In this document: positions 1-64,000 of the stretch, in pieces
Numbering within the stretch: position 1 is the stretch's first letter
How the letters are laid out: every line of letters starts with the position of its first letter
Virus record (IMG/VR): IMGVR_UViG_3300021511_000005
Coordinates: 32,001-96,000 of that record
DNA from: a virus
Reading direction: 5' to 3' (one strand)
Length of the DNA: 64,000 nucleotides
Notes under the pieces: generated by a model
Told to the model about the DNA's origin: nothing
Database searches by the model: none
Seen by the model: the letters and a program-made list of their open reading frames with translations, nothing else
Translations under genes and position numbers: made by a program

Positions 1-95
1 AATCGCTTGGACCCTCGCGGGGTCCCGTTCGGGATTCCCGAGCCTCCGCCCCGCGCGGGTCCTTGTTCCATGATCCGATAGAGAAGGAGGAAACG

Positions 96-605
96 ATGGC
101 GTGTAATTGCGGCAAGGATCCCCACGAACCGACGTGTCCGGAGTTCTCTGGGGTGCGGGGGATGGACGACAAGCGGCGGCTGTTGGGATTCTTCGCCCAG
201 AAGGGACACCACAACTTGGTCCTGCGGGTGGTGGATGTCCTAGATCTGGCGGATCAGACCCAGGCCAACTTGATCGGCATGGTGGCGATCAACCGGGACG
301 GGGGGCTTCCCGAAGTGCCCGGCGGCGATCTGAAGGGTTGGTGGTTGCAGCAGTATCCGGGCGGCTATATCACCATCCCGATCAACAAGCTCTTGGAGCC
401 TCTCCCGCTGAAGGAAGTGGCGGTGGTCCAGCAGGTGGTGGCGGAGTATCGAGACGTCCGCATGGGTAAGGGTTCTCCCAGCCGCAAGGACCTGTGCGTC
501 AAATGCCATGGGAAGGGCTGCAGCGATTGTCACGAGGGCTACGTCTACACCTTTTTGGAGATGGACGAGTACGAGGTGGAGCTGGCCAAGAAGGAGATCG
601 GATGA
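96..605 (+). CDS. hypothetical protein with C-terminal Cys (CxxC-x3-CxxC) zinc-ribbon motif
   Basis: SD AAGGAGG upstream of ATG 96; CVKCHGKGCSDCHEG; ATGA overlap with the next gene. Confidence 0.7.
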   Translation: MACNCGKDPHEPTCPEFSGVRGMDDKRRLLGFFAQKGHHNLVLRVVDVLDLADQTQANLIGMVAINRDGGLPEVPGGDLKGWWLQQYPGGYITIPINKLLEPLPLKEVAVVQQVVAEYRDVRMGKGSPSRKDLCVKCHGKGCSDCHEGYVYTFLEMDEYEVELAKKEIG

Positions 606-838
606 AGCCTGGAGAGAAGACGGCGAAGCAGAACCGGGCCCATAAGCACGCCTTGGGGGATCAGCCCAACAACGTGGCTAACAAGTACTTGTCGGGGCAC
701 CGAGGTCAGCAGGTGGTGATCTACTTCGGCCGGGAACAAATCTTGGCCGGCGAGCTGGAGGCCTTCGACCTGTACAGCTTCACCGTGGACGGTTGTCTCG
801 TCTTCAAGGGGCCGGGCGTTTGGATCCGCGCGGTCTGA
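602..838 (+). CDS. Hfq/Sm-like RNA-binding protein (divergent)
   Basis: YLSGHRGQQVVIYF-x5-LAGELEAFDLYSFTV-x3-LVFK aligns by eye with Hfq Sm1 (VSIYL..GIKLQGQIESFDQF) and part of Sm2 (MVYK). Confidence 0.55.
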   Translation: MKPGEKTAKQNRAHKHALGDQPNNVANKYLSGHRGQQVVIYFGREQILAGELEAFDLYSFTVDGCLVFKGPGVWIRAV

Positions 839-1308
839 TCAAGCTCTATAACCAGCTCGTTGGCCTGATGGTCGAGGGCAAGTTCCGGCCGAGTTATGGT
901 CGGCGCGGCGGCTTCAAGCAGTTTACGGCCAAGAACCTGGAGCAGGCCACCGAGCTGCTGGGCTATCTTGAGGACCGCGAGTGGGATCCGCTGGTCTACT
1001 TGGCGGGGGCGTTCGGCTCGCACAACTGGTGCTACCAGCCGAAGTTCGAGCGACTCTTGACGCCCCAGTACAAGAAGCTCTACCACACGAAGGAAACGTG
1101 GGCCTGGTGGTCGCTGTTGAAGCGAGAGGACCGTTTCGCGGACAAACCCGAGGGCGTTCACCCGGGTCACGAGATCATCCGTCAACGCTACTTCGCCACC
1201 CATGGTTCCGCCGGTGGAGAGCTGTGCCACATGGAGGGTTTCGCCGGGCGCTTCGATGCGCGATCCAAGTTCTGTCCCAGCTGTCCACGGAAGGACGATT
1301 GCCGATGA
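820..1308 (+). CDS. hypothetical replication-module protein with C-terminal C-x15-C-x2-C-x5-C motif
   Basis: In-frame TTG at 820 after AAGGGG (start uncertain); lies just upstream of the helicase. Confidence 0.6.
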   Translation: MDPRGLIKLYNQLVGLMVEGKFRPSYGRRGGFKQFTAKNLEQATELLGYLEDREWDPLVYLAGAFGSHNWCYQPKFERLLTPQYKKLYHTKETWAWWSLLKREDRFADKPEGVHPGHEIIRQRYFATHGSAGGELCHMEGFAGRFDARSKFCPSCPRKDDCR

Positions 1309-1367
1309 GCGATTGGGCGCGGGCGACGGCGAAGAGGGTAATGAAGATAGATTGGAGCAAGGAGTGA
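1305..1367 (+). CDS. 20-aa micro-ORF MSDWARATAKRVMKIDWSKE
   Basis: ATGA overlap with the upstream stop and GTGA overlap with the likely helicase start. Confidence 0.35.
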   Translation: MSDWARATAKRVMKIDWSKE

Positions 1368-2773
1368 GCTTCCCCTTTGATTCAGAATTCCAGCGCAAGA
1401 TGATCAAGCTGGCTTTGGAGGATGACGGTTTCTGTTCCCAAGCCCTGAAGCACATTCAGCCGGGAATGTTTGAGTCCGACGGCCTGGCCTGGGCGTGGAA
1501 GATGATCCAACGGGAGCGGGAGGAGGGGCGTGCCCCGTCCATGCTGGTCTTGAAGGATCGACTTCGCGACGTCCAGCAAGTTCTCCAGCCGCGCTACTCG
1601 GCGCTGGTCCAGATGCTCGAGGCGGACCAGCTCCAGGAGGACCGCTTCATCCGTCATCGGCTTGCGGAGTTCATACAGCGCAACATGTTTGTGGCGGCTT
1701 TCGCGGACTCCAAGCGGCTCTACAACATGGAGCGGGTGGACGAGGCCATCGATTTGATGCGTGGTGAGTCTCAGAAGGCTGCCCAGATTACCTTCGATGC
1801 GCCGGACCGCGGGTGGTTCTTCCGGGAGCTGCAGGACCGCCAGCGGCTCCGCCGGCGGATGCAGGATCGGGCCTGGGAGTACACTTTTCCGACGGGGATC
1901 CACATCACGGACCAGGTCTTGGACGGCGGCCTGAGCCGCGGCGAATTGGGCACCTGGATCGCGGACAGCAAGGGTGGGAAATCTCTTTTCCTGGTCCATC
2001 TGGCACTCTATATCGCGCGGGCGCAGATGCAGCCCGTTTTGTTCTGCATCTTCGAGGGCAGCCGGCACCAGACGGAGAATCGGCTCGAGGCGTTGGCCGC
2101 GGGGATGTTCTACCGCGAGATCAAGCGTGGTGAGATCGATCCGGAGACCTTCGAGCGCATCATGGCGGAGTACCGCAGCCTGGCGAACAATCTGGTCACG
2201 CGCGGCTTCACCGACAGCTGGAATTACACCGGCGCCGATATCCGCGCGGAGTTGGACGACCTGCGGAGCCAGCACGGCTGGCGGCCGGTGGCGATCATCT
2301 GCGACTACGGCGACCTTTTGCGGAGCCAGGCCGGCCGCGTCAGCTCAGAGGAGCAGCATCAGAGGGACGCCTTCGGGGACTTGAAGACCATCACGACCCA
2401 GGACGACGGATATGCTCTGTGGACGGCGAGCCAGGCCAGGCGTCCATGGGAGGAGAAGGACGGCGACGACAAGAAGAAGGGTGGCAATAGGATTTGGGGA
2501 CAACGTGTGTTGCGCGCCAAGGATGTGGCCGACTCCTACAACAAGATCCGTCGGAGCGACTTTATCGGCAGCATCAATCAGTCGCCAGAGGAGAAGAAGA
2601 AGGGGGAGGCGCGGCTCTACCACGAGCTGTACCGAGACAACGCGGCCCACCGGATTTGCCGCATCAAGCAGGACCTGAATAAGATGGTCTTCGTTGACCT
2701 GCTGGACCCCTACAACCGGCCCGGCGCGCAGAACGACGGCGACCCGGAGAAGATCCCGGAGCTGGATATATGA
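1364..2773 (+). CDS. dnaB: replicative DNA helicase, DnaB/SF4 family
   Basis: 'FPTG..ITDQVLDGGLSRGEL', Walker A ADSKGGKS, Walker B IICDY, 'WTASQ'; adjacent to primase; GTG start at 1364 inferred. Confidence 0.9.
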   Translation: MSFPFDSEFQRKMIKLALEDDGFCSQALKHIQPGMFESDGLAWAWKMIQREREEGRAPSMLVLKDRLRDVQQVLQPRYSALVQMLEADQLQEDRFIRHRLAEFIQRNMFVAAFADSKRLYNMERVDEAIDLMRGESQKAAQITFDAPDRGWFFRELQDRQRLRRRMQDRAWEYTFPTGIHITDQVLDGGLSRGELGTWIADSKGGKSLFLVHLALYIARAQMQPVLFCIFEGSRHQTENRLEALAAGMFYREIKRGEIDPETFERIMAEYRSLANNLVTRGFTDSWNYTGADIRAELDDLRSQHGWRPVAIICDYGDLLRSQAGRVSSEEQHQRDAFGDLKTITTQDDGYALWTASQARRPWEEKDGDDKKKGGNRIWGQRVLRAKDVADSYNKIRRSDFIGSINQSPEEKKKGEARLYHELYRDNAAHRICRIKQDLNKMVFVDLLDPYNRPGAQNDGDPEKIPELDI

Positions 2774-3840
2774 CGGTTTGGTGGCAGGCGGAAGCCCGGT
2801 TTGACTGGGGCGAGTACGTCCGTAACAAGGGCGGGATGCGGTCGCTCCGGGGGCGCGCGGATGAGTACCTTTTGGCGTGCCCGGACTGCCATAAGCCCAA
2901 GCTGGCGGTGAACATCGCCCGGCGGAAGTGGCGCTGTTTCGTGTGCAGTGATGGCGGTCAAGACGCGGCAAGCTTGATCGCCAAGGTGGATCAGCTTCGC
3001 TTTGGGGACGCGTTGCTGCAGGTGATGACCGGCTATCGCGGCGCGGTGGGGCGGATCGATGTCATTGAACAGAGCCTCGACCCCCAGGACGATCGGCGGT
3101 TGGGCTGGATCCCCAAGCCCATTTCGTGGCCGGAGGGCTTCGTGTGGTTGGCTCCGTTCGACCGGCCCAACGGCGGGATGGTCCACCGGCGCGCCGTTCA
3201 ATATGCCATCGGTCGTGAGTGGCCAGAGTATGCGGCTGATGCTATGCGTTTGGGGGTCTGCGAGCGTGGGCGCTTTCGTGGACGGATCATCTTTCCGGCC
3301 TTTGATAGCGGGGACCGATTGATCTTCTTTCAGGGCCGGGCGACGTGGACCCCCGATCCACGGGAGCGCCATGTCAAGACGTTGAGTCCGCGGCGAGACG
3401 ATCCGGAGAATCAGGCCGGGCCGGCGGACTGCTTGCTCAATCTCCACACCGTTATGTCTCAGGGCTTCGACAGTGTGGCCTTGATTGAGGGTCCCACCGA
3501 TTGCATCAAGGCCTGGCCGGACGCGGTGGCGAGTTTCGGCAAGACGATCAGCGCTCGACAGATGGAGCTGTTGATTCGCGCGGGCGTCCGACGTGTGGAT
3601 ATCTGTTGGGACAACGATGTCATCCCGCCAGAGCAACGGGCTCGTGGGGTGATCAGCGGCTACGAGGCGGCGCTGAAGGTGGCGCCGACGATGACGGACC
3701 TGTTCGACGTTCGCGTGGTTTGTCTGCCCCTGGGGAAGGATCCGGGGGAGTTGACCAAGGAACAGCTCGAGGGGTATCGTGCTCACGCTCAGCGGTGGGG
3801 GCATGGCGACCGTTTGAGCCACATCCCGGATACGTTGTAG
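2770..3840 (+). CDS. dnaG: DNA primase, DnaG type
   Basis: N-terminal Zn finger CPDC...CFVC, 'RIIFP..FFQGR', TOPRIM 'IEGPTD', 'WDND', 'KDPGE'. Confidence 0.9.
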   Translation: MTVWWQAEARFDWGEYVRNKGGMRSLRGRADEYLLACPDCHKPKLAVNIARRKWRCFVCSDGGQDAASLIAKVDQLRFGDALLQVMTGYRGAVGRIDVIEQSLDPQDDRRLGWIPKPISWPEGFVWLAPFDRPNGGMVHRRAVQYAIGREWPEYAADAMRLGVCERGRFRGRIIFPAFDSGDRLIFFQGRATWTPDPRERHVKTLSPRRDDPENQAGPADCLLNLHTVMSQGFDSVALIEGPTDCIKAWPDAVASFGKTISARQMELLIRAGVRRVDICWDNDVIPPEQRARGVISGYEAALKVAPTMTDLFDVRVVCLPLGKDPGELTKEQLEGYRAHAQRWGHGDRLSHIPDTL

Positions 3841-3863
3841 CCCTTCGGGGCGGAGGAGGCGCA

Positions 3864-4346
3864 ATGCACGAGTGGTCAAGAGTCGTCTGGGCAGTCTTGA
3901 GACCCCGTTACCGAGCTGCGCGCAGGCTGGGGCTTCATCGTGACGAGCTGGAGAGCTTGGCGGGCATGGCCGCGGTTGAGGCGGAGCTGTCGTGGGTTCC
4001 CGATGGCGGCCGGAGCCTATCCAGCTGGGTCTACCTGTGCGTGGAGTTCGCGGTCAGGAAGCGATTGGCCAAGGTCGCACGGGAGTTTGCGGACGATGAG
4101 ATGGACGAGTGGGTGATGGACCCCGATGAAGGCCCGGAAGCCCGCGTGGTGGTTTCGGAGGCCCTGGTCTATCTTCAGGCCCGGCTCACCCAGGCTGAAT
4201 GGTGGCTGCTGTGGATGTATCACGGTGAAGGCTACAGCGCCAAAGAGTTGTCCAAGCAACTTGGCCTTGCATATGGGACAGTTAGGAACCAATTGTCCGC
4301 AGCCCGTCGGAACGCGATGACAATCCTGAACCACGCGGAAGGGTAA
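3864..4346 (+). CDS. phage-encoded sigma-70/ECF-like RNA polymerase sigma factor
   Basis: Region-2-like 'DELESLAGMAAVEA..W.PDGGRSLSSWVY' and region-4 HTH 'EGYSAKELSKQLGLAYGTVRNQLSAAR'; SD GGAGG. Confidence 0.75.
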   Translation: MHEWSRVVWAVLRPRYRAARRLGLHRDELESLAGMAAVEAELSWVPDGGRSLSSWVYLCVEFAVRKRLAKVAREFADDEMDEWVMDPDEGPEARVVVSEALVYLQARLTQAEWWLLWMYHGEGYSAKELSKQLGLAYGTVRNQLSAARRNAMTILNHAEG

Positions 4347-4350
4347 GGAT

Positions 4351-5295
4351 ATGAGCAACGAACCCCCAATTATCGATGATCCGGAGGACGAGGCGGAGGT
4401 GGACCCCGAGGAGCTGAAGCAGCTCCTGGGACAAGCCCACGACCTGGGACTCCACATCAACAGCCGGGATCCCATCGAGATCGCGGCCCTGGTGGCGCTG
4501 GCCCAGCAGGAACGCGGATCGGAGCATCCGGTTCCCTGCTACGGCCTGAGCTACGACCCGACAGACAGGCGCTGCCGTGTTTGTCAGCTCCGCACCAAGT
4601 GCGCAGAGCTGGACCAGTCGCCGCGGGTGGAGGTATCCGACCTGACCCAACTTCAGGCGGTCCCGTGTGATGTGTGCGGGGGGTCGCTGGAGGTCGAGCT
4701 ACTGGACCGAGAACACCAGGAGGTTCGGGACTACGGATGCACCACCACCGGCTGTGCCAACACGTTGGGTGTCCAGTGTGGGTGGGAGACTCGCGCGGCT
4801 GACGTGGTCCGGGACATTGTGTTGCCCAAGGATGAAGTGGCCGAAGCGGAGCCGGAGGACGATTCCGTCCCCCCCTCGGAGGTCCCCCCTCCGGCTCCGC
4901 CGAAGCCCTCCAAGAAGAAGGCCAAGAAGAAGGCCAAGAAGAAGGCCAAGAAGAAGGCCAAGAAGAAGCCGAAATCCGACGCTACGCCCGCTCCCAAGAA
5001 GAAGGTCCAGGTGAAGGTGAAGCGGAAGCCGACCAAGCCAGCCAAGAAGAAGGCCAGCAAGAAGAAGACGGTCACGGTGAAGCCCAAGGGCAACGGCAAG
5101 CCCACGGGGAAACTGGTCTACATCTATGACGGCGAGCCCTACAACACGTTGACCCCGATCGCTGTGGCCATCAGCGGAAGCCGAAACTGGAGCGGCAAGC
5201 GGTTCTTCCGGGTCAAGGGCGAGCTGGAAGCGGGGACCACCCTGGAGCGCGAGTGGGAAGGCCAGACCTACTCCGTCCGCGTCGAGAAGGAGTAG
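4351..5295 (+). CDS. Cys-rich, Lys-rich (histone H1-like) protein with C-terminal DUF2924/RAMA-like domain
   Basis: Two Cys clusters; (KKKA)4 tract; 'YIYDGEPYNTLTPIAVAISGSRNWSGKRFF' resembles the DUF2924 signature. Confidence 0.6.
   Translation: MSNEPPIIDDPEDEAEVDPEELKQLLGQAHDLGLHINSRDPIEIAALVALAQQERGSEHPVPCYGLSYDPTDRRCRVCQLRTKCAELDQSPRVEVSDLTQLQAVPCDVCGGSLEVELLDREHQEVRDYGCTTTGCANTLGVQCGWETRAADVVRDIVLPKDEVAEAEPEDDSVPPSEVPPPAPPKPSKKKAKKKAKKKAKKKAKKKPKSDATPAPKKKVQVKVKRKPTKPAKKKASKKKTVTVKPKGNGKPTGKLVYIYDGEPYNTLTPIAVAISGSRNWSGKRFFRVKGELEAGTTLEREWEGQTYSVRVEKE
4912..4968 (+). repeat. 12-nt tandem repeat AAGAAGAAGGCC x4.75 encoding KKKA
   Basis: Read directly from the sequence. Confidence 0.95.
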
Positions 5296-5298
5296 ATC

Positions 5299-5883
5299 AT
5301 GTACGAGGGCAACAACGGCCGGGTGGCAATCGCGATCCCGAGCTTCAACGACATCGTGTCTCGGATTGCCAAGTTCGAGACCTTCCAGGTGGCGGATCGG
5401 CTCTACAGCGCCGACTTGCTGATCCCCCAGCTCACCATCAGCGGTAAGGACCTGATCGCGGAGGCCGCGAGCTGCGCCGCGCTGATCCTCTACTGGGGCG
5501 TGGAGGCCGCGCGTGCGCGGCGTCACGTCGAGAGTGTGGAGGGCTCTTATCGCGGGTGGCGGGATCGGAAGTGGCTGGATCTGAAGTCCACGCCGATTGA
5601 CGACGGCAAGGGCGGGGTGAAGATCCCGTCTGATGCCGTGTGTGATAAGCAGTATCGCACTCACCCAGAGTATGGCGTCTGGCAGCAGCGGAAGGCCGCT
5701 GCTCAGGAGGCCGCCGAGTGTGCCGAAGCGGTCCACGAGGCGTTCAAGGCCAAGAAGGATCTGGTCAAGGTGATGGAAAATCTGATGCGTGACGAGGCCG
5801 GTGGCCCCTATTGGGTCTCGGAGCAACCGTCCGTTGAAGTCCCACGACAGCCCCAACTAGCAGGAGAACAGGCCAATGAGTAA
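5299..5883 (+). CDS. UvsY-like recombination mediator (putative)
   Basis: Helical protein with 'HPEY....RK..AQE...AVHEAFKAKKDL' C-terminal pattern; located just before SSB and RecA. Confidence 0.45.
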   Translation: MYEGNNGRVAIAIPSFNDIVSRIAKFETFQVADRLYSADLLIPQLTISGKDLIAEAASCAALILYWGVEAARARRHVESVEGSYRGWRDRKWLDLKSTPIDDGKGGVKIPSDAVCDKQYRTHPEYGVWQQRKAAAQEAAECAEAVHEAFKAKKDLVKVMENLMRDEAGGPYWVSEQPSVEVPRQPQLAGEQANE

Positions 5884-7441
5884 CGGAGATCCGTCCCAGA
5901 ACTATCCACAGCCGGGCCAGGGGCCGGGGGTCCACGGACATGCCCAAGCCGCACCGGACCCACAGCAAGGCTACCAGCAGCCGCAGGGTCAGCCGCAGGG
6001 TCAGCCGCAGGGTCAGCCGCAGGGTCAGCCGCAGTATCCCCAGGGGCCGCCACCGCAGGGCCAACAGGGGTATCCGCCCCAGCAGCCTCCGCCCCAGCAG
6101 CCCCAGCAGCCTCAGCCGTGGTTCGACCAGAATACGGGGCAGTGGGTTTATCCCCAGCAGCCTCCGCCCCGGCAGCCGCAGGGACCAGGGCCGTCGCAGC
6201 TCAGTCAGGCCGAGCTGGACGCCTTGAACGAGACTAAGCAGGAGCTGGACGATCGGACCAAGGACTTCGGGGACGTGGATTACTACAAGCCGAAGCAGCC
6301 CCAGTCCGTGGGTGACACGGTGGATAGCCTGGTCCGTCTGCTGCCGGCTTGGCCGGGCAAGGAGCAGACGGCTCAACCCGCCGGAATGTTCTGGAAGGAA
6401 TATGTTCACTTCATCTGGGTCCCGAGTCAGGAGGATCCGGGGAAGAATACCCGGATGGCCGTTCTCTGTGAGCGGGAGATGACGCCGGCGGGCTACGCGC
6501 CGGCGCCGTGTCCGGTCTGCGATCGGCGCGACTTGGCGGAGAAGGAAGGCGACCAGAAGATGGCTACGGCCCTGTCGGCGCGGCCGCGGTTCCTCTTTAA
6601 CGTGATCGACATGGAGGACAACAACCGTCACTGGAAGCAGGACAAGGCCACAGGGGCCTACACTTGCACCGCGGCGGTCGGCACCTTCGGGCCCGGGCTG
6701 ATGAAGAAGTTGATCAACATTTTCCATCAGCGTCAGAACATCGCGGACATGCGGTACGGTAAGAGCTTGGCCATCAGCACTAGCAAGGTGGGCAAGCAGC
6801 GACGGGATGTCCGTTACGACGCCTTGGACCACGGCGATCCGGGTCCCGTGCCTCAGGGGATGGAGAACATTATTCTGGTGGACCTGTCGCAGGTCACTCC
6901 CAAGAAGGACTACAACGAGGTGGCCGTGGCGATGAGGGTCACCTATCCGCCGCGGGACCAAGCTCCGCCGCCCCAGGGTTATCAGCAGCCTCAGGGTCCA
7001 CCGCCGCAGCAGGGCTATCAGCAGCCTCCGCCCCAACAGGGGCCACCGCCACAGCAAGGTTACCAGCAGCAGGGGCCGCCGCCGCAGCAGAGGCCACAGC
7101 CGCCCTACGGGAACCCCTATCCTCAGCAGGGCGGGCCGCCGCCGCAGCAAGGAGGCTATCAGCCTCCACAGCAGGGCCAGCAGCCTCAGCAGGCCGGCCC
7201 GCCGCCCCAGCAGCCTCAGCAGGCCGGCCCGCCGCCCCAGCAGGGATATCAGCCGCCTCAGCAGGCCGGCCCGCCACAGGGCCAGCCAGGGCCCCAGGGG
7301 GGCCCCCCGCCTCAGCAGGGCTATCAGCCCCCAGGAGGCTACGCCCAGCCGGCGGGGCCTCCTCAGCAGCAACAGCCACAGCAGGGGCAGCAGTCGGTCC
7401 CCTACGGTGAGCAGGGGCAGGATCCGGATGTCCCTTTCTAG
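5876..7441 (+). CDS. single-stranded DNA-binding protein, T4 gp32-like core with long Q/P/G low-complexity arms
   Basis: 'VRLLP', 'FWKEYVHF', 'CPVC', 'RFLFNVID' core; acidic SSB-Ct-like terminus DPDVPF; upstream of RecA. Confidence 0.75.
   Translation: MSNGDPSQNYPQPGQGPGVHGHAQAAPDPQQGYQQPQGQPQGQPQGQPQGQPQYPQGPPPQGQQGYPPQQPPPQQPQQPQPWFDQNTGQWVYPQQPPPRQPQGPGPSQLSQAELDALNETKQELDDRTKDFGDVDYYKPKQPQSVGDTVDSLVRLLPAWPGKEQTAQPAGMFWKEYVHFIWVPSQEDPGKNTRMAVLCEREMTPAGYAPAPCPVCDRRDLAEKEGDQKMATALSARPRFLFNVIDMEDNNRHWKQDKATGAYTCTAAVGTFGPGLMKKLINIFHQRQNIADMRYGKSLAISTSKVGKQRRDVRYDALDHGDPGPVPQGMENIILVDLSQVTPKKDYNEVAVAMRVTYPPRDQAPPPQGYQQPQGPPPQQGYQQPPPQQGPPPQQGYQQQGPPPQQRPQPPYGNPYPQQGGPPPQQGGYQPPQQGQQPQQAGPPPQQPQQAGPPPQQGYQPPQQAGPPQGQPGPQGGPPPQQGYQPPGGYAQPAGPPQQQQPQQGQQSVPYGEQGQDPDVPF
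5978..6034 (+). repeat. 12-nt tandem repeat CAGCCGCAGGGT x4.75 (QPQG)
   Basis: Read directly from the sequence. Confidence 0.95.
7178..7237 (+). repeat. 30-nt exact tandem duplication (QQPQQAGPPP x2)
   Basis: Read directly from the sequence. Confidence 0.9.
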
Positions 7442-7565
7442 GGGAGGGGTCTCCACGGCCACCCGTTGGCTCTGACGGGTGGCCGATTTGCCGCGGCCAC
7501 CATAACGACACGGATCGAACCTGCGGTCTGTGTGCCAGGTCGGAGGCGTGCAAGGTGGAGACCCC
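7432..7565 (+). promoter_or_regulatory. candidate -1 programmed ribosomal frameshift signal
   Basis: In-frame X XXY YYZ heptamer C CCT TTC (7432-7438); 7-nt spacer; stems 7446-7456/7555-7565 (11 bp) and 7457-7466/7475-7484 (10 bp). Confidence 0.7.
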
Positions 7566-7656
7566 GCCGGATGCGGGTCCGCCGCCCGTCCCCACAGAAC
7601 ACCCAGCCCAGGACCCCGAGGCCCTGGAACGCATGATGCGAGGTACCGATGGCTAA
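7438..7656 (+). CDS. -1-frame extension of SSB (72 codons, C-x10-C-x2-C-x5-C motif)
   Basis: Open frame with no ATG/GTG/TTG before its Cys motif; fills the SSB-recA gap; stop overlaps the recA start (ATGGCTAA). Confidence 0.6.
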   Translation, partial: LGEGSPRPPVGSDGWPICRGHHNDTDRTCGLCARSEACKVETPPDAGPPPVPTEHPAQDPEALERMMRGTDG

Positions 7657-8788
7657 GTCAGCCACCGCCCAGAAGAAGGCCACTAAGAAGACCACCAAGA
7701 AGGCCACCCCCAAGCGCAAGGGTGCGGGCAAGGTCAGTCCCAAGAAGCGGGCCACCCAGCTCCAGGTGATGGTGGAGGCCCGCGAGTTCCTGCAGCAGAA
7801 GCACGGCAAGGGTGCGGTTCGGATGATGAACGAGGTGGACAGTACCATCCCGGGCTATATCTCCACGCAGTCCTTGGCGTTGGACAAGCTCGTAGGCAAT
7901 GACGGGGTCCCGCAGAGTCGGATGATCGAGATCTACGGGCCGGAGGGGATCGGGAAGTCCACCATCAGCGATCATCTGATTGCCCAGGTCCAGAAGCTCG
8001 ACGGTGTGGCCTATCTGTGGGATACGGAGAACGCGCGGGACCACCGTTACATGGACCAGGTGGGCATCGTCCGCGGCCGCGCTATCCGCGTTGAGGCGGA
8101 CACGGTGGAGGCGGGTTACGCTATCGCTCAGGACACCATCGACTGGCATCTGGCCCATTACCCAGACCGGCTGGGGATCTGGGTCTGGGACACAGTGGCG
8201 GGAACGCCCACTGAAGCGGAGTTGGACCCCAGCAAGTCCAATGAACGCTTCGGGCCGGCGAAGATGATCCGCGGCATGTGCCGTGTGTTGACTCAGAGCC
8301 TCAAGAAGTCCCGCTGGATCTTCGTGGTGGTCAACCAGACCTATATCACGCAGAAGGGGCACTTCCCGGTAGTCAAGACCTACGGCGGTGAGGGGATCCC
8401 CTACTACAGCTCTGTTCGGCTTGAGTGCGGCTACCGGAGTCCGCAGTGGCGGACGACAACGTCCAAGGAGGCCGGCGAGGATCCGATTGGGCAGACCATC
8501 ATAGTCAAGTCGTCTAAGAACAAGACCTTTCCACCGTTGCGGTCAGAGAAGATCTACATCCGCTACGGCGAGGGCATCGATAACGTGTGGACGTTGTATG
8601 ACACGCTGTGTGGTGCCGGGATGATCACTCAGGCTGGGGGCTGGTACGAGCTGGACTGGCCGGAGGTGGCGGGCAAATACCCCAAGTGGCAGAGCGGCTA
8701 CGACGGGTTGAAGCAGCTCTGCTCGGAGAACGTGGATCTGTGGAGAGACGTGATTCTGGGCTATCAGGCGCTGGAGAAGAGGCGATGA
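7649..8788 (+). CDS. recA: RecA/UvsX recombinase with Lys-rich N-terminal extension
   Basis: 'ISTQSLALD..G..GVP..RMIEIYGPEGIGKS', 'WDTE', 'DTVA', 'VNQ', 'TYGG..IPYYSSVR', 'KNK'. Confidence 0.92.
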   Translation: MAKSATAQKKATKKTTKKATPKRKGAGKVSPKKRATQLQVMVEAREFLQQKHGKGAVRMMNEVDSTIPGYISTQSLALDKLVGNDGVPQSRMIEIYGPEGIGKSTISDHLIAQVQKLDGVAYLWDTENARDHRYMDQVGIVRGRAIRVEADTVEAGYAIAQDTIDWHLAHYPDRLGIWVWDTVAGTPTEAELDPSKSNERFGPAKMIRGMCRVLTQSLKKSRWIFVVVNQTYITQKGHFPVVKTYGGEGIPYYSSVRLECGYRSPQWRTTTSKEAGEDPIGQTIIVKSSKNKTFPPLRSEKIYIRYGEGIDNVWTLYDTLCGAGMITQAGGWYELDWPEVAGKYPKWQSGYDGLKQLCSENVDLWRDVILGYQALEKRR

Positions 8789-9420
8789 GCAACGGACAAC
8801 CGGCGGAGGCCTACCCCCTATATTGGCCGGAGAGCTGGACGAGGACCGCTCCGCATAAGCGTCAGCGAGCCGCCTACAAGGTTAGCCCGGGCCGGGCCAT
8901 GGACGACCTTCAGGCGGAGCTGCGGCGTTTCAACGCACTCTACGTGGTCATCAGCTCCAACATCCCGTTGCGGCTCGATGGGTTGCCCAGGGCCAACAGC
9001 ATGGACCGGCTCTACGATGATCCAGGCGTGGCGGTCTACTTCAGCCGCTACGATGAGACCAGCCGCGAGCACATCCCCCACGTCATGGCCTGTGACCGCT
9101 GGGACCTGGTCCACCACAATATGCGCGCGGTGGGCCAGACCATCGAGGCCATGCGGACCATCGAGCGGACGGGAGCGCTTGAGCTACTCAATCGGGCCTT
9201 CGAGGGCTTCAAGGCTCTGCCGCCGGCGGAGAAGCCGAAGCGGCCCTGGTGGGAGGTCTTCGGTCTGCAGAAGGAAGGGACGAGCCTCCTGGTGGTGGAG
9301 GCTGTCTACAAGGCCCGGGCCCAGGAAACCCATCCCGACAAGGGAGGCGATGAGGATGCCTTCAAGGAGCTGGGTCAGGCCCTGGAGGACGCTAAGGTGG
9401 ATCTCGAGGAGGCCCGGTAG
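8785..9420 (+). CDS. J-domain (DnaJ-like) protein
   Basis: C-terminal 'WWEVFG...YKARAQETHPDKGG' with the HPD motif. Confidence 0.8.
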   Translation: MSNGQPAEAYPLYWPESWTRTAPHKRQRAAYKVSPGRAMDDLQAELRRFNALYVVISSNIPLRLDGLPRANSMDRLYDDPGVAVYFSRYDETSREHIPHVMACDRWDLVHHNMRAVGQTIEAMRTIERTGALELLNRAFEGFKALPPAEKPKRPWWEVFGLQKEGTSLLVVEAVYKARAQETHPDKGGDEDAFKELGQALEDAKVDLEEAR

Positions 9421-9734
9421 TGACAGATCGCCCCGATATCGTCAGAGAGCTAGTAGGCCCGCACCAGTCGTTGAACCTGATCCAGTCCGCGGTGGACGAT
9501 CTGAAGACCACGCTGGAGGCGTGTCCGAGCCAGGAGGACCCGTTGACCAGCCCCGTCTACAGAACCTGGGACCGTCGCGTCTGCATGAAGTTGGGTGCGG
9601 CTTTCGGCCATATACGCCATGCCCAGGCCTGCGGGCACATCACACCGGACGTCTACCACAAGATTTATCTTGAGCTGCTGGGCATCACGACGCGCCAGGC
9701 CGCGGCCGTGGAGATGGGGCTCCAGAAGCCATGA
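9420..9734 (+). CDS. hypothetical protein
   Basis: Coupled ORF in operon, GC3-rich codons. Confidence 0.6.
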   Translation: MTDRPDIVRELVGPHQSLNLIQSAVDDLKTTLEACPSQEDPLTSPVYRTWDRRVCMKLGAAFGHIRHAQACGHITPDVYHKIYLELLGITTRQAAAVEMGLQKP

Positions 9735-9874
9735 AGTGGTTGGCAAGGATAGCTCCCCTATTCATCGGGGCTGGGGCGGTCTTACTCTGGAGCGCCAACG
9801 GCCGGTGGTGGCTTTTGTTGCCGGGCGTGGTTTTGTTCGCGGCCGGGTTGGCCGTTAGTCAGGCGCGTCCATGA
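9731..9874 (+). CDS. small membrane protein (47 aa, two hydrophobic segments)
   Basis: MKWLARIAPLFIGAGAVLLWSANGRWWLLLPGVVLFAAGLAVSQARP; ATGA overlaps at both ends. Confidence 0.55.
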   Translation: MKWLARIAPLFIGAGAVLLWSANGRWWLLLPGVVLFAAGLAVSQARP

Positions 9875-10182
9875 GTCGTGGTTGGTCTGTCAACCTGTCC
9901 CTGGTGGGTCAGTCCCAGGAGATCGACTTGCCCGCTCCCCCGTTGTTCCAGACGAGCGTGGGGCCAGTGGTGGAGCTGGTCTTCTGGAGCCTGTTGGTGG
10001 AGCGCTGGATGCACGCGGTCAGTGAGCATTTCGAACGCGAGCTGCCATTGGGTCACGTTCAGGTGACCTACGGCGATTTGACCTGGATTCGCCGGGTGGC
10101 GGCTCGATCGGGTATCGAGGGTTTGCGGGAGTGCGTTTCCGATTTGGAGGAGTTCCAGCTCCCGAGCAAGGGGGAGGGATGA
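9871..10182 (+). CDS. hypothetical protein
   Basis: ATGA-coupled ORF. Confidence 0.55.
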   Translation: MSRGWSVNLSLVGQSQEIDLPAPPLFQTSVGPVVELVFWSLLVERWMHAVSEHFERELPLGHVQVTYGDLTWIRRVAARSGIEGLRECVSDLEEFQLPSKGEG

Positions 10183-10433
10183 GGCCTCCTGTACAAGTTG
10201 ATGTCCGATACGACGGAGATCCCCATAACGATGAAACTATCTTGAGCACGATGATGTGGGAGGCACCGCGGGCGGGGGAGCATCTGTGGTTGATCCAAGG
10301 AGAGGGCTCTGATCCCTGGCCGCCATTCGGTCATACGTCGTGGACGGTGACGTCTGTGGCCCATTGGATCTCGGAGGGCGGATATCACCACGTTTGCGTG
10401 TACGCCAAGCCGACGGAAGGCGCCGATGGCTAA
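10179..10433 (+). CDS. hypothetical protein
   Basis: SD GGAGG; overlaps the polymerase start. Confidence 0.55.
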   Translation: MRPPVQVDVRYDGDPHNDETILSTMMWEAPRAGEHLWLIQGEGSDPWPPFGHTSWTVTSVAHWISEGGYHHVCVYAKPTEGADG

Positions 10434-12489
10434 GCGCAGACCCAAGCCCGGAGCCATGGGCCACATATTCGACCAGGACGTGGACTGGGAGGTGGTCCAG
10501 GACGGCGATCGGCTGGAGAAGGCGCTCCGCGAATTGGAGGATCAGAAGTTTATCGGTTGGGACACGGAGGGCACAGGCCTATCAACTTTCAGGGGGGCGC
10601 GGATCATTGGTCATAGCTTCGCTTGGAGGCAGTCTAACCAGCGGATGAAGGCGATCTATATTCCGATTCGGCATGAGTCGGAGCGAATTGGGCTGTCTCT
10701 CTTCAATGACGAGACCAATATGGACGCGGCTGCGGTTACTGAGGCGTTGAAGCCCGTCTTGGAGGACCAAAGCACCATGAAGGCGGCCCATCACGCCCGG
10801 CATGACATCCACATGGCCCATGCCGATGGTATCAAGCCGGCCGGACGATTCACGGACACGGTTATCGCGTGCAAACTGATAGATGAGACCTGGCATAACC
10901 ACCAGCTCGAGACGTGCCTCAGTAAGGCGAAGTTGCCTCACGATCCCGACTGGAAGAGCACGATGACCGGCGAAGTTGAGCGAGTGGCCAAGCTGATGAA
11001 GCAGGGGCCCAAGGCGCACAAGGAGGAGCACGGTTACAAGTTCGGCTCGATTGGCGTGGTGGGGCGCTACGCTTGTCAGGACGCGGCCTACGAGCTGCGG
11101 TTGGCTGAATGGGCACTGCCTCAAGTAGAGAGCAAGTGGCCGGACATCTGGCGGATGGAGTCGGAGCTGCTGTGGGTCGTGCTGGATATGGAGCGCAAGG
11201 GGGTCCCCATTGATCCAGACAAGCTCCGCCGATTGTCGGAGGTGGCCTTCAAGGAACAGGCGCATCTGGCCCCGCAGGTCTGGGGCGCGGCAGGCTTCGA
11301 GTTCGACCTGGGCAACGATAACGCTGTCCGTGAAGCCCTATTCGAGCGGCTGGGCTTTCCGGTTCTGGGGACGACCAAGCACAAGACCCCCCAGGTGGAT
11401 GACGATACGCTGTGGAAGCTCGAGCTGGGGATCCGCGTCGAGGACAAGGACAAGGAGCGGGTTCGGAAGCTGGTCAAGCCCTTGCGGGAGTGGCGCGACT
11501 TCCAGAAGATCAAGACCACCTACACCTTGGGCTTGATCGAGCTGGCCGACGCCAACAGCATCCTTCATGCTGAGCTGGACCAGGGCGGTGCCAAGACTGG
11601 CCGTCTGTCCTGCCGCAACCCCAACCTTCAGAACATCCCGGTCCGGACCAAGCTGGGTCGCCGCGTCCGCGAGGCTTTCCACGCGCGGGAGGGGATGGTC
11701 CGCTACTGCCTGGACTATTCCCAGGTGGAGCTGCGGGTCTTGGCCCACTTGACCAAGGATCCGCTGTTGCTCAAGGTGTACCGCGAGGGGCTGGACGCCC
11801 ACGCCACCACGGCTATCGAGGCCTTCGGCACGTCGGGCAAGGTCGGAGGCGTGGACATGCGGAAGATCGCCAAGATTCTTAACTTCGGGACCAGCTTCTG
11901 CATGACCGAGGTGGGGCTGATGGGCAACGTCAACAAGGACCTACCCGAGGGCGTCCCGTGGATCACCGAGAACAAGGCCAAGGACTTCCAGGCACGGTTC
12001 TACGCCAAGTACAGCTCCATCATCGGATTCCGTGAGTACCTGTGGCGCTGTGTCGAAGCGCACCCCCAGCATTACTTCGAGAATCTGTACAAGCGGCCGC
12101 GGCGGATGGGGCGGGGCTTTGACTTCGGTGCGCCGAAGTGGGTCCGTCGGATGGTGGAGCGACAGACGATTGCGTCCATGGTCCAGGGCTCCGCGGCGGA
12201 CATGATCAAGTTTTCGATGGTCGAGACGTGGAAGTATCTCAAGTCCCAGCAGGACTGTGAGGCGGACATGGTCCTGATGGTTCACGACGATCTGCAATTC
12301 GATATGATGCCCCGCGGCTCTGCCAAGGTGATCCGGGAGATCAAGGCCATCATGGAGGACACGGGTGTCCGCGAGCTGAAGCGGATCAGCGGAAAGGACT
12401 TCGCGGTCCCGGTGGTGGTGGACGTCGAATACTTCGCGAGTCCGGACGGCAACTGGGCCCACAAGCACAAAATGGAACTTGGAGGATAA
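10426..12489 (+). CDS. polA: family A DNA polymerase (3'-5' exonuclease + polymerase, no 5' nuclease)
   Basis: ExoI DTE, ExoIII YACQD, 'TGRLS..NPNLQNIP', motif A DYSQVELR, motif B RKIAKILNFG, motif C VHDD. Confidence 0.95.
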   Translation: MAKRRPKPGAMGHIFDQDVDWEVVQDGDRLEKALRELEDQKFIGWDTEGTGLSTFRGARIIGHSFAWRQSNQRMKAIYIPIRHESERIGLSLFNDETNMDAAAVTEALKPVLEDQSTMKAAHHARHDIHMAHADGIKPAGRFTDTVIACKLIDETWHNHQLETCLSKAKLPHDPDWKSTMTGEVERVAKLMKQGPKAHKEEHGYKFGSIGVVGRYACQDAAYELRLAEWALPQVESKWPDIWRMESELLWVVLDMERKGVPIDPDKLRRLSEVAFKEQAHLAPQVWGAAGFEFDLGNDNAVREALFERLGFPVLGTTKHKTPQVDDDTLWKLELGIRVEDKDKERVRKLVKPLREWRDFQKIKTTYTLGLIELADANSILHAELDQGGAKTGRLSCRNPNLQNIPVRTKLGRRVREAFHAREGMVRYCLDYSQVELRVLAHLTKDPLLLKVYREGLDAHATTAIEAFGTSGKVGGVDMRKIAKILNFGTSFCMTEVGLMGNVNKDLPEGVPWITENKAKDFQARFYAKYSSIIGFREYLWRCVEAHPQHYFENLYKRPRRMGRGFDFGAPKWVRRMVERQTIASMVQGSAADMIKFSMVETWKYLKSQQDCEADMVLMVHDDLQFDMMPRGSAKVIREIKAIMEDTGVRELKRISGKDFAVPVVVDVEYFASPDGNWAHKHKMELGG

Positions 12490-12490
12490 G

Positions 12491-13021
12491 ATGGGTGGAC
12501 GTAACTGGAAACCTGAGCACATCGCGGCTGTGTTGAAGCTCCGGCACTTGTTGGGGAGTCATTGCAATGAGGCCATTATCAAGGTGTTGCGTTGGCAGGA
12601 TCGTGAAATCTTCGGCTATCGGGGGCGAGCGCCTCGGACGGCTGGGGCGATCGATAGTCTGGTCTCGCTGATCAAGAAAGGCGAGCGCCATGCTGCGGTC
12701 TTGAAGCGGCTGGGCGTGGAGCCGGGGACTTTCCGGGGTGTGATGACGATGAACACCCGGGGGCTGGCGGGTTGGCCTGCGACGGAGAAGAAGATCCGAC
12801 GCGAGATAAACAAGTTCAACAAGGAGAGGGGGCGCAAGACTGATCAGATGCCCTTGCCCCAGCTCCGGGCCAAACGGGCGCCGCCTAAGCAGCCGCCGGG
12901 TTTGGGACGGACTCCGGAGCAGGAGGCCCAAGTGGCGTTGGATGATCTGATCAAGGCGCAGGAGCAAGTATCCGCGGCTCGTAAGCGGCTAGATCGGGCT
13001 TACCGGGAGATGAGTGGGTGA
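12491..13021 (+). CDS. hypothetical basic protein
   Basis: SD GGAGG before ATG 12491. Confidence 0.6.
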   Translation: MGGRNWKPEHIAAVLKLRHLLGSHCNEAIIKVLRWQDREIFGYRGRAPRTAGAIDSLVSLIKKGERHAAVLKRLGVEPGTFRGVMTMNTRGLAGWPATEKKIRREINKFNKERGRKTDQMPLPQLRAKRAPPKQPPGLGRTPEQEAQVALDDLIKAQEQVSAARKRLDRAYREMSG

Positions 13022-14079
13022 TTATCCTGTCAGACTTGCACTTGAAGGAGGCCAACGAACACCTGGTCTGGGAGGTCCTGGACCGGGTGGAAGAGCTGGC
13101 CGTGGAGGATCCGGACTGCCGGGTGGTCTTCACCGGTGACTGGTGGCAGCTCCGCTATCAGGTCTCTGTCCGCTTGTTGAACTTGGTCCACGAGCGGCTG
13201 ACTCGTTGGGTCGCGCGGGACATCAACGTGGACTTGGTTCCGGGCAACCACGACCAGGTGACGGTCCAGGGCGTTAACGCGTTGGAGATCCTGGCGCGGG
13301 ACGGCGTGGACGTGTGGACGGAGCCGGGGATCAGCGAGGTCCGCGAGGGTTGGCCGGGCCGGTGGTGCGGCTACGTCCCCTACCGCAAGGATCCGGAGGG
13401 GCAGCTGGCCGCGTTGGAGGCGGTCTTGGGGGCGCTCCGGGTCGAGGAGGCGGCGCATCCGGTGGTCTTCGGACACTTCGGGGTCCACGGGGCCTTGATG
13501 AACAACGGACAGAAGGACCGCGGAGGGCTCGAGGCCGGCGATCAAGACAGCTACCTCTTGGTCCTGGGGCATTACCACAAGCACCACGCGCCGGCGCCGG
13601 GGGTGGTCTACGTCGGCAGTCCCTTCCAGCATACCTTTGGGGAGGTCGGTAACCGGACCGGCGTGGGCCGTGTTCTGTGGGTCGATGGGGGCGTGGTCTT
13701 CGATCAAATCGAGCTGGACGTGGGACCGAAGCATTACGTGGTGTCCTGGGACGTCGCGAAGGAGGAGAGGCCGCCGGCGCCGGAGTCTCTGGTCAACGGG
13801 CAGCCGCGGCCGCAGGACAAGGTCCGCGTGGACATCGTGGCCCCGCCGAGCCTGATCAACAAGGACCTGACCAAGCGGCTGATGACGGCCGGCTACGAGG
13901 ACGCCCAGGTCAACGTCCAGCCGGCGCCGGAGAAGCGGGAGCATCGTTTCCCCCTGGTTCCGGGCGAGTCGCTGGTGGAGCTGGCGGAGCGGTTCGTGGC
14001 CCACCGGTTCGAGAAGCAGATCGATCCGGACGAGGATCCGCTGTGCCGCAAGCTTCATGAGTGGGCGGGTGAGCTATGA
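13018..14079 (+). CDS. sbcD: SbcD/Mre11 (gp47-like) metallophosphoesterase nuclease
   Basis: SDLH, GD, GNHD, GHYH, YVGSP motifs; adjacent to the SMC-type ATPase. Confidence 0.9.
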   Translation: MIILSDLHLKEANEHLVWEVLDRVEELAVEDPDCRVVFTGDWWQLRYQVSVRLLNLVHERLTRWVARDINVDLVPGNHDQVTVQGVNALEILARDGVDVWTEPGISEVREGWPGRWCGYVPYRKDPEGQLAALEAVLGALRVEEAAHPVVFGHFGVHGALMNNGQKDRGGLEAGDQDSYLLVLGHYHKHHAPAPGVVYVGSPFQHTFGEVGNRTGVGRVLWVDGGVVFDQIELDVGPKHYVVSWDVAKEERPPAPESLVNGQPRPQDKVRVDIVAPPSLINKDLTKRLMTAGYEDAQVNVQPAPEKREHRFPLVPGESLVELAERFVAHRFEKQIDPDEDPLCRKLHEWAGEL

Positions 14080-16112
14080 GACTGATCGAGCTGGAGCTGG
14101 AGAATTTCCAGACCTATACCGGCGTTCACACGCTGGTCCTGGACAACCGCGGCCTGGTACAGGTCTCCGGCAACAACCTGGACGATCCGGGCAACAACGA
14201 CAACGGCGCCGGCAAGACGACGATCCTGGAGGCGCTGACTTGGTGTCTGTTCGGGGAGGGGCTACCTCGCAGCCAGGGCAACAAGGAGAAGGGCGTCCAG
14301 GCCGATGAGGTGATCCCCGACAACACGAAGGGCCAGACGCGGGTCACGGCCTATCTGATGGACGAGCAATTCGCGCCCACCCATATCGGCGTGGTCCGCT
14401 GGCGCAAGTACAAAGAGGGATCCAAGAAGCGGTCGAGCGGAGTCACTATCCGGGAGGATGGTCAGGACTTCACCTACCTGGACATGTCGGAGGGGAACAA
14501 GCATATCAAGAAGACCCTGGGCATCGACCGGGACATCTGGGTCCGGTCCGTCATCTTTGGTCAGGAATCCGCCTTCAACTTCTGCGAGGCGACGGCCAAG
14601 CAGCGGGCGGACATCTTGACCACGGTGATGGGGCTTGAGGAGCTGGACCGCTGGCTGGGGCGCTGCAGGGACGAGCGGACCAACCTCCGGCCGATCCTGG
14701 CCCGCGCCGAGGGGGCCCACGAGCAGCAGGCCCACCAGCTCGAGCAGGTCCGCGCCGAGAATCCAGCGGAGCGCGTCGAGGCGTGGGAGCAACAACGGCG
14801 GCAGCGGCTTGAGCAAGCCCGAGCCTACCGGGATGAGATCGAAGCCCATGGCAAAGACCAGAAGGCCAAGCTGGACGCGCTGCCGGCGCCGGAGCCTATC
14901 GAGGAACCGGCTCATGGCGTGGACCCCGCGCTGGAGGAGAGACATCACCAGCTCCGGACGCAGCACATCGCAGCGTGCGGTGAGGTGACACAGCGAGAAC
15001 GGACGCTGGCTGAGCTGGTAGGGAGTTTGGACAGCTTGCGGGACTTCAACCAGAAGGCGACGTGCCCAGTCTGTCTCCAGGATATCCAAGAGGAGCACAA
15101 GCGATCCTGTGAGCAAGAAGCAGCGCAGCGGTGCCACAACGCGCAGATTGAATTGGAGGCGGCCAAGGCTGCCGTACCGGTGACGGAGCAGGCCTTCGCG
15201 GCCGCGGACGCGGAGCTGAAGGAGGTCCGCCAGCAGCTGGCCCGGGCGTGCGAGTACTACGACGTCCACAAGGCTCGCAATGCGCGGCTGAGCATGGATC
15301 GGCTCACCCTGGAGCAGGCCGTCAAGCTGGATCGCAGCAACTGGCAAACGGCCAACACACGGGTCCTGGAGATCGAGACCGAAGTGAATCCCCATCTGGA
15401 CCTGGAGCAACTGTGGCGGGCGAAGGTGAGCAGGCTCGAGCAAGAGCGGGCCGCTAGCCAGGCCGCGGTGGATGATCTTCAGGAGCAGATGGGCGTCTTG
15501 GATTGGTGGGCCGCCGAGTTTCCGCGGTTCAAGACCTGGTTGTTCGATAGTGTAGTGGACAGCCTGGCCGCGGAGGCCAATCGCTGGATCAAGGTGATGA
15601 CCGGCGGCGTACTGTGGATCCAGGTCTCGACACAGCGGGAGCTGGCCAAGGGAGCGTTGAAGGACGAGCTAGACGTCCAGCTCTATCGCTGGAACCCGGA
15701 CGGGTCTATCACGAGCCGGCCCTATCGTGTATGGTCCGGGGGCGAGAAGCGCCGGGTGGCGTTGGCGGTGGACCTGGGGTTGTCCAGACTGATGGCCCAG
15801 CGAGCCTCCAAGCCCTATCGCTTCTTGGCGCTTGATGAAGTAGACCGCCATCTGGACACCCAGGGGCGGGAAGGCCTGCGGCAAGTCCTGGAGGAGTTAC
15901 GACGCGAGCGAGAGACCACCTTGGTCATCACGCACGATCCCGAGTTCCGCGCGTCATTCGATCGGGAGATCCGGGTCACCAAGCACGGGGGCTCGAGCAC
16001 AATGGAGACCATCAATCATGGGCAAGAAACGAGAGATCAAGCAGACGCGGACCCGGAAGGTCGCCAAGAGGACGAAGCCGCGCACCAAGAAGCAAGTTCT
16101 CCGCCGGCCTGA
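14076..16112 (+). CDS. sbcC: SbcC/Rad50 (gp46-like) ATPase
   Basis: Walker A NGAGKTT, Q-loop FGQ, zinc hook CPVC within coiled coil, signature SGGE, Walker B LDE, ITH. Confidence 0.92.
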   Translation: MRLIELELENFQTYTGVHTLVLDNRGLVQVSGNNLDDPGNNDNGAGKTTILEALTWCLFGEGLPRSQGNKEKGVQADEVIPDNTKGQTRVTAYLMDEQFAPTHIGVVRWRKYKEGSKKRSSGVTIREDGQDFTYLDMSEGNKHIKKTLGIDRDIWVRSVIFGQESAFNFCEATAKQRADILTTVMGLEELDRWLGRCRDERTNLRPILARAEGAHEQQAHQLEQVRAENPAERVEAWEQQRRQRLEQARAYRDEIEAHGKDQKAKLDALPAPEPIEEPAHGVDPALEERHHQLRTQHIAACGEVTQRERTLAELVGSLDSLRDFNQKATCPVCLQDIQEEHKRSCEQEAAQRCHNAQIELEAAKAAVPVTEQAFAAADAELKEVRQQLARACEYYDVHKARNARLSMDRLTLEQAVKLDRSNWQTANTRVLEIETEVNPHLDLEQLWRAKVSRLEQERAASQAAVDDLQEQMGVLDWWAAEFPRFKTWLFDSVVDSLAAEANRWIKVMTGGVLWIQVSTQRELAKGALKDELDVQLYRWNPDGSITSRPYRVWSGGEKRRVALAVDLGLSRLMAQRASKPYRFLALDEVDRHLDTQGREGLRQVLEELRRERETTLVITHDPEFRASFDREIRVTKHGGSSTMETINHGQETRDQADADPEGRQEDEAAHQEASSPPA

Positions 16113-16632
16113 GTGGTACCGGCTCGAGGCGCTGTTTCGGGATGCGCCGGCCAACACGGTCAGCCAGGTGGACGGCGGCGATGTCGTCATGTGCGGATTC
16201 TTGCCTCCGGAGAACGAGGTGGCTCTGTGCCTGGCTCCGCCGTCGATCACCCATGAGCAGGGGCTGGCGCTTCAGAAGCTCCTGGAGGCCAACTTCCGCG
16301 CACCCGTGATGATCCTGACCAACAACATTCAGCTGGTTCGCCTGAAGCCCATCACGGAGGCGCTCGCGAACAAGGTGATCGCGGAGACCACTGGCGAGGT
16401 CGTTCAATTCGGACACGATGGAGAAGACGATGGGAGCGAAGTCGGGACCCAAAGGGAAAACGTTCGAGAGGAAAGTTGCCCAGCTGATGAGGGAGATCTA
16501 CGATCCGCCGGAGCTGCTGGCGGAGCTGGCGGACTTGTCGAAACTGGCGGCGAGGGCCGCGAAGGGGAAGAAGGGTCCGCTCCTGCAGACTCATCGGGAG
16601 CTTCAGAAGTCAAGCGCGGTCCGACGTTCTGA
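16018..16632 (+). CDS. hypothetical protein, basic N-terminus
   Basis: Coding-like frame overlapping both neighbours. Confidence 0.55.
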   Translation: MGKKREIKQTRTRKVAKRTKPRTKKQVLRRPEWYRLEALFRDAPANTVSQVDGGDVVMCGFLPPENEVALCLAPPSITHEQGLALQKLLEANFRAPVMILTNNIQLVRLKPITEALANKVIAETTGEVVQFGHDGEDDGSEVGTQRENVREESCPADEGDLRSAGAAGGAGGLVETGGEGREGEEGSAPADSSGASEVKRGPTF

Positions 16633-17074
16633 CCAGGGCAAGGGTGCCATAGAGCCCGATGTGGTGATCCGGGAGGGGCTCTGCCCTTGTTGGTTGGAAT
16701 GTCAGGACGCTGCGGGGATCAATTACAGGCCCAAGGCCAAGTACACGCAGGCATGCAGGGATGTGGTGGAGAGTCGGTCTCCGTTGTGGCCGGTGGCCAT
16801 CTGCCACAAGACCGGGGACCAGAAGATCGGCGTGTGGATCGGACTACCCCACCTGGTCCTGCTGGCCAACATGCAGCCGGGCGTTGGGCGGACCTGCGAG
16901 GCCGGACCGCTGAATCGCTGGTCCCAGGGCTTCGAGTTGCGGCAGCCCGTCCGCCTGGACCTGGAGGACTTCCTGTTGCTGCTGCGGGATGACAACTCAC
17001 GCCGCAATGTGCAGAGCAACAATGGGGCCAAGATGCTGGAGCGGCAGAATAACGCGCTGAAGAGGAACCAATGA
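16430..17074 (+). CDS. PD-(D/E)xK Holliday-junction-resolvase-like nuclease
   Basis: 'KGKTFERKVA', 'EPDVV', 'LECQ' (K replaced by Q), 'PVAICHK'; start at 16418 or 16430. Confidence 0.6.
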   Translation: MGAKSGPKGKTFERKVAQLMREIYDPPELLAELADLSKLAARAAKGKKGPLLQTHRELQKSSAVRRSDQGKGAIEPDVVIREGLCPCWLECQDAAGINYRPKAKYTQACRDVVESRSPLWPVAICHKTGDQKIGVWIGLPHLVLLANMQPGVGRTCEAGPLNRWSQGFELRQPVRLDLEDFLLLLRDDNSRRNVQSNNGAKMLERQNNALKRNQ

Positions 17075-17262
17075 ACGAATTAGGCGATAAGCTTTTCGAA
17101 TTAAGGAAGGCGCTCAAGGAGCAGGCCGAATTGATGAGGCGCTGGGCCGGGGAGTGCAGGATCTTTGGGTGGTCCACCCAGTTGGTGGAGCCGATGCGCC
17201 GCCAGGCGGATCTCCTTGATGAGCTGCTGATTCGCCACAGGCAAGGGGAGTCCGATGGCTGA
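17071..17262 (+). CDS. hypothetical protein
   Basis: Coupled ORF. Confidence 0.5.
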   Translation: MNELGDKLFELRKALKEQAELMRRWAGECRIFGWSTQLVEPMRRQADLLDELLIRHRQGESDG

Positions 17263-17857
17263 GGACCTGGACAAGGTGAAGGCCCAGCTGAAGGCCGCCA
17301 AGATCAACGAGGTCCTGAATCGGCTGAAGGTCTCCGGGGCGGAGGACTTCTTCAAGGACCACCCCCAGCTCAAGCAGGGCTACGCGATCTACATGCAGCG
17401 GCGGGCGATGCGAGCCAAGGTCGGTGCCGATATGGCCCCGGGTGGTTGTTTCATCCTGGGGGATGCCGCGGTGATCGCCGGCTGCGTGGCGGAGGCCCAT
17501 ACCATGCTGGCGCGGTTGTTGCGGCTTCCCGCGGAGAACATCAAGCTGTCCATCGAGCGTCCGGGGCTCAACACGGGGATCCGACTCAACGCGGACGTGC
17601 AGATCCCGGAGGGCTACATGACACCGGTCCACACACTGGACTCCCCGGAGGCCCAGCTCGACGAGATCGGCAAGTTGACCAAGGACTACCTCGAGGTCTG
17701 CCTGTCCAAGATCAACCCTATCTTCAAGAAGGATCTGACCGAGCGGTTGGCCCACGTTCGTGTGACTCGGCCGGACTTGAACCAGCCGGTGGTCCCCTTC
17801 CGGAAGGAAGTCAGTGGCGAAGAAGAAGAAGAAGAAGGTCGTCCTGGTCCGGAGTGA
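17255..17857 (+). CDS. hypothetical protein
   Basis: SD GGGGAG; strong GC3. Confidence 0.65.
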   Translation: MAEDLDKVKAQLKAAKINEVLNRLKVSGAEDFFKDHPQLKQGYAIYMQRRAMRAKVGADMAPGGCFILGDAAVIAGCVAEAHTMLARLLRLPAENIKLSIERPGLNTGIRLNADVQIPEGYMTPVHTLDSPEAQLDEIGKLTKDYLEVCLSKINPIFKKDLTERLAHVRVTRPDLNQPVVPFRKEVSGEEEEEEGRPGPE

Positions 17858-18470
17858 GGCCCAGGAGGCGCGTTCCGCCAAGAAGTGGCAGCGGGAAGAG
17901 GCGCTCCGTAGCGCGGAGGTCGCCTATATCACGGACGAGCAGCAACGGTCCCTGGAATGGTGGTGGCATCAGCTCTGCGACAAGGTGATCGACCTGCGGA
18001 CCTATACGGTCCGGGCGTCGAAGGGCAAGTGGGCCGATCGTCGGGAGAAGTACTGGCGCGGTGTCCAGCAGGCCATCCTTCGCCAGTCCAAGAACCACGC
18101 GATCCGGGATCGTGTCCGAGGGCTTCAGGAGATCCAGAAGGTGAGGGACAACACGCTGGAGTTGATTCAGCCCAAGATCGTGGACGGTCAGAAGTTCTAC
18201 AAGGTCCAGCCCAGCACCTACGAGGGGATGGCCCGGGCCTTCGTGAAGCTCGACGAGCACCTGTCCGCTGAGCGCGACGGGATCCTGTCCATGATTGAGC
18301 CCGACCTGGCCCGCGACGAGCTGGGCGAGGAGCGGACACTATTCCCCCATGACGAGATGACAGCTCTGGCCGAGACCCTGCTGGAGATGCGACGACAGAA
18401 GCAACAGAAGCGGCTCGAAGCCAAGGTGGCCAAGGAGAGTGAAAATGGATCCGAAGACGATCACGATTGA
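17814..18470 (+). CDS. hypothetical helical protein with poly-Lys N-terminus
   Basis: Strong GC3; overlaps both neighbours. Confidence 0.6.
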   Translation: MAKKKKKKVVLVRSEAQEARSAKKWQREEALRSAEVAYITDEQQRSLEWWWHQLCDKVIDLRTYTVRASKGKWADRREKYWRGVQQAILRQSKNHAIRDRVRGLQEIQKVRDNTLELIQPKIVDGQKFYKVQPSTYEGMARAFVKLDEHLSAERDGILSMIEPDLARDELGEERTLFPHDEMTALAETLLEMRRQKQQKRLEAKVAKESENGSEDDHD

Positions 18471-19827
18471 GACTGCGGAGGTCCGCGAGGGCCGCCGAGT
18501 CCGCTCTGATCTGGGTGATGTGGATGGCCTCGCGGCCTCCATCCGTGACCTGGGGCAGCTCCACCCCATTGTGGTGACCAACGGGGGGCACGGTCGCTAC
18601 GACCTTGTGGTGGGCGCCAGGCGGCTCCGTGCGTGCAAGAAGCTGAAGGTTCCGGTCCGAGCCGAAGTGGTGACGGTGGAGGAGGCGCTCAAGCGGCTGG
18701 ACATGGAGATGCACGAGAACCTACGCCGTAAGGATCTGGATTTGGCGGAGGAGTCGGAGGCCCACGCACGGCGGAAGGCTCTGTGGGAGAAGGCCCATCC
18801 CGAGACCAAGCGCGGTGCTCCGCTCAAGAAGGGCGACAAGAAGCCGGAGCCTCCCGTGTCGCAGAAACCGCGAGACGGGGAGCCGCCGGAGCCGGTCAAG
18901 CGCTACACGCTGATGGCCGCGGAGGCCCTGGGCTGCAGCGAGCGGCGGGTCCAGGAGCTGCTGGAGATCCAGAAGCTCCCCAAGGACGCGCTGGAGAAGG
19001 TTCTCAAGGGGTGCAAGACAACGACAGAGCGTAATCGGGCCTGTCAGGACTTGCTTCGCCAGGTCCGCCAGAAGCGGAAGGAAGACAAGCTCCAGAAGAA
19101 GGCGGAGGCCAAGAAACAGCAGACGATCGAGGATGTGACCAGGCCCAAGGTTATCTTGCACCACGGTAACTGTATGGAGCTGATGGGGCACGCGGAAGAG
19201 ACCGTGGACCTGTGTATGACAGATCCGCTCTATGACCGGAAGCGAAGTCTGATCACCCACGCGGCCCGGGCGGCCATCGGGGAGGATGTGGACTGGGACC
19301 ACGAGCTGGACCTGGGTTGGATCTTCAAGATGGCGCCCATGTTGAAGAAGGGCGGCCAGGTCTTGGCCTTCTGCCCGCTGGAGGCCGTGGGCTCCTATGA
19401 GGTGGTGATGAAGGCCGCGGAGCTGGAGTACCGGATGACCCTGATCTGGTGCAAGACCAACCCCGGTCCGGCCCACCGGCCCACCTATGTCCATGCTACC
19501 GAGGCCATCGTCTGGGGAGTCAAGCCAGGCAAGGCTCCCTACTTCGAGCCCTGGGGCGACCAGAGCGGCGGTGAGGCGCTCAATTGGATTGAGGGTCCTA
19601 TCTGCCAGGGTAACGAGCGGCTCAATCATCCGACGCAGAAGCCTGAGTGGCTGATCACGAAGCTGATTAACCGCCATAGTCAGGAGGGGGACAACGTCCT
19701 GGATCCCTTCGCGGGCGTGGGGACCACCGGAGCGGTCTGTATGGATCTGAAGCGGGCCTGCACCATGATGGAGCTGGAGCCCAAGTACGTGAAGTTGGCC
19801 CGGATGCGGCTGGAGGCGAGGCGATGA
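18445..19827 (+). CDS. ParB-N domain fused to beta-class N6-adenine/N4-cytosine DNA methyltransferase
   Basis: 'LAASIRDLGQLHPIVV...LVVGARRLRA...ENL.RKDL'; MTase TDPLY, HPTQKP, VLDPFAGVGTT. Confidence 0.85.
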   Translation: MDPKTITIETAEVREGRRVRSDLGDVDGLAASIRDLGQLHPIVVTNGGHGRYDLVVGARRLRACKKLKVPVRAEVVTVEEALKRLDMEMHENLRRKDLDLAEESEAHARRKALWEKAHPETKRGAPLKKGDKKPEPPVSQKPRDGEPPEPVKRYTLMAAEALGCSERRVQELLEIQKLPKDALEKVLKGCKTTTERNRACQDLLRQVRQKRKEDKLQKKAEAKKQQTIEDVTRPKVILHHGNCMELMGHAEETVDLCMTDPLYDRKRSLITHAARAAIGEDVDWDHELDLGWIFKMAPMLKKGGQVLAFCPLEAVGSYEVVMKAAELEYRMTLIWCKTNPGPAHRPTYVHATEAIVWGVKPGKAPYFEPWGDQSGGEALNWIEGPICQGNERLNHPTQKPEWLITKLINRHSQEGDNVLDPFAGVGTTGAVCMDLKRACTMMELEPKYVKLARMRLEARR

Positions 19828-20015
19828 TCTGGCTCTGGTTTGCGGGGGCTGTGGTGATCTCCTTTAGCGTTGGTTACGCGGTGGGGCACGTCCACGAAGG
19901 TGATTATTGGGAGCGGAGGGCTCGCATTCAGACACCTGTCTGTCACCGAGGGGAGTTCTACTATGTGGTGCCCGAGGCCGCGTATGTGGAGATCAAACGG
20001 GAGGCCAGACGGTGA
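19824..20015 (+). CDS. small membrane-anchored protein
   Basis: Hydrophobic N-terminus; coupled ORF. Confidence 0.5.
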   Translation: MIWLWFAGAVVISFSVGYAVGHVHEGDYWERRARIQTPVCHRGEFYYVVPEAAYVEIKREARR

Positions 20016-20203
20016 GCCGAGTTAAGATCACGGTGACCACGGTGGGGGCGGGCCACGACCAGCTCCCCACCGAGACGATGCGGAAGGCCATCCAGCAGGA
20101 CGTCCAGGCCCAGATCAACGCGGGTCGGACGCTGCGCGCCGGCGTGAGTCGCGGTGGCGCGGTCTACCTGGTCTACGCGGAGAAGGTGAAGGGGGAGCGG
20201 TGA
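20012..20203 (+). CDS. hypothetical protein
   Basis: GTGA-coupled ORF. Confidence 0.5.
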   Translation: MSRVKITVTTVGAGHDQLPTETMRKAIQQDVQAQINAGRTLRAGVSRGGAVYLVYAEKVKGER

Positions 20204-20394
20204 TCACTGTCGTCCTGGTCAAAGAGGAGGAGGTCTGGGCCTATGACATCGGCCGCAGGCCTGGGGGTGAGTACGTGGTGGAGACGATCCCCTGTGGGGC
20301 TCAGGCTCACTTGGTCAGTGCGGCGATCAAGAAGCTCGACGGGCATCTGATGACGACGCAGAAGCGGGGCTGTAAGCGGAGGCGGAGACGATGA
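20200..20394 (+). CDS. hypothetical protein
   Basis: Coupled ORF. Confidence 0.5.
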   Translation: MITVVLVKEEEVWAYDIGRRPGGEYVVETIPCGAQAHLVSAAIKKLDGHLMTTQKRGCKRRRRR

Positions 20395-20555
20395 AGTGTG
20401 GGCAGTGCGGCGCGCCGACGTTCTCTTTGGTGGGGGACCGCTGTAAGTTCTGTCGGCGCGAGGGCCTGGTGGCCCGGCTATGGTGGTGGCTCCATCCCGA
20501 CTTGATGCGGCGCGTCCGCTGGCGTCAGAATTTCCGCGCGGGGGGCTGGTGGTGA
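20391..20555 (+). CDS. small CxxC...CxxC zinc-finger protein (54 aa)
   Basis: MKCGQCG...RCKFCRR; ATGA overlap; below the size limit of the ORF track. Confidence 0.5.
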   Translation: MKCGQCGAPTFSLVGDRCKFCRREGLVARLWWWLHPDLMRRVRWRQNFRAGGWW

Positions 20556-20556
20556 C

Positions 20557-20847
20557 GTGCCCAAGACAGGCTCCAGGCGATTCATTCGGGTCTGCCACGA
20601 GGACCACTGGTACGAGATCACGGTTCCGCAGTGGCGGGCCTTCGATTTGCTGTCTCCCCAGTGGATGTGGATCAAGTGGAAGGTTATTCACTTCAACACG
20701 CGGCTGGGGCTCGAACGTCAGGGCTGGGCGGAGTTCCGCAATGTCAGTGGAACGTTGCAAGTCCGGCTCACACCGCTGGGGCTTATCATCCGCGACAAGG
20801 TGGAGCTGCGGTTGGCCCAGCGCCGCGATCGGGAGCTGAGACGATGA
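20557..20847 (+). CDS. hypothetical protein
   Basis: Coupled ORF. Confidence 0.5.
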   Translation: MPKTGSRRFIRVCHEDHWYEITVPQWRAFDLLSPQWMWIKWKVIHFNTRLGLERQGWAEFRNVSGTLQVRLTPLGLIIRDKVELRLAQRRDRELRR

Positions 20848-21353
20848 TTGTCCGATTGCCTGATGTGCCCCCGATGACCGAAGACGGCGATCCTCCCGAT
20901 CCATTGGCGGTGTTGCTGGGGTCAGCGGGACCTTGGCAGCCCCGGATCGCCAAGGACTTGGGGGCCAAGGCCGGTTCAGCGGGGGCGGTGGTGATGACGG
21001 ATTGCCCTATTCGGGGAGTTCTGCAGACGGAGGGGTATCGTCCGGAGCCCATCTTGGACGCGATTCAGCTGTTGGTGGAAGCCGCGGATGTGGTGATGGT
21101 CTGGATCGATGGGGGTCCTGTGTGGTTGTGGCTTGAGCTGGGGGTCTGGATCGCGGATCGTCGTTTCGTTTGGGGTATCGACGAGTCAGTCCGAAGCCAT
21201 TTTCATCACGTTGGGCATCTCTATCACTTGTTGGTCCGCGAGGGCCGGGCGGTCCGCGCAACTCGTGAAGATACCCTAATAGAGGCCGGGATCCGGCTAC
21301 AGGAGAGACGAGCATGGAGACGCGACACATCCGGTTCTACATCAGCGAGTTGA
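20844..21353 (+). CDS. nucleoside 2-deoxyribosyltransferase-like protein (putative)
   Basis: 'VLLGS..PWQ', 'EAADVVMVW', 'WLELG' pattern of NDT-like folds. Confidence 0.45.
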   Translation: MIVRLPDVPPMTEDGDPPDPLAVLLGSAGPWQPRIAKDLGAKAGSAGAVVMTDCPIRGVLQTEGYRPEPILDAIQLLVEAADVVMVWIDGGPVWLWLELGVWIADRRFVWGIDESVRSHFHHVGHLYHLLVREGRAVRATREDTLIEAGIRLQERRAWRRDTSGSTSAS

Positions 21354-21829
21354 TCGCGGCGCTCGAGGCCTATGGCAAGCTGCGGCGGCCGTCCATCTCG
21401 GAGGCGTTGACCTACTACTACAACTGGGCCTACGCCCGAGGGTGGCGGATCATCAGCGTCCTGGGGCATGGTGGCCGTCAGAGGATCTGGACGGGGGCAG
21501 GTGACCGGTCTACCCAGCTCGAGATCCAGGAGCTGGACTACGCCTATGAGGTGGTGATGGCCGGCGAGGACACAGACGGGACCTGCGACTTCATCGAGGC
21601 CTTTCCGGTGGTGGTGGCTGTCCGCGATATCGTCGAGGAGCTGGAGGCCCGGGGCTGGGTCATAGACGCCGATCGCGATGGCTACCAGAAGGAAGACGGC
21701 TATCTCTACATCGCGGGCGGACAGATCGCCAAGCTACCCCTGGAGCGGGTCTTCGACTGGGACAGTCCGGAGGGGGTGGCGGAGGCCTGCGATCTGCTGG
21801 AGTCCAACGCCGTTCGGATGGGCATCTGA
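21314..21829 (+). CDS. hypothetical protein
   Basis: SD AGGAG; strong GC3. Confidence 0.6.
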   Translation: METRHIRFYISELIAALEAYGKLRRPSISEALTYYYNWAYARGWRIISVLGHGGRQRIWTGAGDRSTQLEIQELDYAYEVVMAGEDTDGTCDFIEAFPVVVAVRDIVEELEARGWVIDADRDGYQKEDGYLYIAGGQIAKLPLERVFDWDSPEGVAEACDLLESNAVRMGI

Positions 21830-22035
21830 TGGGCTTCAAGCGCCACAGGGAAGCAGGGGAGCCGACCCACGTCCAGGTGATGGAGAGCCACGATTGGGTT
21901 CTCCAGGGGGGCTTCTGGGTCAAGGACATCAACGGGGATCTGCGGAAGCTGTCCGCCGGCCTGGTTCTGCGGCTGTGGGAGGAACAGGGGCCGCGGAATT
22001 TGGAGAGGACGGTCCGTGCCAAGGAGGCCGAGTAG
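21829..22035 (+). CDS. hypothetical protein
   Basis: TGATG-coupled ORF. Confidence 0.5.
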   Translation: MGFKRHREAGEPTHVQVMESHDWVLQGGFWVKDINGDLRKLSAGLVLRLWEEQGPRNLERTVRAKEAE

Positions 22036-22230
22036 ATGCCGCGTCCACAACCTCATGATTTCCGCCTGGAGCGGCTCTGCGCGTCTGGGTGGTTACTGTT
22101 GGACTTCGGGACCCAGCGGGAGATGAACGCCGGCTATCGGGCTCTGACGGGCTCGCTCGAGCTGATTCATGTCCGGTTCCGCGTGTTGCGGCCGGACGGC
22201 AAGACCGAGGTGGATACAGGAGATCGATAA
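22036..22230 (+). CDS. hypothetical protein
   Basis: SD AAGGAGG. Confidence 0.5.
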   Translation: MPRPQPHDFRLERLCASGWLLLDFGTQREMNAGYRALTGSLELIHVRFRVLRPDGKTEVDTGDR

Positions 22231-22514
22231 TGCCCTTCAAGCAGGACCTACAACAGCTGATGCAGCAGTTCGGCGGGCCGATGAACGCCATGGCGACGGT
22301 CCAGGGGATTGCCGGCGTGGCGATGGCGGTGGTCTACCAGGACCCCGAGGCGAGCGCGGAGGAGCGCAAGGACGAGGTGGCGCTGATCATCGTGCCCAAG
22401 CAGGCCCATATGGAGGACGACGTTATCCAGGTGGCCATCAACGCACTACAGGCGCATCTGCAGACCAAGCAGGCCCAGGACGCCGGCGGCGCTGCTGGCG
22501 GACCCAACAACTAG
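22230..22514 (+). CDS. hypothetical protein
   Basis: SD AGGAG; TAATG coupling. Confidence 0.6.
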   Translation: MPFKQDLQQLMQQFGGPMNAMATVQGIAGVAMAVVYQDPEASAEERKDEVALIIVPKQAHMEDDVIQVAINALQAHLQTKQAQDAGGAAGGPNN

Positions 22515-22522
22515 GAGGAGAC

Positions 22523-22762
22523 ATGGACGTCAAGACCGCAGTCGAGGTGTTGGAGCGATTCAAAGCCCACTACAGCATCTTGAAGTACTTCAGGTGGGAT
22601 CATCTTCCCGAGCCTCTACAGGCGGTTTCCAGGTCTTTCGGGATGCTGGCAGCGCGGGCGTTGCTCGACGTAGGTGATACGAAGGCGCCGGCGGAGGTGG
22701 CCGCGGGCCTGCGGAAGCTCCTGGAGGCGAAGGACTGTTTCGTCCGCGCGGCGCTGAAATGA
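22523..22762 (+). CDS. small helical phage protein (HLP...LRKLLEAKDCFVRA family)
   Basis: SD AGGAGG; recognisable phage motif 'YF.WDHLP..LQ.VS..F' / 'GLRKLLEAKDCFVRA'. Confidence 0.7.
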   Translation: MDVKTAVEVLERFKAHYSILKYFRWDHLPEPLQAVSRSFGMLAARALLDVGDTKAPAEVAAGLRKLLEAKDCFVRAALK

Positions 22763-22977
22763 GCGAGTATCTGTGGAGGGGATTGGCCATGGGGGTGGCC
22801 GAGACCGATTCGGCATTGAAGGCCTGGCCCAGGCAGATCTTCCAAGACTATGATGCTGGCGCGGCGGTGGCGAAGAAGGAGCGTGTGGCGCTGGCTCAGC
22901 TTCTTCGCGAGGCGTTGAAACATCTCGAGCCTGGCGATCTGCGGGAACGCGTCAAGCGGGCGCTATCGGGGGAGTGA
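22759..22977 (+). CDS. hypothetical protein
   Basis: Coupled ORF. Confidence 0.5.
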   Translation: MSEYLWRGLAMGVAETDSALKAWPRQIFQDYDAGAAVAKKERVALAQLLREALKHLEPGDLRERVKRALSGE

Positions 22978-23195
22978 TGATCGGGGCTCTGAAGGACTTG
23001 GTTTGGGCGTTCCTCCACCGGGTCGAGATGACGGTCGATATCTTGGACAAGGCTCCGGCACTGAGCTTCCGCCAAGCGTGGGGGATGGCCTGCCAGACGA
23101 TGCGGCAGGTAGAGCTGGAGGAGCTGGAGGATCTGCGGAAGCAGGTGGCCCGTATGCGGGACCTACGGGACGATTTGCGGAAACGGAGGACTTGA
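22974..23195 (+). CDS. hypothetical protein
   Basis: Coupled ORF. Confidence 0.5.
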   Translation: MMIGALKDLVWAFLHRVEMTVDILDKAPALSFRQAWGMACQTMRQVELEELEDLRKQVARMRDLRDDLRKRRT

Positions 23196-23362
23196 TGCAC
23201 TGGACATGGAAATTCGCGATGGTGGTTGCCGTCATGATCTATGCGAGCCTGGCGATCTGGGGATCGGAGTATATCTGTCGCGGAGCTTTGGCCGGGACCG
23301 CGTTGACCTACGTGCTGGAATTGGTCCCCTGTTGGCGGCGCAGGAGGCACCGATGGACTTGA
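23195..23362 (+). CDS. small membrane protein
   Basis: MHWTWKFAMVVAVMIYASLAIWG..., Arg-rich tail. Confidence 0.45.
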   Translation: MHWTWKFAMVVAVMIYASLAIWGSEYICRGALAGTALTYVLELVPCWRRRRHRWT

Positions 23363-23718
23363 AGCTGGTTCCGGGTGACAACGCCCTGATCAACACGGTG
23401 AGGGCGGCTCGCCAGCTCCTGTTGGCGCGGAAGGCCTGGCTGGAGAAGGAGCGGACCCTGTATGTGGAGCGACTCACCAGCAGACACAAAGGCCTCGAGC
23501 CGGACTTGGATCTGATGAACGAGTTGGAGGACGAGCGCTTCCAGGTCCAGGCGGAGGGGTTGTCCTACGAGGCCATGGCGGCAGAGTTGCAGGTCCTGGT
23601 GGACGGCTACGAGATCGTCCGCGAGCGGGGAGCCAACGGTTACCGTGTGGAGATCCGCGTGGAGCCCATTTCCGATTCCAACAACTTTGTGGATCCACCC
23701 GACAAATCGACACCTTAG
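23353..23718 (+). CDS. hypothetical coiled-coil protein
   Basis: SD AGGAGG. Confidence 0.55.
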   Translation: MDLKLVPGDNALINTVRAARQLLLARKAWLEKERTLYVERLTSRHKGLEPDLDLMNELEDERFQVQAEGLSYEAMAAELQVLVDGYEIVRERGANGYRVEIRVEPISDSNNFVDPPDKSTP

Positions 23719-23781
23719 ACGACACCCCGAAGATCCGCGGAAGGGCGGAAGGATCGGGGGCGACAGCAAACAGGAGCCGAC

Positions 23782-24837
23782 ATGAGCGAAACTATAGACA
23801 GAATCGTCGCAGTGGCCAAGTTCGCGGACGCCAAGAGCGACATCAACAGCAGCTTCCAGACTGTCCAGTTCACCAAGGGACGCGTGGCCGCTTGCAGCTA
23901 CGAGGGAGGGGCGTCCATGAGTATCGATGTGGACGTCAAGGCTGTGGTGGCCGCGTCCATCCTGCTGAAGGTCTGTAAGGCGATGCCCAACGCGGAGCTG
24001 TCCATGACGGAGCCGGAGAAGGGGTCCAAGGAGCGTCCGCGGCTGCAGCTCCGCCAGGGCGAGTCCGTGGCGGTCATCGACACCCAGCCGGACCAAACGG
24101 CCCCCAGAATCCCCAAGCCAGCCAAGAAGGCTACCTGGCATGAGGTCAGTGGGCTGGACGAGTTGGCGCGTGTGGCTTGGTGTTGCTGCGCGGATCCCAC
24201 GCGGAGGCACATGGCGGGCGTCTACCTGGGCCAGTACGGGATGGCCGCCACGGATGGTCACGCCGCTGTGATGCTGCAGACACCGGGGGACCTGACCAAG
24301 GAGCTGGGGGAGAACGGACAGATCGTTCCGCCGGCGATGATGAAGGGTTTGGGAAGCCCGGTGATGATGACGTCCAGCGGGCGGCAGCTGTTCTTCGCGG
24401 AAGACCCCAGCTCCGGCGATTTCCGTGTGGCCAATTGCTACGACGGACGATTCCCCCCCTTGGACCAGGCGATGAAGGGCGTGTGGAAGCAGCCCAAGAT
24501 GGAGGTCCCACGGGTCGAGTTCGAGGACATGGTCAAGTCCGCCAAGCTCGCGGACAAGAATCTGGTCCTGGCCGTGGAAGGTCAGCGGCTCCGCGTGGTG
24601 GTGGACCGCGGACGGATGGTCCAGACCCTGTTCGACTTCGAATCGGCCGTGAGCTTCGAGGGGAAGGTTCCCCCGGGCTATATCGGGTTCGGCGCTCATC
24701 TGGTTCTTCCGGCGCTCCAGGCCTGTGACAGCGATACGATCCAGGTCTTCCTCAATCCCCACGAGAAGGGGAGCATCGAGCCGATGGGCATCAGGGACGG
24801 TGGATACAAGGTCGTCATCATGCCCACGCGGATGTAG
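23782..24837 (+). CDS. dnaN: DNA polymerase III beta-like sliding clamp
   Basis: 351 aa; 'R.HMAGVY', 'AATDGH', 'DGRFP', 'IGF...V...L', C-terminal 'VVIMPTR'. Confidence 0.8.
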   Translation: MSETIDRIVAVAKFADAKSDINSSFQTVQFTKGRVAACSYEGGASMSIDVDVKAVVAASILLKVCKAMPNAELSMTEPEKGSKERPRLQLRQGESVAVIDTQPDQTAPRIPKPAKKATWHEVSGLDELARVAWCCCADPTRRHMAGVYLGQYGMAATDGHAAVMLQTPGDLTKELGENGQIVPPAMMKGLGSPVMMTSSGRQLFFAEDPSSGDFRVANCYDGRFPPLDQAMKGVWKQPKMEVPRVEFEDMVKSAKLADKNLVLAVEGQRLRVVVDRGRMVQTLFDFESAVSFEGKVPPGYIGFGAHLVLPALQACDSDTIQVFLNPHEKGSIEPMGIRDGGYKVVIMPTRM

Positions 24838-24840
24838 CCG

Positions 24841-25068
24841 GTGACCGTCCAGGAGCTGCGAGTGGTGCTGGCTGATCTGCCGGCGGAGATGCCAGTGTTG
24901 GTCCCCACGGGGACCAACTGGGCCTTCGTTGTCGAAGCGGGAGTGGAGGTCGTTTCCATCAAGGGAAGACATATCGCGTTGTCCGCAAGCGCGGGGTCAG
25001 GATTGGGAGTGGAGCTGCGGGGTTTGTTCTTGAAGCCTTATGAGGGCGATGGAGACAGGTATCCATGA
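24841..25068 (+). CDS. hypothetical protein
   Basis: 'MTVQELR..LADLP.EMPV' common phage N-terminus. Confidence 0.55.
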   Translation: MTVQELRVVLADLPAEMPVLVPTGTNWAFVVEAGVEVVSIKGRHIALSASAGSGLGVELRGLFLKPYEGDGDRYP

Positions 25069-25274
25069 TGCGTTCGAGCTGGATCTTGAAACTGGTGTCC
25101 GCGGAATGGCAGAAGCGGCCATTGACCAAGGCGGAGGCGGAGCGGTTGGTGATGTACCTGGACCATCTGGACAGCGCGGTGGCGGAAGCTTCTCTGGCGT
25201 TTGGACAGATGGAGGGCCACGCGCGGACGTTCTACAGATGTACTCAGGCCGCTGATGGGCGCGCGGACGAATGA
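25065..25274 (+). CDS. hypothetical protein
   Basis: Coupled ORF. Confidence 0.5.
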   Translation: MMRSSWILKLVSAEWQKRPLTKAEAERLVMYLDHLDSAVAEASLAFGQMEGHARTFYRCTQAADGRADE

Positions 25275-25305
25275 CATCCGCAGCTCCCCGCGGAAGGGTA
25301 GAGGT

Positions 25306-25485
25306 ATGAAGGATCCGACGTTCATGGATTACAAGGACTGGAAGCGCCGCCACTTGAGGGAGTGCCGTTACACGTCCATGGACGCTAGGCGGTCCACGCT
25401 GAGTCGGACGGTCATGTGTGCCAAGTACTTTGTGGGTCGGCGCTGCATGTGGAGGTGGTGTCCCCTGCGGAAGGAAGATCCATGA
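25306..25485 (+). CDS. small Cys-rich protein
   Basis: MKDPTFMDY..., four Cys. Confidence 0.45.
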   Translation: MKDPTFMDYKDWKRRHLRECRYTSMDARRSTLSRTVMCAKYFVGRRCMWRWCPLRKEDP

Positions 25486-25682
25486 AGTTGACGATCGAGC
25501 TGCCCGAGGTGGACGTGGACGAGGCGATCCGCGCCTTGTATGGGGTTCGTCGGTGGTGTCGGCTGTATTCCGATGAGGGGCTGCGGGAGCCAGAGATGGG
25601 CGATGAGCGGTTGTTGGAGCAGGACGCGTGGAACGTGCTGGAGGTGTTGCGGAAGGCCTTGGAGAGGGGGCGCGGACGATGA
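25482..25682 (+). CDS. hypothetical protein
   Basis: ATGA-coupled ORF. Confidence 0.5.
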   Translation: MKLTIELPEVDVDEAIRALYGVRRWCRLYSDEGLREPEMGDERLLEQDAWNVLEVLRKALERGRGR

Positions 25683-26194
25683 AACTGGTCCGATTGATCG
25701 GCGGCAAGCCCGCGCCGGAGGCCAAGTTCGAGGTGACCGTCCACGGCTACTCCATGATGATCAAGTGTCCGTGTGGAACGGTATGGACCACCACGGTCCC
25801 GGGTCCGGGGAGGCAGCGGGAGGAGATGTGCCCCAGCGGCTGTGGACACGGGATTGACGTGGACGCACGCCCGATAATGGAGGTCCAGTGGGTGGATCTT
25901 CCACCGCCGGGGCCCCTGGAGGATGTGCTGCGGAATTTGACCTATCCGGTCCCGGAGGTCTTGCGGAACGCTTTCCGTATTCCGGAGGAGCGTTTCCACA
26001 GGGAGTATCTGTGCGAGCCGGTACCGGCCGGCTTTGACTGGTTCTGCGGGGTCTGCCGGTTGGGTTACTACTCGCCGGACGTGAAACGGTCGGACGCGGA
26101 CAGCAATCCGCTGTGTCGCTGCGGACGGGTCCTGAACGGTTCACACGAACAACCCCCAGGACTGCGCTGGGTAGGAGAAGACGATGGGGACTGA
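25679..26194 (+). CDS. Cys-rich (zinc-ribbon) hypothetical protein
   Basis: CPCG...CPSGCG and CGVC...CRCG. Confidence 0.55.
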   Translation: MKLVRLIGGKPAPEAKFEVTVHGYSMMIKCPCGTVWTTTVPGPGRQREEMCPSGCGHGIDVDARPIMEVQWVDLPPPGPLEDVLRNLTYPVPEVLRNAFRIPEERFHREYLCEPVPAGFDWFCGVCRLGYYSPDVKRSDADSNPLCRCGRVLNGSHEQPPGLRWVGEDDGD

Positions 26195-27860
26195 CTACTA
26201 TCTGATCGACCCGAAGGCCCGGCAAGTCCTCTACATCGACCGCGCGGGCTCTGACTTCTGCTGCGTCCATCCCGGTCCCGAGCGCCAGAAGGTCCCGGAC
26301 CACGGGACCGTCCGCGTGGTGACCGCGGGAGTCTTGGAGGCAGTGAGGGAGAGCCTGGAGGATGATGGGCCGCACGCGGACTTGCGCACGAAGGACGCCT
26401 ACAATTGGTGCCTGGGGCGGACGCCGGTCCTGCTGGTGGACGACCACAGCTCCGGGGATGAAGTCGCGTTTGCATTCTGCGGTATGGTCTCTGCCGGCGA
26501 GGTGGAGGGCTGGTCCGCGGCGCCGGACGCGGGGACGGACCCCCGTCCGCGGAGCCAGCAGGAGCGGTGGGACAGCGCCATGTTCGAGCTGCGGGAGGCC
26601 GGCGTGGACGTTCCGCGGATGGCCATCGAGCAGGCGATGCGGAACTACGTCCGCCTGGGCCTGGGCAAGGATGAGCGGAAGGCCGCGGACGAGGCGATCC
26701 CCCACCGGATGTCCGCGGAGGGGATGAAGCTCCAGTACGAGCTGGACGTCCGCGACTTCGACGCGGGCGTGGCGGACACGGCCCACACGGTCCTGGTCCT
26801 CCGCAGCAAGGACCCCGGCCACGGTTTCCACCAGCCGGTCTACGGCGCGGTCTTCCAGGAGGAGTGGAACGGCGAGGACGACCCAGAGGCCCAGGGCGTC
26901 CGCATCGGCTACGGGCGGGACGTGCTGTCCGCCATCCAGGACCTGCTGGGCTCGGAGTCCGCGGAGGTGGACGAGGGCGACCTGCCCGGGCGGACCACCG
27001 GCGCGGAGCTTCCGCGGGAGGTGATCTTGGAGGCGGCGCTGGCGGACGCCTACGGACGGATCGAGCAGCTGCTGGAGGAGCGCCGGCCTCTCCTGGACCA
27101 GGCCAACGCGCTGGTCCTGTCCATGGAGCAGCGGGAGGCCATCGGGGAGGACTGGCACCCCTACTACGATCAGTGGCTGCGGACGTTCGCGGAGTGGTGC
27201 GCGCGGATGGGGCCCGAGTACTGGGGTCACCGGGATGCCGCCCACCTGGTCCGCTCCCTGTTCGCCAAGCTGTCGGGCTTCGAGCCCCAGGAGTCGCCGG
27301 AGCCCCGGCCGCTGTTCTACCCGACGATCCGCGGCGGCGAGCCTGAGCGGGACCAGGAGCGCCCGCAGACGTCGGAGCTGGAGAAGGACCCGGACCCCCA
27401 GAACGCCTACTGGGCGCAGCGGCGCGAGTCGGTGGAGGCCGGTCCGCCGGAGTGGCGTCAGCGCCGGCCGCCGCGGACGACGCGCGACAGGAGCGTGACC
27501 CACGAGGTCGTGACCCGCTTCAACGTGGAGACGGGCTACGTCGAGTGGCGCGGCTACCGCATCCTGCTGGGCGCGCTGGAGCCGCTGGACCAGCCCCTTC
27601 TGCAGAGCAACGGCCACCTGTTGGAGGGCGTGATGTTGCTCCACGAGGTCTGGGAGGACATCGCGGAGAAGTTCATGCTGGGCGTCCCGCCGGAGAAGTC
27701 TCTGGCGGACATCCTGACGGGGGACATCACGGAGCGTGTCCGCGCCTACCTCGACCGGATCCCGCGGGTGACGGAGGACGACCTGGCGGACAGCCACGGC
27801 GGGCCGGAGCTGGGCTCCCCGGCCCCCCACAAGCTATGGACAGGAGAGGACGATGGATAA
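26184..27860 (+). CDS. large hypothetical protein
   Basis: 558-aa ORF, SD AGGAG, very high GC3. Confidence 0.7.
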   Translation: MGTDYYLIDPKARQVLYIDRAGSDFCCVHPGPERQKVPDHGTVRVVTAGVLEAVRESLEDDGPHADLRTKDAYNWCLGRTPVLLVDDHSSGDEVAFAFCGMVSAGEVEGWSAAPDAGTDPRPRSQQERWDSAMFELREAGVDVPRMAIEQAMRNYVRLGLGKDERKAADEAIPHRMSAEGMKLQYELDVRDFDAGVADTAHTVLVLRSKDPGHGFHQPVYGAVFQEEWNGEDDPEAQGVRIGYGRDVLSAIQDLLGSESAEVDEGDLPGRTTGAELPREVILEAALADAYGRIEQLLEERRPLLDQANALVLSMEQREAIGEDWHPYYDQWLRTFAEWCARMGPEYWGHRDAAHLVRSLFAKLSGFEPQESPEPRPLFYPTIRGGEPERDQERPQTSELEKDPDPQNAYWAQRRESVEAGPPEWRQRRPPRTTRDRSVTHEVVTRFNVETGYVEWRGYRILLGALEPLDQPLLQSNGHLLEGVMLLHEVWEDIAEKFMLGVPPEKSLADILTGDITERVRAYLDRIPRVTEDDLADSHGGPELGSPAPHKLWTGEDDG

Positions 27861-29820
27861 GCTACAGGCGCTGGAGGAGCGCATCCTTGAGCTGCAGAAA
27901 CGGGAGAAGGTGGTGGCTGCTTTGGAGAAGCGGCTCGCCCAGGTGGAGGGTCTTCTCAGCATGCCCGAGGATCAGGACGAATCCCTGTGGGGTCTGGAGA
28001 AGCGGGTCAGGGCCCTTGAGAGCATCGAGCTGCGGTTGGCCCAGCCCCTGGCGGACCGACAAACGGAGCTGGCTGGGCGGATGTCTGAGCTGGAGGAGCT
28101 GGCCGGGCGGATGTCTGAGCTGGAGGAGCTGGGACAGCGGCTGTTGGGCACGTTGGAAGCGCAGCCCCATCAGCTCTTGAATCTGGCGTCCACAACGAAG
28201 CTCGAGGATCTGGAGGATCGGGGCAAGGCCGGGCTCAAGCGTCTGCAGGCGCTGGAGATGCGATGCTCCAGGATGGAGACGAACACAGATGAGTGGCTGG
28301 CCAAGGTGGGGGACCAGGCCTCGGGGGCTCTGCAGCGGGTGGCCCGTCTGGAGGAGGATCGGGGGGAGATGGAGGCTCTGGAGGCCTTGGCGGACAAGTT
28401 CGATTCGATGGGGGGGTGGTCCCGGCTCCTTGACGACGTCCAGCCCCGGCTGGAGGCCCTGGAGGCCAAGGCGGATCGGTTCCCCGATGGGATGGGGCAG
28501 CAGGCGATGAAGCGGCTTGAGGCGTCGGAGCAGGAGTGGGTGATCTGCCAGGCCCGTATCATGGCGCTGGAGGAGTTCGAGGTGGATGGGCAGCGGCTCA
28601 CTCGAAAGCGTTTCGACGTGCAATTGTTGAGTCGGTTTCAAGAGCTAGAGGAGTTGATGGAGCGGGTCCAGGAGCGGGTGATGGACGGCTTTCGCCAGCG
28701 TCCGCGCTGTGTGGACTGTGGTGCGGCGATTAAGGCTCCAGCATGCCGCTGTCCTCAATGCAGTGGGGGGGAGCCTGTTGGCCTAGCGGCGCGAGTCGCA
28801 GTGTTGGAGGAGCAGGCGCCATGGGCGGACGCTTTCCGCAGTCTGCGGAAGCGAATAGAGGGGTTGGAGGAGGATCCAAGCCTCGCGGGGCTCCAGGGGG
28901 CCATTGACGGCGTGGAGGATGCTGCCGAGCTGGCGCGCGGACGGCTGGAGAAGCGGATCGATTTGTTGGAGACGACGCAGAGCGATGCCGCCCGGGCGCG
29001 GACGGAGATTCGGGAGCATCTGTCCCGGGCGATGAATGTGCCGGGCAAGGCGATCAACGGGTTTGAGCGCCGGCTTCACGCGATAGAGGCAGCGCAAGCG
29101 GGCCAGGTCCTTCTGGACAAGGACCGGGCCGTGGAAGCCCAAGAGCTGAGCCATGGCCTGGCCAACCAGGTGGACGCTTTGAACGCACTGGACGGCCGTG
29201 TGGCTGTCCTGGAGACGATGCCAGACGAGGGTCCGGTGGTGGGCAAGCCCTTCCGCAATACCAAGGACCTGCAGAACGTTTTGAGTGGCACGGTGATGGG
29301 CGGATTCATCCCCAGTCCCCAGGCCCAGGCGGAGGTGAATCAGCATGTCCGGAACCTGCAGGACACGGCCGCCTTGCTGCAGGGGTTGGCGGAACAGCAG
29401 GAGCTGGCCGGGGCCTATCCGGCGAATAGCGAGCTGGCGGGACCTTGCGACTGTCCCCAGATGCCCTGTGAGCATGATAACCTGCCACCGTTGTTCGCGA
29501 ACGGGGAGCGCGCGAACCTGGTCAAGCTTCAAGCCCCGGTCCAGAGTCTGGTCCGTCCAGTCGGGTGGGTGATGACGGACTACGTGGGGGCTGTGACGGT
29601 GGAACAGCGCGGGGAGGTCATCAAGCTCCGCGGCGATTGCCTGGTGACCTGGACCTCCGTGGGGGATGTGTGGGTGGCCGTATTGGGCGACAATGCTATG
29701 GTGTCCGGTAAGGTAAGGGCTTGGGAGGCTGCGGGGGCAAATCCAATGACCTTCGAGTCCAAGCCGGTCTTGGAGGTGGAGGTCATGGAGGTCAAGCGCT
29801 ACGGCGACAAGGCCCATTGA
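27853..29820 (+). CDS. long coiled-coil protein with central CxxC..CxxC
   Basis: Repeated RLxALE heptads. Confidence 0.7.
   Translation: MDKLQALEERILELQKREKVVAALEKRLAQVEGLLSMPEDQDESLWGLEKRVRALESIELRLAQPLADRQTELAGRMSELEELAGRMSELEELGQRLLGTLEAQPHQLLNLASTTKLEDLEDRGKAGLKRLQALEMRCSRMETNTDEWLAKVGDQASGALQRVARLEEDRGEMEALEALADKFDSMGGWSRLLDDVQPRLEALEAKADRFPDGMGQQAMKRLEASEQEWVICQARIMALEEFEVDGQRLTRKRFDVQLLSRFQELEELMERVQERVMDGFRQRPRCVDCGAAIKAPACRCPQCSGGEPVGLAARVAVLEEQAPWADAFRSLRKRIEGLEEDPSLAGLQGAIDGVEDAAELARGRLEKRIDLLETTQSDAARARTEIREHLSRAMNVPGKAINGFERRLHAIEAAQAGQVLLDKDRAVEAQELSHGLANQVDALNALDGRVAVLETMPDEGPVVGKPFRNTKDLQNVLSGTVMGGFIPSPQAQAEVNQHVRNLQDTAALLQGLAEQQELAGAYPANSELAGPCDCPQMPCEHDNLPPLFANGERANLVKLQAPVQSLVRPVGWVMTDYVGAVTVEQRGEVIKLRGDCLVTWTSVGDVWVAVLGDNAMVSGKVRAWEAAGANPMTFESKPVLEVEVMEVKRYGDKAH
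28066..28131 (+). repeat. 30-nt near-exact tandem duplication (ELAGRMSELE x2)
   Basis: Read directly; one mismatch. Confidence 0.9.
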
Positions 29821-30296
29821 TGCCGATCCTGGATAGTGTGAGGGGGCAGCAGCCTACGATGGGATCGTGGGGGGCGCCGGCGACGGTGGACGGGACGCCG
29901 GCGATGGATACACCTCTATTTCGTCGATGTACGGGCCACTGCTGTCAGTGCTTCTGTCTGGGGGGTATGTCTCTCGAGGACTTCCGCGAGAACCTGCGGC
30001 GCTCGCGACTGCCGGGCGGCTACTTGTCGCAGGGCTGGCCCCAGCGATGTTCCAATGGGAAGTTTCTGCAGGGGCCGGTGGTCGATATCGAGCTGATCGT
30101 GGATATGCTGATTCCATGGAAGGAAAGCGATCCACGACCAGTGAGTCGATCATCAGGGACCCCGGATAGCCTTCCGCGGTTCACCTGCCGGTACCTGGAC
30201 GGGGATCGCTGTAGTATCTACAGTCGGCGGCCGCACTTCTGTCGGAGCTATCCGAATGGGGCGTGTGAATACCGAGATTGCACGAGGGAGCATTGA
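29820..30296 (+). CDS. YkgJ/CxxCxxCC cysteine-cluster protein
   Basis: 'CTGHCC', 'CRYL.GDRCSIYSRRPHFCRSYP'. Confidence 0.75.
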   Translation: MPILDSVRGQQPTMGSWGAPATVDGTPAMDTPLFRRCTGHCCQCFCLGGMSLEDFRENLRRSRLPGGYLSQGWPQRCSNGKFLQGPVVDIELIVDMLIPWKESDPRPVSRSSGTPDSLPRFTCRYLDGDRCSIYSRRPHFCRSYPNGACEYRDCTREH

Positions 30297-30514
30297 CCAA
30301 GGTCAATCTGATCCGCGATCACCCGCTGACCTGGCGGATGGTGAAGGGCGCGCGCAAGGGTGTTTGTCGGTACTACACGGCGCAAGGACGGCCGCCGCGG
30401 CGCGATTCGATTCTGTGTCTGGGGCTCGAGGGCGCGTGGCGGCCATGCCTGGATCGAGAGATCTGCCTAGAAGTGGCACCGGGCCAGCGGCGTGGTGTAG
30501 ACTCGAAACGCTAA
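30278..30514 (+). CDS. small Cys-containing hypothetical protein
   Basis: Fills operon gap; start uncertain. Confidence 0.45.
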   Translation: MHEGALTKVNLIRDHPLTWRMVKGARKGVCRYYTAQGRPPRRDSILCLGLEGAWRPCLDREICLEVAPGQRRGVDSKR

Positions 30515-30756
30515 TGGGGCAGCTCACGGACAGTCAGCGGAGGATCTTGGGGATCCTGGTTGTGGAGCATGGATGGTGGGCCAAAGCGACGAGCTTGGCG
30601 TCCATGCTAGGCATCAATCCCCAGGGCTGCGGGATGGCGCTGAAGGGGCTCTACAAGCGGGGGCTGGTGGACCGTCGGCCGCCAGCTCCCAAGGACTCGG
30701 CGGAGTATCGGATCAACGCGGAGGGCATCAAGGAGGCCCAACGCCATGGAGAGTAG
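30514..30756 (+). CDS. winged-helix (MarR-like) DNA-binding protein
   Basis: 'LTDSQRRILGIL...SLASMLGI......ALKGLYKRGLVDR'. Confidence 0.65.
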   Translation: MGQLTDSQRRILGILVVEHGWWAKATSLASMLGINPQGCGMALKGLYKRGLVDRRPPAPKDSAEYRINAEGIKEAQRHGE

Positions 30757-31045
30757 ATATCGCGTGGACCTGGCAGTCTTTGATCCCCCGGAGGGAGAGG
30801 ACGAGGAGCCGGCCGTGGTTTGCCAGATGACGGCTCACGGGGCCAGTTTGGAGGGCGCCATCGCCAACGCGATCGTGGCGATGGCGCCGCATATCATCCA
30901 CATGGGCTACGAGTTCATGGTGGTGGGCGCGGGGGTCTTCTGCGACGTCCACGGCTGCTACCACGAGATCCGGAATGTTCTGGGCCATGCCGCGGAACAG
31001 CCGGAAGTGGTCTTCGAGGGACCGCCGGAGCCGGCGGTCAATTGA
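30746..31045 (+). CDS. hypothetical protein
   Basis: SD AGGAGG. Confidence 0.55.
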   Translation: MESRYRVDLAVFDPPEGEDEEPAVVCQMTAHGASLEGAIANAIVAMAPHIIHMGYEFMVVGAGVFCDVHGCYHEIRNVLGHAAEQPEVVFEGPPEPAVN

Positions 31046-31049
31046 GGCC

Positions 31050-31265
31050 ATGATGGTCCACGAGGTCTTGTTGTTGTGCGAATGGAAGCTGGAGGCCTTC
31101 GAGCAAGCGCTGGGAGTCGAGTGGCCCTACATCCGGTTGGCGCTGCGAGTGTGGCGTCAAGCCCTTGGGCTGTGGCCACGGGGGGTCATCGGTCCGGAGC
31201 GCCAGCTTCCAGCTTACCAGTTCTTCTACGGGCAGCTGTGGCGATTGAAGGGGGTCACGAGGTGA
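31050..31265 (+). CDS. hypothetical protein
   Basis: Coupled ORF. Confidence 0.45.
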   Translation: MMVHEVLLLCEWKLEAFEQALGVEWPYIRLALRVWRQALGLWPRGVIGPERQLPAYQFFYGQLWRLKGVTR

Positions 31266-31519
31266 CGACGATCAAGGAGGCCTTCGCGAAGGTGGCTGTC
31301 GTTTTCACGGATGGCGCGATGGACAAGTTGGTCTACGGGCCGGGCAAGGACGGGGAGCCTGTCCGCATGATGTCCGAGCTGAAGAAGGGAGACCGTTTCC
31401 GCGAGTTCCGGTGGGATGGTCCGATCGAGGTTGCCGGTGGAGACGCTTATCAGATGGACAATCCACCGCCTGGGCCGAAGGGGAAGCTCTGGTGCGTGCC
31501 GATGGACCGGAGTCGCTGA
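31262..31519 (+). CDS. hypothetical protein
   Basis: GTGA-coupled ORF. Confidence 0.5.
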   Translation: MTTIKEAFAKVAVVFTDGAMDKLVYGPGKDGEPVRMMSELKKGDRFREFRWDGPIEVAGGDAYQMDNPPPGPKGKLWCVPMDRSR

Positions 31520-31776
31520 TGGCGGGCAAGCGGGCGTTGAAGGCCTACCTCGCGGTCCTGGAGGCCTTGTCCACCGGGCCCAAGATGAAGACCGATTTGA
31601 AGCGGGCCTGCGGCTACGACGTCATCCGCGAGTACCCAGCTCTGGATCGTCTGCTTCAGGATATGCGAGTGGCCGGGGTCATTGAGTGCCGCGGCAAGAC
31701 CTGGGTCTTGGCGGAGGGCAAAGAGCTGTGCCCCCAGTGCCATGGCCGGGGGATCTGGGATAAGGAGACGGGTTGA
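31519..31776 (+). CDS. winged-helix-like protein with C-terminal CxxCxGxG
   Basis: 'VLEALSTGP..KTDL...LLQDMRVAGVIE', CPQCHGRG. Confidence 0.5.
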   Translation: MAGKRALKAYLAVLEALSTGPKMKTDLKRACGYDVIREYPALDRLLQDMRVAGVIECRGKTWVLAEGKELCPQCHGRGIWDKETG

Positions 31777-31921
31777 TGAGCAAAGACAAAGACAAGGATA
31801 CGGGTACAGACAGGGATCTGTTACGGGAGGGGGTGGGTCACCAAAACGATCAGATCGATGAGGCCATGAGGGAAGAGACAAGGGATGATCGAGGGGGCGG
31901 GGATCGCGAGGAGAACGGCAA

Positions 31922-32551
31922 GTGATGTGGAGCTGGATGAAGGCGAGTCCCTGGACCTTCGCTGTCGGTGGTTTGATTGCTGTTTTGGCGGTGGGTGGTG
32001 TTATCTACGCATTGGCGACTCACAAGAGGCGGATGGCCGCGCGGGACAAAGGGCTGATGATTCGTGATGGTCACCGACTTCGCTGGAAGCGGGAGGACTT
32101 GCCCCTGGGGGTCTGGTTCCATCCGGGCCTTGCTGACGAGCTGCTGGAGGCCTGGAAGGGTGCCACGGCGTTGTTCGAGCAGGCCGTGGGGCGGCCGCTG
32201 TTCATGATCCCGCTGATGGCCCCTAATGACCTGGACCTGGACAAGCCGCCGCGGGGGAACGTGGTCCTGAAGACGACAGACCCCCAGGGCGATATGTCGA
32301 GCGACCATGGACGGACGGAGCACCGCTACGACAAGCGGGACGGTTACTTGATCAGCGCCATTGTGTCGTTGCCCTGGGTTCCGCGGACCGGGCTCCACCG
32401 GCATGTGGCGGTCCACGAGATTGGTCATGTCTTGGGTCTGGACCATGACGATGTGACGTCGTCCATCATGTTCCCAACGTTGAGCTTGCGGAGGACGCCG
32501 GGGACGCTGTCCGATCTGGACGCGCAGAGGCTCAAGGATATCTATGGTTAA
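31922..32551 (+). CDS. membrane-anchored matrixin (metzincin) metalloprotease
   Basis: N-terminal TM helix; HEIGHVLGLDH zinc motif; Met-turn SIMFP. Confidence 0.85.
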   Translation: MMWSWMKASPWTFAVGGLIAVLAVGGVIYALATHKRRMAARDKGLMIRDGHRLRWKREDLPLGVWFHPGLADELLEAWKGATALFEQAVGRPLFMIPLMAPNDLDLDKPPRGNVVLKTTDPQGDMSSDHGRTEHRYDKRDGYLISAIVSLPWVPRTGLHRHVAVHEIGHVLGLDHDDVTSSIMFPTLSLRRTPGTLSDLDAQRLKDIYG

Positions 32552-32621
32552 GGTAGGGCCGGCCATCGAGTCGGAGGGTTGGCGCCCGGTGGTGGGGAAG
32601 GCGCCGCTATAAGGGGAGGGG

Positions 32622-32650
32622 TTGACAGGTAGCCGGGCCTAGGGCACCTT
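32622..32650 (+). promoter_or_regulatory. sigma70-like promoter candidate TTGACA-N17-CACCTT
   Basis: Perfect -35 in one of the few intergenic gaps. Confidence 0.45.
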
Positions 32651-32777
32651 GGAGCCTGGCGGACCGAAGGCGTTGGGTTATCCAGTGAGCAACTGGCCCG
32701 GTCCATGAGGTCGGGCTTATCCAGCTCCATACCATGTTCGCCATCACGAGGTCACATGCAAGGGACACCCTGGATCA

Positions 32778-33011
32778 ATGGAATCTCGCGTGGACAGCTC
32801 CCCGGCTGCGCTCGAGGCGCGGCGACTGAGGTCCGCTCTCCGGAAGACCAAGGTTTCGGAGGGGCCGGTCCTGATGGTGGTGACACCGCAGGAGCAGGCC
32901 GAGATCTGGGCGGAGCTGACTCCCAGGGAGAGGGAGAGGGTCACGCTCCTGACGAGCTGGCCGTGGAGCGCTCCCGCGTTGGCCAGCTCCCGGTTGTGCC
33001 GAGCCGCCTAG
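32778..33011 (+). CDS. hypothetical protein
   Basis: Best + frame ORF in the interval. Confidence 0.35.
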   Translation: MESRVDSSPAALEARRLRSALRKTKVSEGPVLMVVTPQEQAEIWAELTPRERERVTLLTSWPWSAPALASSRLCRAA

Positions 33012-33046
33012 ATCTGCGGCTCAAGGACGCCCTGATCGGGTGATCC

Positions 33047-33373
33047 ATGCGCTGGTCAGGGTTGATTGTCGCGGTGGTGGCGCTGGTCCTGGCCTTCGTG
33101 GTGGCCGTTCTGGGGTCCTGCACGGCCCCCAATCCATCGCTTCAGGACTGGGAGGCCTGGGACGTCTACTGCTATCCGGACAGCTGTGTGGCGGTCTGGC
33201 GGGCTCAGGACGGCGGTTTGGGCGTGGACCGGCTTCTGCTGTGCGATGAGACCGGGTGCTACTGCATGGGCGGGGGGAGCCTGCGGACGCGCTGCTGCGA
33301 CCGGCAGCCCTTCACCATGGAGGCCATGGAGTCCGTCTACCTCGGTGGGTGCTGCGCTACATTAGGCCCTTGA
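33047..33373 (+). CDS. Cys-rich putative lipoprotein
   Basis: Signal peptide ending in lipobox-like LGSC. Confidence 0.5.
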   Translation: MRWSGLIVAVVALVLAFVVAVLGSCTAPNPSLQDWEAWDVYCYPDSCVAVWRAQDGGLGVDRLLLCDETGCYCMGGGSLRTRCCDRQPFTMEAMESVYLGGCCATLGP

Positions 33374-33428
33374 CTTACTCCGCACTGCGGTCACCATCCT
33401 ATTGTCTTCGGACAACAAGGAGGCTCAC
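33367..33428 (+). promoter_or_regulatory. repeated promoter/operator/stem-loop/RBS cassette, copy 1
   Basis: CCCTTGACTTACTCCGCACTGCGGTCACCAT...TTGTC-TTCG-GACAA...GGAGGCTC. Confidence 0.85.
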
Positions 33429-34310
33429 ATGGCGACCAAGCAGCTCTCTCTTCTTCCCAAGTTGGCCCTGGCGGCTGCGATGTCTAGCGAGTTGAACAAG
33501 GCCAAGCGGGACGAGACCATTCCCGACCTGCAGAGCTACGATATCATTCTGGTCAACACCAGCGCGGGCAAGGACAGCCAGGCGATGCTGGACCTGGTGG
33601 TGGAGCACGCCAAGGCGGCCGGCGTCCTGGACCGGGTAATCACGGTCCACGCGGACCTGGGTCGGATGGAGTGGGCGGGGACTGGCGAGCTGGCCCGCGA
33701 GCAGGCTGAGCACTACGGGCTCCGTCTCGAGGTCGTGAAGCGTCCCCAGGGCGATTTGCTGACCCAGGTGGAGGACCGGGGTATGTGGCCGGGCCATACC
33801 ACGCGCTACTGCACCAGCGACCAGAAGCGGGGTCAGGTCTACCGCGCGATGACCGCCTTGGTCCGCGAGCTGGGTCTGAAGCGCCGGGCGCGGATCCTCA
33901 ACTGCCTGGGCCTCCGCGCGGAAGAGAGTCCTAACCGTGCCAAGCTCGAGCCTCTGAAGGCGGACAAGAAGGCCAGCAACAAGACTAAGCGTGAGGTGGA
34001 CACCTGGCTGCCCATTCACGACTGGACGGTGGAGCAGGTCTGGGCACGTATCAAGCAGAGCGGCGTCCGCCACCACCGGGCCTACGATTTGGGGATGCCC
34101 CGGCTCAGCTGCGTGTTCTGTATCTTCGCGCCCAAGGCGGCCCTGGTGCTCGCCGGCAAGCACAATCAGGAGCTGTTGGACGAGTGTGCGGGGATCGAGA
34201 AGCGGATTGGCCACACCTTCCGCCAGGATCTGACGCTGGCGGAGGTCAAGGAAGCGGTGGAGGCCGGCGAGGGCGGGGCCGTCGAGGACATCGACAGCTG
34301 GTGCTGCTAG
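33429..34310 (+). CDS. PAPS-reductase-family (PP-loop, Fe-S) protein
   Basis: PP-loop SAGKDS, 'HADLG..EW', 'RYCTS..K', 'GLRAEES..RA', 'RLSCVFC'. Confidence 0.85.
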   Translation: MATKQLSLLPKLALAAAMSSELNKAKRDETIPDLQSYDIILVNTSAGKDSQAMLDLVVEHAKAAGVLDRVITVHADLGRMEWAGTGELAREQAEHYGLRLEVVKRPQGDLLTQVEDRGMWPGHTTRYCTSDQKRGQVYRAMTALVRELGLKRRARILNCLGLRAEESPNRAKLEPLKADKKASNKTKREVDTWLPIHDWTVEQVWARIKQSGVRHHRAYDLGMPRLSCVFCIFAPKAALVLAGKHNQELLDECAGIEKRIGHTFRQDLTLAEVKEAVEAGEGGAVEDIDSWCC

Positions 34311-34322
34311 GAAGCGATTAGA

Positions 34323-34388
34323 CCCTTGACATGCTCCGCGCTGGGGTCAGCATATAGGGGTCCTCGGACACAACTCACGGAGGCTCAC
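34323..34388 (+). promoter_or_regulatory. repeated cassette, copy 2
   Basis: CCCTTGACATGCTCCGCGCTGGGGTCAGCAT...GTC-CTCG-GAC...GGAGGCTC. Confidence 0.85.
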
Positions 34389-35348
34389 ATGACGACTCAG
34401 ACCTTGTTCGACTTTGCCCGCCCCAGCCGGCCCACCAGCACCTTCACCGATAGTGACCAGCTGACGGTCGTGGACCTGTGTTGCGGCGCCGGGATGGCCT
34501 CCTTGGGCTTCAAGGCGGCCGGCGGCTACGACATCCTGGGCGGCGTGGACATCTGGGACGACGCGGTGGAGGCCTTCTGTCTCAACCACGGCAATGACTA
34601 CGACTTCTTCCAGGACGCGGGCTGGCTGGGCGTCGAGGGCGCAGCGGCTGGCCGTCAGGAGCATTCCGACGGTTGGACGGTGGACGTGGTCTTGACCGGT
34701 CCGCCCTGCCAGGACGACAGCCTGGCCAACCACGCCGCGGACAAGGGTCGTGGCGCCATCAAGGCTCCGGCGCTGGCCGCGGCGCGGGCGATGGGGGCCA
34801 CCTGGATCATCATGGAGATGGTCACGAGCAAGTACGCTGACTGGTGCCGCAGCCAGGGTGCCCGTCAGATCCTGAAACTCCAGGACTGCAAGCTGGGCGG
34901 CTTCACCATGCGGACCCGCTGGTTCGCCGTCTGGGGTCCCTGGGACCTGGTCATCACGGAAGAGCAGGGACGCGGCTGGGGTGAGGCTCTGGGTGTGGAC
35001 GACCCCGACGCCCGTCTGGCGACCGAGAGTAACAGCAAGGCCAAGCGTTGGCAGCGGGCCAAGGCTCCCCACGAGGCCGCGGATGCCTGCGTGGGCGGCG
35101 ACCGGCGCCACGTCATCCGCTTGGGTAACGGCGAGGAGATCCGGTTGGGACCCCAGGACGAGGCCGCGTTGGCCGGTTTCCCCAACTTGGAGCTGCAGCG
35201 GTCCGAGCACATGTGCAACGGGGAGCGTGAGTGGACGTGGACTCAGGGCGCCCAGAACGAGCGGGACGCCAACACCATGGTCGGCAACGGCTGGCCCATG
35301 AGCTTCGGGCGCGCCATCGGGCGGGCCATCACAAGGAGGAGCCGATGA
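34389..35348 (+). CDS. C5-cytosine DNA methyltransferase (divergent)
   Basis: Motif I DLCCGAG, motif IV GPPCQ, motif VI EMV (usually ENV), motif VIII RTR, motif X VGNG. Confidence 0.8.
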   Translation: MTTQTLFDFARPSRPTSTFTDSDQLTVVDLCCGAGMASLGFKAAGGYDILGGVDIWDDAVEAFCLNHGNDYDFFQDAGWLGVEGAAAGRQEHSDGWTVDVVLTGPPCQDDSLANHAADKGRGAIKAPALAAARAMGATWIIMEMVTSKYADWCRSQGARQILKLQDCKLGGFTMRTRWFAVWGPWDLVITEEQGRGWGEALGVDDPDARLATESNSKAKRWQRAKAPHEAADACVGGDRRHVIRLGNGEEIRLGPQDEAALAGFPNLELQRSEHMCNGEREWTWTQGAQNERDANTMVGNGWPMSFGRAIGRAITRRSR

Positions 35349-35518
35349 CCGAGAGGGAGAAGAAGCTTCAATCGATTAGGGCCGTGGCGCAGAATCTTCG
35401 AGGTGTGGCGTCGTCGGAAGAGACAACCGACGAGTACGCCATTTGGCTTCGACGTCAGGCCGCGGTCTTGGAGTCCTCGGTTCGATTTCTGGCCTCACAG
35501 CGCGAAACGAGGGAGTAG
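35345..35518 (+). CDS. hypothetical protein
   Basis: SD AAGGAGG; ATGA overlap. Confidence 0.5.
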   Translation: MTEREKKLQSIRAVAQNLRGVASSEETTDEYAIWLRRQAAVLESSVRFLASQRETRE

Positions 35519-35854
35519 ATGGCCGGCAAGGATAGCCACGGGGCAAGCGCGGCCCGGCGCGCCAAGGCGGACGCCAAGGACAAAGCCCGGCGCTTGAAGG
35601 CGCGCGGGACCTGGACGCCGCGGAAGCCGGAACAGTTGGAGCTGCCGCTGGACCGGATCGCGCTGGAGGAGGGCGTGATCTACCATCCGTGCGAGACCGG
35701 GATGGAGCCCTGCGAGGCTTGTACCGAGTGGGCCAAGACCGCGGAGCGCGACGAGTGGGGGTACTTCATAGGTCCCAGTCCCTGCGACCTGGTTCGGCGC
35801 CGGCGGCTGGAGGCTTTTACTGCGGAACACAAGACCCGAGGAATCACACTATGA
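35519..35854 (+). CDS. hypothetical protein
   Basis: SD GGGAG; contains QLELPL. Confidence 0.55.
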   Translation: MAGKDSHGASAARRAKADAKDKARRLKARGTWTPRKPEQLELPLDRIALEEGVIYHPCETGMEPCEACTEWAKTAERDEWGYFIGPSPCDLVRRRRLEAFTAEHKTRGITL

Positions 35855-36171
35855 CTGACGAACAGATAGAAGCCCGAGCTTGGGCGTTGATCAACGAGGG
35901 GCCGCTGTTTCTGGCGAAGCAGATCGTCCGGATGGATGAGGCCCTGGTGGGTCTGATTGAGCGTGTGGACCGGCTCGAAGAGAATCAGGTTGTCCTGGAT
36001 GTGGATGACATCGAGGGCCGCCTGGGAGCGGTTGAGGCGTCCTCCGAGCGATTCGAGGATCTGCAGCTCCTGGCCTTCACCGAGACCACCGCGGACCAGT
36101 TGGAGAGCCTGGAGGGTCGCCTGGATCGCTTGGAGGAGCGGGTTCCAGACCCGGAGCTGCGGACACCATGA
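35851..36171 (+). CDS. acidic coiled-coil protein
   Basis: ATGA-coupled; RVDRLEE/RLDRLEE heptads. Confidence 0.55.
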   Translation: MTDEQIEARAWALINEGPLFLAKQIVRMDEALVGLIERVDRLEENQVVLDVDDIEGRLGAVEASSERFEDLQLLAFTETTADQLESLEGRLDRLEERVPDPELRTP

Positions 36172-36914
36172 CCGCGTTCGCGAGGGGCTCCGATCTGATT
36201 GCCAAGTCTCTGGACGTGCCCGGGGTTCGGGATGCCCGGGTCTATGAGTCTGAGCCTGGGAAGGTGGATTTGGTGGTCTGGACGTATCCCGAGTATGTCT
36301 ACCCTGGCCGTGATTCGGAAGTGATCCTGGACGAAGTCCGCAGGCAAGTATCGGGGATGATACCGATGGGAGTCTTGATCAAGGTGATCAAGGGGGAGGA
36401 CATCCCGATCCAGCTCAAGAGGGCGATGATTGGCCTCCAGGGCAACGCGGCGGTGGCTATGCCTATCCTCGATTGGGTTACTGCAGATGACTTCGCTGCG
36501 GGCCTCCTGGAGTGTGAGGACCAGGTCTTCGGGAGGAGCGGGAACTGCAATTGTCAGCTGTCATGGTTCTGGTGCGCGGCCCGCTGCGCCCAAGGATCTC
36601 CACGGGCCCGGCGCTGGCTGGGGGTGGATCTGGAGCGGTCACCGGAGAGCTACTGGCAGGATCGCCACGTCTGTCAGGCGCTGAAGAGTCCCGCGATAGA
36701 GGATATCTTTGTTCATGATATCTTTCTGGAGGCCGCTGGTTACGCACCCATCCTGAAGGTTCTCCGGATGGCCTACGCCGGCGAGGGGCTGATCCTGGAT
36801 CGGGGAGTGAGCGGGGAATGGTGGGAGCTGGTCGGACTCCGCCACCAGGCCCAGCGTCGTGTTATCCTGGAGGCCGTGTGGGGCGGTGAGGAAGACGAGT
36901 CGGACTCCCCGTGA
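36168..36914 (+). CDS. hypothetical protein, N-terminus resembling a baseplate-J-type domain
   Basis: 'SLDVPGVRDARV..PGKVDLVV...ILDEVR......PMGVLIKV'. Confidence 0.5.
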   Translation: MTAFARGSDLIAKSLDVPGVRDARVYESEPGKVDLVVWTYPEYVYPGRDSEVILDEVRRQVSGMIPMGVLIKVIKGEDIPIQLKRAMIGLQGNAAVAMPILDWVTADDFAAGLLECEDQVFGRSGNCNCQLSWFWCAARCAQGSPRARRWLGVDLERSPESYWQDRHVCQALKSPAIEDIFVHDIFLEAAGYAPILKVLRMAYAGEGLILDRGVSGEWWELVGLRHQAQRRVILEAVWGGEEDESDSP

Positions 36915-36916
36915 CC

Positions 36917-36980
36917 CCCTTGACATACTCCGCATAGCGGTCAACATACAGGGGTCCTCGAGACAACTCCGGAGGCTCCG
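36917..36980 (+). promoter_or_regulatory. repeated cassette, copy 3
   Basis: CCCTTGACATACTCCGCATAGCGGTCAACAT...GTC-CTCGA-GAC...GGAGGCTC. Confidence 0.85.
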
Positions 36981-38075
36981 ATGACCCAGACAGCTCTGAA
37001 CGTAGACCGGATTGTGACCCTCAACTGCGGCCTGGGGCGTGATTCCATCGCGATGACGGGGCTGCTGGAAGAGGGCGAGCTGGTGGTGGCGGAGCGGGTT
37101 TGGTGTTGCCGGGATTGTGGAGCTGAGATCCCCATGGTGGAGGAGCTAGCCCCGATCTGTGATTGTACCGACCCCGACGGTTGGTGTGTTCCCGCCATGA
37201 TCCAGTTGACCACCAAGATCGGCCGCCAGGACGTGGACTACGTGGTCTTTTCGGATGTTGGTCACGAGTGGGAGCATACCTACAAGCTGATCCCGACCAT
37301 CCGCGAGAAGTGCGCGGCGATGGGCGTCCGCTTCTTCGTACTGGCCAAGGGCAACGGTCGGAGCTACCCCGCGAAGCCCTCCACCTGGGCCGAGGTTGAG
37401 GCCAAGGCCGCCGCGGGCGGTTATCACGTTAGCAACAAGGGTCAGGCCCTCCCGGCCCTCATGGATGAGATGTTGTCCCGGTCCACGGTGGTCAACTTCC
37501 GCGGACAATGCACGGACAAGCACAAGATCTCCCCGATGCGCCGGCTCATCGAGGATGTGGCCCGGATCCGCTTCGGCGTTCGTGACAACCGCCGCTGGGG
37601 TCACGAGGTCCGCAAGGGTCAGCGCCGTCCCCATCTGGCAATGGTGGGTATCGCCGCGGATGAGACTCCCCGCATCAACAAGGCCGCCCAGGCTGCGGGT
37701 GTGAGCTACGTGGACGAGACCTATCCGCTGGTCACCATGGGGATCGCCAAGACGGACGAGCAGCCTATCCTGGAGCGTCACGGTCTGGGGCACGTCCGGA
37801 AGTCTGGCTGCTACCTTTGCCCCTTCCAGCCGGCGAGCTGGTACTGGGCTTTGAGCGTGACCGATGAGGTCGCCTACCAGATGGTGGTGAGCTACGAAGC
37901 TCAGGCCCTCCAGAACAATCCCAACATGCACGCCACGGCTGCCAAGAAGACCATCCCCGAGATGGTGAAGACTTGGCGAGCTGCCAACCCGAAGGCCACC
38001 GTGGGCGCTGTTCTGGCCAAGACTTACGAGATGTGCCCCGCCGCGGCTCGAACGGCCCAGCGGGTGGCGGCTTGA
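36981..38075 (+). CDS. second PAPS-reductase-like (PP-loop) protein, different subfamily
   Basis: 'CGLGRDS', 'FSDVGHE', 'QCTDKHKI', 'GIAADE..R', 'YPL', 'KSGCYLCPF'. Confidence 0.75.
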   Translation: MTQTALNVDRIVTLNCGLGRDSIAMTGLLEEGELVVAERVWCCRDCGAEIPMVEELAPICDCTDPDGWCVPAMIQLTTKIGRQDVDYVVFSDVGHEWEHTYKLIPTIREKCAAMGVRFFVLAKGNGRSYPAKPSTWAEVEAKAAAGGYHVSNKGQALPALMDEMLSRSTVVNFRGQCTDKHKISPMRRLIEDVARIRFGVRDNRRWGHEVRKGQRRPHLAMVGIAADETPRINKAAQAAGVSYVDETYPLVTMGIAKTDEQPILERHGLGHVRKSGCYLCPFQPASWYWALSVTDEVAYQMVVSYEAQALQNNPNMHATAAKKTIPEMVKTWRAANPKATVGAVLAKTYEMCPAAARTAQRVAA

Positions 38076-38134
38076 CATATTCCGCAGTGCGGTCAATATC
38101 TAGAGGTCCTCGCGACACTGACCAGGAGGCTCTG
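38071..38134 (+). promoter_or_regulatory. repeated cassette, copy 4
   Basis: CTTGACATATTCCGCAGTGCGGTCAATAT...GTC-CTCGC-GAC...GGAGGCTC. Confidence 0.85.
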
Positions 38135-38476
38135 ATGGCTCGATTGACCCAACCCCCCAAGAACCAGGCCTACGCGCAAATCACTGAGGCCATCGGTACA
38201 CGCGGCCGGTGGAACCTGTTGGGCTACGCTCGCGTGTCTCTGCTCAGTCCAACTGATCGGGAGGAGATTACGGTTCGTGTTCAGGCGAGCGCTTGCGAGG
38301 TCCCGGTGGGCCACAAGCGGCAACTCAGGCGATGCGACCTGTTCATTACGCCGGAGGAGATCGAGTGGCTCGAGCGGCAGATCGCCTATACCCAGAGCCA
38401 TGATGGGAAGGCCCCGCATCCGGGCGAGCGACCGGATTGGCCCAAGGCCGGGGACCAGCTCGGGCTGGGCGTGTGA
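38135..38476 (+). CDS. hypothetical protein ending in QLGLGV
   Basis: Starts at the cassette RBS. Confidence 0.65.
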   Translation: MARLTQPPKNQAYAQITEAIGTRGRWNLLGYARVSLLSPTDREEITVRVQASACEVPVGHKRQLRRCDLFITPEEIEWLERQIAYTQSHDGKAPHPGERPDWPKAGDQLGLGV

Positions 38477-38533
38477 CAATCGGCAGGGGCGCGGAATAGG
38501 ATCAACAGGGGCTTTGGCCCCAGGGAGGCACCG

Positions 38534-38800
38534 ATGGCGGGATCACCCAACCTGAAGGTCTACGCAGGCCGCGAGTATGTGGCGAGCTGCAAGCATATCG
38601 AGGACGCGGTGGTGATTGCGGCCGTCCGCGGCGAGGGCACCACCATCCGCTACGGGCACGGCAAGGCTGCGATCCTGTGGACGGAGGGGGCGGAGGGCCA
38701 GTCCGCTAGCGAGAGTTACGACCACGCGACGGCCGTGGTGGTCTCGCGGATGGAGGCCCACTTCGCGCTGCTGGCGCGCAGGCGGAAGGCCCGCGGCTGA
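38534..38800 (+). CDS. hypothetical phage protein
   Basis: SD GGAGG; 'KVY...EYVASCK' pattern. Confidence 0.65.
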   Translation: MAGSPNLKVYAGREYVASCKHIEDAVVIAAVRGEGTTIRYGHGKAAILWTEGAEGQSASESYDHATAVVVSRMEAHFALLARRRKARG

Positions 38801-39132
38801 TGTCCAACCCGGACCGTAACCGGATTGAGCTGCCTGGGGTAATTCTTCAACTGGGCAAGCCACGGTTGACAGCCCGGGGACGGGTCATGGTGATCCCGGC
38901 GCTGCTCTACCCGGAGCGGCCGGTTAACTTCATCAACACGACGATCACACTCGGAGGCGGAGATGCCCCTGTTGGACGACAAGGACCGGGCGACGTTGGC
39001 CTGGCTGAAGGAGGCGAAGATGACGAGGGACGGAAGGTACAACACGACGCCGGCGGTGGACCGCAAGGCGGCCAAGCTCCGGGCGGAGGGGTTGAGCTTC
39101 CGCAAGATCGCGGAGGCTCTGGGGGTCAGTGA
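38800..39132 (+). CDS. hypothetical protein
   Basis: TGATG-coupled; tail overlaps the next gene. Confidence 0.4.
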   Translation: MSNPDRNRIELPGVILQLGKPRLTARGRVMVIPALLYPERPVNFINTTITLGGGDAPVGRQGPGDVGLAEGGEDDEGRKVQHDAGGGPQGGQAPGGGVELPQDRGGSGGQ

Positions 39133-39385
39133 CAAGACGGCCAAGCAGGCCGCGGAGCGTGGCGCTAACGGTCGTCAGCTGGACGCCGAGAAGGCCAGGG
39201 GCCAGGAACTGCGGAAGCTCCTGAAGGACCGCTGGCGGAGGCTGACGGACCCGGAGATGGAGGCAATGGAGCGGCGGATGGCCGGCGATACCCAGGACGC
39301 GATCGGCGCCAAGCTGGGCATCAGCAAGCAGCGGGTGGCCCAGCTCCAGGCCCAGGCGGAGAAGAAGCTTCGGGAGGAACGATGA
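38963..39385 (+). CDS. double helix-turn-helix DNA-binding protein
   Basis: 'GLSFRKIAEALGVSDKTA' and sigma-r4-like 'TQDAIGAKLGISKQRVAQL'. Confidence 0.75.
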   Translation: MPLLDDKDRATLAWLKEAKMTRDGRYNTTPAVDRKAAKLRAEGLSFRKIAEALGVSDKTAKQAAERGANGRQLDAEKARGQELRKLLKDRWRRLTDPEMEAMERRMAGDTQDAIGAKLGISKQRVAQLQAQAEKKLREER

Positions 39386-39753
39386 CGACGGCCGAGCGAC
39401 TCAGGAAGATCTTGACGAGGCACCGTTACAGGTCCTTTGACTACTCCAACGACTTCAAGATCAAGGCGACAGACGCCCTGCTGGACAAGCTGGTGGCGGA
39501 GCTGCTGGAGGTCGTGGAGGATCAGGAGAAGAAGGTTCACGCGGCATACGCGCCTGACGTGGCCGCTTCCTTCGACAAGGTCAATCAGAGTGATTTCGTT
39601 ATCGGGCTGGTCCGCAAGGTCCGCAAATGTAATGCCTGCGGTTGTTCTAAGTGGGAACCCTACGTTCCGCTGGGGCGGTTCGGGGCGGACGGGCTCGTCT
39701 GCGCGGGCTGTGGTAACGCTATCGAGAATAGCACCATGATGGAGGAGCCCTGA
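39382..39753 (+). CDS. hypothetical protein with C-terminal zinc ribbon
   Basis: CNACG...CAGCG. Confidence 0.55.
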   Translation: MTTAERLRKILTRHRYRSFDYSNDFKIKATDALLDKLVAELLEVVEDQEKKVHAAYAPDVAASFDKVNQSDFVIGLVRKVRKCNACGCSKWEPYVPLGRFGADGLVCAGCGNAIENSTMMEEP

Positions 39754-40910
39754 TGGGCCAAGATAGACTTACCGAGGGCGGCCGGAGCATTGTGTGGAAG
39801 GCCGTGATGGACAGTTTGAACGCTCACCGGCGCCAGGGGATGGTCTTCAAGACCAAGCTGTTCTTGAAGTTCGAGCGCTGGGGCGTGGGGGTGGAGGATC
39901 TGTGGGAGCCCGGGATGCCCGACAAGCCTGGGATTCCGGAGGAGACGATCCAGGCCTTCGTTGCGGACATCGCCGCGGACGTCTGCAAGCGTGTGGAGGA
40001 GGCGCTGGACCGCATCGACCCTAGGCCAGGGCCCAACCAGGAGATCATCTGCCAGAGCTGCGGTCAGGAGTTCGTGACCACGGTGGGTGGAGCTTGCCCG
40101 AGCTGCGGACACAAGTGGGACGGGACAACGCCGGCGACAAAGGACCTGTCCGCGGCAGACCGGGCGAAGCGGGCCTGGGGCGAAGTCCAGATTGGCGGAC
40201 CTGGTGACGTGGTGGAGCCGCCGGCGATAACCGACGCCATAGAGCGCTGGAAGGCGGATCCGGAGCCCAGCATGGACGAGACGTGGACGGAGGCCGAGAG
40301 GATCTCGTGGACGGAGGCCGAGAGGATCTCCTGGGAAGCAGTGGAGCGGTTGGAGGGGAGCGGCCACACCCCCCATTGCGCGCGGAGGATGATCTGGGGA
40401 GATGGGGAGTGCGAATGCCAGCTGCCGAAGGCGAAGGCCTCCGCGATCACCTGCACCTGCCACCTGATGGACCCGGGGAAGCTCTGTGCCGTCTGCTTGG
40501 AGGACATGAATCGCCAGCTCCAGGAGACCTACCAGCCGGCCTTCCCGGACACGCAAAGTCGGATCGACGAGCTGCGGGGAGCGCTCGAGGCCGGCGCACG
40601 GTTGGCGGAGGAAGAGCCCCTTCCGGTGATGGACGACCCGATGGGTCCCGTATCGCAGGCCCCGCGACACGGGACACGACCAGGCCGGCCCCCGCGGAGC
40701 TACAAGGAGATGGCCCGAGATGAGCGAGAGGCTGCAGAGAGAGACGCTAGGGTTCTGCATGAATTGTGGGGATCCGCTGGTCCCAAGGGACCTAGAGCTG
40801 GCGGTGGTGCAGCTCCGGAAGACGATCCTCAATCAGCTGAGGAGCGTGGGCTGGACGCCGGGCTGGAGGACCGCGGACAACCTGGCCCGGACGATCCTGT
40901 CGGGGATTGA
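39753..40910 (+). CDS. mosaic Cys-rich hypothetical protein
   Basis: Several CxxC motifs; internal repeat. Confidence 0.55.
   Translation: MGQDRLTEGGRSIVWKAVMDSLNAHRRQGMVFKTKLFLKFERWGVGVEDLWEPGMPDKPGIPEETIQAFVADIAADVCKRVEEALDRIDPRPGPNQEIICQSCGQEFVTTVGGACPSCGHKWDGTTPATKDLSAADRAKRAWGEVQIGGPGDVVEPPAITDAIERWKADPEPSMDETWTEAERISWTEAERISWEAVERLEGSGHTPHCARRMIWGDGECECQLPKAKASAITCTCHLMDPGKLCAVCLEDMNRQLQETYQPAFPDTQSRIDELRGALEAGARLAEEEPLPVMDDPMGPVSQAPRHGTRPGRPPRSYKEMARDEREAAERDARVLHELWGSAGPKGPRAGGGAAPEDDPQSAEERGLDAGLEDRGQPGPDDPVGD
40282..40329 (+). repeat. 24-nt exact tandem duplication (WTEAERIS x2)
   Basis: Read directly from the sequence. Confidence 0.9.
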
Positions 40911-40953
40911 GGATTACGGGCGAGAGGAGCCTCCACCGAATTCTGACCCTTGA
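40720..40953 (+). CDS. hypothetical protein
   Basis: SD AAGGAG; ends in the cassette TGA. Confidence 0.45.
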   Translation: MSERLQRETLGFCMNCGDPLVPRDLELAVVQLRKTILNQLRSVGWTPGWRTADNLARTILSGIEDYGREEPPPNSDP

Positions 40954-41012
40954 CATGCTCCGCGGCGCGGTCATCATCTCGGTTGTCTTCGGACGCTACC
41001 TTGGAGGCTCGA
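40947..41012 (+). promoter_or_regulatory. repeated cassette, copy 5
   Basis: CCCTTGACATGCTCCGCGGCGCGGTCATCAT...GTC-TTCG-GAC...GGAGGCTC. Confidence 0.85.
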
Positions 41013-41309
41013 ATGTTCAGCAGCTACGACAACTGGAAGACCACGGACCCCCGCGACTCTGAGCGGGAGGTTGGGATGGTGGATTGCCCCGACTGTCAAG
41101 GCGAGGGCCATGGTTGCGACGAGGACGGCCCCTGGTACTGCCCGACCTGCAGCGGCGAGGGTTGGCTGTGGGAGGAAGTCCTGGAGGTCATGGAAGCGGA
41201 GGAGGAGCTGGACGCGGGTTGTCCGCGCTGTGGTGGCCTTCTCTGCAACTGCGTCAACATCGAGGCCAGTATAGAAGCCATGATGGCCGGAAAGGAAGAA
41301 GCTGCCTGA
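41013..41309 (+). CDS. small protein with DnaJ-type CxxCxGxG zinc motifs
   Basis: 'YDNWKTTDP', CPDCQGEG, CPTCSGEG. Confidence 0.65.
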   Translation: MFSSYDNWKTTDPRDSEREVGMVDCPDCQGEGHGCDEDGPWYCPTCSGEGWLWEEVLEVMEAEEELDAGCPRCGGLLCNCVNIEASIEAMMAGKEEAA

Positions 41310-41680
41310 TGGACCGCACCGATCCCCGACACGTCGCCCACGAGCTGACCCCCCTGGAGCGTGTTCTCCAGACCATGTCCTACCACACCGGCCTGGTGAT
41401 GACCGAGCCGGCCCCCAGCACCTTGAAGATGGGGCTGTCCCACGAAGACGTCTTGGTCTTGGTGGAGATCACCATCCAGCCCAGCTCCTGCGGCCCGCAG
41501 GAGGACAGCCCCCTGGGTCCCAACGTCATGGACCAGTGTTGCATCAAGGTCGAGGGGGAGGCGAAGGGCTCCTGGGTTGGGAACCGCTGTGGTGCCCGTC
41601 AGGCCCTGGCAGCGCTATACGCTCCGGTCATCGCGGCCGCAGCCGCGATGGAGTCCGAGACCGAGAGGAATGCGGCTTGA
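41309..41680 (+). CDS. hypothetical protein
   Basis: TGATG-coupled ORF. Confidence 0.55.
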   Translation: MDRTDPRHVAHELTPLERVLQTMSYHTGLVMTEPAPSTLKMGLSHEDVLVLVEITIQPSSCGPQEDSPLGPNVMDQCCIKVEGEAKGSWVGNRCGARQALAALYAPVIAAAAAMESETERNAA

Positions 41681-41859
41681 TGGATCGGGATCAGTGGAAG
41701 AGGCGCGTGGTGTCCAAGCGGGAGGCCAGGATCGCCAAGTTGGTCCGTGCTCATGGTTTCACGCGCGTATCGGATCGGAAGGTCCGCTGTCCTCATTGCG
41801 GCGCGGAGCTGACCTATAATCTGGTGCGACGTGTCCATTTGACCGGGAGGTGTGTCTGA
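41680..41859 (+). CDS. small C2H-C zinc-finger-like protein
   Basis: CPHCG...VHLTGRC. Confidence 0.5.
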   Translation: MDRDQWKRRVVSKREARIAKLVRAHGFTRVSDRKVRCPHCGAELTYNLVRRVHLTGRCV

Positions 41860-42608
41860 TGGCCAAGCCGAAACAATACCGCTGGGTCTGTCCTCAGTGT
41901 GGGGCCGGCAAGCTGGCGCCGAGCAGGCCGCGGAAGGACGACGTCCGCCGCTACTGCCTACCCTGCAGCGAGCGGACGGGGCGGTTGGTGGAGAGACTGT
42001 CTCCGGCGCTGGAGCGCCAGCGTCGGGAGAAGGAGGAGCGCCGGCGGAGCAGGGACAAGCGCAAGCGGGCGGCCAAGACCCGGGCGAGGGCTCGCAATCG
42101 CGAAGCCCGGGCGGAGTGGATCGTGGAGCGGGAGATCGCTTTGGGCTTTGCCCAGGACGGCGGGAAAGACTCCATCCACGGTTGGTTCCGCAGGCTCCGG
42201 AAGCTGAAGGCCTGGGGCTGCAAGATGAGCCACTGCAGCCTCCGGGTCCGTTACAGCGACACGGACCGTCACGCGCATCCCTGGACCAGCGGACACGCCT
42301 GGCTGGAGGAGGGCGAGATCGTGATCACGGCCGCCAAGCCCAGGGCGGGTTACCCGACGTTGCGGCAGAAGGCGGAGGTGATCCAGACTCTGCTCCACGA
42401 GCTGGCCCATCCCGCAGCCTTTGGGCGTTTCGGACACGAGGGGACTAACCACGGCCCGGAGTTCAAGCGGACACTGCTCGAGGCCGCGGAGGAGCTGACC
42501 GGTCGGGTAGCGGATGTGACCGTAGAGCACGCGACTTATGACGTGGACCAAGAGGTTGTGGATATGCTTCACCTGTGGCTGATGGAAGAGGACGCCGATG
42601 GCTGCTGA
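41859..42608 (+). CDS. SprT-like zinc metalloprotease with N-terminal zinc ribbon
   Basis: TLLHELAH...HGPEFK. Confidence 0.65.
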   Translation: MAKPKQYRWVCPQCGAGKLAPSRPRKDDVRRYCLPCSERTGRLVERLSPALERQRREKEERRRSRDKRKRAAKTRARARNREARAEWIVEREIALGFAQDGGKDSIHGWFRRLRKLKAWGCKMSHCSLRVRYSDTDRHAHPWTSGHAWLEEGEIVITAAKPRAGYPTLRQKAEVIQTLLHELAHPAAFGRFGHEGTNHGPEFKRTLLEAAEELTGRVADVTVEHATYDVDQEVVDMLHLWLMEEDADGC

Positions 42609-43245
42609 CCTAACACGGGGACAGGTGATGGACGCCCTGGAGCAGCTCATATGGGGTGGGACCGCTTCGTGGCTGGGGGAGGACCTGGCCCACGCGATGG
42701 CCATCTTTGAGGGCACCGGGCGGATCAGCGAGCGCTTGATGGAGGTGGTCCAAGATCACGTCCAGGTCCGAGAGGTTGAGCGCTTGGAGCAACAGGTGGC
42801 TCAGACTGCCCTTCGGGAGACCGCATTGGAGGCTATGAAGAAGAAGGGGCGGAAGGTTCACTGGCGGATCGCGGGTCAGCGCAAGACGGCTTGCGGGTTG
42901 GTCCTCAATCCTCAGCGCGAGCCCTACAACGCGCCGGCGGCCGATTACGATCCGGAGAAGGTCACCTGCAAGAGTTGCCTGGGATCCAGTGGGCTCCGGG
43001 AGCTGCGGTCCAAGTGGCCGCCGGTTCGTGTGTTGTCTGCGAGCTTCAGTTTGGAGGGGCCACCGGAGGGCAGGACTCGGGTCTTCAGTTATCGGCGCCG
43101 GATGACCCCGGAGGAAGTGGCGGTGGTGACGACACTTCTGGAGGAGCGAGTCCCCAGTCTACTGGAGGAGCCGGATCCCAAGATTGTCACAGCCTATCGC
43201 GCGGCCAAGGCGGCCGCGGAGAGGAGGGACGCCGATGGCAGCTAA
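42598..43245 (+). CDS. hypothetical protein
   Basis: 'VH...TACG...VTCKSC' small zinc motif. Confidence 0.55.
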   Translation: MAADLTRGQVMDALEQLIWGGTASWLGEDLAHAMAIFEGTGRISERLMEVVQDHVQVREVERLEQQVAQTALRETALEAMKKKGRKVHWRIAGQRKTACGLVLNPQREPYNAPAADYDPEKVTCKSCLGSSGLRELRSKWPPVRVLSASFSLEGPPEGRTRVFSYRRRMTPEEVAVVTTLLEERVPSLLEEPDPKIVTAYRAAKAAAERRDADGS

Positions 43246-43426
43246 GGTCTACATGTTGGAGCTGGAGAACGGGACCTATGTCTACCTGTGTCCCCAGCAC
43301 CTGAAGGATTGGCGGGTGGCTGGCGGCAAGGAGAAGGCCAAGGTGGCCACCGGCCGCGACTGCGATCACTGCGCGGCTGGCGGTGGGCCGGGCAGCTCCT
43401 GGAGCGTGCGCGATGATGACGCCTAA
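43235..43426 (+). CDS. small Cys/His protein
   Basis: LCPQH...CDHC; SD GGAGAGGAGG. Confidence 0.45.
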   Translation: MAAKVYMLELENGTYVYLCPQHLKDWRVAGGKEKAKVATGRDCDHCAAGGGPGSSWSVRDDDA

Positions 43427-44066
43427 GCGGTTGCTCCGGAACCTGCGGGACGCCAAGGCGGCCCGCAACAAGTTGGTCAAGGTCTGGCGCCACAAGGTCC
43501 AGCTCCCCGAGGGGGCGAAGGTCCAGTGTCGGGGTAAGGGTTGCGTGGGCTGCTGTTACCAATTCGTCCTGGCGGGCATCTGGGAGGGCGCGTTGATCGC
43601 TCACTATCTGCTGCACACGGAGGGCTCCCACGAGCTGATTCAGGAGTGCGCGCGGGCCGGGGACGAGCAGCTCGAGCGTGTTGGGCCCGAGTACACCCCG
43701 GACGCGATCAACGCGGTCACGGGGCCCTGGTTGGACGAGAGACACCCCTGCGTCTTCCTGAAGGATGGGGTCTGCGAGATTTATGCTCTGCGGCCTATCG
43801 CGTGCTCGAGCTACGTTGTCATCAGCGATCCGGAGGTCTGCGCCGCGGGGAGCGGGGCGGAGGTTTGCGCCGGCGACAACGCGAGCTGTTTGGCCTGGAG
43901 GCTTGAGGTGGACCGGCGGCTCGTTTCGGAGCTGCTGAGCATCAAGCGGGACGACGTGGTGGTGATGCCCTTGCCGCTGCCCCGGGCGGTGACTCTGGGC
44001 TCTCAGCTCCTGCTGGAGGGGCCAGAGGCGCTTCGTGGGATTGTCCTGGGCGAATCGAACCCTTGA
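43413..44066 (+). CDS. YkgJ/CxxCxxCC cysteine-cluster protein
   Basis: 'CRGKGCVGCC', 'CVFL.DGVCEIYALRPIAC'. Confidence 0.8.
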   Translation: MMTPKRLLRNLRDAKAARNKLVKVWRHKVQLPEGAKVQCRGKGCVGCCYQFVLAGIWEGALIAHYLLHTEGSHELIQECARAGDEQLERVGPEYTPDAINAVTGPWLDERHPCVFLKDGVCEIYALRPIACSSYVVISDPEVCAAGSGAEVCAGDNASCLAWRLEVDRRLVSELLSIKRDDVVVMPLPLPRAVTLGSQLLLEGPEALRGIVLGESNP

Positions 44067-44125
44067 CATAGTCCGCATCGTGGTCACCATATGCTCGTCT
44101 TCGGACGCAACCTCAGGAGGCTCCA
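44060..44125 (+). promoter_or_regulatory. repeated cassette, copy 6
   Basis: CCCTTGACATAGTCCGCATCGTGGTCACCAT...CGTC-TTCG-GACG...GGAGGCTC. Confidence 0.85.
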
Positions 44126-44434
44126 ATGACTAAAGTGGTGTTTGAGCGGATGGAGACGGATCCCCAGGACGGGACCACGACTTGGGAGATCCGGTTGGAG
44201 ACCGGGGGCGTGACCGAGGTGGTGGGCTCCATCCACAAGGATACGGTGTGGTGCGGCGATGGCTACCGGGCGGATACCTATCATGTCGAGGTGGACCGGG
44301 ATCAGTGGGACGATTCGCGGGAGAAGACGTTCCAGGTCTGCAATATTTGGAGCCGCGGTCGTGGAACGTCGGCGCGGACTGCGATGGCCGAGGCGAAGGC
44401 CTGGGCACGCGAACAGCTCAAGGAGGGCCTCTAG
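44126..44434 (+). CDS. hypothetical protein
   Basis: Starts at the cassette RBS. Confidence 0.65.
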   Translation: MTKVVFERMETDPQDGTTTWEIRLETGGVTEVVGSIHKDTVWCGDGYRADTYHVEVDRDQWDDSREKTFQVCNIWSRGRGTSARTAMAEAKAWAREQLKEGL

Positions 44435-44676
44435 TGGCTCGCAACTCAGACGGCACGTTTGCCAGCAAGCAGCACCTGGATCGCTTCGACCATCAGCGGC
44501 AGCTCCAGATGAAGCTCCGCGAGGTCTTGACCACCGCCGCGGACAAGTTGGATCCCCAGGACGCGCTGTGGGGTGTCAAGGTGATGCGGGAGCGGCCGGA
44601 CTGGGCCGTCCCAGTGATCGAGCGTATCGAGGCCGAGCTGGCCGTTGACCGTCTAACTGGAGGCTGCAATGGTTGA
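44434..44676 (+). CDS. hypothetical protein
   Basis: TAGTG-coupled ORF. Confidence 0.5.
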   Translation: MARNSDGTFASKQHLDRFDHQRQLQMKLREVLTTAADKLDPQDALWGVKVMRERPDWAVPVIERIEAELAVDRLTGGCNG

Positions 44677-45022
44677 TCTGTTCCTGGCCCTTCTCTCCAT
44701 CCCCTTCGTTCTCCGCCCGCGGGAGGACGACTGTTGCCGGTGGGACGTCTACGCAGGCCCCATGCTCGTGGCGATCGTGGAGTACGTCCACAGCGCCAAG
44801 GGGGAGTGGATGTGGAGTCCTCCGTGTTCCGGGTTCCGTTATCCCTGTCCCTGGGACTCTTCCCGGGGGACCTGGGCGGACTCCTATCCGGACCGCCACG
44901 AGGAGGCGCTGATGGCGGAGATCCGGCGCTTCATCGAGATCCACAACGTCGAGCATCACCAGGCCTACCTGCTTGCCATGATGACCGGGGAGCGGCGCTT
45001 GCTCGAGCTGGAGGGAGAGTAG
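44669..45022 (+). CDS. hypothetical protein
   Basis: SD GGAGG. Confidence 0.55.
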   Translation: MVDLFLALLSIPFVLRPREDDCCRWDVYAGPMLVAIVEYVHSAKGEWMWSPPCSGFRYPCPWDSSRGTWADSYPDRHEEALMAEIRRFIEIHNVEHHQAYLLAMMTGERRLLELEGE

Positions 45023-45024
45023 CC

Positions 45025-45276
45025 ATGGACAAACGATCGGCCCCTACTCTGTACTTCAGCTCCAAGACCGGCAAGTGGGGCACCACGCCGATCGAGGGTG
45101 CTCCCACCTGGCAGCACAGCTCCATGATGGTCTATGAGGCCTGGTTGCGGAGCCAGGACCGTCGGCGGCGCTACGCGGCCCAGAGAGCCGCGGACCGTCG
45201 GCGGACCAAGGCCCAGTCCAAGTACATCGTCGAGCGGTGCCTGATGGCACTCCTGGCTCACTGGGAGCGGTCATGA
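45025..45276 (+). CDS. hypothetical protein
   Basis: SD GGAG. Confidence 0.5.
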   Translation: MDKRSAPTLYFSSKTGKWGTTPIEGAPTWQHSSMMVYEAWLRSQDRRRRYAAQRAADRRRTKAQSKYIVERCLMALLAHWERS

Positions 45277-45563
45277 GGCGGCGCGCGGGTGAGGACCAAG
45301 AGGATACACGTCGGCGGTTGACCTGGCGCATTGAACAGCTGGCGGAGGTGGGCTGGATCCCGGTGGGCTGGGATGATGTCCGCGGGAAGTTGGCGCCTAA
45401 GTCTCCGGCGGAGAGCCATAGGGTCCGCTGTCCCCATTGTGAAGTGACCTTTGACCACAGCAGCGGGACGGCCCGGGAGAAGCACTTGATCAAGAAACAT
45501 GGTTACAGTCGCCTGGACGGTTTCTACCGGGCTCATGGGATGGACTGCTTCGAAGAGCCTTGA
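45273..45563 (+). CDS. C2H2-like zinc-finger protein
   Basis: CPHC...F...REKHLIKKH. Confidence 0.55.
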   Translation: MRRRAGEDQEDTRRRLTWRIEQLAEVGWIPVGWDDVRGKLAPKSPAESHRVRCPHCEVTFDHSSGTAREKHLIKKHGYSRLDGFYRAHGMDCFEEP

Positions 45564-45628
45564 CATACTCCGCAGCGGGGTCATCATATCGGTTGTCAGG
45601 GCTTCGGCCCACAACCCAGGAGGCTCCG
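45558..45628 (+). promoter_or_regulatory. repeated cassette, copy 7
   Basis: CCTTGACATACTCCGCAGCGGGGTCATCAT...GGTTGT-CA-GGGC-TTCG-GCCC-ACAACC...GGAGGCTC. Confidence 0.85.
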
Positions 45629-45859
45629 ATGACCAAGACCGTTACGAAGGAACGCAAGGATGGCCGGGACCTGGCCAAGCTTCTCCGCTCCAATTTCGGC
45701 TCCTACGAGCTGGTTCAGAATGTCCTGACCGCACAGTGCGCCGGCTGTCGCGAGATGGCTCAGGGGATGTTGGACGAGCTGACTGTGGACGAGCTGGACG
45801 AATTGGACGCCCAGATCGAGCTGATTCAGACTCAGATGGCTCAGCAGGCGCAGGAGTAG
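45629..45859 (+). CDS. hypothetical protein
   Basis: Starts at the cassette RBS. Confidence 0.6.
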   Translation: MTKTVTKERKDGRDLAKLLRSNFGSYELVQNVLTAQCAGCREMAQGMLDELTVDELDELDAQIELIQTQMAQQAQE

Positions 45860-45862
45860 GCG

Positions 45863-46672
45863 ATGCACCAGCTCCGCCTTGCCATCGAGCCCCTGGACGA
45901 CACCCGGCCCATTCCGACCTGCCAGGATGGAACCGGGCCCATCTGCCCCTGGTGCGGGGAGGAGCGTTTCCTGGATGTCCTGGAGTACTGGCCGGAGGAG
46001 CGGGCGTGGATGTTCGATACCTGCTGTGAGGGCTCCCATCAGGATGCCTGTGAGCACGCCGCCCAGGACCCCCGGGGCTTCGGTCGTTGGTTTGAGGGCG
46101 TGACTGGTTGCTACGTCCGTCAGGGTTACCAGAGTACGGTGGAGCCCGACTTTCTCCGCCTGGACTTCGGTTTGACCGTGGGGCCGGTGAAGCAGGCGGA
46201 CGCCAAGGCCTTCATCAGCGAGCATCACCGCCACAACAACGCACCGGCCGGCTGGAAGTGGGGTTTGGGCTGCTACAACGGCCACGAGCTAATCGCAGTC
46301 CTGTGGGTCGGTCGTCCGGTGGCGCGGAAGCTGGACCACACCAAGATCGTCGAGGTCAACCGCTTGTGTGTGAATCCCGACCTGGACCCGGAGCTGGTGT
46401 GGAACGCTTGCTCGAAGCTCTACGCTGAGGCGGCCCGGGAGGCCAAGACTCGGCGCTACGACAGGGCCATCACCTACACCCTGGCGAGCGAGTCCGGCGG
46501 GACCCTGGTGGCTGCGGGCTGGACCCCGACGCACCGCACCGAGGGAGGAAGCTGGGATCGCCCGAGCCGAGCCCGCACCGACAAGGCCCCGACTTGCCAG
46601 AAGATCCGTTGGGAGAAGGGTTGCAACAAGCGCGCCCGTAAGGACATCGCCAAGCGGGCCATCACCCTGTAA
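45863..46672 (+). CDS. XF1762/Mom-like GNAT-fold putative DNA-modification protein
   Basis: 'AKAFISEHHRH', 'VGRPVAR.LD', 'EVNRLC', 'NACSKLY', 'ITYTL.SESG..L.AAGW'. Confidence 0.75.
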   Translation: MHQLRLAIEPLDDTRPIPTCQDGTGPICPWCGEERFLDVLEYWPEERAWMFDTCCEGSHQDACEHAAQDPRGFGRWFEGVTGCYVRQGYQSTVEPDFLRLDFGLTVGPVKQADAKAFISEHHRHNNAPAGWKWGLGCYNGHELIAVLWVGRPVARKLDHTKIVEVNRLCVNPDLDPELVWNACSKLYAEAAREAKTRRYDRAITYTLASESGGTLVAAGWTPTHRTEGGSWDRPSRARTDKAPTCQKIRWEKGCNKRARKDIAKRAITL

Positions 46673-46674
46673 GC

Positions 46675-46703
46675 TTGCCCACCGAGGTCTCGCGCGTTAC
46701 GCT
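46675..46703 (+). promoter_or_regulatory. promoter candidate TTGCCC-N17-TACGCT ahead of the lysis genes
   Basis: sigma70-like spacing in a short intergenic gap. Confidence 0.3.
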
Positions 46704-46709
46704 GGGGCC

Positions 46710-47420
46710 ATGCCCGCCAAGCCCAAGATGGTCAGGTTCAACGAGCTGGCCGGGATCCCCTGCTACTACGCGAGGGTCAACGCGGCCTATGGGGACCTGG
46801 CGAGGACCACGAGCAGAACCGACAAGGGACGTATGCGGAGTTTGGCGCCGAGCTTCAAGGCCCGGATGGATGCCTGCATCGCGGAGATCTACTGGCTGAC
46901 CTACGGGCTGCTGGGGCCCTTGCAGGCCATCACCAGCGGTGGCGCCTATGTGAACAAGCCGGGCTGGCATCGTAAGGGCAAGGCCTACGATCTGGGCGGG
47001 CTTCACTGGCCGGAGCGGAAGCTGGTCCTGATTCAGACCGCCTCCGCGCGGAAGCTGGGTGAAGACTGGAATTGGCATCTGTATTTGGCCGTGGAAGCCG
47101 CGATCCGGCGGCACTTTGGGACCGTCTTGGGAATCCTCCACAACCGCCAACATTGGAATCATTACCATATTGATCCGGGGACCAAGGTGGGCTTCTGGAC
47201 CGAGGGCTTCGGAGCTACCACCAGGATCACCTTCCTCCAGGCCGTGTTGAAGGACATCTGGGGTCACTACGTCGGCAAGCTGGACGGGGACTACGGTCCC
47301 AAGTCCAAGGCGGCCGTGGCGGCCGTCCGAAAGGAGCTGGCCCTGGGCCCCCTCGAGAACCCCACGGCCTGGAGTCAGTTTCTGCTTCTGACCGCGATGT
47401 CGGGGATTCAGCATGGGTAA
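46710..47420 (+). CDS. putative endolysin: M15/extensin-like zinc peptidase + peptidoglycan-binding domain
   Basis: H-x6-D 'HRKGKAYD', 'HWNHYHID'; PG-binding 'LQAVL...GKLDGDYGPKSKAAV'. Confidence 0.7.
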   Translation: MPAKPKMVRFNELAGIPCYYARVNAAYGDLARTTSRTDKGRMRSLAPSFKARMDACIAEIYWLTYGLLGPLQAITSGGAYVNKPGWHRKGKAYDLGGLHWPERKLVLIQTASARKLGEDWNWHLYLAVEAAIRRHFGTVLGILHNRQHWNHYHIDPGTKVGFWTEGFGATTRITFLQAVLKDIWGHYVGKLDGDYGPKSKAAVAAVRKELALGPLENPTAWSQFLLLTAMSGIQHG

Positions 47421-47982
47421 GAGCTGGACTGATGACCTGAGCCGTTACCAGGACCTGGCGCGGCAAATCGAGCCCGCGATTCGATTGACCACGAAGGACG
47501 GGTGGTTCTGGCGGGCGTTGGCGGTTGTGGTTCACGGTGTCACATTCGGGGGGACCACGCGGACAGAGTTCCTCGAGGACTACGGGACGACGATCGGGCC
47601 GGTGATGGCCAATCCTCGACGTTGGCCGCGGCTTGGTGAGGGCTACATTGTCCACGAGGGGACCCACGCCGCGGACATGCGGAAGGCTGGTTTGGGTATC
47701 CATCCGTGGGTCGGGTTGTTGTTCTACGGCCTGGTCTACCTGTTGGTGTTCTTCCCCTTTCTTTTGGCCTATGGGCGGTACAAGCTCGAGCTGCGAGCGG
47801 ACGTGGCCCGTTGGCGTCACGAGCTGAAGCAGGGATTGAGGTCTCCGGATCAGCTCCGCGCGCACGCTGAGCGCCGGGGGAAGTCGCTCAAGGGGGGAGC
47901 CTACGCCTTCGCTTGGCTGTGGGCCCGCAAGGGGTACGCGAGCCGCGTGGAGGCGGTGATCGAGGAGATCGGTCATGTCTGA
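47413..47982 (+). CDS. membrane-associated HExxH protein
   Basis: 'IVHEGTH', hydrophobic segment, 'YKLELRA'. Confidence 0.55.
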   Translation: MGKSWTDDLSRYQDLARQIEPAIRLTTKDGWFWRALAVVVHGVTFGGTTRTEFLEDYGTTIGPVMANPRRWPRLGEGYIVHEGTHAADMRKAGLGIHPWVGLLFYGLVYLLVFFPFLLAYGRYKLELRADVARWRHELKQGLRSPDQLRAHAERRGKSLKGGAYAFAWLWARKGYASRVEAVIEEIGHV

Positions 47983-48520
47983 CGACAGCACGCCGTCTCA
48001 TCCAATGCTGCAGGTCTTCAAGGACATCGGCTCCATCAAGACCGGGATTGCGAACCTGGAAGGCGGGCAGGCGGAGCTGGACGGCAAGGTTTCCGGGCTC
48101 CACCACACCATCGCGGGCCTGGTCACATCGGATGAGTGTGAAGCCCACAGGGACGCGCTGGAGGCGTCCATGGAGATGGCGGAGGGTCCGACAGCTCAGC
48201 TCCCCCCAGGCGGACCGGGGCTGCTGGAGCGCGCCGGCAAGCATGCCAAGGCCATCACGGCGATCCTGGTCCTGTTGGGGATGGTCGGAGGGATCCTGTT
48301 GGTCATGTCCCGGTTGGTGGGCTCTGTGGAGCGGACGCTGGCTGCGGACCGTCAGGCTCAGAAGGCCGTCCAGGCCCAGGTCCTCCAGGAGTTGAAGAAG
48401 CCTCAGGAGCCCGTGGTGGTTCGGGAGAAGGTTTATGTCTACCCGGACGCGGGGGCTCGCAGGCGGCGCCGGCGGCCTGTCAGGCGGCGTCGGGTTCCGC
48501 GGACCAAGCGGACCCCCTAG
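47975..48520 (+). CDS. single-TM coiled-coil protein (holin/spanin-like candidate)
   Basis: Central TM AITAILVLLGMVGGILLVM; Arg-rich C-terminus; lysis context. Confidence 0.45.
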   Translation: MSDDSTPSHPMLQVFKDIGSIKTGIANLEGGQAELDGKVSGLHHTIAGLVTSDECEAHRDALEASMEMAEGPTAQLPPGGPGLLERAGKHAKAITAILVLLGMVGGILLVMSRLVGSVERTLAADRQAQKAVQAQVLQELKKPQEPVVVREKVYVYPDAGARRRRRRPVRRRRVPRTKRTP

Positions 48521-48565
48521 ACAGACCTACACCGCGGAAGATACTCTACTGCCCAGGAGGGTCAC

Positions 48566-48874
48566 ATGCCTGTTTACGCTTACACCTGCCAAGCCTGCGG
48601 GGAGACAACGGATCATTGTGTCCCCTACGATAGCCGGTTGAGGTCGCTGGATTGTCCGCTTTGCGAAGCTCCCGAGGCGGCCAAGTACTCCTGTGTGGAC
48701 GGTCGGCCGCCGATGTCCACCATGAACGCAGTTCGGCCGCGGAAGGACGATGGCCGGATGATCTTCGATGAGCGGGAAGTCCACGCCGATTCAGAGCGGG
48801 GCAAGGATTGGCGGGATGAGGGGACCAACGGTAACCCGGGCGGCGCCGGCGAGAAGCTTTATTTCCACGATTAG
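48566..48874 (+). CDS. FmdB-family zinc-ribbon protein
   Basis: MPVYAYTCQACG...CPLC. Confidence 0.8.
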   Translation: MPVYAYTCQACGETTDHCVPYDSRLRSLDCPLCEAPEAAKYSCVDGRPPMSTMNAVRPRKDDGRMIFDEREVHADSERGKDWRDEGTNGNPGGAGEKLYFHD

Positions 48875-48877
48875 CCG

Positions 48878-49333
48878 ATGACCACCCTGATCATCACGGC
48901 GATCCTGTGGTTGGCGCCTCAGGTGGAGCCGGCGGACGCGAAGCTCTACGCGACTCATATTCAGCGAGAGGCCACCCGCTGGGACCTGGACCCCCTGCTG
49001 GTGCTGGCGGTGATCAAGCGGGAGTCCGGCTTCAACCCCAGGGCCAGGTCCAAGACGTCCGACTATGGCCTGATGCAGGTCCATGTCTCCAAGACGACCT
49101 ACTCCGGCTACCTCCATCATCCGGAACGACTCTACAACCCCAAGCTCAACATCCGTTTGGGGATCCGCCTGATGGCCATCTGGAGGGACTACCACGCCGG
49201 CCGATGTGAGGGTCAGCATCCGTTCTGGGCCCACTTCAAGTACGGCAAACGGATCCCGCGCAAGCGCAAGGGCAAGAAGGTGGACGCTATCTACCGGGAG
49301 CTGGTGGCCAAGTTCCGCAGTTCGGGGGTTTGA
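48878..49333 (+). CDS. lytic transglycosylase (SLT domain)
   Basis: 'LDPLLVLAVIKRESGFNPRA.S..DYGLMQV...LYNPKLNIRLG'. Confidence 0.85.
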   Translation: MTTLIITAILWLAPQVEPADAKLYATHIQREATRWDLDPLLVLAVIKRESGFNPRARSKTSDYGLMQVHVSKTTYSGYLHHPERLYNPKLNIRLGIRLMAIWRDYHAGRCEGQHPFWAHFKYGKRIPRKRKGKKVDAIYRELVAKFRSSGV

Positions 49334-51417
49334 TGCAGCGATACCCGGTGATGGGGCGGGTCCCCAAGGTCCTGCTGCGGAACACCAAGCCCACCCCCAC
49401 GCCGGTTATCAACGGGACGACGGTTCCGCCCATCCGGGAGCTGGTTAACGCGGAGCTGACGCCGGAGCGAATCGCCGCAGCGGTGGAGCTGGCGGGCACC
49501 GCGGCCCAGCACGATCCGGGCTGGAGCTGCGCCTACGATCAGCTGCTGCGGACCAGCTGCTGCTTCTTCGCGACGGAGAAGATCCGGGGCCCCCAGGAGG
49601 AGCCCTATAACGGCAAGTTCCTGGTGGGACGCCATCACCTGGAGTGGGACAAGATGATCCCGCGCTACGACCGGATGAATATCCTGGCGGCGCGGGACCA
49701 CGGCAAGTCCTTCTTCTGGACGCTGGCCTACCCTATCTGGAAGGCCGGCTACAACAAGCCTGGGAGCTTGGGTTACATCTTCAGTTCGACGCAGCCGGAG
49801 GCGGAGAAGTTCCTCCGGATGATCAAGGACGAGATCCTCGAGAATCCGGAGTTCGCCCACCTGATCCCTTACACGCGGGACCGCTACTGGTCGGCCAAGG
49901 AGATCAAGCTCCGCAACGGGTCGGTCATCAGGGCGCGCGGCTTCGGGGTCAAGGTCAGGGGCGGGCACCCCGACTGGGTCATTGCGGATGACGTCCTGGA
50001 CGATGAAGACATCTATTCGGAGACTATCCGCCGGCGCAACGTGGACTACTTCTTGTCCGCCATCGCCAACATGGTTCCGATGCAGGAGCATGTGGTTGAG
50101 CACAAGCGGGCTCAACTAGTGGTCGTCGGGACTCCGATGCACCAGGCGGATCTCTATGCGGCGCTGGACTCCACAGGTGAGTACGAGTGTCGGAAGTATC
50201 CCTGCAGGAACAAGGCGGGGGAGCTGTTGTTCCCCGAGCGCTACAGTGAAGCCACGTTACTCCGTAAGCGGCGGGAGCTGAAGTCAGAGGCCCGGTTCGC
50301 CAGGGAGTTCATGTGTGAACCGCTGAGCGATGAGGCCAGCCTCTTCCCCTCAAAACTGTTCGTGGGAAAGACGGTCAGCGGGGACGCGATTCGTGTGCCC
50401 TACAAGTTGGGGATGCCTGCGAGTTACTGGGAGGCCAAGGGCTGCTTGCGCTATACCGGCGTGGACATCGCGATGTCCGCGGAGACCGGGGGCGACTACT
50501 TCGTGATCTTCACGGTCGCGGTGGACCAGGCGGGCAACCGCTGGATCGCCAACATCACCCGTAAGAAGGGGATCAGCTTCCAGGCTCAGCTCGACTTGAT
50601 CAAGGACGAGTACTATCTCTTGAAGCCCGAGACCATCCTGATTGAGGCGAACCAGATGCAGCGGGTCTGGGCCGACGAGATTGTCCGGGAGACAGACCTA
50701 CCAGTGAAGAAGTTCTTCACGACGGGCGTGGGTGGAACGCAACCGGATCAACCCTGGAAGAAGGGAGCCACGTCCATCAGCGTCAACAAGAATCACCTGG
50801 ACCGTGGCGTTCCGGCGCTGCGGATCTCCCTTGAGAACGGCAAGTGGCGGATTCCGCGCGGGGACGCGGAGGCCATCGAGACCACTGACTACTGGATTGG
50901 GGAGATGGGTGCCATTGGCTGGATCGATGGGAAGGTCCAGTCAGTGGGCGAGCATGACGACACTGTGATGGCCTGCTGGATGTGCAACACGGCGGTCACC
51001 ATGGGCGCGGCCGCGAAGCTCGACATGATCGAGACCGGTCCGGAGGAGCGTCGGGCTATCTTGGCGGCGCCGAAGCCGGAGGAGCTGATGGGAGAAGACG
51101 AGGTCAACACTTTGGAGCAGGACACCAGGAAGGCTTTGGCCGCCGTCCACAGCGGTAAGAAGACCAGCCTGGACCGGGACACCTACATCATGGGGGGCCG
51201 GGATGCTTTGCAACACTACGCCGGTCAGTGCGTGGACTGGGGTGATGAGACCCGGGCGGTGGTGGTGCTGGAGGAGATCAAGCGGCTGGACCGGTTACAC
51301 GGGGTCCGTGCTGGAGACGTCCACCTTGCATCTGCGGAACGCGGAAGGTATGTTCAAGGCGCCGATTGGGCACCCCAGGAGCACGCCCCAACCGCCGAAG
51401 ATCTTGGTGTTACCTAG
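49333..51417 (+). CDS. terL: terminase large subunit
   Basis: Walker A ARDHGKS, Walker B IADD, VGTP, nuclease GVDIA/DYF/HDDTVMA. Confidence 0.92.
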   Translation: MQRYPVMGRVPKVLLRNTKPTPTPVINGTTVPPIRELVNAELTPERIAAAVELAGTAAQHDPGWSCAYDQLLRTSCCFFATEKIRGPQEEPYNGKFLVGRHHLEWDKMIPRYDRMNILAARDHGKSFFWTLAYPIWKAGYNKPGSLGYIFSSTQPEAEKFLRMIKDEILENPEFAHLIPYTRDRYWSAKEIKLRNGSVIRARGFGVKVRGGHPDWVIADDVLDDEDIYSETIRRRNVDYFLSAIANMVPMQEHVVEHKRAQLVVVGTPMHQADLYAALDSTGEYECRKYPCRNKAGELLFPERYSEATLLRKRRELKSEARFAREFMCEPLSDEASLFPSKLFVGKTVSGDAIRVPYKLGMPASYWEAKGCLRYTGVDIAMSAETGGDYFVIFTVAVDQAGNRWIANITRKKGISFQAQLDLIKDEYYLLKPETILIEANQMQRVWADEIVRETDLPVKKFFTTGVGGTQPDQPWKKGATSISVNKNHLDRGVPALRISLENGKWRIPRGDAEAIETTDYWIGEMGAIGWIDGKVQSVGEHDDTVMACWMCNTAVTMGAAAKLDMIETGPEERRAILAAPKPEELMGEDEVNTLEQDTRKALAAVHSGKKTSLDRDTYIMGGRDALQHYAGQCVDWGDETRAVVVLEEIKRLDRLHGVRAGDVHLASAERGRYVQGADWAPQEHAPTAEDLGVT

Positions 51418-51430
51418 CTAGGAGAGGCCC

Positions 51431-54400
51431 TTGTCCCATTACCTACGGAATCCCCTGATACCGGGGCAAGGCCCCAAGCTGGTGATAGGTATGCGGAACC
51501 TGCGGAACGATGTCCGCGTGGACACGTCTGCGCTGGCGGAGTTGACCCGGCCGCCGAAGCCCCTGGGCCGGCCGGTCATACCCGGCGGGGAGCATGAGTA
51601 CCGCTCCGCGGATGAGGTCGCCAAGGGTCTGGGACTCAACCACGACCAGGAGCGGGACTTTCTCCAGGCGATGAAGGCCTGGTTGAGCGAGCCCAACGTG
51701 GTGTCCTTCCGCAAGTCGCTGGTCCGCGGTCTGCGGAAGATGGCACCCGGCAACGGTCCGTTGCGTGGGGAGCTGGCGCGCCGGGCGGTTCAGGTCTGGA
51801 AGGCCACAAGGGGGAACCACCCCTCTCGGACCTACGGACGGGAGGGGCAGCCCCAGGACATCATCCGCAAGGCCAAGAAGGACAAGCCTATCAGCGGTCA
51901 GTTGGGGTTGTTTGGGGGGACGCTGCCCAAGGGCGTCACAGTGGGCAAGCCCAAGAAGCCCAAGAAGCAGGTGAAGGCCGCGGCGGCGAGTGCGGGCTGG
52001 CAGGCGATCCCCGCGGGGAAGCACGGCGGCCAGCGCCGGCGGAAGGGCAATAAGTGGGAGTACCGCTACCCCGATGGTAAGGGAGGCTGGTCAGGCCAGC
52101 CCCAGAAGGCTGAGCCCAAACCGGTGAAGGTCCCAGAGCTGAAGCCCGAGGCCCGGAAGATGGCGTACAAGGGCCTGCGGACCTGGGTCACCGCGAGCGG
52201 TCACGGGACGACCAAGGAGGAGCTGGAGCAGCGACTGGCCGCGGCGCTCGAGGCCCAGAAGCAGTCCGAGGTATTTAGCTTCAAGGTGACGCACGTCAAG
52301 CGGGAGAAGGCCCAGAAGCATGACGACGGCCGATCGGTCCCCGCCTATGACGAGTGGGACGTGGAGGTCGAGCACCAGGCTGCCATTCCCGGTCACCAGT
52401 TGACCGGCAAGATCGAAACGGCCACTGGCGTGGTGACGCTGTTCCACGACAAAGCTACCGTTTCCAAGGACGATTACGCGCGGGCGCAGAGGGGCGTCTG
52501 TGACGTCTGCAAGACCAAGCGTCGGCGGAATTCGGTCTTCGTGGTGCAGCGGGAATCCGACGATAAGCACTTGTTGGTGGGTGGAGAGTGTTCCAAGAAG
52601 TTCAAGGGGGCCAATCTGTGGCGGTTGGCCAACGCCATGGAGGAGGTGGACCTGGGCGGCGCCATCGCGGATGCCTTTGACGAGGGAGAGGGCTTCGGCG
52701 GTGGTGGTGGTGGCGGACCCCGGTCCGCGGAGCCCCACGATCTGCTGGGGACAGCGTTGTGGCTCGTCCGTAAAGAGGGCTATATCGGCGGCGCGGATGC
52801 AGATGCCGAGATGACCATGTCCACACCCGATCGGGTCAAGGAGATCCTGGCCGGGGGGAAGGCCGCCCCAACCAAGGAGGAGCAAGCCGAGATTGATCGG
52901 GAAGCCGAGCTGATCAAGAAGGACCTTCCCGAGATTCGGAAATGGATCCAGGAACGCATCCCCACGGACCCGGACGCGGTCATCACCAAGGACATCGCGT
53001 TTGCGGTGACGGTGGACAAGCTCCTGGGCTCCGATTTCATCGAGCCCAAGCACTTCAGCCGCGTGGTGTGGGTTCCACATCGCTACTACAAGATGGTTCA
53101 GCGGCGTGAACAGAAGGCGAAGGCCAAGCCCTACGAGGCTCCCCACGCCAAGATGCACAACCTCCCCGGTGAGTGGACGATCTTGTCCAACACCGTCAAG
53201 GACTCGGACTACGGTTCCTACAACTCGGTGACCGCGATGGACGCGGAGGGACACAAGATCTGGTTCCGCCAGACAGACGCCTACGATCTGAAGGAGGGGG
53301 ACAAGGTCACGCTCCGCGGCAAGCTCAAGGATCAGAAGGACACCATCACGTTCATGTCCCACATGAAGGTGAAGAATCTGTCCGAGGAGAAGCGGCAGTC
53401 TGTGATCGAGGCCGAAGCCGAGGAGTTCCGCAAGGAGCGGGCGCGGCGGATGGCGAGTACGGATCCGAAGGAAATCGTCCAGGTCAAGATGCACGAGGCC
53501 TATGATCCAACACCAGGCGGCACTGAGCGCCAGTCGGCCTTCCGCAAGAAGCTGGTCAAGGCTGTGGTGGCTTTGATGAAGGAAGGCGCCGAGATCCCCC
53601 ACGACGCCCTGTATACGACGTGGGATTACTTCGACGGCTACGGCGACGACAAACGACCCGAGAAGGAGAAGCGCGGGGACCCGGTAGCCGCCGCGGCTAC
53701 ACGCCAGTATGCCAAGGTCCAGGCCGGCGAGAATCCGGTCAACGCCAAGGAGCTGTTGGAGCTGTTACCCGAGGTGGGGGCTCGCATGATCCGCAAGAAG
53801 TTGGGGGAAGAGGCAGCCAAGTGGATCTTCAAGCGGGCCGGCCTGGCCAAGTCCATGGATGATGATTTGGCGAGGCTGCGGCCGCGGATGATCCTTCAGC
53901 CCACGAGTCACCCTATGGAGCTGGTATGGATGGCCGAAGAGGTCCCGGACAATCTCCACGAGACCTGGAAGCGGATGCCTCCGGGTTGGCCGGCCGCCGA
54001 TGAGATCCTCAAGGCGAAGTACTTCAAGCGGACGGGCTCGCCGGGAAACTACGTTTACTACTACAAGCGAGACGATGGATCGGTCCAGGCCGTCCGCCAG
54101 AAGATGCACCCGGAGGGTGATCCTCGGAGGCGGGGTCCCTACAAGAAGACCAAGAACGCCAAGGGAGAGACCGTTTACACCGGCGGGGAGAAGCCGCCGG
54201 GCGCGGGCTGGGAGAAGATCCCGGAGAGTCCACACGGCGGGATGCGGCGGCCGGTGAGCGGCGGCAAGGTCCGTCAGTGGGAGTTCTGGTATCCGGGTGG
54301 GGGGGAGAAGCAGACGGCGATGTTCGGTGGTGGGGGTGCAGCCCCGCCGGCACCGGCGGCACCCGAAGCGGCCAAGGGTGGCCCGGTCAAGTGGTCCAAG

Positions 54401-56881
54401 ACGGATGGCGGCTACGAAGCCCGCGGCGGCTCCATCAAGATCCGGAAGCAGGGCAAGAAGTGGGAGATGGTCTACTACGGCGAGACCATCCCCATCACCA
54501 CCAGGAAGCCGAGCTTCGACCACGCGGAGGGTTTGATTCGCGAGCGTGAGGCGCCAAAGCAGACCGACCTGTTCCGTGCCCTGATGGCCACGGGTCTCTT
54601 CGAGCTGCGGAAGGCGGCGGGGCACAAGTACTTGAAGCGGATCCCCACGGGCAAGCCCAAGCCCAAGTATCGCTACATCTACCGCCAGCCCAAGGGTGGG
54701 CTCACCAGCTCCAGGGACATCCAGGCCGGCGCCAAATTCAAGGTGGAGCACGCCGGCAAGTTGGGTCACTTCGAGGTCAAGGGCCACGACGCCCACAACG
54801 GAATCGTGACGCTGCAGCATGACGAGTCGGGCAGGATCGCCCATATCCGGGAGAAGGACCTACACCGGATGATCACCAGCCACCACGAGAAGCAGACCAA
54901 GAAGGTTACCGAGAAGCCGGACGAGTTCGCGGCAGAGCGGGCGGAGCTGCGCCAACGGCTGGCCACGAGTGAGGCCAAGCGCCGGCGCGCGGAGAAGAAG
55001 GCCCCCAAGAAGCCGGAGGCCAAGGGGCCCGTTCCGGAGCTTCCGCGGGCGAGCCTGGAAGACCTGGGCAAGGGTGGCTACGACAAGATCGAGGGCTTCA
55101 GTGCCGACCCGAAGGATCTGGAGACGCAGGCGTCCCTGATGGGGGGCGATCGGGAGTATGCGATCATTCCCCAGGCCGGTGGTCACGTTCTGGCGAGCCG
55201 GGCCAAGGCCAGCGGGACGGTCAAGGAGGCCAAGGGAGACAAGGCGGAGCTGGTGATGCGGGGCTCCAAGGGCAAGAGCCTGGACAAGGTGGAGGTGGAG
55301 TACGTGGTGATGGAGGCCAAGGACCTGGTGGCCAGTCATGATCCCACAAGCTTCGAGCCCCGGGCGGCCTATCCCGAGGGCGTCCAGGAGCGGCGTTACG
55401 AGGTCCAGGGCTCCGGTGATCAGGGCAAGATCGATCGCATTGCGCGGGAAATGGAGCCGGCGCTGATGGTCAACACCAATCCGTCCGCCATCGACGGGTC
55501 CCCGATGGTCACCGAGGAGGGGATCGTCCTGGGCGGCAACGGGCGAACCATGGGCCTGCAGCGGGCCTATCAGCTCTATCCAGAGAAGGCTCAGGAGATG
55601 AAGGACTACCTGGCCAAGCATGCCCGCGGCTTCGGCGTTAGCTCCGCAGAGCTGTCCAAGATGAAGCAGCCGGTCCTGGTGCGGCGGATGAAGGCGGAGA
55701 CCAAGGATCTGACCGCGCTGGGTCGGCGGATGAATGAGGCGCTGACCCAAGGCATGGACCCGCGGACCATCGAGGTCGCGCTGGGTCAGAACTACGTCAC
55801 GCCCGAGCTGATGGACAGCCTCACCCACAACATGGACCCGGGCCAGTCGATGTCCGAGTTCCTGCGGACCGCCAAGTCCCGCCCCTTCGTGGAGGCGCTC
55901 GAGCGCGCCGGCGTTATCGACCAGTACAACAAGGACGAGTTCGTGGAGAAGGGAAAGGGTGTCCTGAACGAGGACGGCCGGATGCGGGTGGAGCGAGTTC
56001 TGACCGCTCGCATGATCCCGGATGCCAGCGCCTTGTCCCGGATGGGGACCAAGCTCCGGCAGACCATCGCCAAGAGCGTCCCTTCCCTGATCCAGATGGA
56101 GCGCAACGGGTGGAGCGTCCAGGAGGCGCTGGAGCTGGCCGTCAAGGTGGACAACGACATGCGGCTGGAAGGCTTCAGCGGCGGGACCCGGACGTCCAAG
56201 AAGGCAGGCGGCAAGATCAAGATCCCGATGTCCGAGCACCGCGAGTCCTACAGGCAGCAGCAGACCCTGGGGGACAGCCTTCAGCGCCAGATCGAAGGGA
56301 ACCCGCTGGCCCAGCTCCTGCTCGAGACGATCCAGGACAAGGCGGACAAGAACATGCCGTCCAAGTGGCGTCAGGTGGCGCTCGAGGCGGATCGCCAACG
56401 GGCGCGCAAGGCCTCCGCCGGTGAAGCTAAGGGTCAGGCCATGCTGGGCGGCGAGGACATCGTGGAGGAGCGGTCCTTGGAGGACAGCATCCGCGGCGCG
56501 TTCGGGCTGAAGAAGCAGGCCCAGCAGGGTGGCCTGTTCGCCATGAGCCTCCCGGAGCCGGATCTGGTGAAGGCCGGCGCGGAGCTGACCAGCTACCTGA
56601 TGCACGCGGTCTTGTGGGAGGTCGAGAACCTGATCCGCGGGGCGGTGGTGGACGGGAAGCCCCCGAGCGGCGGGCAGCTTTTGCCGCGGCTCCAGGCCTT
56701 CATCAAGGACCAGGCCGCGGCGGACCAGAAGTTCGCCCAAGCTTTGGGCGCTCATCCCCTGAGTTCGGAGGCCCTGAAGGGGCTCCTGAAGGCCTCCGCG
56801 ATGTCACGATCGACAGACCTGGCCAAGAGCATGGCTCGCTCGAGCCTGCATGCCAGCTGGAGGGATTTGTATGCCGGCTAA
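51431..56881 (+). CDS. giant (1816 aa) mosaic/polyvalent protein with DdrB-like ParB domain; probable virion-internal protein
   Basis: 'YVVMEAKDLVASHD...YPEGVQERRY...DGSPMV..G.VLGGNGR' (~55295-55760); lies between terL and portal. Confidence 0.7.
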   Translation: MSHYLRNPLIPGQGPKLVIGMRNLRNDVRVDTSALAELTRPPKPLGRPVIPGGEHEYRSADEVAKGLGLNHDQERDFLQAMKAWLSEPNVVSFRKSLVRGLRKMAPGNGPLRGELARRAVQVWKATRGNHPSRTYGREGQPQDIIRKAKKDKPISGQLGLFGGTLPKGVTVGKPKKPKKQVKAAAASAGWQAIPAGKHGGQRRRKGNKWEYRYPDGKGGWSGQPQKAEPKPVKVPELKPEARKMAYKGLRTWVTASGHGTTKEELEQRLAAALEAQKQSEVFSFKVTHVKREKAQKHDDGRSVPAYDEWDVEVEHQAAIPGHQLTGKIETATGVVTLFHDKATVSKDDYARAQRGVCDVCKTKRRRNSVFVVQRESDDKHLLVGGECSKKFKGANLWRLANAMEEVDLGGAIADAFDEGEGFGGGGGGGPRSAEPHDLLGTALWLVRKEGYIGGADADAEMTMSTPDRVKEILAGGKAAPTKEEQAEIDREAELIKKDLPEIRKWIQERIPTDPDAVITKDIAFAVTVDKLLGSDFIEPKHFSRVVWVPHRYYKMVQRREQKAKAKPYEAPHAKMHNLPGEWTILSNTVKDSDYGSYNSVTAMDAEGHKIWFRQTDAYDLKEGDKVTLRGKLKDQKDTITFMSHMKVKNLSEEKRQSVIEAEAEEFRKERARRMASTDPKEIVQVKMHEAYDPTPGGTERQSAFRKKLVKAVVALMKEGAEIPHDALYTTWDYFDGYGDDKRPEKEKRGDPVAAAATRQYAKVQAGENPVNAKELLELLPEVGARMIRKKLGEEAAKWIFKRAGLAKSMDDDLARLRPRMILQPTSHPMELVWMAEEVPDNLHETWKRMPPGWPAADEILKAKYFKRTGSPGNYVYYYKRDDGSVQAVRQKMHPEGDPRRRGPYKKTKNAKGETVYTGGEKPPGAGWEKIPESPHGGMRRPVSGGKVRQWEFWYPGGGEKQTAMFGGGGAAPPAPAAPEAAKGGPVKWSKTDGGYEARGGSIKIRKQGKKWEMVYYGETIPITTRKPSFDHAEGLIREREAPKQTDLFRALMATGLFELRKAAGHKYLKRIPTGKPKPKYRYIYRQPKGGLTSSRDIQAGAKFKVEHAGKLGHFEVKGHDAHNGIVTLQHDESGRIAHIREKDLHRMITSHHEKQTKKVTEKPDEFAAERAELRQRLATSEAKRRRAEKKAPKKPEAKGPVPELPRASLEDLGKGGYDKIEGFSADPKDLETQASLMGGDREYAIIPQAGGHVLASRAKASGTVKEAKGDKAELVMRGSKGKSLDKVEVEYVVMEAKDLVASHDPTSFEPRAAYPEGVQERRYEVQGSGDQGKIDRIAREMEPALMVNTNPSAIDGSPMVTEEGIVLGGNGRTMGLQRAYQLYPEKAQEMKDYLAKHARGFGVSSAELSKMKQPVLVRRMKAETKDLTALGRRMNEALTQGMDPRTIEVALGQNYVTPELMDSLTHNMDPGQSMSEFLRTAKSRPFVEALERAGVIDQYNKDEFVEKGKGVLNEDGRMRVERVLTARMIPDASALSRMGTKLRQTIAKSVPSLIQMERNGWSVQEALELAVKVDNDMRLEGFSGGTRTSKKAGGKIKIPMSEHRESYRQQQTLGDSLQRQIEGNPLAQLLLETIQDKADKNMPSKWRQVALEADRQRARKASAGEAKGQAMLGGEDIVEERSLEDSIRGAFGLKKQAQQGGLFAMSLPEPDLVKAGAELTSYLMHAVLWEVENLIRGAVVDGKPPSGGQLLPRLQAFIKDQAAADQKFAQALGAHPLSSEALKGLLKASAMSRSTDLAKSMARSSLHASWRDLYAG

Positions 56882-59800
56882 CGTTGTGACGACTGGGACG
56901 GACGAGGCCCGGTGGGCCCGTGCGAAGGCAGCGGCGGCCAAGCAGGGAAAGGCCAAGAACTACGCGCTGGTGATGCACATCTACAAGCAGATGACCAAGG
57001 CGAAGGACCCGGATGAAGACGAGGGCGAGGCCCACAAGATGCCCATCCCGGGGATCCCCGCGAGCTGGAACAAGGGGGAGATTCTGACCGGTGGCGAGGG
57101 GGACAAGCGGCCGGACTCCGACTTTGACGCCACGGCGCTGAAGCAGGGGATCAAGGTGGAGTTCGAGCACACCACCAGCCGAGCGGTGGCGAAGGAGATC
57201 GCCAAGGACCACCTGACCGAAGACCCCCAATATTACAAGAAGCTGGCGACCATCGAGAAGGCGTTTCCAGGTCCGGCAGCTCCACCGGCGGGACATGCGG
57301 CCGGCGGCGCTCAGATTGGGGAGGTCCACGACTGGGGCCGGGGCAAGATGCGGAAGGTGGCTCCGGGTAAGTGGGAGCCGGTGACGGGGCCGCAGTCGGG
57401 GGCAAAACAGCAGCCCACAGGGCCAGAGCCAGCCACAGAGGGCACGGCGGACCATCACCGTCAGCAGGCCCTGGTCCACACCCAGGCGGCCATGGCGCAC
57501 GCCGTAGCTCACCAGAGCGCCAAGGAGCAAGAAGAGGCCGCCAAGCATGACGACAACGTCAGGGAGGCCAAGGAAGCCAGCCAGGAGGCTTACGAGGGCA
57601 AGGACGGCCGCCCGGTCGAGCCCCAGAGCCTGGAGGACAAGATCAAGGCTCTGATGGAAGAGCACGGCCAAGATGCGGTAGCCGCGGCTACCAGCAAGGC
57701 GGCCAAGGCCACAGCGGCCGGGCTGGACAAGGCTTTCCAGGCGGAGGCCAAGAAGGTGGCGGGCTCTGAGGGTGTCCAAGCGGCCGCCGGCGATGCCATC
57801 GCCGCGGCGGGCATCAAGAAGGGCGGAGAGGCTCCTAGCAAGTCTCAGGTGGACCAGGCGGTCAAGCACGCAGCCCAGGACCCCAACGTCAAGAAGGCGG
57901 CCCGGGATGGGCTGAAGGCGCTTGAGGGCCCCGGCGCGGACGCCTTGGTGTCGGGACTCGAGGCCGCGGTTCCGCCGGAGGAAAAGAAGAAGGCGAGCTG
58001 GAAGACCAAGGCGGCCGCGGTGGCCAAGATGATGATCCGGCCGTTTGTCTTCGGGTTCGTGGATAACTTCGTGATGTATGTCGCGGGTTCCGCGGTGGAC
58101 GGCGCTGTCCAGGGCGCTGGCTTCAGCTCTGCGGCCACGGCGGGGATCGGCAACGCCATCTCTGACGCGGTGGGCGAGACCGCTGGCGGCTTGCTCGAAC
58201 GGGCTCTACCGGACGAGGAGAAGCTGAAGGCGGAGCTGGGCAAGGACACCTACGAGAAGATGGAGAAGTTCCTGCAGCCGCTGGGGGTCTTTACCGGCGC
58301 GCTGCTGGGGATGATTCCGTTGGCCTTCGGGGTATCCTTCGGTAAATCTATGCGGCGGGAGATGGACATCCAGAAGGCCAGAGCCAAGGTCGCCGCGGGG
58401 CAGATGGGCTTCCAGTTTGGGGCGGCGAAGCCGGCCGGCGGCGGCGAGGGTTCGAGGGGTGGCGAAGTTGTGGGTCACACGGCCAGCGGCAAGGCCATTT
58501 ACAAGAAGAAGGTCGCGGACCACGAGGCCAAGGCCAAGGAGCATGCCACCGCGGCAGCCAAGGCGACGGACCACGGTGTTCGGACCAAGCATTTGCACGC
58601 GGCCAAGGCTCACCAGGTTGCCGCGTCAGCCCACCGTATTGGGCACAAGGACGCGGACAAGGTGAGCACGGGGGCGGAAGGTTACAGCCGGCGAGCCCAT
58701 CGGGCGCGGCCGACAGCGCCCCAGCGTCCTAAGCTTCAGCGGCCCACGTCTGCGGACCGTCCGCCGGGGATGCGAGCGAGGGCACCGGCAGCCAAGAAGG
58801 TGTCACAACCACACGCACAACCGGGCTCCGGCTCGCACCTGCAATTCTCAATGGAGGACAACATGGACATGAACAAGGCCGAGCTGCGGAAGTCTCTGAT
58901 CAGTTTCCGCGGTCTGCGGAAGGGGCTGTACAACCGCGTGACCGAGTGGGCCGGTCAATTCATGGGGACGCCGCTGTACGTGGAGGCGTTGCGCTGCCTG
59001 AAAGAGAAAGCCCAGTGCGACAAGGAGGCGGAGGCCACGCGGGCCAAGCATAAGTCTTGGCGTGAGCTGGAGGAGCTTCCGCGGAGTCGGCGCCAGGAGA
59101 TGCGGAAGAAGCAGGACAAGGCCATGGACGTCCACCACCAGCGCAGCAGCAAGATCCTAGCGAAGATGGACGGTTTGGAGGAGAGGCTTCTGGACCACCA
59201 GATCGCGGAGGCGGAGCGGATGGGCAAGGGCGACGTGGACAAGGCCACGCCGATCAACCTTCCGGTGATCAAGTCCACGGACGCTGTTGTCGAGGGGTTG
59301 GAGGAGCTGTTCAAAGCCGGCCAAGCGGCTGGACCTTTCCGCGGTCCCAAGGGTGGGCTGTGGGCTGATCCCGAGCACAAGGTCCCCTATAAGCCGTTGG
59401 CGGGCAAGACGTCCAAAGCCGGACACAAGGGGGCCCACAAGGCTCATGTGATTCACCACGAGCGGGAGGCGGTCCGCGCGCGCAACAAGGGCAACGAGAA
59501 GGTGGCTGGCGCGCACCTGGACGCGGCGGACGCCCACAAGGTCGCGATGAAGGCCAAGCCCACTACGCTTGCGCGAGAGGCTGCCTATTCGGCTACCAAG
59601 AAGGCGAGTCACGACAAGGATCGGGCAATCCGGAAGCAGGCCTCGCACGTCAATAGCCACAAGGACCACGGGCATTATGCCGCCCGGCTCCGCAGCTCGG
59701 CGGAGGAGGCCAAGCAGATGGGGATCGGCTCCCATGTAGACAAGTTGGCCCGGCAGCACGAACAGGCCAGCTCCGCCCACAAGCACGCTGCGGAGATGCA

Positions 59801-61100
59801 CGGTAAGGGGCACGAGTCCGCGGATGACCACAGCAAGGTGGCAGCCAAGGCCACGTCCACGGCCTTCGGGGATCCCACGAAGCTCCCCCCATCACCACCG
59901 CCGGCGAACAAGGAGTCCGTCTTGGGCGGAGGCCACGCCCATCCAGCAGGGACTAAGGGAGCCGCTGAGCATCACGGCAAGTCCAAGGACTACCATGGGC
60001 GCCAGGCCGCCCACGCGCTGGCTCACGGCTACAAGAAGGACGCCATGATGCACGCGATGGCGTCCAAGCTCCACGGGGATGCTCAGGATTTCCACGACAG
60101 CAAGCATGACGACGCGGGCTACTGGAGTGAGATGGCAAACAGCTCTACCAGAGCCGCAGAGCATCCCGAGGGCTTCAGCGACAAGCCGGGGGCCAAGACG
60201 ACCCGAGAGGAGAAGGCAGCGATGGGCAAGAGCTTGGACCAGACGATGGACGATCTGATGAAGGCGGCCAACGGGGAGCCTGTGGCCGCATCCATGCGCC
60301 CCAAGGACGGCAAGGACGCCCAGACCAGTCTGGTGAAGAAGAAGTCTGGAGAGGAAGAGGAGGAGAACGGTCCCGGGGACAGCGAGCACCACAAGGACCA
60401 GGCGATGTCCCATCTGGCGGCCGCCCAGGCCCATGCCACGGCCCACCGTTCCGCGAAGCAGCTCGAATCCGCGGACGGGCATCAGAAGAACGTCGAGGCG
60501 GCGCAGCAGGCCAGCGAGGCCGCAGCTCCGCCGGAGGAGGAGAAGAAGCCGGTGAAGAAGCCAAACGCGATCAAGAAGGGGTCCATGGTGATTCACCTGG
60601 ACGCCGAAGAGGAGATCCTCAAGGGACTGGGCGACTCCGGGTTATCGGTCCAGGGAGCGGCCCAGGATCCCTACGGCAAGTACCGGATGGCTGCCATGGG
60701 GCGCGGAGATCCCGATGAGAACGTTCGCGCGGCGTCCTTCGAGAAGAGCGGGGTGGCCGGCGGGACGATCTTCGAGGGCGAGCACAACACTCAGGGTTTC
60801 CGCGAGGGTGACTCCCGGGAGGCCCATATGCGCGCCCAGGAGCTGGCCCAGGTAGTGGAGGATGACCCGGCGGGCTTCGAGGGTCAGGGCGGCCTTCCGA
60901 GCTGGTGGAGGGACGCGGGCCACCTGGTCAACGTCCCGGTGGGGGTCCGACCGATGGTCAAGGCGGTGGAGCCCCCGGTTCAGATCCTGGACGATTCCGA
61001 CCCTCACACGCGGGCGATGGTCAACACCGATCCGCGCGAGGGGCAGATGGGCGCTCTGATGGCATACAAGGGCGCTGGCAAAGGCCGCGGCACCCGATAG
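56871..61100 (+). CDS. giant (~1409 aa) mosaic protein: DUF5661-like, TMEM65-like and His/Ala-rich modules
   Basis: 'LKQGIKVEFEHT...AKEIAKDHL.EDP.YY.KL'; 'PFVFGFVDNFVMYVAG'; HxxAAxAH repeats. Confidence 0.7.
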   Translation: MPANVVTTGTDEARWARAKAAAAKQGKAKNYALVMHIYKQMTKAKDPDEDEGEAHKMPIPGIPASWNKGEILTGGEGDKRPDSDFDATALKQGIKVEFEHTTSRAVAKEIAKDHLTEDPQYYKKLATIEKAFPGPAAPPAGHAAGGAQIGEVHDWGRGKMRKVAPGKWEPVTGPQSGAKQQPTGPEPATEGTADHHRQQALVHTQAAMAHAVAHQSAKEQEEAAKHDDNVREAKEASQEAYEGKDGRPVEPQSLEDKIKALMEEHGQDAVAAATSKAAKATAAGLDKAFQAEAKKVAGSEGVQAAAGDAIAAAGIKKGGEAPSKSQVDQAVKHAAQDPNVKKAARDGLKALEGPGADALVSGLEAAVPPEEKKKASWKTKAAAVAKMMIRPFVFGFVDNFVMYVAGSAVDGAVQGAGFSSAATAGIGNAISDAVGETAGGLLERALPDEEKLKAELGKDTYEKMEKFLQPLGVFTGALLGMIPLAFGVSFGKSMRREMDIQKARAKVAAGQMGFQFGAAKPAGGGEGSRGGEVVGHTASGKAIYKKKVADHEAKAKEHATAAAKATDHGVRTKHLHAAKAHQVAASAHRIGHKDADKVSTGAEGYSRRAHRARPTAPQRPKLQRPTSADRPPGMRARAPAAKKVSQPHAQPGSGSHLQFSMEDNMDMNKAELRKSLISFRGLRKGLYNRVTEWAGQFMGTPLYVEALRCLKEKAQCDKEAEATRAKHKSWRELEELPRSRRQEMRKKQDKAMDVHHQRSSKILAKMDGLEERLLDHQIAEAERMGKGDVDKATPINLPVIKSTDAVVEGLEELFKAGQAAGPFRGPKGGLWADPEHKVPYKPLAGKTSKAGHKGAHKAHVIHHEREAVRARNKGNEKVAGAHLDAADAHKVAMKAKPTTLAREAAYSATKKASHDKDRAIRKQASHVNSHKDHGHYAARLRSSAEEAKQMGIGSHVDKLARQHEQASSAHKHAAEMHGKGHESADDHSKVAAKATSTAFGDPTKLPPSPPPANKESVLGGGHAHPAGTKGAAEHHGKSKDYHGRQAAHALAHGYKKDAMMHAMASKLHGDAQDFHDSKHDDAGYWSEMANSSTRAAEHPEGFSDKPGAKTTREEKAAMGKSLDQTMDDLMKAANGEPVAASMRPKDGKDAQTSLVKKKSGEEEEENGPGDSEHHKDQAMSHLAAAQAHATAHRSAKQLESADGHQKNVEAAQQASEAAAPPEEEKKPVKKPNAIKKGSMVIHLDAEEEILKGLGDSGLSVQGAAQDPYGKYRMAAMGRGDPDENVRAASFEKSGVAGGTIFEGEHNTQGFREGDSREAHMRAQELAQVVEDDPAGFEGQGGLPSWWRDAGHLVNVPVGVRPMVKAVEPPVQILDDSDPHTRAMVNTDPREGQMGALMAYKGAGKGRGTR

Positions 61101-61109
61101 GAGGCCCTG

Positions 61110-62819
61110 ATGGGCGACTTCATGGAGGGCCTGTCCAAGGCGCTGGAAGGCGTCATGGTGGACGCGATGACCAACGCGATGGCGAAGGCCAACGCGCGGG
61201 ACATCGATGGTCGTCAACCGATGACGCTGGAGGGGGCGAAGCCCCAGCCTCTGCCACCTGAGCCGGCCATGGACGAGCCGACCGGGCTCCTGTTCGATCC
61301 CTTCGCCCTGATTGACCAGTTGGGCTACCGGGACCGGCCCAGCGGCCTGACTTATCAGACGCTGCGGGAGATGGCCAAGCGGGTCCCGACCTATGCGGCC
61401 ATCGAGCAGATCCGGGTCAACCAAATCTGCGGCTTCGCCCAGCCCCAGGAAGACGAGCGGGATCCGGGCTTCAAGATTGAGCTGCGAGACTTCAAGCAGA
61501 CCCCGAGCCGCAAAGACGTCAAGCGCATGAACGAGATAACGGACTGGGTCCAGCAGACTGGGACCGCCTGGGGTCCGACGCGCGATGATTTCCGGACCTT
61601 CCTTCACAAGCTGTCCCGGGACAGCCTCGAGCTGGATCAGGGGACCTTCGAGGTCGGGCTCAACCGCAGGGGGGTTCCAGCGGAGTTCGTTTGTCTTGAT
61701 GGCGCCACCATGCGGCTGGCGGATGTTCCGCCGGGCGCGGAGCATCGACCTGATCCGACGGACATCAAGTACGTACAGGTCTACGATGAGATCATCATCG
61801 GGGAGTTCCCGATCAATCGGCTGTGCTGGGGGATCCGCAACCCGCGGTCTGACATCCGGGCCAACGGCTACGGCTACTCCGAGCTGGAGATGTTGATCAA
61901 CGTCATCACGGCGAGCCTGTGGGCCTTCGAGTACAACAAGCGCTTCTTCTCCCAGGGGACGAGCGCCAAGGGCGTGGTGAACCTGAAGGGCGGCGTCCCC
62001 GATGCCAAGATGGATGCCTTCCGCCGCATGTGGCAGATGATGATTGCCGGCGTGGGCAACGCCCACCGGACCCCGATGGTGTCCGTGGACGAGGTTCAGT
62101 GGATCGATCTGCACAAGTCCAACACGGATATGGAGTACTCCGCGTGGATGGATTGGCTGATCAAGATCACATGTGCGGTCATGTTGATGGATCCGGCGGA
62201 GCTGAACTTCAATTACGGCAACACCGGTCAGGCCAGCCAGATGTATCAGGCGCCGGCCGAGCAGAAGATGAAGGCCTCCAAGGACCGCGGGCTCCGGCCG
62301 CTGTTGACCTACTTCGCCAAGTGGATCAACACCCACCTGATCTGGCGGCTGGACCCCAACTACCGCCTGGTCTTCAAGGGGCTTGACGCCAAGGGCGAGG
62401 ATGAGAAGGTGGACCTGTCCAAGAAGAAGTCCTCCTACCTGATGACGGTGGACGAGCTGCGCGCGGAAGAGGATTTGGAGCCACTGCCGGACGAGCTGGG
62501 GAACGTCATCCTGGATCCCACCTGGCTCCAGAACAAACAGGCCGCCGAGATGGCCGCCCAGGGCGATATGGGGATGGAGGGGGAAGAAGACGAGGAAGGG
62601 CCGGCGCCACCGCCGGGGGTCCCTGGGGTGGATGACCAGGAGGAAGAGGACGACGGTTCAGACGACTTCGATCAGATCTTCGGTCAGGCTGACCAGGAAG
62701 AGAAGTCCCTGTCCGCAGCGGAGCGGATCCGCGCATCACGTCAGCGGCTTGAGGCGGGCCAGCCGGATGACGATCCACTGCAGAAGGCCCGAGTCACCGT
62801 CTACGAGATCGACCTGTAG
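61110..62819 (+). CDS. portal protein
   Basis: 'RNPRSD...GYGYSELE', 'YNKRFFSQG', 'DMEY..W', 'DPAELNF', 'SKDRGLRPLL', 'TVDELR'. Confidence 0.9.
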   Translation: MGDFMEGLSKALEGVMVDAMTNAMAKANARDIDGRQPMTLEGAKPQPLPPEPAMDEPTGLLFDPFALIDQLGYRDRPSGLTYQTLREMAKRVPTYAAIEQIRVNQICGFAQPQEDERDPGFKIELRDFKQTPSRKDVKRMNEITDWVQQTGTAWGPTRDDFRTFLHKLSRDSLELDQGTFEVGLNRRGVPAEFVCLDGATMRLADVPPGAEHRPDPTDIKYVQVYDEIIIGEFPINRLCWGIRNPRSDIRANGYGYSELEMLINVITASLWAFEYNKRFFSQGTSAKGVVNLKGGVPDAKMDAFRRMWQMMIAGVGNAHRTPMVSVDEVQWIDLHKSNTDMEYSAWMDWLIKITCAVMLMDPAELNFNYGNTGQASQMYQAPAEQKMKASKDRGLRPLLTYFAKWINTHLIWRLDPNYRLVFKGLDAKGEDEKVDLSKKKSSYLMTVDELRAEEDLEPLPDELGNVILDPTWLQNKQAAEMAAQGDMGMEGEEDEEGPAPPPGVPGVDDQEEEDDGSDDFDQIFGQADQEEKSLSAAERIRASRQRLEAGQPDDDPLQKARVTVYEIDL

Positions 62820-62827
62820 GAGAGATC

Positions 62828-63226
62828 ATGAGCACCGTATATATCCGCCACCGCGTTGTGGTGGTGGCCGCGATGGACAGCGATGAGAAGAACCTCCAGC
62901 TGAAGCGGGAGGACGAGACCTTGACCACCGTCAACGATGAGCTGGCGGCGGAGGAGTCGGGTCACGCGGTCCTGGGGTCGGGTGAGACGGGTTTCAGTCT
63001 CCCCATGGGCAAGGTGGCCACCGGGGCGCTTCTCTTCATCGAGAGCGATAAGGAGCTGGTCCTCAACTTCGATGGCGGCGCGGAGGACATTCCGATCAAG
63101 CCGACGCAATCGGGGGTCAAGGCGAAGCTGCTGTTGACTAGCAGCTTCACCACGGCACCGAGCCTGGACAACGCCACTTCGGAGGTTGCTAACGTGACCT
63201 TCCTGATTGCCGGCGCCACGGCTTAG
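62828..63226 (+). CDS. hypothetical beta-rich structural protein
   Basis: SD AGGAG; follows portal. Confidence 0.65.
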   Translation: MSTVYIRHRVVVVAAMDSDEKNLQLKREDETLTTVNDELAAEESGHAVLGSGETGFSLPMGKVATGALLFIESDKELVLNFDGGAEDIPIKPTQSGVKAKLLLTSSFTTAPSLDNATSEVANVTFLIAGATA

Positions 63227-63227
63227 G

Positions 63228-63473
63228 ATGAAGATCCGCGTGGAGGCGGAGCCCGGCGAGCTGCAGGAGCGGCTGGGCGATGCGATCAAGGTCCTGCAGA
63301 CGCTGTCCTTGGAGAAGGCGCTGCCCGGGATCCCGGATACGCATACCGACCAGGAGCCGCGGCCGCTGGATTACGAGGTTCTGCAGGCCGCGGTGGTCCG
63401 AGCGAACCAGCGCCAGGTCGTCCGCATCAAGCGAGCGCTGGACAAGCGGGTCGCGCAGATCCTGAAGGGGTAG
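63228..63473 (+). CDS. hypothetical head-region protein
   Basis: MKIRVEAEPGEL...; contains LEKA. Confidence 0.6.
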   Translation: MKIRVEAEPGELQERLGDAIKVLQTLSLEKALPGIPDTHTDQEPRPLDYEVLQAAVVRANQRQVVRIKRALDKRVAQILKG

Positions 63474-63476
63474 CTC

Positions 63477-64000
63477 TTGGCCCTGTTGACACCAGAACAG
63501 CTGGAGCAGCTGCGGCGCGCCATTCAAGACGCATCGACCGCCGTGGCAATCTCCACCGTGGGCCACACGGTCACGGATGACGAGCTGCAGCGGCTGGTGG
63601 ACGAGGGCTGGGTGGATCCCGATAAGGTAGACGACGTCGTCATGACGGGTTTCCAGTACGGTAATCTGTTGAGCCACCTTCCCCGGGCCGCGGACATGGG
63701 CCTGGGGGCCTTCATCAAGGAGATCCAGCGGAACCCGATCAAGCTGTCCGCCGCGGAACGCCAGGCCGTCCAGATCGCGAGGGACCGTGCTGGCCAATAC
63801 TGCGCGGGCCTGGGCTCGAGGTACAACGAAGAGATGGGCCGGATGGTGGTGGAGGCGGACGCCCAGCTGGCCAAGGTTACTCGAGAGTTGATTGCTGACG
63901 AGACCGCCAAGAACATCGCCACACGCGGGACGCGGAAGCAGCTGGGTCAAACCCTGGGCAAGTTGACCCGCGACTGGGCCCGCGACTGGCGCCGAATCGC
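63477..64000 (+). CDS. MuF/SPP1-gp7-like minor head protein (runs off the window end)
   Basis: Open from TTG 63477 to the end; 'LGKLTRDWARDWRRI' typical of this family; post-portal position. Confidence 0.65.
   Translation, partial: MALLTPEQLEQLRRAIQDASTAVAISTVGHTVTDDELQRLVDEGWVDPDKVDDVVMTGFQYGNLLSHLPRAADMGLGAFIKEIQRNPIKLSAAERQAVQIARDRAGQYCAGLGSRYNEEMGRMVVEADAQLAKVTRELIADETAKNIATRGTRKQLGQTLGKLTRDWARDWRRI

Follow-up and report, generated by a model that had tools for sequence, protein, structure and literature searches.

The SSB locus and its −1 frame

The window analyzed here is a 64,000-nt stretch of DNA (positions 32,001 to 96,000 of IMG/VR record IMGVR_UViG_3300021511_000005) from an uncultured phage with a 109-kb genome, and all features described below lie on its plus strand. 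The ORF list places a gene for a 521-aa gp32-like single-stranded DNA-binding protein (SSB) at 5876–7441, and a RecA/UvsX-like recombinase gene (recA) follows at 7649–8788 (Pfam RecA, E 2e-34; phrog_97, E 1.5e-50). The SSB has long low-complexity arms rich in P, Q, G and Y; it had no match in a Pfam search and matches phrog_1192, "single strand DNA binding protein" (E 6e-8), as do P0002 and the SSBs of L012, L009 and L005 (E 9e-8 to 2e-34). Its gp32-like core has a Cys/His zinc motif, and the motifs C...PCP[VI]C and ARPRFxxNV align among the homologs.

The 3' end of the SSB gene is GAT GTC CCT TTC TAG, with the 0-frame stop at 7439–7441, and the encoded protein ends ...GQDPDVPF with a free C-terminal Phe. 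Acidic residues followed by a terminal Pro-Phe are found here (DPDVPF), in the syntenic phage L012 (...GGDDVPF) and in P0002, the closest SSB protein, which stops right after its homologous DPxxPF tip (...DPNAPPF-stop). Judged by these residues alone, since there are no partner-binding data, the tip is of the bacterial C-terminal form, acidic with a final Pro-Phe. The resemblance to Escherichia coli SSB, which ends ...DDDIPF, extends to the acidic stretch, the Pro-Phe-COOH end and the long disordered linker that precedes it, whereas the bacterial core is an OB-fold tetramer and the DNA-binding core of the phage protein is gp32-like.

An extension in the −1 frame (7438–7656; 72 codons plus TAA) leads from the end of the SSB gene into recA. 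The frame is shut by TGA at 7408–7410, is open from 7411 to 7653 and ends with TAA at 7654–7656, reading ...CPF LGEGSPRPPVGSDGWPICRGHHNDTDRTCGLCARSEACK...MMRGTDG*. It has no canonical start, as ATG, GTG and TTG are all absent ahead of a GTG at 7555. The initial annotation of this DNA had proposed that the frame is closed upstream, has no start before its Cys motif, is missing from the automatic ORF calls and stops within recA in the manner of other coupled genes, and each of these points holds: the TAA overlaps the recA ATG (7649) by 8 nt, and 8-nt overlaps of the form ATGnnTRR occur at five other gene junctions in the genome. A good GGAGG lies 7 nt ahead of the GTG at 7555, from which a separate 33-aa product without the Cys4 motif is conceivable.

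A slippery heptamer followed by a stable RNA structure

The Pro-Phe codons of the SSB tip form a potential slippery heptamer, C CCU UUC (7432–7438), directly adjoining the TAG. Rereading of the sequence bore out the claim that this site is correctly phased: it begins at codon position 3, in the X XXY YYZ phase, in which both tRNAs would be able to re-pair. In E. coli the H_HH.U_UU.Y class, which includes C CCU UUC, is listed with the motifs of highest efficiency (PMC4066793). CCCTTTC is rarer than expected in the window (3 copies versus 10.4 expected). In-phase heptamers number 84 in 30.8k codons. With 98 genes, ~0.27 would thus be expected to fall on the final two codons of a gene, and such a heptamer at a gene end is by itself not rare. 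Its combination with an RNA structure and with conservation in L012, both described below, is not due to chance. A weak Shine-Dalgarno-like AGGAT, read from the sequence at 7419–7423, lies 9 nt upstream of the heptamer and, by analogy with dnaX, is a possible upstream stimulator of frameshifting.

Downstream of the heptamer is a putative stimulator, a multi-branch RNA structure of ~120 nt (7443–7568) that begins 4–7 nt past the site. As had been claimed, an outer stem starts 7 nt downstream, with 7446–7456 pairing with 7555–7565, and encloses a hairpin. If extended, this stem starts at 7443, which shortens the spacer to 4 nt, and reaches 14 nt with 93% complementarity; the inner hairpin (7456–7485) has 11 bp, 7456–7466 with 7475–7485, and lies over the codons for PPVGSDGWP. 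The 125-nt window from 7446 folds at −76.5 kcal/mol, which places it first in stability among the 5468 windows of the 109-kb genome (mean −46.5, SD 7.0), with z = −4.3 against shuffled sequences. No Rfam family was matched at the site, and a search there for terminators and promoters found none.

Conservation of the site in a syntenic phage

The 113-kb contig L012 is from a syntenic phage whose proteins are diverged from those of the window phage (identities of 48% for g4351, 49% for g5299, 41% for the SSB, 48–52% for the extension and 48–50% for RecA). It is the only relative with DNA available for assessing conservation of the heptamer and the structure. Outcomes that would have refuted a frameshift had been named in advance, namely relatives that lack the heptamer or in which the extension is a separate gene starting with ATG; neither is the case in L012. 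It has an identical GAT GTC CCT TTC TAG GGG A in the same phase and with the same stop. A TGA two codons ahead of the heptamer shuts its −1 frame, which confines any shift to ~10 nt; none of ATG, GTG and TTG precedes the Cys4 motif in its extension, and the extension stop overlaps the recA ATG. In the DNA alignment a 19-nt block, GATGTCCCTTTCTAGGGGA (7427–7445), is identical in the two phages; the stop codon used and all four positions open to synonymous change are part of it. In the coding sequence on either side, third positions are only 0.30–0.46 identical. At the place equivalent to AGGAT, the alignment shows a strong GGAGGTGAT in L012.

The extension is also conserved as a protein. It matches L012 in tblastn at E 2e-11, and only the −1/−1 frame pair aligns (score 131; the other eight pairs score ≤30). 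Identity by codon position is 0.60/0.64/0.30, a coding signature indicating that the −1 frame of the extension is evolving as protein sequence. All four Cys residues and a C-terminal DPExLERxxRG are kept in both phages. The only homolog in protein databases was P0003 (E 1.3e-4 in a search of 1.84 billion proteins), a 117-aa protein annotated with a Met start that may be a free-standing or in-frame version from another phage. Homology with both P0003 and L012 begins at LG[ED]GS / P[RK]PPV, upstream of the ATT at 7486 that is the only near-cognate start codon. GC3 in the extension is atypical for the genome (0.74/0.63/0.71 versus ~0.62/0.43/0.83), for which the overlapping RNA structure may be the cause.

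An RNA structure also follows the heptamer in L012, after a spacer of 5 nt. Of 1642 windows of that locus, the 70-nt one that comes next to the heptamer on its downstream side ranks among the two most stable, and a 9-bp hairpin of different sequence lies over the codons homologous to those for PPVGSDGWP. The whole 172-nt region folds at only z = −1.4 versus shuffles, the architectures of the two phages differ, and the comparison, with DNA from a single relative, is no formal test of stem covariation. An RNAalifold consensus from the two sequences was meaningless because the hairpins differ in register.

Searches for further relatives added little. None was found with the SSB core in viral contigs, with P0002 in genome contigs or with P0003 in viral and metagenome contigs; a profile of the extension found none in genome contigs and only L012 in viral contigs. 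The L005 and L009 SSBs retrieved nothing beyond themselves in contig searches, all blastn matches to deposited phages were of low complexity, and no longer fused forms were found with a two-sequence profile.

Evidence for a proposed programmed frameshift and alternative explanations

The initial annotation had proposed a programmed −1 frameshift yielding two SSB isoforms, and the signal, its conservation in L012 and the coding character of the −1 frame support that proposal. We give a probability of about 0.85 to the reading that a programmed −1 frameshift at C CCU UUC generates a 521-aa SSB tipped with Pro-Phe and a 593-aa SSB extended by the Cys4 module, with the qualification that the frameshift product has not been observed. 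What is established, at the level of nucleotide and predicted protein comparison, is the signal, its nucleotide conservation in L012 and protein-level selection on a −1 frame that has no start, together with in-frame SSB fusions of the module in phages further removed (L005 and L009).

The extension might instead be a separate small gene, translated by non-canonical initiation (e.g., at ATT 7486) or by reinitiation after the UAG. Such genes would have parallels in the Met start annotated for the 117-aa P0003 and in L007, where a free-standing 84-aa Cys-rich ORF precedes recA, and there is a GGGGAGGGG stretch after the SSB stop. However, ATG, GTG and TTG are lacking before the Cys4 motif in both the window phage and L012, and protein conservation starts with the first codon past the slip site, upstream of the ATT. 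In addition, synonymous change is absent from the heptamer, which is part of the 19-nt identical block, and reinitiation needs no such constraint. We consider a separate gene unlikely.

It is also possible that the −1 ORF is what is left of an ancestral Cys4 domain that was once in frame and is now decaying, and that the RNA structure has another role, in mRNA processing, mRNA stability or control of recA translation. The weak GC3 of the extension fits with decay, the structure is large, multi-branched and beyond the needs of a minimal stimulator, and we estimate that an open frame of ~80 codons has a likelihood of ~10% at the GC content of this genome. A remnant would not, however, be expected to be 52% identical between two phages, a conservation like that of RecA, nor to keep all four Cys and the DPExLERxxRG while third positions diverge to 0.30, and the −1 frames of both phages are open to the recA start. 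Decay is thus very hard to reconcile with the comparison.

An assembly or sequencing indel, the true gene being an in-frame SSB-Cys4 fusion with one base missing in CCC or TTT, can be brought forward given the two 3-nt homopolymers within the site and the in-frame fusions of the distant relatives L005 and L009. It scarcely remains credible. L012 was assembled from another metagenome and about half of its positions differ, yet its frame is broken in precisely this way at the identical heptamer. P0002, which comes from a third assembly, likewise terminates immediately past the homologous PF, and elsewhere in the window phage genome ORFs are long and uninterrupted, reaching 1816 aa. The arrangement seen in L012 counts as a refutation of such an error. 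Transcriptional slippage was rejected as there is no long homopolymer, and stop-codon readthrough as the extension is in the wrong frame.

Proposed mechanism and relationship to known frameshift systems

In the programmed −1 frameshift that we favor, some ribosomes would slip back one base when tRNA-Pro and tRNA-Phe occupy the two final sense codons, CCU UUC, and both tRNAs would re-pair on CCC UUU. The highly stable RNA structure that follows within a few nt would promote the slip, and the adjacent UAG stop and the weak upstream SD-like element may contribute to it. Ribosomes that do not slip would end at UAG and release the 521-aa SSB, whose acidic ...DPDVPF tip would be free. Those that slip would read CUA GGG..., add 72 residues including the Cys4 module and terminate 8 nt inside recA, producing a 593-aa protein in which PF is internal. 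The efficiency of the frameshift and its product are inferred, in the absence of protein or ribosome-profiling data. Likewise inferred are two SSB forms with different partners, functional masking of the PF tip, binding of a metal (zinc or Fe-S) by the Cys4 module and a coupling of recA translation to the frameshift rate.

The textbook examples of programmed frameshifting in phages are tail chaperones and certain capsid proteins; in bacterial replication the textbook case is dnaX. Frameshifts of the −1 type at the 3' end of genes occur in T7 gene 10A/10B, the major head protein of Lactobacillus phage A2, the capsid and tail proteins of Listeria phage PSA and the lambda-type tail chaperone G/GT. 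These cases resemble what is proposed for the SSB: ribosomes slip by −1 late in the ORF, with a stem-loop downstream, and a C-terminal domain is placed on a fixed fraction of molecules. They differ in that their products are virion or assembly proteins, whereas the SSB is a replication and recombination protein whose shift would bury a putatively functional C-terminal tip.

Another parallel is E. coli dnaX, which produces tau and gamma and, like the SSB gene, encodes a replication protein and has an X XXY YYZ heptamer (reviewed in PMC5009743). Both also have a stem-loop (~6 nt downstream in dnaX) and an upstream SD-like element, and in each the two isoforms, predicted ones in the case of the SSB, differ in a C-terminal partner-binding region. 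The gene families are unrelated, however, and the heptamers differ (A AAA AAG in dnaX, C CCU UUC in the SSB gene). The dnaX shift leads to a near-immediate stop and a shorter protein, whereas that in the SSB gene would lead to a longer one, and the SSB shift site, unlike that of dnaX, immediately precedes the 0-frame stop, being made up of the two final sense codons.

No published case of frameshifting in a phage SSB was found. A conserved frameshift at the last two SSB codons would extend the mechanism to a protein that organizes both replication and recombination, with one slip toggling the C-terminal Pro-Phe, the best-known SSB interaction element, between exposed and buried. This would provide a directly testable handle on how the choice of SSB partners is partitioned. 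Automatic annotation misses the extension, as it is absent from ORF calls and has a single homolog in protein databases.

The Cys4 module and its occurrence in other phages

The Cys4 motif of the extension, C-x10-C-x2-C-x5-C (CRGHHNDTDRTCGLCARSEAC), is encoded at 7489–7551, and in an alignment of five sequences of the module the four Cys and one Gly are invariant. The extension had no match in Pfam, PHROGs, the solved structures of the PDB or the Atlas, and its AlphaFold model, with a pLDDT of only 60, was of too low a quality for structure-based searching. The CX2CX5C spacing recalls what we take to be the [4Fe-4S] motifs of Endo III/MutY and AddB/Cas4, and serves as a lead only. The module is distinct from the zinc motif of the SSB core.

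The module is a new one that is attached to SSBs in several phage lineages. L005 (3271–4617) and L009 (2405–3670) encode gp32-like SSBs with an in-frame C-terminal C-[FY]-G...C-x2-C-x5-C just before recA, and L027 represents a weaker third case. Like the window phage, L005 and L009 have a phrog_1192 SSB with the module at its extreme C-terminus just upstream of recA, although their SSB cores are only 18–22% identical to that of the window phage. Their fusions are constitutive and have neither a PF tip nor a frameshift, whereas the window phage SSB has the PF tip and the proposed frameshift.

Possibly, recoding from an SSB to a Cys4-extended SSB is a general and unrecognized route by which phages obtain two SSB forms from one gene, a suggestion that we regard as speculative and rather doubtful at present. 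If it were correct, the free-PF form would engage SSB-interacting proteins, and the form with the buried tip would use its metal-binding module, which is shared with a DUF2924 neighbor, to engage the phage's own replication or recombination machinery. Unrelated lineages would then have reached recoding with different slippery signals, that of the window phage being C CCU UUC with a large stem-loop, and others would have fixed the fusion in frame.

The initial annotation had the Cys4 module repeated in two neighboring genes, and this was correct for one of them only. A paralogous module is encoded at 4537–4602 within the gene at 4351–5295, whose product has a DUF2924 C-terminal domain; the second neighbor did not bear the claim out. 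The family of gene 4351–5295 is conserved in P0006, P0008–P0011 and L012–L014.

The SSB gene and its replication module

Comparative evidence strongly supports a programmed -1 frameshift at the end of the SSB gene that would yield two isoforms of the protein, as the initial annotation had proposed; we place the probability of this reading at roughly 0.85, and the efficiency of the shift could not be estimated. The site lies in bases 32001-96000 of an IMG/VR virus record of 109,478 bp and 64% GC, all of whose tiling coding-like ORFs are on the + strand. It is located in a replication module with, in order, genes for a DnaB-like helicase (1202-2773), a primase (2770-3840), a Cys-rich DUF2924 protein (4351-5295), an unknown protein (5299-5883), SSB (5876-7441) and RecA/UvsX (7649-8788), with a DNA polymerase further on. 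The primase gene is overlapped at its end by a 281-aa ORF (3501-4346), which fills the gap from 3840 to 4351 and ends in a stretch (...ELSKQLGLAYGTVRNQLSAARRNA...) resembling a sigma-70 region-4 helix-turn-helix.

The SSB ORF had no match in Pfam and matched the PHROGs family phrog_1192, "single strand DNA binding protein" (E 6e-8). Matches of its homologues to that family were reported as stronger (2e-34 and 9e-14 for the distant loci L005 and L009, 7e-9 for P0002 and 9e-8 for the diverged syntenic phage contig L012, E values as reported). The cores of these SSBs align and have a common signature, C...PCP[VI]C followed by ARPRFxxNVxD. Judged from its sequence, the gene is a gp32-like SSB with long P/Q/G/Y low-complexity arms on both sides. 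Approximately half of SSB is such low-complexity sequence with exact tandem repeats (5876-6200 and 6950-7400 in the window, 9558-9960 and 10700-11060 in L012), for example GGTCAGCCGCAG, present four times near window 5990-6040, and QGYPQ, present seven times in L012. The contigs of two further relatives, L013 and L014, stop ~230-250 nt past the SSB core, within the low-complexity tail, and the tandem repeats probably break short-read assemblies, thereby hiding relatives.

In bacterial SSBs, an acidic stretch ending in a C-terminal Pro-Phe typifies the interaction tip. The 0-frame product ends in DPDVPF in the window, GGDDVPF in L012 and DPNAPPF in P0002, the closest SSB protein in databases (48% identity), which is from a third assembly. 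A stop directly after Phe has been retained in all three sequences, which are independent of one another.

The proposed slippery site

The features on which the initial annotation had based its claim were all recovered. The SSB ORF ends GAT GTC CCT TTC TAG, placing C CCT TTC (7432-7438) in the X XXY YYZ phase, and an 11-bp stem (7446-7456/7555-7565) begins 7 nt past the heptamer, extending to 14 nt from 7443. The stem encloses the predicted hairpin, here of 11 bp (7456-7466/7475-7485), together with another branched domain. A TGA at 7408 closes the -1 frame upstream, and the frame is open from 7411 to TAA at 7654-7656, which sits within ATGGCTAA at the recA start. ATG, GTG and TTG are all absent from this frame ahead of its Cys motif, and the first such codon is GTG at 7555. 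The only near-cognate start codon before that GTG is ATT at 7486. The predicted junction is ...DVPF-LGEGSPR..., and the longer product would have 521 + 72 = 593 residues.

Under the rules of decoding, tRNA-Pro (CCU) and tRNA-Phe (UUC) can re-pair cognately on CCC and UUU, and both tRNAs would slip back to do so. Alternatively, tRNA-Phe in the P site may slip on U UUC while a slowly decoded UAG fills the A site, with an identical product; both routes are consistent with the conservation of the TAG. C_CC.U_UU.C falls within the H_HH.U_UU.Y class, whose heptamers are among the most efficient motifs in E. coli given a stimulator (Sharma et al. 2014, PMC4066793).

A terminal in-phase heptamer is by itself weak evidence, because the 84 in-phase heptamers among 30,801 codons of 98 called genes lead to an expectation of ~0.27 genes ending on one by chance. 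CCCTTTC is rarer than expected in the window (3 copies versus 10.4). The extension, that is, the 72 codons of the -1 frame after the heptamer, ends as real genes do in this genome, since 8-nt ATGnnTRR overlaps recur at five other gene junctions.

Conservation in a diverged phage

L012, which was located using the family of the neighboring gene 4351-5295 as a marker, belongs to a viral contig of 113,207 bp that comes from another metagenome. It shows synteny with the window, with identities of 48% for gene 4351-5295, 49% for gene 5299-5883, 41% for SSB (residues 133-521), 48% for recA and 48% for the extension (tblastn E 2e-11). Its SSB gene ends GGT GAT GAT GTC CCT TTC TAG GGG A, with the same heptamer, phase and TAG, and a 19-nt block, GATGTCCCTTTCTAGGGGA, is identical between the two phages. 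In the flanking genes, identity at third codon positions is only 30-46%; therefore, the block's four synonymous positions and the stop codon it uses have all been frozen. In L012 a TGA closes the -1 frame just two codons ahead of the heptamer, which confines the frame change to ~10 nt, the heptamer itself.

GC3 values of the extension (0.74/0.63/0.71 versus a genomic pattern of ~0.62/0.43/0.83) are not convincing evidence that the -1 frame would be coding, whereas homology is convincing. In a codon-level alignment, the amino-acid identity of the two extensions is 52%, with nucleotide identities at codon positions 1/2/3 of 0.60/0.64/0.30, the same pattern as in recA (0.59/0.68/0.46). Across the SSB-recA gap only one of nine frame pairs aligns, -1 with -1 (score 131 versus ≤30 for the others). 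The L012 extension also lacks ATG, GTG and TTG before its Cys4 motif and ends ...DPEELERQLRG, its TGA overlapping the recA ATG. Conservation begins immediately past the slip site (LG[ED]GS, then P[RK]PPV), so the ATT cannot be the start. The conserved stop after Phe and the frame break common to two independent assemblies together exclude both an indel in the assembly and a constitutive fusion.

RNA structure

The most stable of 5468 125-nt windows genome-wide is the one starting at 7446 (-76.5 kcal/mol; mean -46.5, sd 7.0; GC-corrected z = -4.7), and the fold at the proposed frameshift site had z = -4.3 against shuffles. The L012 fold is an irregular hairpin of ~26 bp that begins 5 nt past the heptamer, and its apical 9-bp stem (CCCCCGGUU with GGCCGGGGG) covers codons homologous to the inner hairpin of the window (CGGCCACCCGU with ACGGGUGGCCG). 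For stability, a 70-nt window there ranks in the top two of the 1642 at the locus (-38.9 kcal/mol; mean -20.8, sd 4.6); the entire 172-nt region has a z of only -1.4. The two architectures differ, and two sequences are too few for covariation (alifold was uninformative). L012 has a strong SD-like element, GGAGGTGAT (11052-11060), 9-10 nt upstream of the heptamer, as upstream of the dnaX slip site, and the window has only AGGAT (7419-7423) at the aligned place. By inference, such an element may be a third stimulatory element.

The Cys4 module in the wider family

In distant gp32-like SSBs, reached via recA, a Cys4 module is in frame at the extreme C-terminus, directly upstream of recA (L005 3271-4617, ...KKPVCFGEAEDYDAKDATCKACAFKAAC...; L009 2405-3670, ...WQCFGTIDPEHPECKSCESRVAC...). 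Profile comparisons were modest (E 1e-3 and 1e-2); position, motif and host protein family agree. The locus L027 provides a third, weaker case. These in-frame cases make a C-terminal Cys4 module a recurring theme of this SSB family, one that the lineage of the window and L012 is inferred to attain via a frame change. The L009 RecA homologue (3738-5924, 728 aa) appears to be split right after the P-loop (GPESGGK|CHAKGT...VQHN|T) by a ~350-aa intein-like insert.

When 1.84 billion representative proteins were scanned in full with HMMER, P0003 (117 aa, JGI) was identified, with 51% identity over extension residues 5-70 (E 1.3e-4) and the same end point. It is the only database homologue of the extension, and its residues 1-46 hold four WDGxxW[LW][YC] repeats resembling the GQWV motifs of SSB arms (PWFDQNTGQWVY in the window, GWMQDPATGQWV in P0002). 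Three readings of P0003 are possible: an in-frame SSB-Cys4 fusion truncated at its 5' end, a gene standing on its own, or an SSB tail read through out of frame.

Gene 4351-5295 carries the motif of the extension, GSxxPxC[YF]G...DPTDRRCxxCxxxxxC. Its DUF2924 family comprises conserved phage proteins of fixed layout (window 4351-5295; P0006, P0008-P0011; L012 7971-8996; L013 3581-4597): an N-terminal helix region is followed by the Cys4 module HPVPC[YF]GLSYDPTDRRCR[VI]CQLRxKC and by another cluster of Cys residues (CxxC...C....C), after which a linker rich in Lys leads to the C-terminal DUF2924 domain. The gene is always two genes upstream of SSB.

Possible roles of the two predicted isoforms

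Both the 0-frame and the -1 product look functional. The extension is inferred to bury the Pro-Phe tip and add a module in which four Cys are invariant. For the extension, neither a family nor a solved-structure relative nor a confident model was obtained; its CX2CX5C spacing we take, as a lead only, to recall the [4Fe-4S] motifs of DNA repair enzymes. Since the module also heads the DUF2924 protein encoded two genes upstream, a shared partner or self-association is suggested, an inference without binding data. RecA has its own upstream GAGG and does not have to rely on the frameshift, and the conserved stop/start overlap would be compatible with some translational coupling.

Full-text literature searches for phage SSB and frameshifting found nothing relevant, the PRFect paper mentions no phage SSB frameshift, and the portion available of a large recoding review (PMC5009743) contains no SSB case. 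The proposed event would place a mechanism that is already known in a class of genes new to it, the unusual twist being that the interaction tip is itself the shift site.

Elsewhere, the window encodes a Mom-like DNA modification protein (45863-46672; phrog_1384, E 3e-28). Gene 47413-47982, which has no family match, has an in-phase G GGG GGA heptamer (47892-47898) 27 codons ahead of its stop, with a -1 frame open for 165 codons and a strong fold downstream (-35 kcal/mol, 60 nt); the terminase starts at 49330. This heptamer may mark a further recoding site or may have arisen by chance, the DNA being GC-rich.

What the first reader, a model, noticed from the sequence alone, without database searches (positions are those of the whole stretch)
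23782..56539. Own sliding clamp plus clamp-binding-like motifs on DNA-modification and virion proteins
Seen: a beta-clamp gene (23782-24837) and Q-x-x-L-[FL]-like peptides at exposed termini or linkers. N-termini: PAPS-reductase-like protein (QLSLL, 33441), C5-MTase (QTLFDF, 34398) and Mom-like protein (QLRL, 45869). Also QLELPL (35633), C-terminal QLGL (38456), and four in the 1816-aa protein: QLGLF (51899), QTAMF (54311), QTDLF (54560), QGGLF (56525). Known: QL[SD]LF and QLxLxL are the beta-clamp-binding consensus motifs. Inference: modification enzymes ride the clamp to mark nascent DNA, while injected protein fragments dock on or titrate the host clamp. No clamp loader is visible in the window.
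Basis: partly seen in the sequence, partly recalled or inferred. Interest (0 to 1): 0.75.

Follow-up and report, generated by a model that had tools for sequence, protein, structure and literature searches.

The report
Clamp-docking tags on phage DNA-modifying proteins
A 109-kb uncultured phage encodes its own DNA sliding clamp, and its DNA-modifying enzymes and a giant multi-domain protein carry short, conserved peptide tags matching the known clamp-docking motif, which suggests (untested) that phages tether these proteins to the replication clamp.

Summary
Observation partly confirmed. The gene at 23782-24837 is a real but divergent DnaN-type beta clamp (profile, fold). All nine cited peptides are at the stated coordinates. 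The genome (97% complete) has no clamp loader.

The placement is not chance:
- Qxx[LM]F occurs 4 times in the 1816-aa protein vs 0.17 expected, and 33 vs 3.05 across 14 homologous ddrB-ParB polyvalent proteins, at conserved linker sites.
- Three of 119 proteins carry a strict motif in the first 10 residues (0.25 expected, P=0.003). All three are DNA-modification enzymes.
- The tags recur in relatives: PAPS-reductase-like family 10/120 vs ~0.25 expected; four of the seven closest C5-MTase cluster representatives; a Mom-like homologue; Streptomyces phage Gilgamesh gp116.

Best reading: genuine clamp-binding-type short linear motifs that tether modification enzymes and polyvalent-protein modules to a beta clamp. 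Binding, and which clamp, are untested.

I found no published description. Phage Mu MuC and IS transposases are precedents. Earlier notes of this scan reported similar motifs on other DNA.

The parts
23782..24837 (+). Divergent DnaN-type beta sliding clamp (351 aa); ends ...VIMPTRM
   Evidence: phrog_947 E=2e-24. Phage-only profile vs PDB DnaN E=1.5e-11. Model pLDDT 80, TM 0.65-0.76 to DnaN structures. Pocket columns read.
33429..34310 (+). PAPS-reductase-like (DndC/SspD/BrxP-type PP-loop) protein with an N-terminal extension; tag QLSLL at 33441-33455 (residues 5-9)
   Evidence: PF01507 E=3e-16. Start and SD. Tag recurs in 10/120 homologues vs ~0.25 expected.
34389..35348 (+). C5 cytosine DNA methyltransferase; N-terminal tag QTLFDF at 34398-34415 (residues 4-9)
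   Evidence: PF00145 39 bits; PPCQ motif visible. Relatives P0144 QLGFAF, P0145 QTSFDF, P0154 QTAFDF, P0169 QTIFSF.
35519..35854 (+). 111-aa protein: basic tail, then QLELPL (35633-35650, residues 39-44), then a Cys-rich domain
   Evidence: GC3 0.82 and sequence. Matches the canonical hexamer. No relatives found, so conservation is untested.
36981..38075 (+). Second PAPS-reductase-like protein; untagged here (MTQTALNV), but its L006 orthologue probably starts MTTQLSLAF
   Evidence: phrog_424 E=2e-13; L006 5418-6461.
38135..38476 (+). 113-aa protein of unknown function ending in QLGLGV* (38456-38473)
   Evidence: Start fixed by the cassette copy at 38069 ending GGAGGCTCTG-ATG. C-terminal placement not significant alone, P=0.09.
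45863..46672 (+). Mom-like DNA-modification protein; N-terminal tag QLRLAI at 45869-45886 (residues 3-8)
   Evidence: phrog_1384 E=3e-28; Pfam Mom 26.6 bits, just under the cut-off. L001 homologue starts MKQLKLKLNLG.
51431..56881 (+). 1816-aa ddrB-ParB polyvalent-type protein with four linker motifs: QLGLF 51899-51913, QTAMF 54311-54325, QTDLF 54560-54574, QGGLF 56525-56539
   Evidence: PF18763 E=2.5e-21. Homologues with SNF2, methylase and DarA_N modules. 4 vs 0.17 expected. Family 33 vs 3.05.
56871..61100 (+). 1409-aa protein (DUF5661, TMEM65-like) with QMGFQF in a Gly/Ala/Lys linker (58401-58418)
   Evidence: Single instance, conservation not tested.
10426..12489 (+). Family A DNA polymerase with 3'-5' exonuclease; no Q-type motif anywhere
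   Evidence: PF00476 E=1e-77; motif scans.
33367..45589 (+). Seven copies of a promoter-like/operator/RBS cassette (33367, 34323, 36917, 38069, 40947, 44060, 45558) heading the operons that hold the tagged small proteins
   Evidence: the repeat finder families D1-D3. The repeat ends at the start codon, so it does not create the tags.

Best explanation
The peptides are genuine short linear motifs of the beta-clamp-binding type (Q-phi-x-[L/M]-[F/L] and Q-phi-x-[L/M]-x-[F/L]), placed on flexible tails and linkers.

At the extreme N-terminus of the PAPS-reductase-like protein, the C5 methyltransferase and the Mom-like protein, they would hook each enzyme to a sliding clamp left on newly replicated DNA. 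Phage DNA would then be modified as it is made. This would be the bacterial-virus analogue of DNMT1-PCNA (my own knowledge).

In the 1816-aa ddrB-ParB polyvalent protein, four such motifs in inter-domain linkers would dock the protein, or its processed modules, onto clamps. Because there are several, they might also sequester clamps.

The phage's own DnaN homologue keeps the hydrophobic subsite and the C-terminal MPxR of the peptide pocket, has no loader of its own, and would therefore be loaded by the host loader. It may serve as a private platform for these clients. In relatives without a phage clamp the same tags must address the host clamp.

Shown: motif positions, enrichment, conservation, clamp identity. 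Inferred: binding, which clamp, coupling to replication, virion delivery.
For: Clamp identity.

Pocket columns retained: R152, L155 (M/L), T172, G174, H175, P242, V360/361, M362, P363, R365.

Polyvalent protein: 4 Qxx[LM]F vs 0.17 expected. Across 14 homologues 33 vs 3.05, with perfect QLSLF, QLDLF, QLELF and QLGLF, at four conserved linker sites where Q, [LM] and F are held while the x positions vary. With X..[LM]F, Q=33 and every other residue is 7 or fewer. Flanks are Gly/Pro/Lys-rich.

N-terminal tags: 3 of 119 proteins vs 0.25 expected, P=0.003, and all three are DNA-modification enzymes. PAPS-reductase family 10/120 vs 0.23-0.29 expected, always on an added N-terminal extension. C5-MTase relatives: 4 of the 7 closest cluster representatives. 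Mom-like L001 MKQLKLKL vs window MHQLRLAI, with otherwise unalignable tails. L006 PAPS-reductase MTTLTQTGFDF, its second PAPS-reductase-like protein MTTQLSLAF, and a 352-aa protein ending QLTLAL*. Gilgamesh gp116 MQTATLFDL plus a ~50-aa linker.

Motif definition and affinities: PMC11139829.

Precedent for an N-terminal phage clamp-binding motif that works and can deplete the clamp: MuC, bioRxiv 10.1101/2025.01.04.631326.
Against: No binding data and no complex model; the tools fold single chains only.

The proteome-wide frequency of the loose motif is at chance.

The Q-T-x-F-[D/S]-F class breaks the canonical rule of L/M at position 4, and T at position 2 gives weak binding in epsilon QTSMAF.

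The phage clamp has lost R176, L177, R246, N320 and Y323, so its pocket may differ or be inactive.

The phage's family A polymerase has no motif, so the clamp's principal client is unknown.

Most PAPS-reductase homologues have no tag.

Virion packaging of the 1816-aa protein rests on analogy to P1 DdrB (PMC5512222).

Three of the four polyvalent motifs lie beside aromatic hairpin-like units, so they could be part of a larger module with another role.
Confidence: 0.6

Rival explanations
1. The motifs are real docking signals, but for another partner: a capsid-targeting or 'cargo' tag (motif plus aromatic hairpin) read by the scaffold, portal or prohead protease, or a phage-specific hub protein. 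The likeness to the clamp motif would be coincidental.
For: Three of the four motifs in the 1816-aa protein lie next to WEYRYP, WEFWYP and YRYIYR hairpin-like units, and the gene sits between TerL and the portal. A first-reader note on this genome reads it this way (e1-6005987). The Q-T-x-F-x-F variant is non-canonical for E. coli beta.
Against: The enzymes' N-terminal tags have no hairpin, and they lie in promoter-cassette operons upstream of the TerL/portal block. Many instances equal the highest-affinity clamp consensus QLxLF letter for letter. Position 1 is strongly Q-specific. Unchecked scan notes report the same motif on DarB-like proteins of plasmids and ICEs, which have no capsid.
Confidence: 0.15
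2. The motifs do bind the clamp, but mainly to titrate or block the host clamp (host replication shut-off, disturbance of Hda/RIDA) rather than to tether enzymes to nascent phage DNA. The phage's divergent clamp would then be a resistant replacement.
For: The polyvalent proteins carry multiple motifs, up to 6 per protein. Overexpressed MuC depletes the clamp through its clamp-binding motif. The phage clamp's pocket differs from the canonical one around the Gln subsite. The phage polymerase has no motif.
Against: Single N-terminal tags on catalytic DNA-modifying enzymes fit recruitment better than titration. No loader is encoded, so the phage clamp must still fit the host loader, which uses the same pocket (mechanism from PMC11139829).
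Confidence: 0.15
3. Chance plus over-reading: short Q/L/F peptides are common in a Leu-rich, 63% GC proteome, and the apparent pattern comes from post hoc motif definitions and shared ancestry of homologues.
For: Proteome-wide counts equal expectation. QLxL is 11 vs 9.9. QLGLGV* has P=0.09. QLELPL, QLGLGV* and QMGFQF have no conservation data. Homologous instances are not independent. My motif sets were chosen after seeing the data.
Against: 0 of 20,000 shuffles reach the count in the 1816-aa protein. The N-terminal excess in the PAPS-reductase family is over 30-fold, with many unrelated tail sequences. Q is specific at position 1. The motif is kept at sites where the flanks diverge. The same tag class appears on three unrelated enzyme folds.
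Confidence: 0.05

Closest known systems
Clamp-binding motifs (CBMs) of bacterial beta-clamp clients: Pol II QLGLF, Pol IV QLVLGL, Pol V QLNLF, Pol III alpha QADMF, epsilon QTSMAF, Hda N-terminal QLSLPL (review PMC11139829)
   Same: Same sequence class (Q-phi-x-[L/M]-[F/L] or the hexamer). Same placement logic: disordered N-terminus as in Hda, C-terminus as in Pol IV, or loops. QLGLF is identical to the Pol II motif, and QLELPL/QLSLL are close to Hda's.
   Different: The clients are DNA-modification enzymes and a polyvalent protein, not polymerases or repair factors. A recurrent Q-T-x-F-[D/S]-F variant has Phe at position 4. Binding is untested.
Phage Mu MuC, a clamp-dependent late transcription activator with the N-terminal CBM QHDLF (bioRxiv 10.1101/2025.01.04.631326)
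   Same: A phage protein with a clamp-binding motif at its N-terminus that is functionally required. Excess protein depletes the host clamp.
   Different: MuC is a transcription factor using the host clamp. Here the tagged proteins are enzymes or a polyvalent protein, and the phage brings its own clamp.
IS transposases that bind the beta clamp (PMC3971601, PMC4549789)
   Same: Mobile-element proteins that acquired clamp-binding motifs to couple their action to host replication.
   Different: Different protein classes and a different mobile-element biology.
Polyvalent proteins of phages and conjugative elements; P1 DdrB/DarB (Iyer et al. 2017, PMC5512222)
   Same: ddrB-ParB hub domain, giant multi-domain architecture, late-gene context, homologues with SNF2 helicase, methylase and DarA_N modules.
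   Different: That paper does not mention the clamp (0 occurrences). The linker motif reported here is not part of the published description. No MPTase domain was detected in this protein.
Eukaryotic DNMT1-PCNA coupling through a PIP box (own knowledge, not checked here)
   Same: A DNA methyltransferase tethered by a short N-terminal-region motif to the sliding clamp so that nascent DNA is modified.
   Different: Different clamp family (PCNA trimer) and motif (PIP box); maintenance methylation rather than phage self-protection.
T4 gp45 clamp with multiple non-polymerase clients (own knowledge)
   Same: A phage-encoded clamp used as a platform by several phage proteins through short terminal peptides.
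   Different: gp45 is a PCNA-like trimer with its own loader (gp44/62). Here the clamp is a DnaN-type dimer homologue with no loader.

Membership tests
Bacterial beta sliding clamp (DnaN) | Sequence homology to DnaN over all three domains | tested here: met
   A profile of 7 phage-family members hits PDB DnaN at E=1.5e-11, residues 51-350. phrog_947 matches at E=2e-24.
Bacterial beta sliding clamp (DnaN) | Reaches Pfam DnaN domain models (PF00712/PF02767/PF02768) | tested here: not met
   No Pfam family at E<=0.01. PF00712 finds nothing in the genome. The protein is too divergent for the curated models.
Bacterial beta sliding clamp (DnaN) | Three-domain clamp fold | tested here: met
   AlphaFold model pLDDT 80.4, pTM 0.69. 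Foldseek TM 0.65-0.76 and probability 1.00 to about 50 DnaN chains.
Bacterial beta sliding clamp (DnaN) | Peptide-binding pocket residues | tested here: inconclusive
   Kept: R152, L155 (M/L), T172, G174, H175, P242, V360/361, M362, P363, R365. Changed: R176, L177, R246, N320, Y323, M364. E. coli numbering is from my own knowledge, anchored on P0009 motifs.
Bacterial beta sliding clamp (DnaN) | Forms a ring on DNA, loaded by a clamp loader | not testable with these tools
   No loader is encoded. Loading by the host loader is inferred.
Canonical clamp-binding motif (PMC11139829: Q-phi-x-[L/M]-[F/L] or Q-phi-x-[L/M]-x-[F/L]) | Sequence pattern | tested here: inconclusive
   Fully met by QLSLL, QLELPL and QLGLF. 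Near: QLRLAI (Ile at position 6) and QLGLGV (Val at position 6). Position 2 is not aliphatic in QTAMF, QTDLF and QGGLF. Not met by QTLFDF and QMGFQF (Phe at position 4).
Canonical clamp-binding motif | Lies in a disordered terminus or exposed loop | tested here: met
   The tags sit on extensions absent from most homologues. Linker flanks are 50-75% G/P/K/S/T/A. Gilgamesh has a ~50-aa P/A/K linker after its tag. No structural model of these regions was made.
Canonical clamp-binding motif | Binds the subsite I/II pocket of the clamp | not testable with these tools
   Only single-chain prediction is available; no binding assay.
Polyvalent proteins (Iyer et al. 2017) | Multi-domain protein with a hub domain such as DdrB-ParB | tested here: met
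   PF18763 at residues 1285-1421 and phrog_2319 at residues 262-634. Homologues add SNF2, methylase, DarA_N and InPase modules.
Polyvalent proteins (Iyer et al. 2017) | Encoded among late/virion genes and delivered with the DNA | tested here: inconclusive
   The gene lies between TerL (49330-51417) and the portal (61110-62819). Packaging and injection are not testable here.
Polyvalent proteins (Iyer et al. 2017) | Zincin-like MPTase for self-processing | tested here: not met
   No peptidase domain was detected in the 1816-aa protein. A separate M10-like peptidase gene lies at 31925-32551.
Mom family | Profile match | tested here: inconclusive
   Pfam Mom scores 26.6 bits against a cut-off of 27.1. 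phrog_1384 'Mom-like DNA modification protein' matches at E=3e-28.
C5 cytosine DNA methyltransferase | Profile match and catalytic Pro-Cys motif | tested here: met
   PF00145 scores 39.2 bits against a cut-off of 22, N-terminal half only. DLCCGAGM and GPPCQ are visible in the translation.
PAPS-reductase-domain DNA sulfur-insertion enzymes (DndC/SspD/BrxP) | PAPS_reduct PP-loop domain | tested here: met
   PF01507 scores 60 bits; the SAGKDS PP-loop is present.
PAPS-reductase-domain DNA sulfur-insertion enzymes (DndC/SspD/BrxP) | Partner NTPase (DndD/SspC/BrxC) and phosphorothioate product | not tested
   I did not search for a partner, and the chemistry is unknown. Calling it a 'DNA-modification enzyme' is an inference from PMC12914056 and from gene context.

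The most novel reading that the evidence does not exclude
Tethering to the sliding clamp through short terminal or linker motifs is a general, undescribed design principle of counter-defence proteins of phages and conjugative elements (DNA-modifying enzymes and polyvalent/DarB/DdrB-type proteins). Some phages additionally carry a divergent, loader-less DnaN whose altered pocket co-evolved with a private tag variant (Q-T-x-F-[D/S]-F), giving them an orthogonal clamp platform that the host's clients do not compete for.
Probability: 0.3. Interest if true: 0.85.

Novelty: new variant of a known kind. Interest (0 to 1): 0.7.

Why it matters
If the tags bind the clamp, phage DNA-modification enzymes (C5 methylase, Mom-like, PAPS-reductase-like) would be coupled to the replication fork. 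That would explain how a phage can modify its whole genome fast enough to escape restriction. It would be a bacterial-virus counterpart of DNMT1-PCNA.

It would also give the enigmatic polyvalent proteins a first shared address in the cell, namely clamps on DNA. The clamp would become a point of conflict among host, phage and plasmids.

Practically, the tags are short, mutable handles. Q/L/F mutants with a methylome or plaque readout make the idea directly testable. The motif could also improve annotation of the unannotated extensions and linkers in thousands of metagenomic phage proteins.

Tried and rejected
1. Single-sequence fold of the clamp: pLDDT 32, useless. Replaced by an alignment-based model.
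2. The PDB profile search with A1 was biased by two true DnaN rows. Repeated with phage-only A2.
3. Close relatives in 'phages', IMG/VR and GTDB genomes: none found. So QLELPL, QLGLGV* and QMGFQF have no conservation test.
I could therefore not fetch the contigs of the clamp, polyvalent, MTase and PAPS-reductase homologues. The co-occurrence of tag class with phage clamp could not be tested.
5. DNA-repeat artefact: the seven-copy cassette ends at the start codon. At most it shares ATG-ACC-[C/A]AG-AC, and it does not encode the hydrophobic part of the tags. Rejected.
6. Helicase: three internal Qxx[LM]F lie in hydrophobic, folded-looking context. I recall equivalent conserved DnaB core segments, so they are probably structural. 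Not tested.
7. Sigma-like ORF (~3870-4346): only an HTH-embedded QLGLAY and no terminal tag.
8. Polymerase as clamp client: family A, with no motif at its termini or inside.
9. Identity of the L006 352-aa protein ending QLTLAL*: no Pfam, PHROG or PDB hit. The Atlas suggests 'T4 beta protein'/DpdA-like, which is a lead only.
10. The C5-MTase representative set beyond the seven closest is dominated by catalytic motif I (V-x-D-L-F), so it gives no information about tags.

Full report
CONTEXT. The window is bases 32001-96000 of a 109,478-bp IMG/VR virus record, linear and estimated 97% complete. It is about 63% GC with nearly all genes on the + strand. Neither a 20-kb stretch of the window nor the clamp protein matches any deposited phage.

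The window holds a replication module:
- DnaB-like helicase 1202-2773, primase 2770-3840, SSB-like protein 5876-7441, UvsX/RecA-like recombinase 7649-8788.
- Family A DNA polymerase 10426-12489, SbcD/SbcC 13018-16112, ParB-methyltransferase 18439-19827.
Then come a long block of small genes, and a late block with TerL 49330-51417, the 1816-aa protein, a 1409-aa protein and the portal 61110-62819.

THE CLAMP. ORF 23782-24837 has no Pfam hit and no direct PDB sequence hit. It does match phrog_947 'DNA polymerase processivity factor' end to end (E=2e-24). Only six close homologues exist among 5.8 billion proteins.

A profile built from those phage proteins alone finds DnaN structures at E=1.5e-11 over residues 51-350. 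The family ends in the DnaN-typical ...MPxR. An alignment-based AlphaFold model (pLDDT 80, pTM 0.69) superposes on about 50 bacterial DnaN chains at TM 0.65-0.76. So it is a genuine but very divergent beta clamp.

I read the pocket columns from the alignment (E. coli numbering from my own knowledge, anchored on the canonical DnaN P0009).
- Kept: R152, L155 (M/L), T172, G174, H175, P242, V360/361, M362, P363, R365.
- Changed: R176 to A/S, L177 to A/G/C, R246 to Q, N320 to G/S/A, Y323 to L.
The pocket is therefore plausibly functional but altered.

The genome has no clamp-loader or AAA+ homologue. The polymerase is family A and has no Q-type motif.

THE PEPTIDES. All nine peptides are at the stated coordinates. 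Start codons needed correction. Both the PAPS-reductase-like gene and the C5-MTase gene start at an ATG behind GGAGGCTCAC, which gives MATKQLSLLPKL and MTTQTLFDFARP. The Mom-like protein starts MHQLRLAIEPL. The 'QLGL' gene is 38135-38476 and ends QLGLGV*. A copy of a seven-fold promoter/RBS cassette fixes its start.

IS IT MORE THAN CHANCE?

The placement is another matter. With a strict set (Q..[LM]F, QL.L[LF], QL.L.[LFIVM], Q..F.F) the genome has only 13 instances:
- Three are in the helicase, in hydrophobic, folded-looking context.
- One is inside the clamp.
- Three lie within the first 10 residues of the three modification enzymes (0.25 expected, P=0.003).
- One is QLELPL, after a basic tail.
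- Four are in Gly/Pro/Lys-rich linkers of the 1816-aa protein.
- One is in a linker of the 1409-aa protein.
The C-terminal QLGLGV* is not significant on its own (P=0.09).

POLYVALENT PROTEIN. The 1816-aa protein carries a ddrB-ParB domain (PF18763). Its homologues combine that domain with SNF2 helicase, methylase, DarA_N and other modules. That is the 'polyvalent protein' architecture of Iyer et al. 2017 (PMC5512222).

Qxx[LM]F occurs 4 times against 0.17 expected, and 0 of 20,000 shuffles reach that count. In 14 homologues there are 33 instances against 3.05 expected. They include perfect QLSLF, QLDLF, QLELF and QLGLF, and they sit at four orthologous linker sites:
- after the N-terminal domain;
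- right after an EFWYPGG unit;
- Q-x-[DE]-LFKAL..GLF;
- Q-x-G-LFAMSLP near the C-terminus.
At these sites Q, [LM] and F are held while the x positions vary. Position 1 is Q in 33 cases, and no other residue exceeds 7. Iyer et al. never mention the clamp.

N-TERMINAL TAGS IN RELATIVES.

PAPS-reductase-like family (3,549 hits, best 120 read). Most members start MxPDLxSYDVILVNS. A subset has an added N-terminal extension that opens with the motif: MAQQLSLLP, MTQQLALDL, MPHVAQLELF, MKPQLELF, MSIAPEQLSLLF, MTQQDMF, MNTQQRLF, MTQTAFSF and MQTAFDF. That is 10 of 120 against 0.23-0.29 expected, with a maximum of 3-4 in 500 shuffles.

A related metagenome contig (L006) gives MTTLTQTGFDF for the same enzyme. 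It also gives MTTQLSLAF for the second PAPS-reductase-like protein, which is untagged in the window, and a 352-aa protein ending QLTLAL*.

Streptomyces phage Gilgamesh gp116 starts MQTATLFDL, followed by a ~50-residue Pro/Ala/Lys linker. The clamp profile finds no clamp in that phage, though that search had no positive control. The Klebsiella and Pseudomonas phage homologues have no extension.

C5-MTase. Of the seven closest cluster representatives, four carry MTAQLGFAF, MADTQTSFDF, MTAQTAFDF or MTDKQTIFSF.

Mom-like protein. The L001 homologue starts at a GTG behind GGAGG and reads MKQLKLKLNLG. The window's protein reads MHQLRLAIEPL. The motif is at residues 3-8 in both, although the tails are otherwise unalignable and the cores share 37% identity.

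So three unrelated enzyme folds in this phage group carry the same kind of N-terminal tag, and the tag comes and goes between orthologues. The tags are not produced by the repeated promoter cassette, which ends at the start codon.

COMPARISON WITH KNOWN MOTIFS. The 2024 review (PMC11139829) defines canonical clamp-binding motifs as Q-phi-x-[L/M]-[F/L] and Q-phi-x-[L/M]-x-[F/L]. QLxLF binds best, Hda's motif lies in a disordered N-terminus, and epsilon's QTSMAF is a weak natural variant.
- QLSLL, QLELPL and QLGLF are fully canonical.
- QLRLAI and QLGLGV are near-canonical hexamers.
- QTAMF, QTDLF and QGGLF deviate at position 2.
- QTLFDF, and its relatives Q-T-x-F-[D/S]-F, has Phe at position 4 and is non-canonical.

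Precedents for mobile-element clients are phage Mu MuC and IS transposases. MuC has the N-terminal motif QHDLF, which is required for late transcription, and excess MuC depletes the clamp. The transposase papers are PMC3971601 and PMC4549789. I found no paper linking the clamp to phage modification enzymes, anti-restriction or polyvalent proteins.

PAPS-reductase-domain proteins (DndC, SspD, BrxP) insert sulfur in DNA phosphorothioation (PMC12914056). This is why I treat the phage homologues as probable DNA-modification enzymes. That is an inference.

MECHANISM. Most likely (0.6) these are clamp-binding short linear motifs. They would tether modification enzymes to clamps on freshly replicated DNA, and dock the polyvalent protein or its modules onto clamps. 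The phage's loader-less DnaN would be loaded by the host loader and could act as a private platform. Where no phage clamp exists, the host clamp must be the partner. Binding, partner identity, coupling to replication and virion delivery are all inferred.

Rivals:
- a different docking partner, such as a capsid 'cargo tag' (0.15);
- clamp titration as the main purpose (0.15);
- chance (0.05).

EARLIER NOTES OF THIS SCAN (AI notes, unchecked by me unless stated). Similar clamp-type motifs were reported on other DNA:
- by first readers, in another clamp-encoding phage and in another element (e1-5981550, e1-5920885);
- by follow-up agents, on DarB-like proteins of an ICE and a pTet plasmid (e1-961576, e1-1990330).
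A reader of this genome interpreted the linker motif plus hairpin as a cargo tag (e1-6005987). I partly tested this: the enzymes' tags lack the hairpin. Another reader described the promoter cassette (e1-6005980), which I confirmed.

My motif sets were chosen after seeing the data. Homologous instances are not independent. No complex prediction or experiment was possible.

Noticed in passing
window 24622-24639 vs 34398-34415: The clamp itself contains QTLFDF (residues 281-286; LFDFE is invariant in its family). This is letter-identical to the N-terminal tag of the C5-MTase. By my own post hoc arithmetic, the chance of that exact hexapeptide in a 351-aa protein is about 3e-6. It might be mimicry of a clamp segment. 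Unexplained.
   Followed up: partly
window 33367, 34323, 36917, 38069, 40947, 44060, 45558: There are seven copies of a cassette: CCTTGACAT, then an inverted repeat CTCCGC-N4-GCGGTC, then CATAT, then about 25 nt, then GGAGGCTC-N2-3-ATG. It looks like a promoter with an operator and RBS. The copies head the operons that contain all the tagged small proteins.
   Followed up: partly
window 5876-7441: The SSB-like protein ends in ...DPDVPF, a classic acidic SSB C-terminal docking tail. This is a second hub-type short motif in the same phage.
   Followed up: no
window 51431-56881 (residues ~206-220, 872-886, 949-960, 1008-1020, 1077-1090): Short aromatic hairpin-like units (NKWEYRYP, GNYVYYYK, QWEFWYPGG, KKWEMVYYG, KPKYRYIYR) recur next to the Q-motifs. 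Related GGKWADxxHxIPW units recur in homologues P0013, P0017 and P0019. Function unknown.
   Followed up: partly
L006:378-1436: A 352-aa protein in a related contig ends in QQLTLAL*, a QLxLxL at the extreme C-terminus. It has no Pfam, PHROG or PDB match. The nearest Atlas clusters are 'T4 beta protein family' (0.95) and a cluster that is 17% DpdA (0.94). It may be a DNA base-exchange enzyme; this is a lead only.
   Followed up: partly
window 56871-61100: A 1409-aa protein between the polyvalent protein and the portal carries DUF5661 (residues 95-137) and a TMEM65-like membrane segment (residues 398-493). No PHROG family matches.
   Followed up: no
window 1202-2773: The DnaB-like helicase holds three internal Qxx[LM]F (QPGMF, QRNMF, QPVLF), as many as the rest of the proteome outside the polyvalent protein. 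Their flanks are hydrophobic, so they are probably core structural segments rather than docking motifs. Not tested.
   Followed up: partly
window ~3870-4346: A small ECF-sigma-like ORF (region 4 HTH ...SAKELSKQLGLAYGTVRNQL...) follows the primase gene. Its GC3 signal is weak and it has no terminal tag.
   Followed up: partly
window 31925-32551 and 41859-42608: There is a matrixin/M10-like zinc peptidase (PF00413, E=3e-11) and a SprT-like zinc protease-domain protein (PF10263, E=6e-8) among the small-gene block. They are candidates for processing the giant proteins or for acting on DNA-protein crosslinks.
   Followed up: no
L008 (MN234216.1 103185-104276): Streptomyces phage Gilgamesh gp116 (PAPS reductase-like) starts MQTATLFDL and then has a ~50-aa Pro/Ala/Lys linker. 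It is a cultured phage in which the tag hypothesis could be tested. The A1 profile found no clamp homologue in that genome.
   Followed up: partly

Follow-up and report, generated by a model that had tools for sequence, protein, structure and literature searches.

A seven-copy promoter-like cassette with a leader hairpin divides an accessory gene block of an uncultured phage

As repeated intergenic elements, promoter-early stem-loops (PeSLs) have been described in the T4-type phages RB49/phi1, PST and nt-1 (Arbiol et al. 2010, PMC2839356; Comeau et al. 2014, PMC4122927). Their defining part is a stem-loop that terminates or attenuates upstream transcription, and they are associated with indels or replacements between close relatives and with mini-circles, the crossovers falling inside the motifs (PMC2839356, PMC4122927). 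Another repeat, the start-associated sequence (SAS), is a 13-bp GGGATAGGAGCCC-type motif found 3-7 bp before the start codon in Cluster K mycobacteriophages (Pope et al. 2011, PMC3203893).

Here we describe a promoter/hairpin/RBS cassette of ~70 nt that is present in exactly seven copies, all on the + strand, in the 109,478-bp genome of an uncultured phage. Like PeSLs, it appears to combine sigma-70-like -35/-10 boxes, a stem-loop and a Shine-Dalgarno sequence (SD) in a repeated intergenic motif; its copies cluster in an accessory region rich in ORFans, whose intergenic gaps they fill, and its stem-loop lies just 3' of the -10 box, as in one PeSL subclass. Positions refer to the window, the whole 64,000-nt stretch analysed, unless the genome is named.

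Seven copies and the genes that they lead

All seven copies placed by the first-pass annotation were recovered on the + strand by a core scan, a fuzzy scan and a profile (R1) built from the copies themselves, with TTGAC at 33370, 34326, 36920, 38072, 40950, 44063 and 45560. Allowing up to two mismatches, the 14-nt core matched eight times in the window (the seven true copies and a two-mismatch site at 62304, which is not one), as against a mean of 0.72 and a maximum of 4 in 100 dinucleotide shuffles, a count far above chance. The profile scored the copies at E 2e-18 to 2e-20, and neither the fuzzy scan nor the profile (nothing else at E<=10) found a further cassette in the 109,478-bp genome. 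Each copy occupies an intergenic gap of 55-78 nt, the sole sizeable gap at each operon-like boundary, while genes inside the units overlap or abut; in five of the seven, the TGA within TTGACA doubles as the stop codon of the upstream gene.

Between them the cassettes partition an accessory block of 15 kb into seven units that resemble operons. Cassette 1 (33366..33431; TTGACT 33370-33375, CACCAT 33392-33397, hairpin UUGUC-UUCG-GACAA from 33404, GGAGGCTC 33419-33426, ATG 33429) leads a PAPS-reductase-like gene (33429-34310, +), and cassette 2 (34322..34391; TTGACA 34326, CAGCAT, hairpin GUC-CUCG-GAC from 34360, SD 34379, ATG 34389) leads a C5 DNA methyltransferase gene (34389-35348) and four small genes ending at 36914. 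Cassette 3 (36916..36983; TTGACA 36920, CAACAT, hairpin GUC-CUCGA-GAC from 36954, SD 36971, ATG 36981) precedes a second PAPS-reductase-like gene (36981-38075), only distantly related to the first. The TGA of the -35 hexamer is the upstream stop in each of the remaining copies: cassette 4 (38068..38137; TTGACA 38072, CAATAT, hairpin GUC-CUCGC-GAC from 38106, SD 38125, ATG 38135), whose unit extends to 40953; cassette 5 (40946..41015; TTGACA 40950, CATCAT, hairpin UGUC-UUCG-GACG from 40984, SD 41003, ATG 41013), whose unit runs to 44066 and includes a SprT-like gene (41859-42608); cassette 6 (44059..44128; TTGACA 44063, CACCAT, hairpin CGUC-UUCG-GACG from 44096, SD 44116, ATG 44126), with five small ORFans ending at 45563; and cassette 7 (45556..45631; TTGACA 45560, CATCAT, extended hairpin GGUUGU..GGGC-UUCG-GCCC..ACAACC at 45591-45616, SD 45619, ATG 45629), whose unit holds a 76-aa gene, a Mom-like gene (45863-46672; phrog_1384, 3e-28) and others to 48520.

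The genes led by the cassettes are mutually unrelated, and the repeat is therefore not a by-product of gene duplication. About 24 of the 33 block genes belong to no family; those assigned include the two PAPS-reductase-like genes, the C5 methylase, the Mom-like and the SprT-like gene, and genes near the cassettes encode many small proteins of the Zn-ribbon or Cys-rich kind. The cargo, proposed earlier to be anti-defence, is partly of the DNA-modification/counter-defence type (the PAPS-reductase-like pair, the C5 methylase and the Mom-like gene), most of the genes being ORFans.

Two diverged sites that the earlier annotation did not include share the general design. One lies within unit 4 (38473..38536, +) and reads GTGACA, 18 nt, TAGGAT, 5 nt, the hairpin GGGGC-UUUG-GCCCC, GGGAGG and ATG 38534; the other, at genome 31920-31990, 80 nt before the window start, precedes an operon with DnaB-like, primase and ECF-like sigma genes. 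The sigma protein (169 aa, 3837-4343) matches Sigma70_r4_2. At the block end (48518..48568, +) a different motif, AGACA..CGCGGAAGATACT, stands before the gene at 48566 and before the terminase operon. It is one of a second class, TGACA..CGCGGAAGGGTA, found at replication and late operon boundaries, that of the terminase operon included.

Unit 4 also encodes the protein of 140 aa (38963..39385, +) that had been called a double-HTH protein, and two HTH motifs were indeed found: HTH_23 at residues 35-63 and Sigma70_r4 at 93-138 (1.6e-10), its C-terminal half being sigma region-4-like. Homologues 59-76% identical occur in four related assemblies. Its structural model (pLDDT 72.7, pTM 0.40) gave no Foldseek match at E<=0.001; the best weak rows were sigma factors, which adds nothing to the Pfam assignment. 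It is a candidate common regulator, tied to the repeat by proximity alone.

Outside this genome the cassette was not recovered. Its IUPAC pattern matched once in IMG/VR, on a 39%-GC contig and with no hairpin or SD, gave five single-copy chance matches with no related genes in JGI metagenomes, and had no match in GTDB genomes, while the profile found nothing in the records of five related viruses, the complete 107-kb G004 among them. A terminase search yielded relatives (L002-L006) of 48-66% identity, none with the cassette; the terminase found nothing in GTDB genomes, where neither a prophage nor a host was matched. Searches with two unit proteins, of 385 aa and 364 aa, led to no useful loci, and P0002 and P0004 found nothing in IMG/VR. 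Closer relatives came to light only as proteins on assemblies; Logan contigs encode P0002 together with P0009 (19,243 nt), P0010, P0008 and P0007. Among cultured phages, the nearest share just 25-43% identity in single proteins. The phage encodes a clamp protein and no tRNA genes.

Conserved blocks, candidate operator and leader hairpin

Alignment of the copies (A2) gave the invariant blocks, in order, CTTGAC, T, TCCGC, G, GGTCA, AT, G-C-TCG, GGAGGCTC and ATG, separated by scrambled columns, a pattern that points to selection on the blocks. These fall on the -35 hexamer, on positions 2, 5 and 6 of the -10 box, and on the SD and ATG. The composite anatomy proposed earlier (sigma-70-type -35/-10, leader hairpin, strong SD and ATG) is thus seen in the sequence, with some corrections to its parts. 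The -35 hexamer, given as TTGACA, is so in six of the seven copies and reads TTGACT in copy 1; the CAnnAT box 16 nt on holds in all seven and can be narrowed to CAnYAT, with A2, A5 and T6 invariant. The gap from this box to the GTC stem, put at 6-9 nt, is 6 nt in five copies and 7 nt in copy 5, and in copy 7 the outer stem begins 3 nt and the inner GGGC-UUCG-GCCC stem 11 nt after the box. The strong SD is GGAGG, 5 nt ahead of the ATG, and GGAGGCTC ends 2-3 nt before it; the flank 5' of the -35 is (A/G)CCC or similar, and GC-rich.

Both TCCGC and GGTCA are invariant within the 16-nt spacer and lie 10 bp apart, one helical turn. The CCGC-N3-GCGG palindrome noted there is perfect in four copies (a G-U variant in one, broken in two), and the defective copies retain the invariant left half without any compensating change, so that the operator reading of the palindrome is weakened. 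The outer TGAC...GTCA dyad is present in all seven copies, off-centre relative to the inner palindrome; since the centres differ by 3 bp in the alignment, the two cannot form one symmetric operator. Neither promoter recognition nor the leader accounts for the TCCGC block, which is the foremost candidate for the site of a common regulator switching all seven units.

The GTC-(Y)TCG-GAC hairpin, with its YUCG loop and its extension in copy 7, was confirmed except that copies 3 and 4 have loops of 5 nt (CUCGA, CUCGC). The loop and its closing C-G pair are kept across differing stems, namely GUC/GAC, GGGC/GCCC in copy 7 and GGGGC/GCCCC at 38473, which points to an RNA-level feature. Predicted folding energies lie between -1.6 and -3.8 kcal/mol for six copies and reach -7.8 for copy 7, no U-tract follows, and minimum-energy folds of the whole leader often favour other pairings. 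A terminator function gave no signal above chance: between 30 and 50 kb, seven terminator-like sites were predicted as against 8.3 expected, none of them at a cassette, and the CCGC/GCGG stem of the spacer has 4 bp.

Readings of the repeat

We consider it moderately probable that the seven repeats form a family of promoters for a housekeeping sigma factor (sigma-70/SigA-type) and that every member carries a common leader of 25-35 nt. The host RNA polymerase would recognise TTGACA together with CAnYAT across the 16-nt spacer, possibly helped by a G two bases ahead of the box as a partial extended -10. With CAnYAT as the -10 box, the predicted start is the first base of the hairpin: the base 7 nt past the -10 end is the first G of the hairpin in five of the seven copies and the base just before that G in the other two. 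The transcript would thus begin at, or no more than one base away from, a small hairpin of the C(UUCG)G type, followed by a CA-rich linker and the strong SD. Hairpins directly at the 5' end are known to slow 5'-end-dependent mRNA decay, and this one may do the same, while a regulator bound at TCCGC could switch all seven units together. Across the 109-kb genome, seven of 14 sigma-70-like sites fall at the block (six cassettes and the 38473 site), as matched to the general consensus, from which that of the host may differ. The layout fits an early class, and the diverged site before the sigma operon, together with the other motif at the terminase operon, fits a host-promoter-first cascade. Counting against the housekeeping reading are the invariant C, not T, at the first -10 position, the lack of an AT-rich UP element, the weak hairpins, and the spacer palindrome broken in two copies.

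The same invariant C, atypical of housekeeping sigma, speaks for a second reading, in which the cassettes would be read only by a polymerase reprogrammed by the ECF-like sigma or the double-HTH protein, which would make TCCGC and GGTCA the specificity elements and the block a middle rather than an early class. ECF-type promoters have a -10 GTC motif positioned as GGTCA is here, ~15-16 nt after TTGAC, so that this invariant block could instead be such an element, and the phage does encode a Sigma70_r4_2 protein as well as the sigma-4-like two-HTH protein of unit 4. We nevertheless regard this as rather unlikely: the -35 matches the housekeeping consensus TTGACA exactly and is unlike the AAC-type -35 of ECF promoters, the three fixed bases of CAnYAT (A, A and T) agree with key -10 positions, and the TGACA..CGCGGAAGGGTA class at replication and late boundaries is the better candidate for a phage sigma. 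An RNA-only role, in which the repeat would act inside a long polycistronic RNA, whether for processing, as a translational operator or as an SD-masking switch, its promoter resemblance being incidental, seems very improbable; conservation is strongest 5' of the leader, in the DNA blocks TTGAC, TCCGC and GGTCA, and an Rfam search found no known RNA family. The leader's GUCYUC can pair with GGAGGC, and several copies bury the SD in their minimum-energy fold; however, its predicted pairing probability is 0.54 in the cassettes and 0.48 in 87 other genes (p = 0.44), no higher than the genome background, and SD masking was rejected. A translational operator would serve a phage RNA-binding protein. 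The small Zn-ribbon/Cys-rich proteins encoded nearby and the Mom-like gene of unit 7 speak for an RNA-level role, translation of mom in phage Mu being activated by the Zn-finger protein Com.

The repeats might also be mainly portable recombination modules of PeSL type, exchange between copies excising, inserting or swapping the flanked genes with the promoter moving along. The ~70-nt unit is common to unrelated genes, its similarity is mosaic (copy 7 resembles copy 5 from -10 to stem and copy 3, at 79%, from SD to codon 6), the ORFan-rich block has no detectable homologues in G004, the phage encodes an SbcC/Rad50-like nuclease subunit, and PeSLs are a precedent (PMC2839356, PMC4122927). We judge this distinctly unlikely, however, as the main role. 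The longest exact run between any two copies is 8-20 nt, typically ~10, which leaves homologous exchange little to work on; no pair of copies comes close to identity, and hence there has been no recent conversion or transposition; and no second genome searched has the cassette, nor was a copy-bounded indel seen. None of the seven units departs from the genome in GC content or trinucleotide usage, so that foreign composition was rejected. A fuller version, in which a PeSL-like unit arose independently in a high-GC, non-T4 lineage, recombination swaps counter-defence and ORFan genes, and the double-HTH protein reads the -35 with TCCGC/GGTCA and shuts the set off, likewise strikes us as quite doubtful.

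As housekeeping-type promoters, the copies would offer a ready transcription map for an unculturable phage, marking the genes probably first switched on by host polymerase and a likely counter-defence/host-takeover set (the PAPS-reductase-like pair, the C5 methylase, the Mom-like modifier and many small unknowns). The cassette would also be a compact, self-contained expression part (promoter, leader and RBS) for the phage's high-GC host. If relatives show repeat-bounded gene swaps, T4-type cassette-mediated shuffling would extend to an unrelated lineage.

Comparison with known systems

The earlier analogy with PeSLs stands for the promoter boxes, hairpin, SD and placement, and appears to fail for the terminator part, since the hairpins here are predicted to be weak and are U-tract-free. 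PeSL stem-loops are G/C-run terminators, whereas the cassette has tiny ones (3-5 bp, YUCG loop) situated in its leader; it also has a GC-rich flank in place of an AT-rich tract 5' of the -35, and an invariant TCCGC in its spacer. The two kinds of repeat are not homologous in sequence, the phage belongs to an unrelated lineage (its terminase is nearest to non-T4 phages, at ~30%), and no recombination products or indels were observed.

Lambdoid morons likewise comprise accessory genes with their own promoter in a co-oriented array, but carry unrelated promoters and their own terminators, whereas here one conserved cassette is reused seven times with no terminators seen. For the hairpin, Emory and colleagues reportedly described in 1992 the 5'-terminal stem-loop of the E. 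coli ompA leader as an mRNA stabiliser, and Tuerk and colleagues are said to have described intercistronic CUUCGG hairpins in T4 in 1988. The cassette shares with these a UUCG-type tetraloop hairpin at or within one base of the predicted 5' end, before the SD; its stems are very short, its 5'-end position is predicted and stabilisation is putative.

The ribosome-binding part resembles SAS and extended SAS (ESAS), which are also asymmetric repeats in one orientation, embed an SD with extra conserved bases that do not pair with rRNA (here GGAGG+CTC), stand a few bases before the ATG of unrelated non-structural genes, sometimes include the upstream stop codon, and have an imperfect inverted repeat upstream whose left half is better kept. 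SAS is an RBS-region motif with no promoter and is unrelated in sequence, whereas the cassette, whose GGAGGCTC ends 2-3 nt before the ATG, adds -35/-10 boxes and a leader hairpin and has seven copies in one block, as against ~15-20 over the right arm for SAS. Taken alone, the cassette introduces no new principle and is a tidy case of a known theme, resembling the repeats of other phages.

Seven copies of one cassette

The seven-copy repeat reported in the first-pass annotation is real and well described. A 14-nt core searched with up to two mismatches gave eight matches in the window: the seven cassettes (~70-nt repeats on the + strand; copies 1-7 at 33370, 34326, 36920, 38072, 40950, 44063 and 45560) and one unrelated site (62304), against a mean of 0.72 and a maximum of 4 in shuffled sequences. 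The same seven formed the top family in a repeat search, a fuzzy scan of both strands of the entire genome (a single contig of 109,478 bp with a GC content of ~64%, of which the window is bases 32001-96000) returned these and no others, and R1, a profile built from them, scored them at E values of 2e-18 to 2e-20, with zero further matches in the genome at E<=10. GC skew is positive over the whole stretch, and the + strand accordingly carries almost every gene.

Alignment of the cassettes reveals invariant blocks with sharp borders, separated by scrambled columns. The blocks are C-TTGAC followed by A (six copies) or T (copy 1); T, then TCCGC, then three variable bases; G-n-GGTCA followed by n-(C/T)-AT; six or seven variable bases and then G-(U)-C-(Y)-UCG; a CA-rich variable linker, frequently ACAAC; and GGAGGCTC, two or three bases, and ATG. 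Pairwise identity is at most 83% over 47 nt; the alternation of invariant blocks with scrambled columns points to selection acting block by block and not to a recent shared origin of the copies. The promoter-like boxes, hairpin and ribosome-binding site previously assigned to the cassette are all present, except that the -35 element reads TTGACT in copy 1. Every cassette has 16 nt between TTGACA and CAnYAT; the latter, read as a -10 hexamer, has invariant A, A and T at positions 2, 5 and 6 and an invariant C at position 1, and a G two bases upstream could constitute a partial extended -10. A count of 7 nt from the end of the -10-like box reaches the G that opens the GUC stem in five copies, and falls one base short of it in the other two. 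Among the 21 occurrences of GGAGGCTC genome-wide, only those in the seven cassettes and in one diverged site have an ATG within 3 nt.

Placement and gene content of the units

A GC3 frame plot and ORF tiling show densely packed + strand genes that abut or overlap within units (operon-like gene groups, each headed by one cassette), with the cassettes filling gaps of 55-78 nt; units 1-7 are 0.96, 2.6, 1.15, 2.9, 3.1, 1.5 and about 2.9 kb long. In five of the seven cassettes the upstream ORF stops at the TGA inside TTGACA (probability about 0.045 under a 1-in-3 frame model). Across 33366-45563, four of these five genes have CCT, derived from the conserved CC, as their last codon, and their proteins therefore end with a cassette-encoded proline.

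The genes leading the units encode a PAPS-reductase-like protein (PF01507, 2.8e-16), a C5 DNA methyltransferase, a second PAPS-reductase-like protein that is distant kin of the first (phrog_424, 2.4e-13), and four small proteins of unknown kind. Within the units lie genes for a Mom-like DNA-modification protein (phrog_1384, 3.3e-28; Pfam Mom at 26.6 bits, slightly below the cut-off), a SprT-like protein, a CxxCxxCC protein, several Zn-ribbon proteins and a double-HTH protein; about 24 of the 33 block genes had no match in family searches. What had been proposed as anti-defence cargo is fairly called counter-defence and ORFan cargo, although no classical anti-defence family was identified in it. 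No paralogues were found between units, and hence the repeat is attached to unrelated genes.

Two loci in the block show further peculiarities. At 45629-46672, a gene for a 76-aa protein (one CxxC only, no family match) lies directly 5' of the Mom-like gene, which recalls the com-mom arrangement of Mu. At 39753-40953, the GC3 signal of a 385-aa ORF shifts to a different frame around 40600, and P0002, a related protein of another assembly, is homologous only as far as 40595; the ORF's frame is nonetheless open to 40910, and another ORF (40630-40953) terminates at the cassette 5 TGA. Either an extended overlap or a frameshift could be present here. The 385-aa product is longer than its relatives (275-319 aa), and with two of these, P0003 and P0004, it aligns over just their first ~90 residues, at 67-72% identity.

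Leader hairpin and candidate regulator

The hairpin has a GUC/GAC stem, which copies 1, 5 and 6 lengthen to 4-5 bp and which copy 7 replaces with GGGC/GCCC inside an outer GGUUGU/ACAACC stem; four copies have a UUCG loop, one has CUCG and two have pentaloops. CUUCGG hairpins were reportedly treated by Tuerk et al. 1988, and the cassette matches no RNA family in Rfam. In silico folding shows the YUCG hairpin competing with GUCYUC:SD pairing; masking of the SD is unsupported, its pairing probability being 0.54 in the cassettes versus 0.48 in 87 other genes (p = 0.44). Two features favour a 5'-terminal protective hairpin: copy 7 and the two diverged sites preserve the loop and its closing pair despite their different stems, and the hairpin lies at the predicted +1. 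Since six of the seven hairpins are weak, we go only as far as to hypothesize that this predicted 5'-terminal hairpin shields the mRNA from 5'-end-dependent decay, as such hairpins reportedly do (Emory et al. 1992). Intrinsic terminators show no excess over chance in 30-50 kb.

A palindromic operator had also been claimed, and CCGC-N3-GCGG is indeed perfect in four of the seven copies, but one copy contains a G-U pair and in two others the palindrome is broken; its left half is invariant and compensating changes are absent. The centre of the outer TGAC/GTCA pair lies 3 bp off that of the inner palindrome, and there is therefore no single symmetric operator. This leaves the invariant TCCGC unexplained: measured centre to centre, it is 10 bp away from GGTCA and shares its helix face, a geometry that would suit a monomer carrying two HTH units. 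The double-HTH protein of unit 4 (38963-39385; 140 aa), whose C-terminal HTH aligns to RpoS region 4.2, is 59-76% identical in four other assemblies, compared with only 41% for a neighbouring protein; its structure model is mediocre, with only weak matches, to sigma factors. It is a reasonable candidate for the cassette regulator and nothing beyond. The best-supported reading of the cassettes is that they are promoter-leader units, which we consider probable; its main rival, that they depend on a phage factor, we consider rather unlikely.

Predicted transcription order, possible recombination and known systems

Sigma-70-like sites are scarce (14 genome-wide), and half of them fall in the block: six cassettes and a site at 38473. 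The latter (window 38473-38536) is one of two diverged sites that have the cassette design in common and the spacer blocks not, and comprises GTGACA, 18 nt, TAGGAT, a GGGGC-UUUG-GCCCC hairpin, an SD and ATG. The other (genome 31920-31990; window -80 to -10) comprises TTGACA, 18 nt, CACCAT, a GGC-UUUG-GCC hairpin, GGAGGCTCC and ATG; it lies within the last ~25 codons of an SF2 helicase ORF, which runs through it to stop 5 codons past the cassette ATG. Between this site and the gene at window 96 lies a structured leader of very high stability (-61.6 kcal/mol across about 150 nt). Co-oriented genes downstream encode DnaB-like helicase and primase-like proteins and the phage 'sigma' (169 aa; window 3837-4343), whose only match is to Sigma70_r4_2 (ECF type). 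Another motif class, TGACA..CGCGGAAGGGTA, is present at window 48533, before gene 48566 and the terminase operon; the copy there (48518-48568) reads AGACA..CGCGGAAGATACT, directly upstream of gene 48566, and is followed by transglycosylase-like (48878-49333) and terminase (49330-51417) genes. The CGCGGAAGGGTA motif copy at genome 30386 is ECF-promoter-like (GGAAG, 17 nt, CGTC). Judged from sequence, this layout suggests an order in which host-type promoters, including the predicted phage-sigma promoter, would act first, and the phage-sigma class would serve replication and late genes later.

PeSLs, the promoter-early stem-loops of T4-type phages, have a similar outline, their stem-loops act as terminators, and indels and mini-circles with crossovers within the motifs are described for them (PMC2839356, PMC4122927). 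That the cassettes are likewise recombination modules that shuffle genes is possible and, we think, quite improbable. In its favour, inter-copy similarity is mosaic, the block is rich in ORFans, the related complete 107-kb viral record G004 has no detectable homologues for the genes from window ~16 kb to the terminase (cassette block included), and the phage encodes an SbcC/Rad50-like nuclease subunit; against it, exact runs common to cassette pairs are only 8-20 nt and unit composition is uniform. The cassette was found in no other record among the IMG/VR, JGI metagenome, GTDB genome and related viral records scanned. The nuclease gene, which gives the phage its own recombination nuclease, is the second of two adjacent genes (window 13018-16112) conserved in the distant relative G004, with about 25% identity to exonuclease subunits of SPO1-type Bacillus phages.

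The cassettes would work like regulatory repeats of the PeSL type or of the type of the start-associated sequences (SAS) of Cluster K mycobacteriophages, but they have neither the terminator nor the AT-rich tract of PeSLs and are unrelated in sequence to both.
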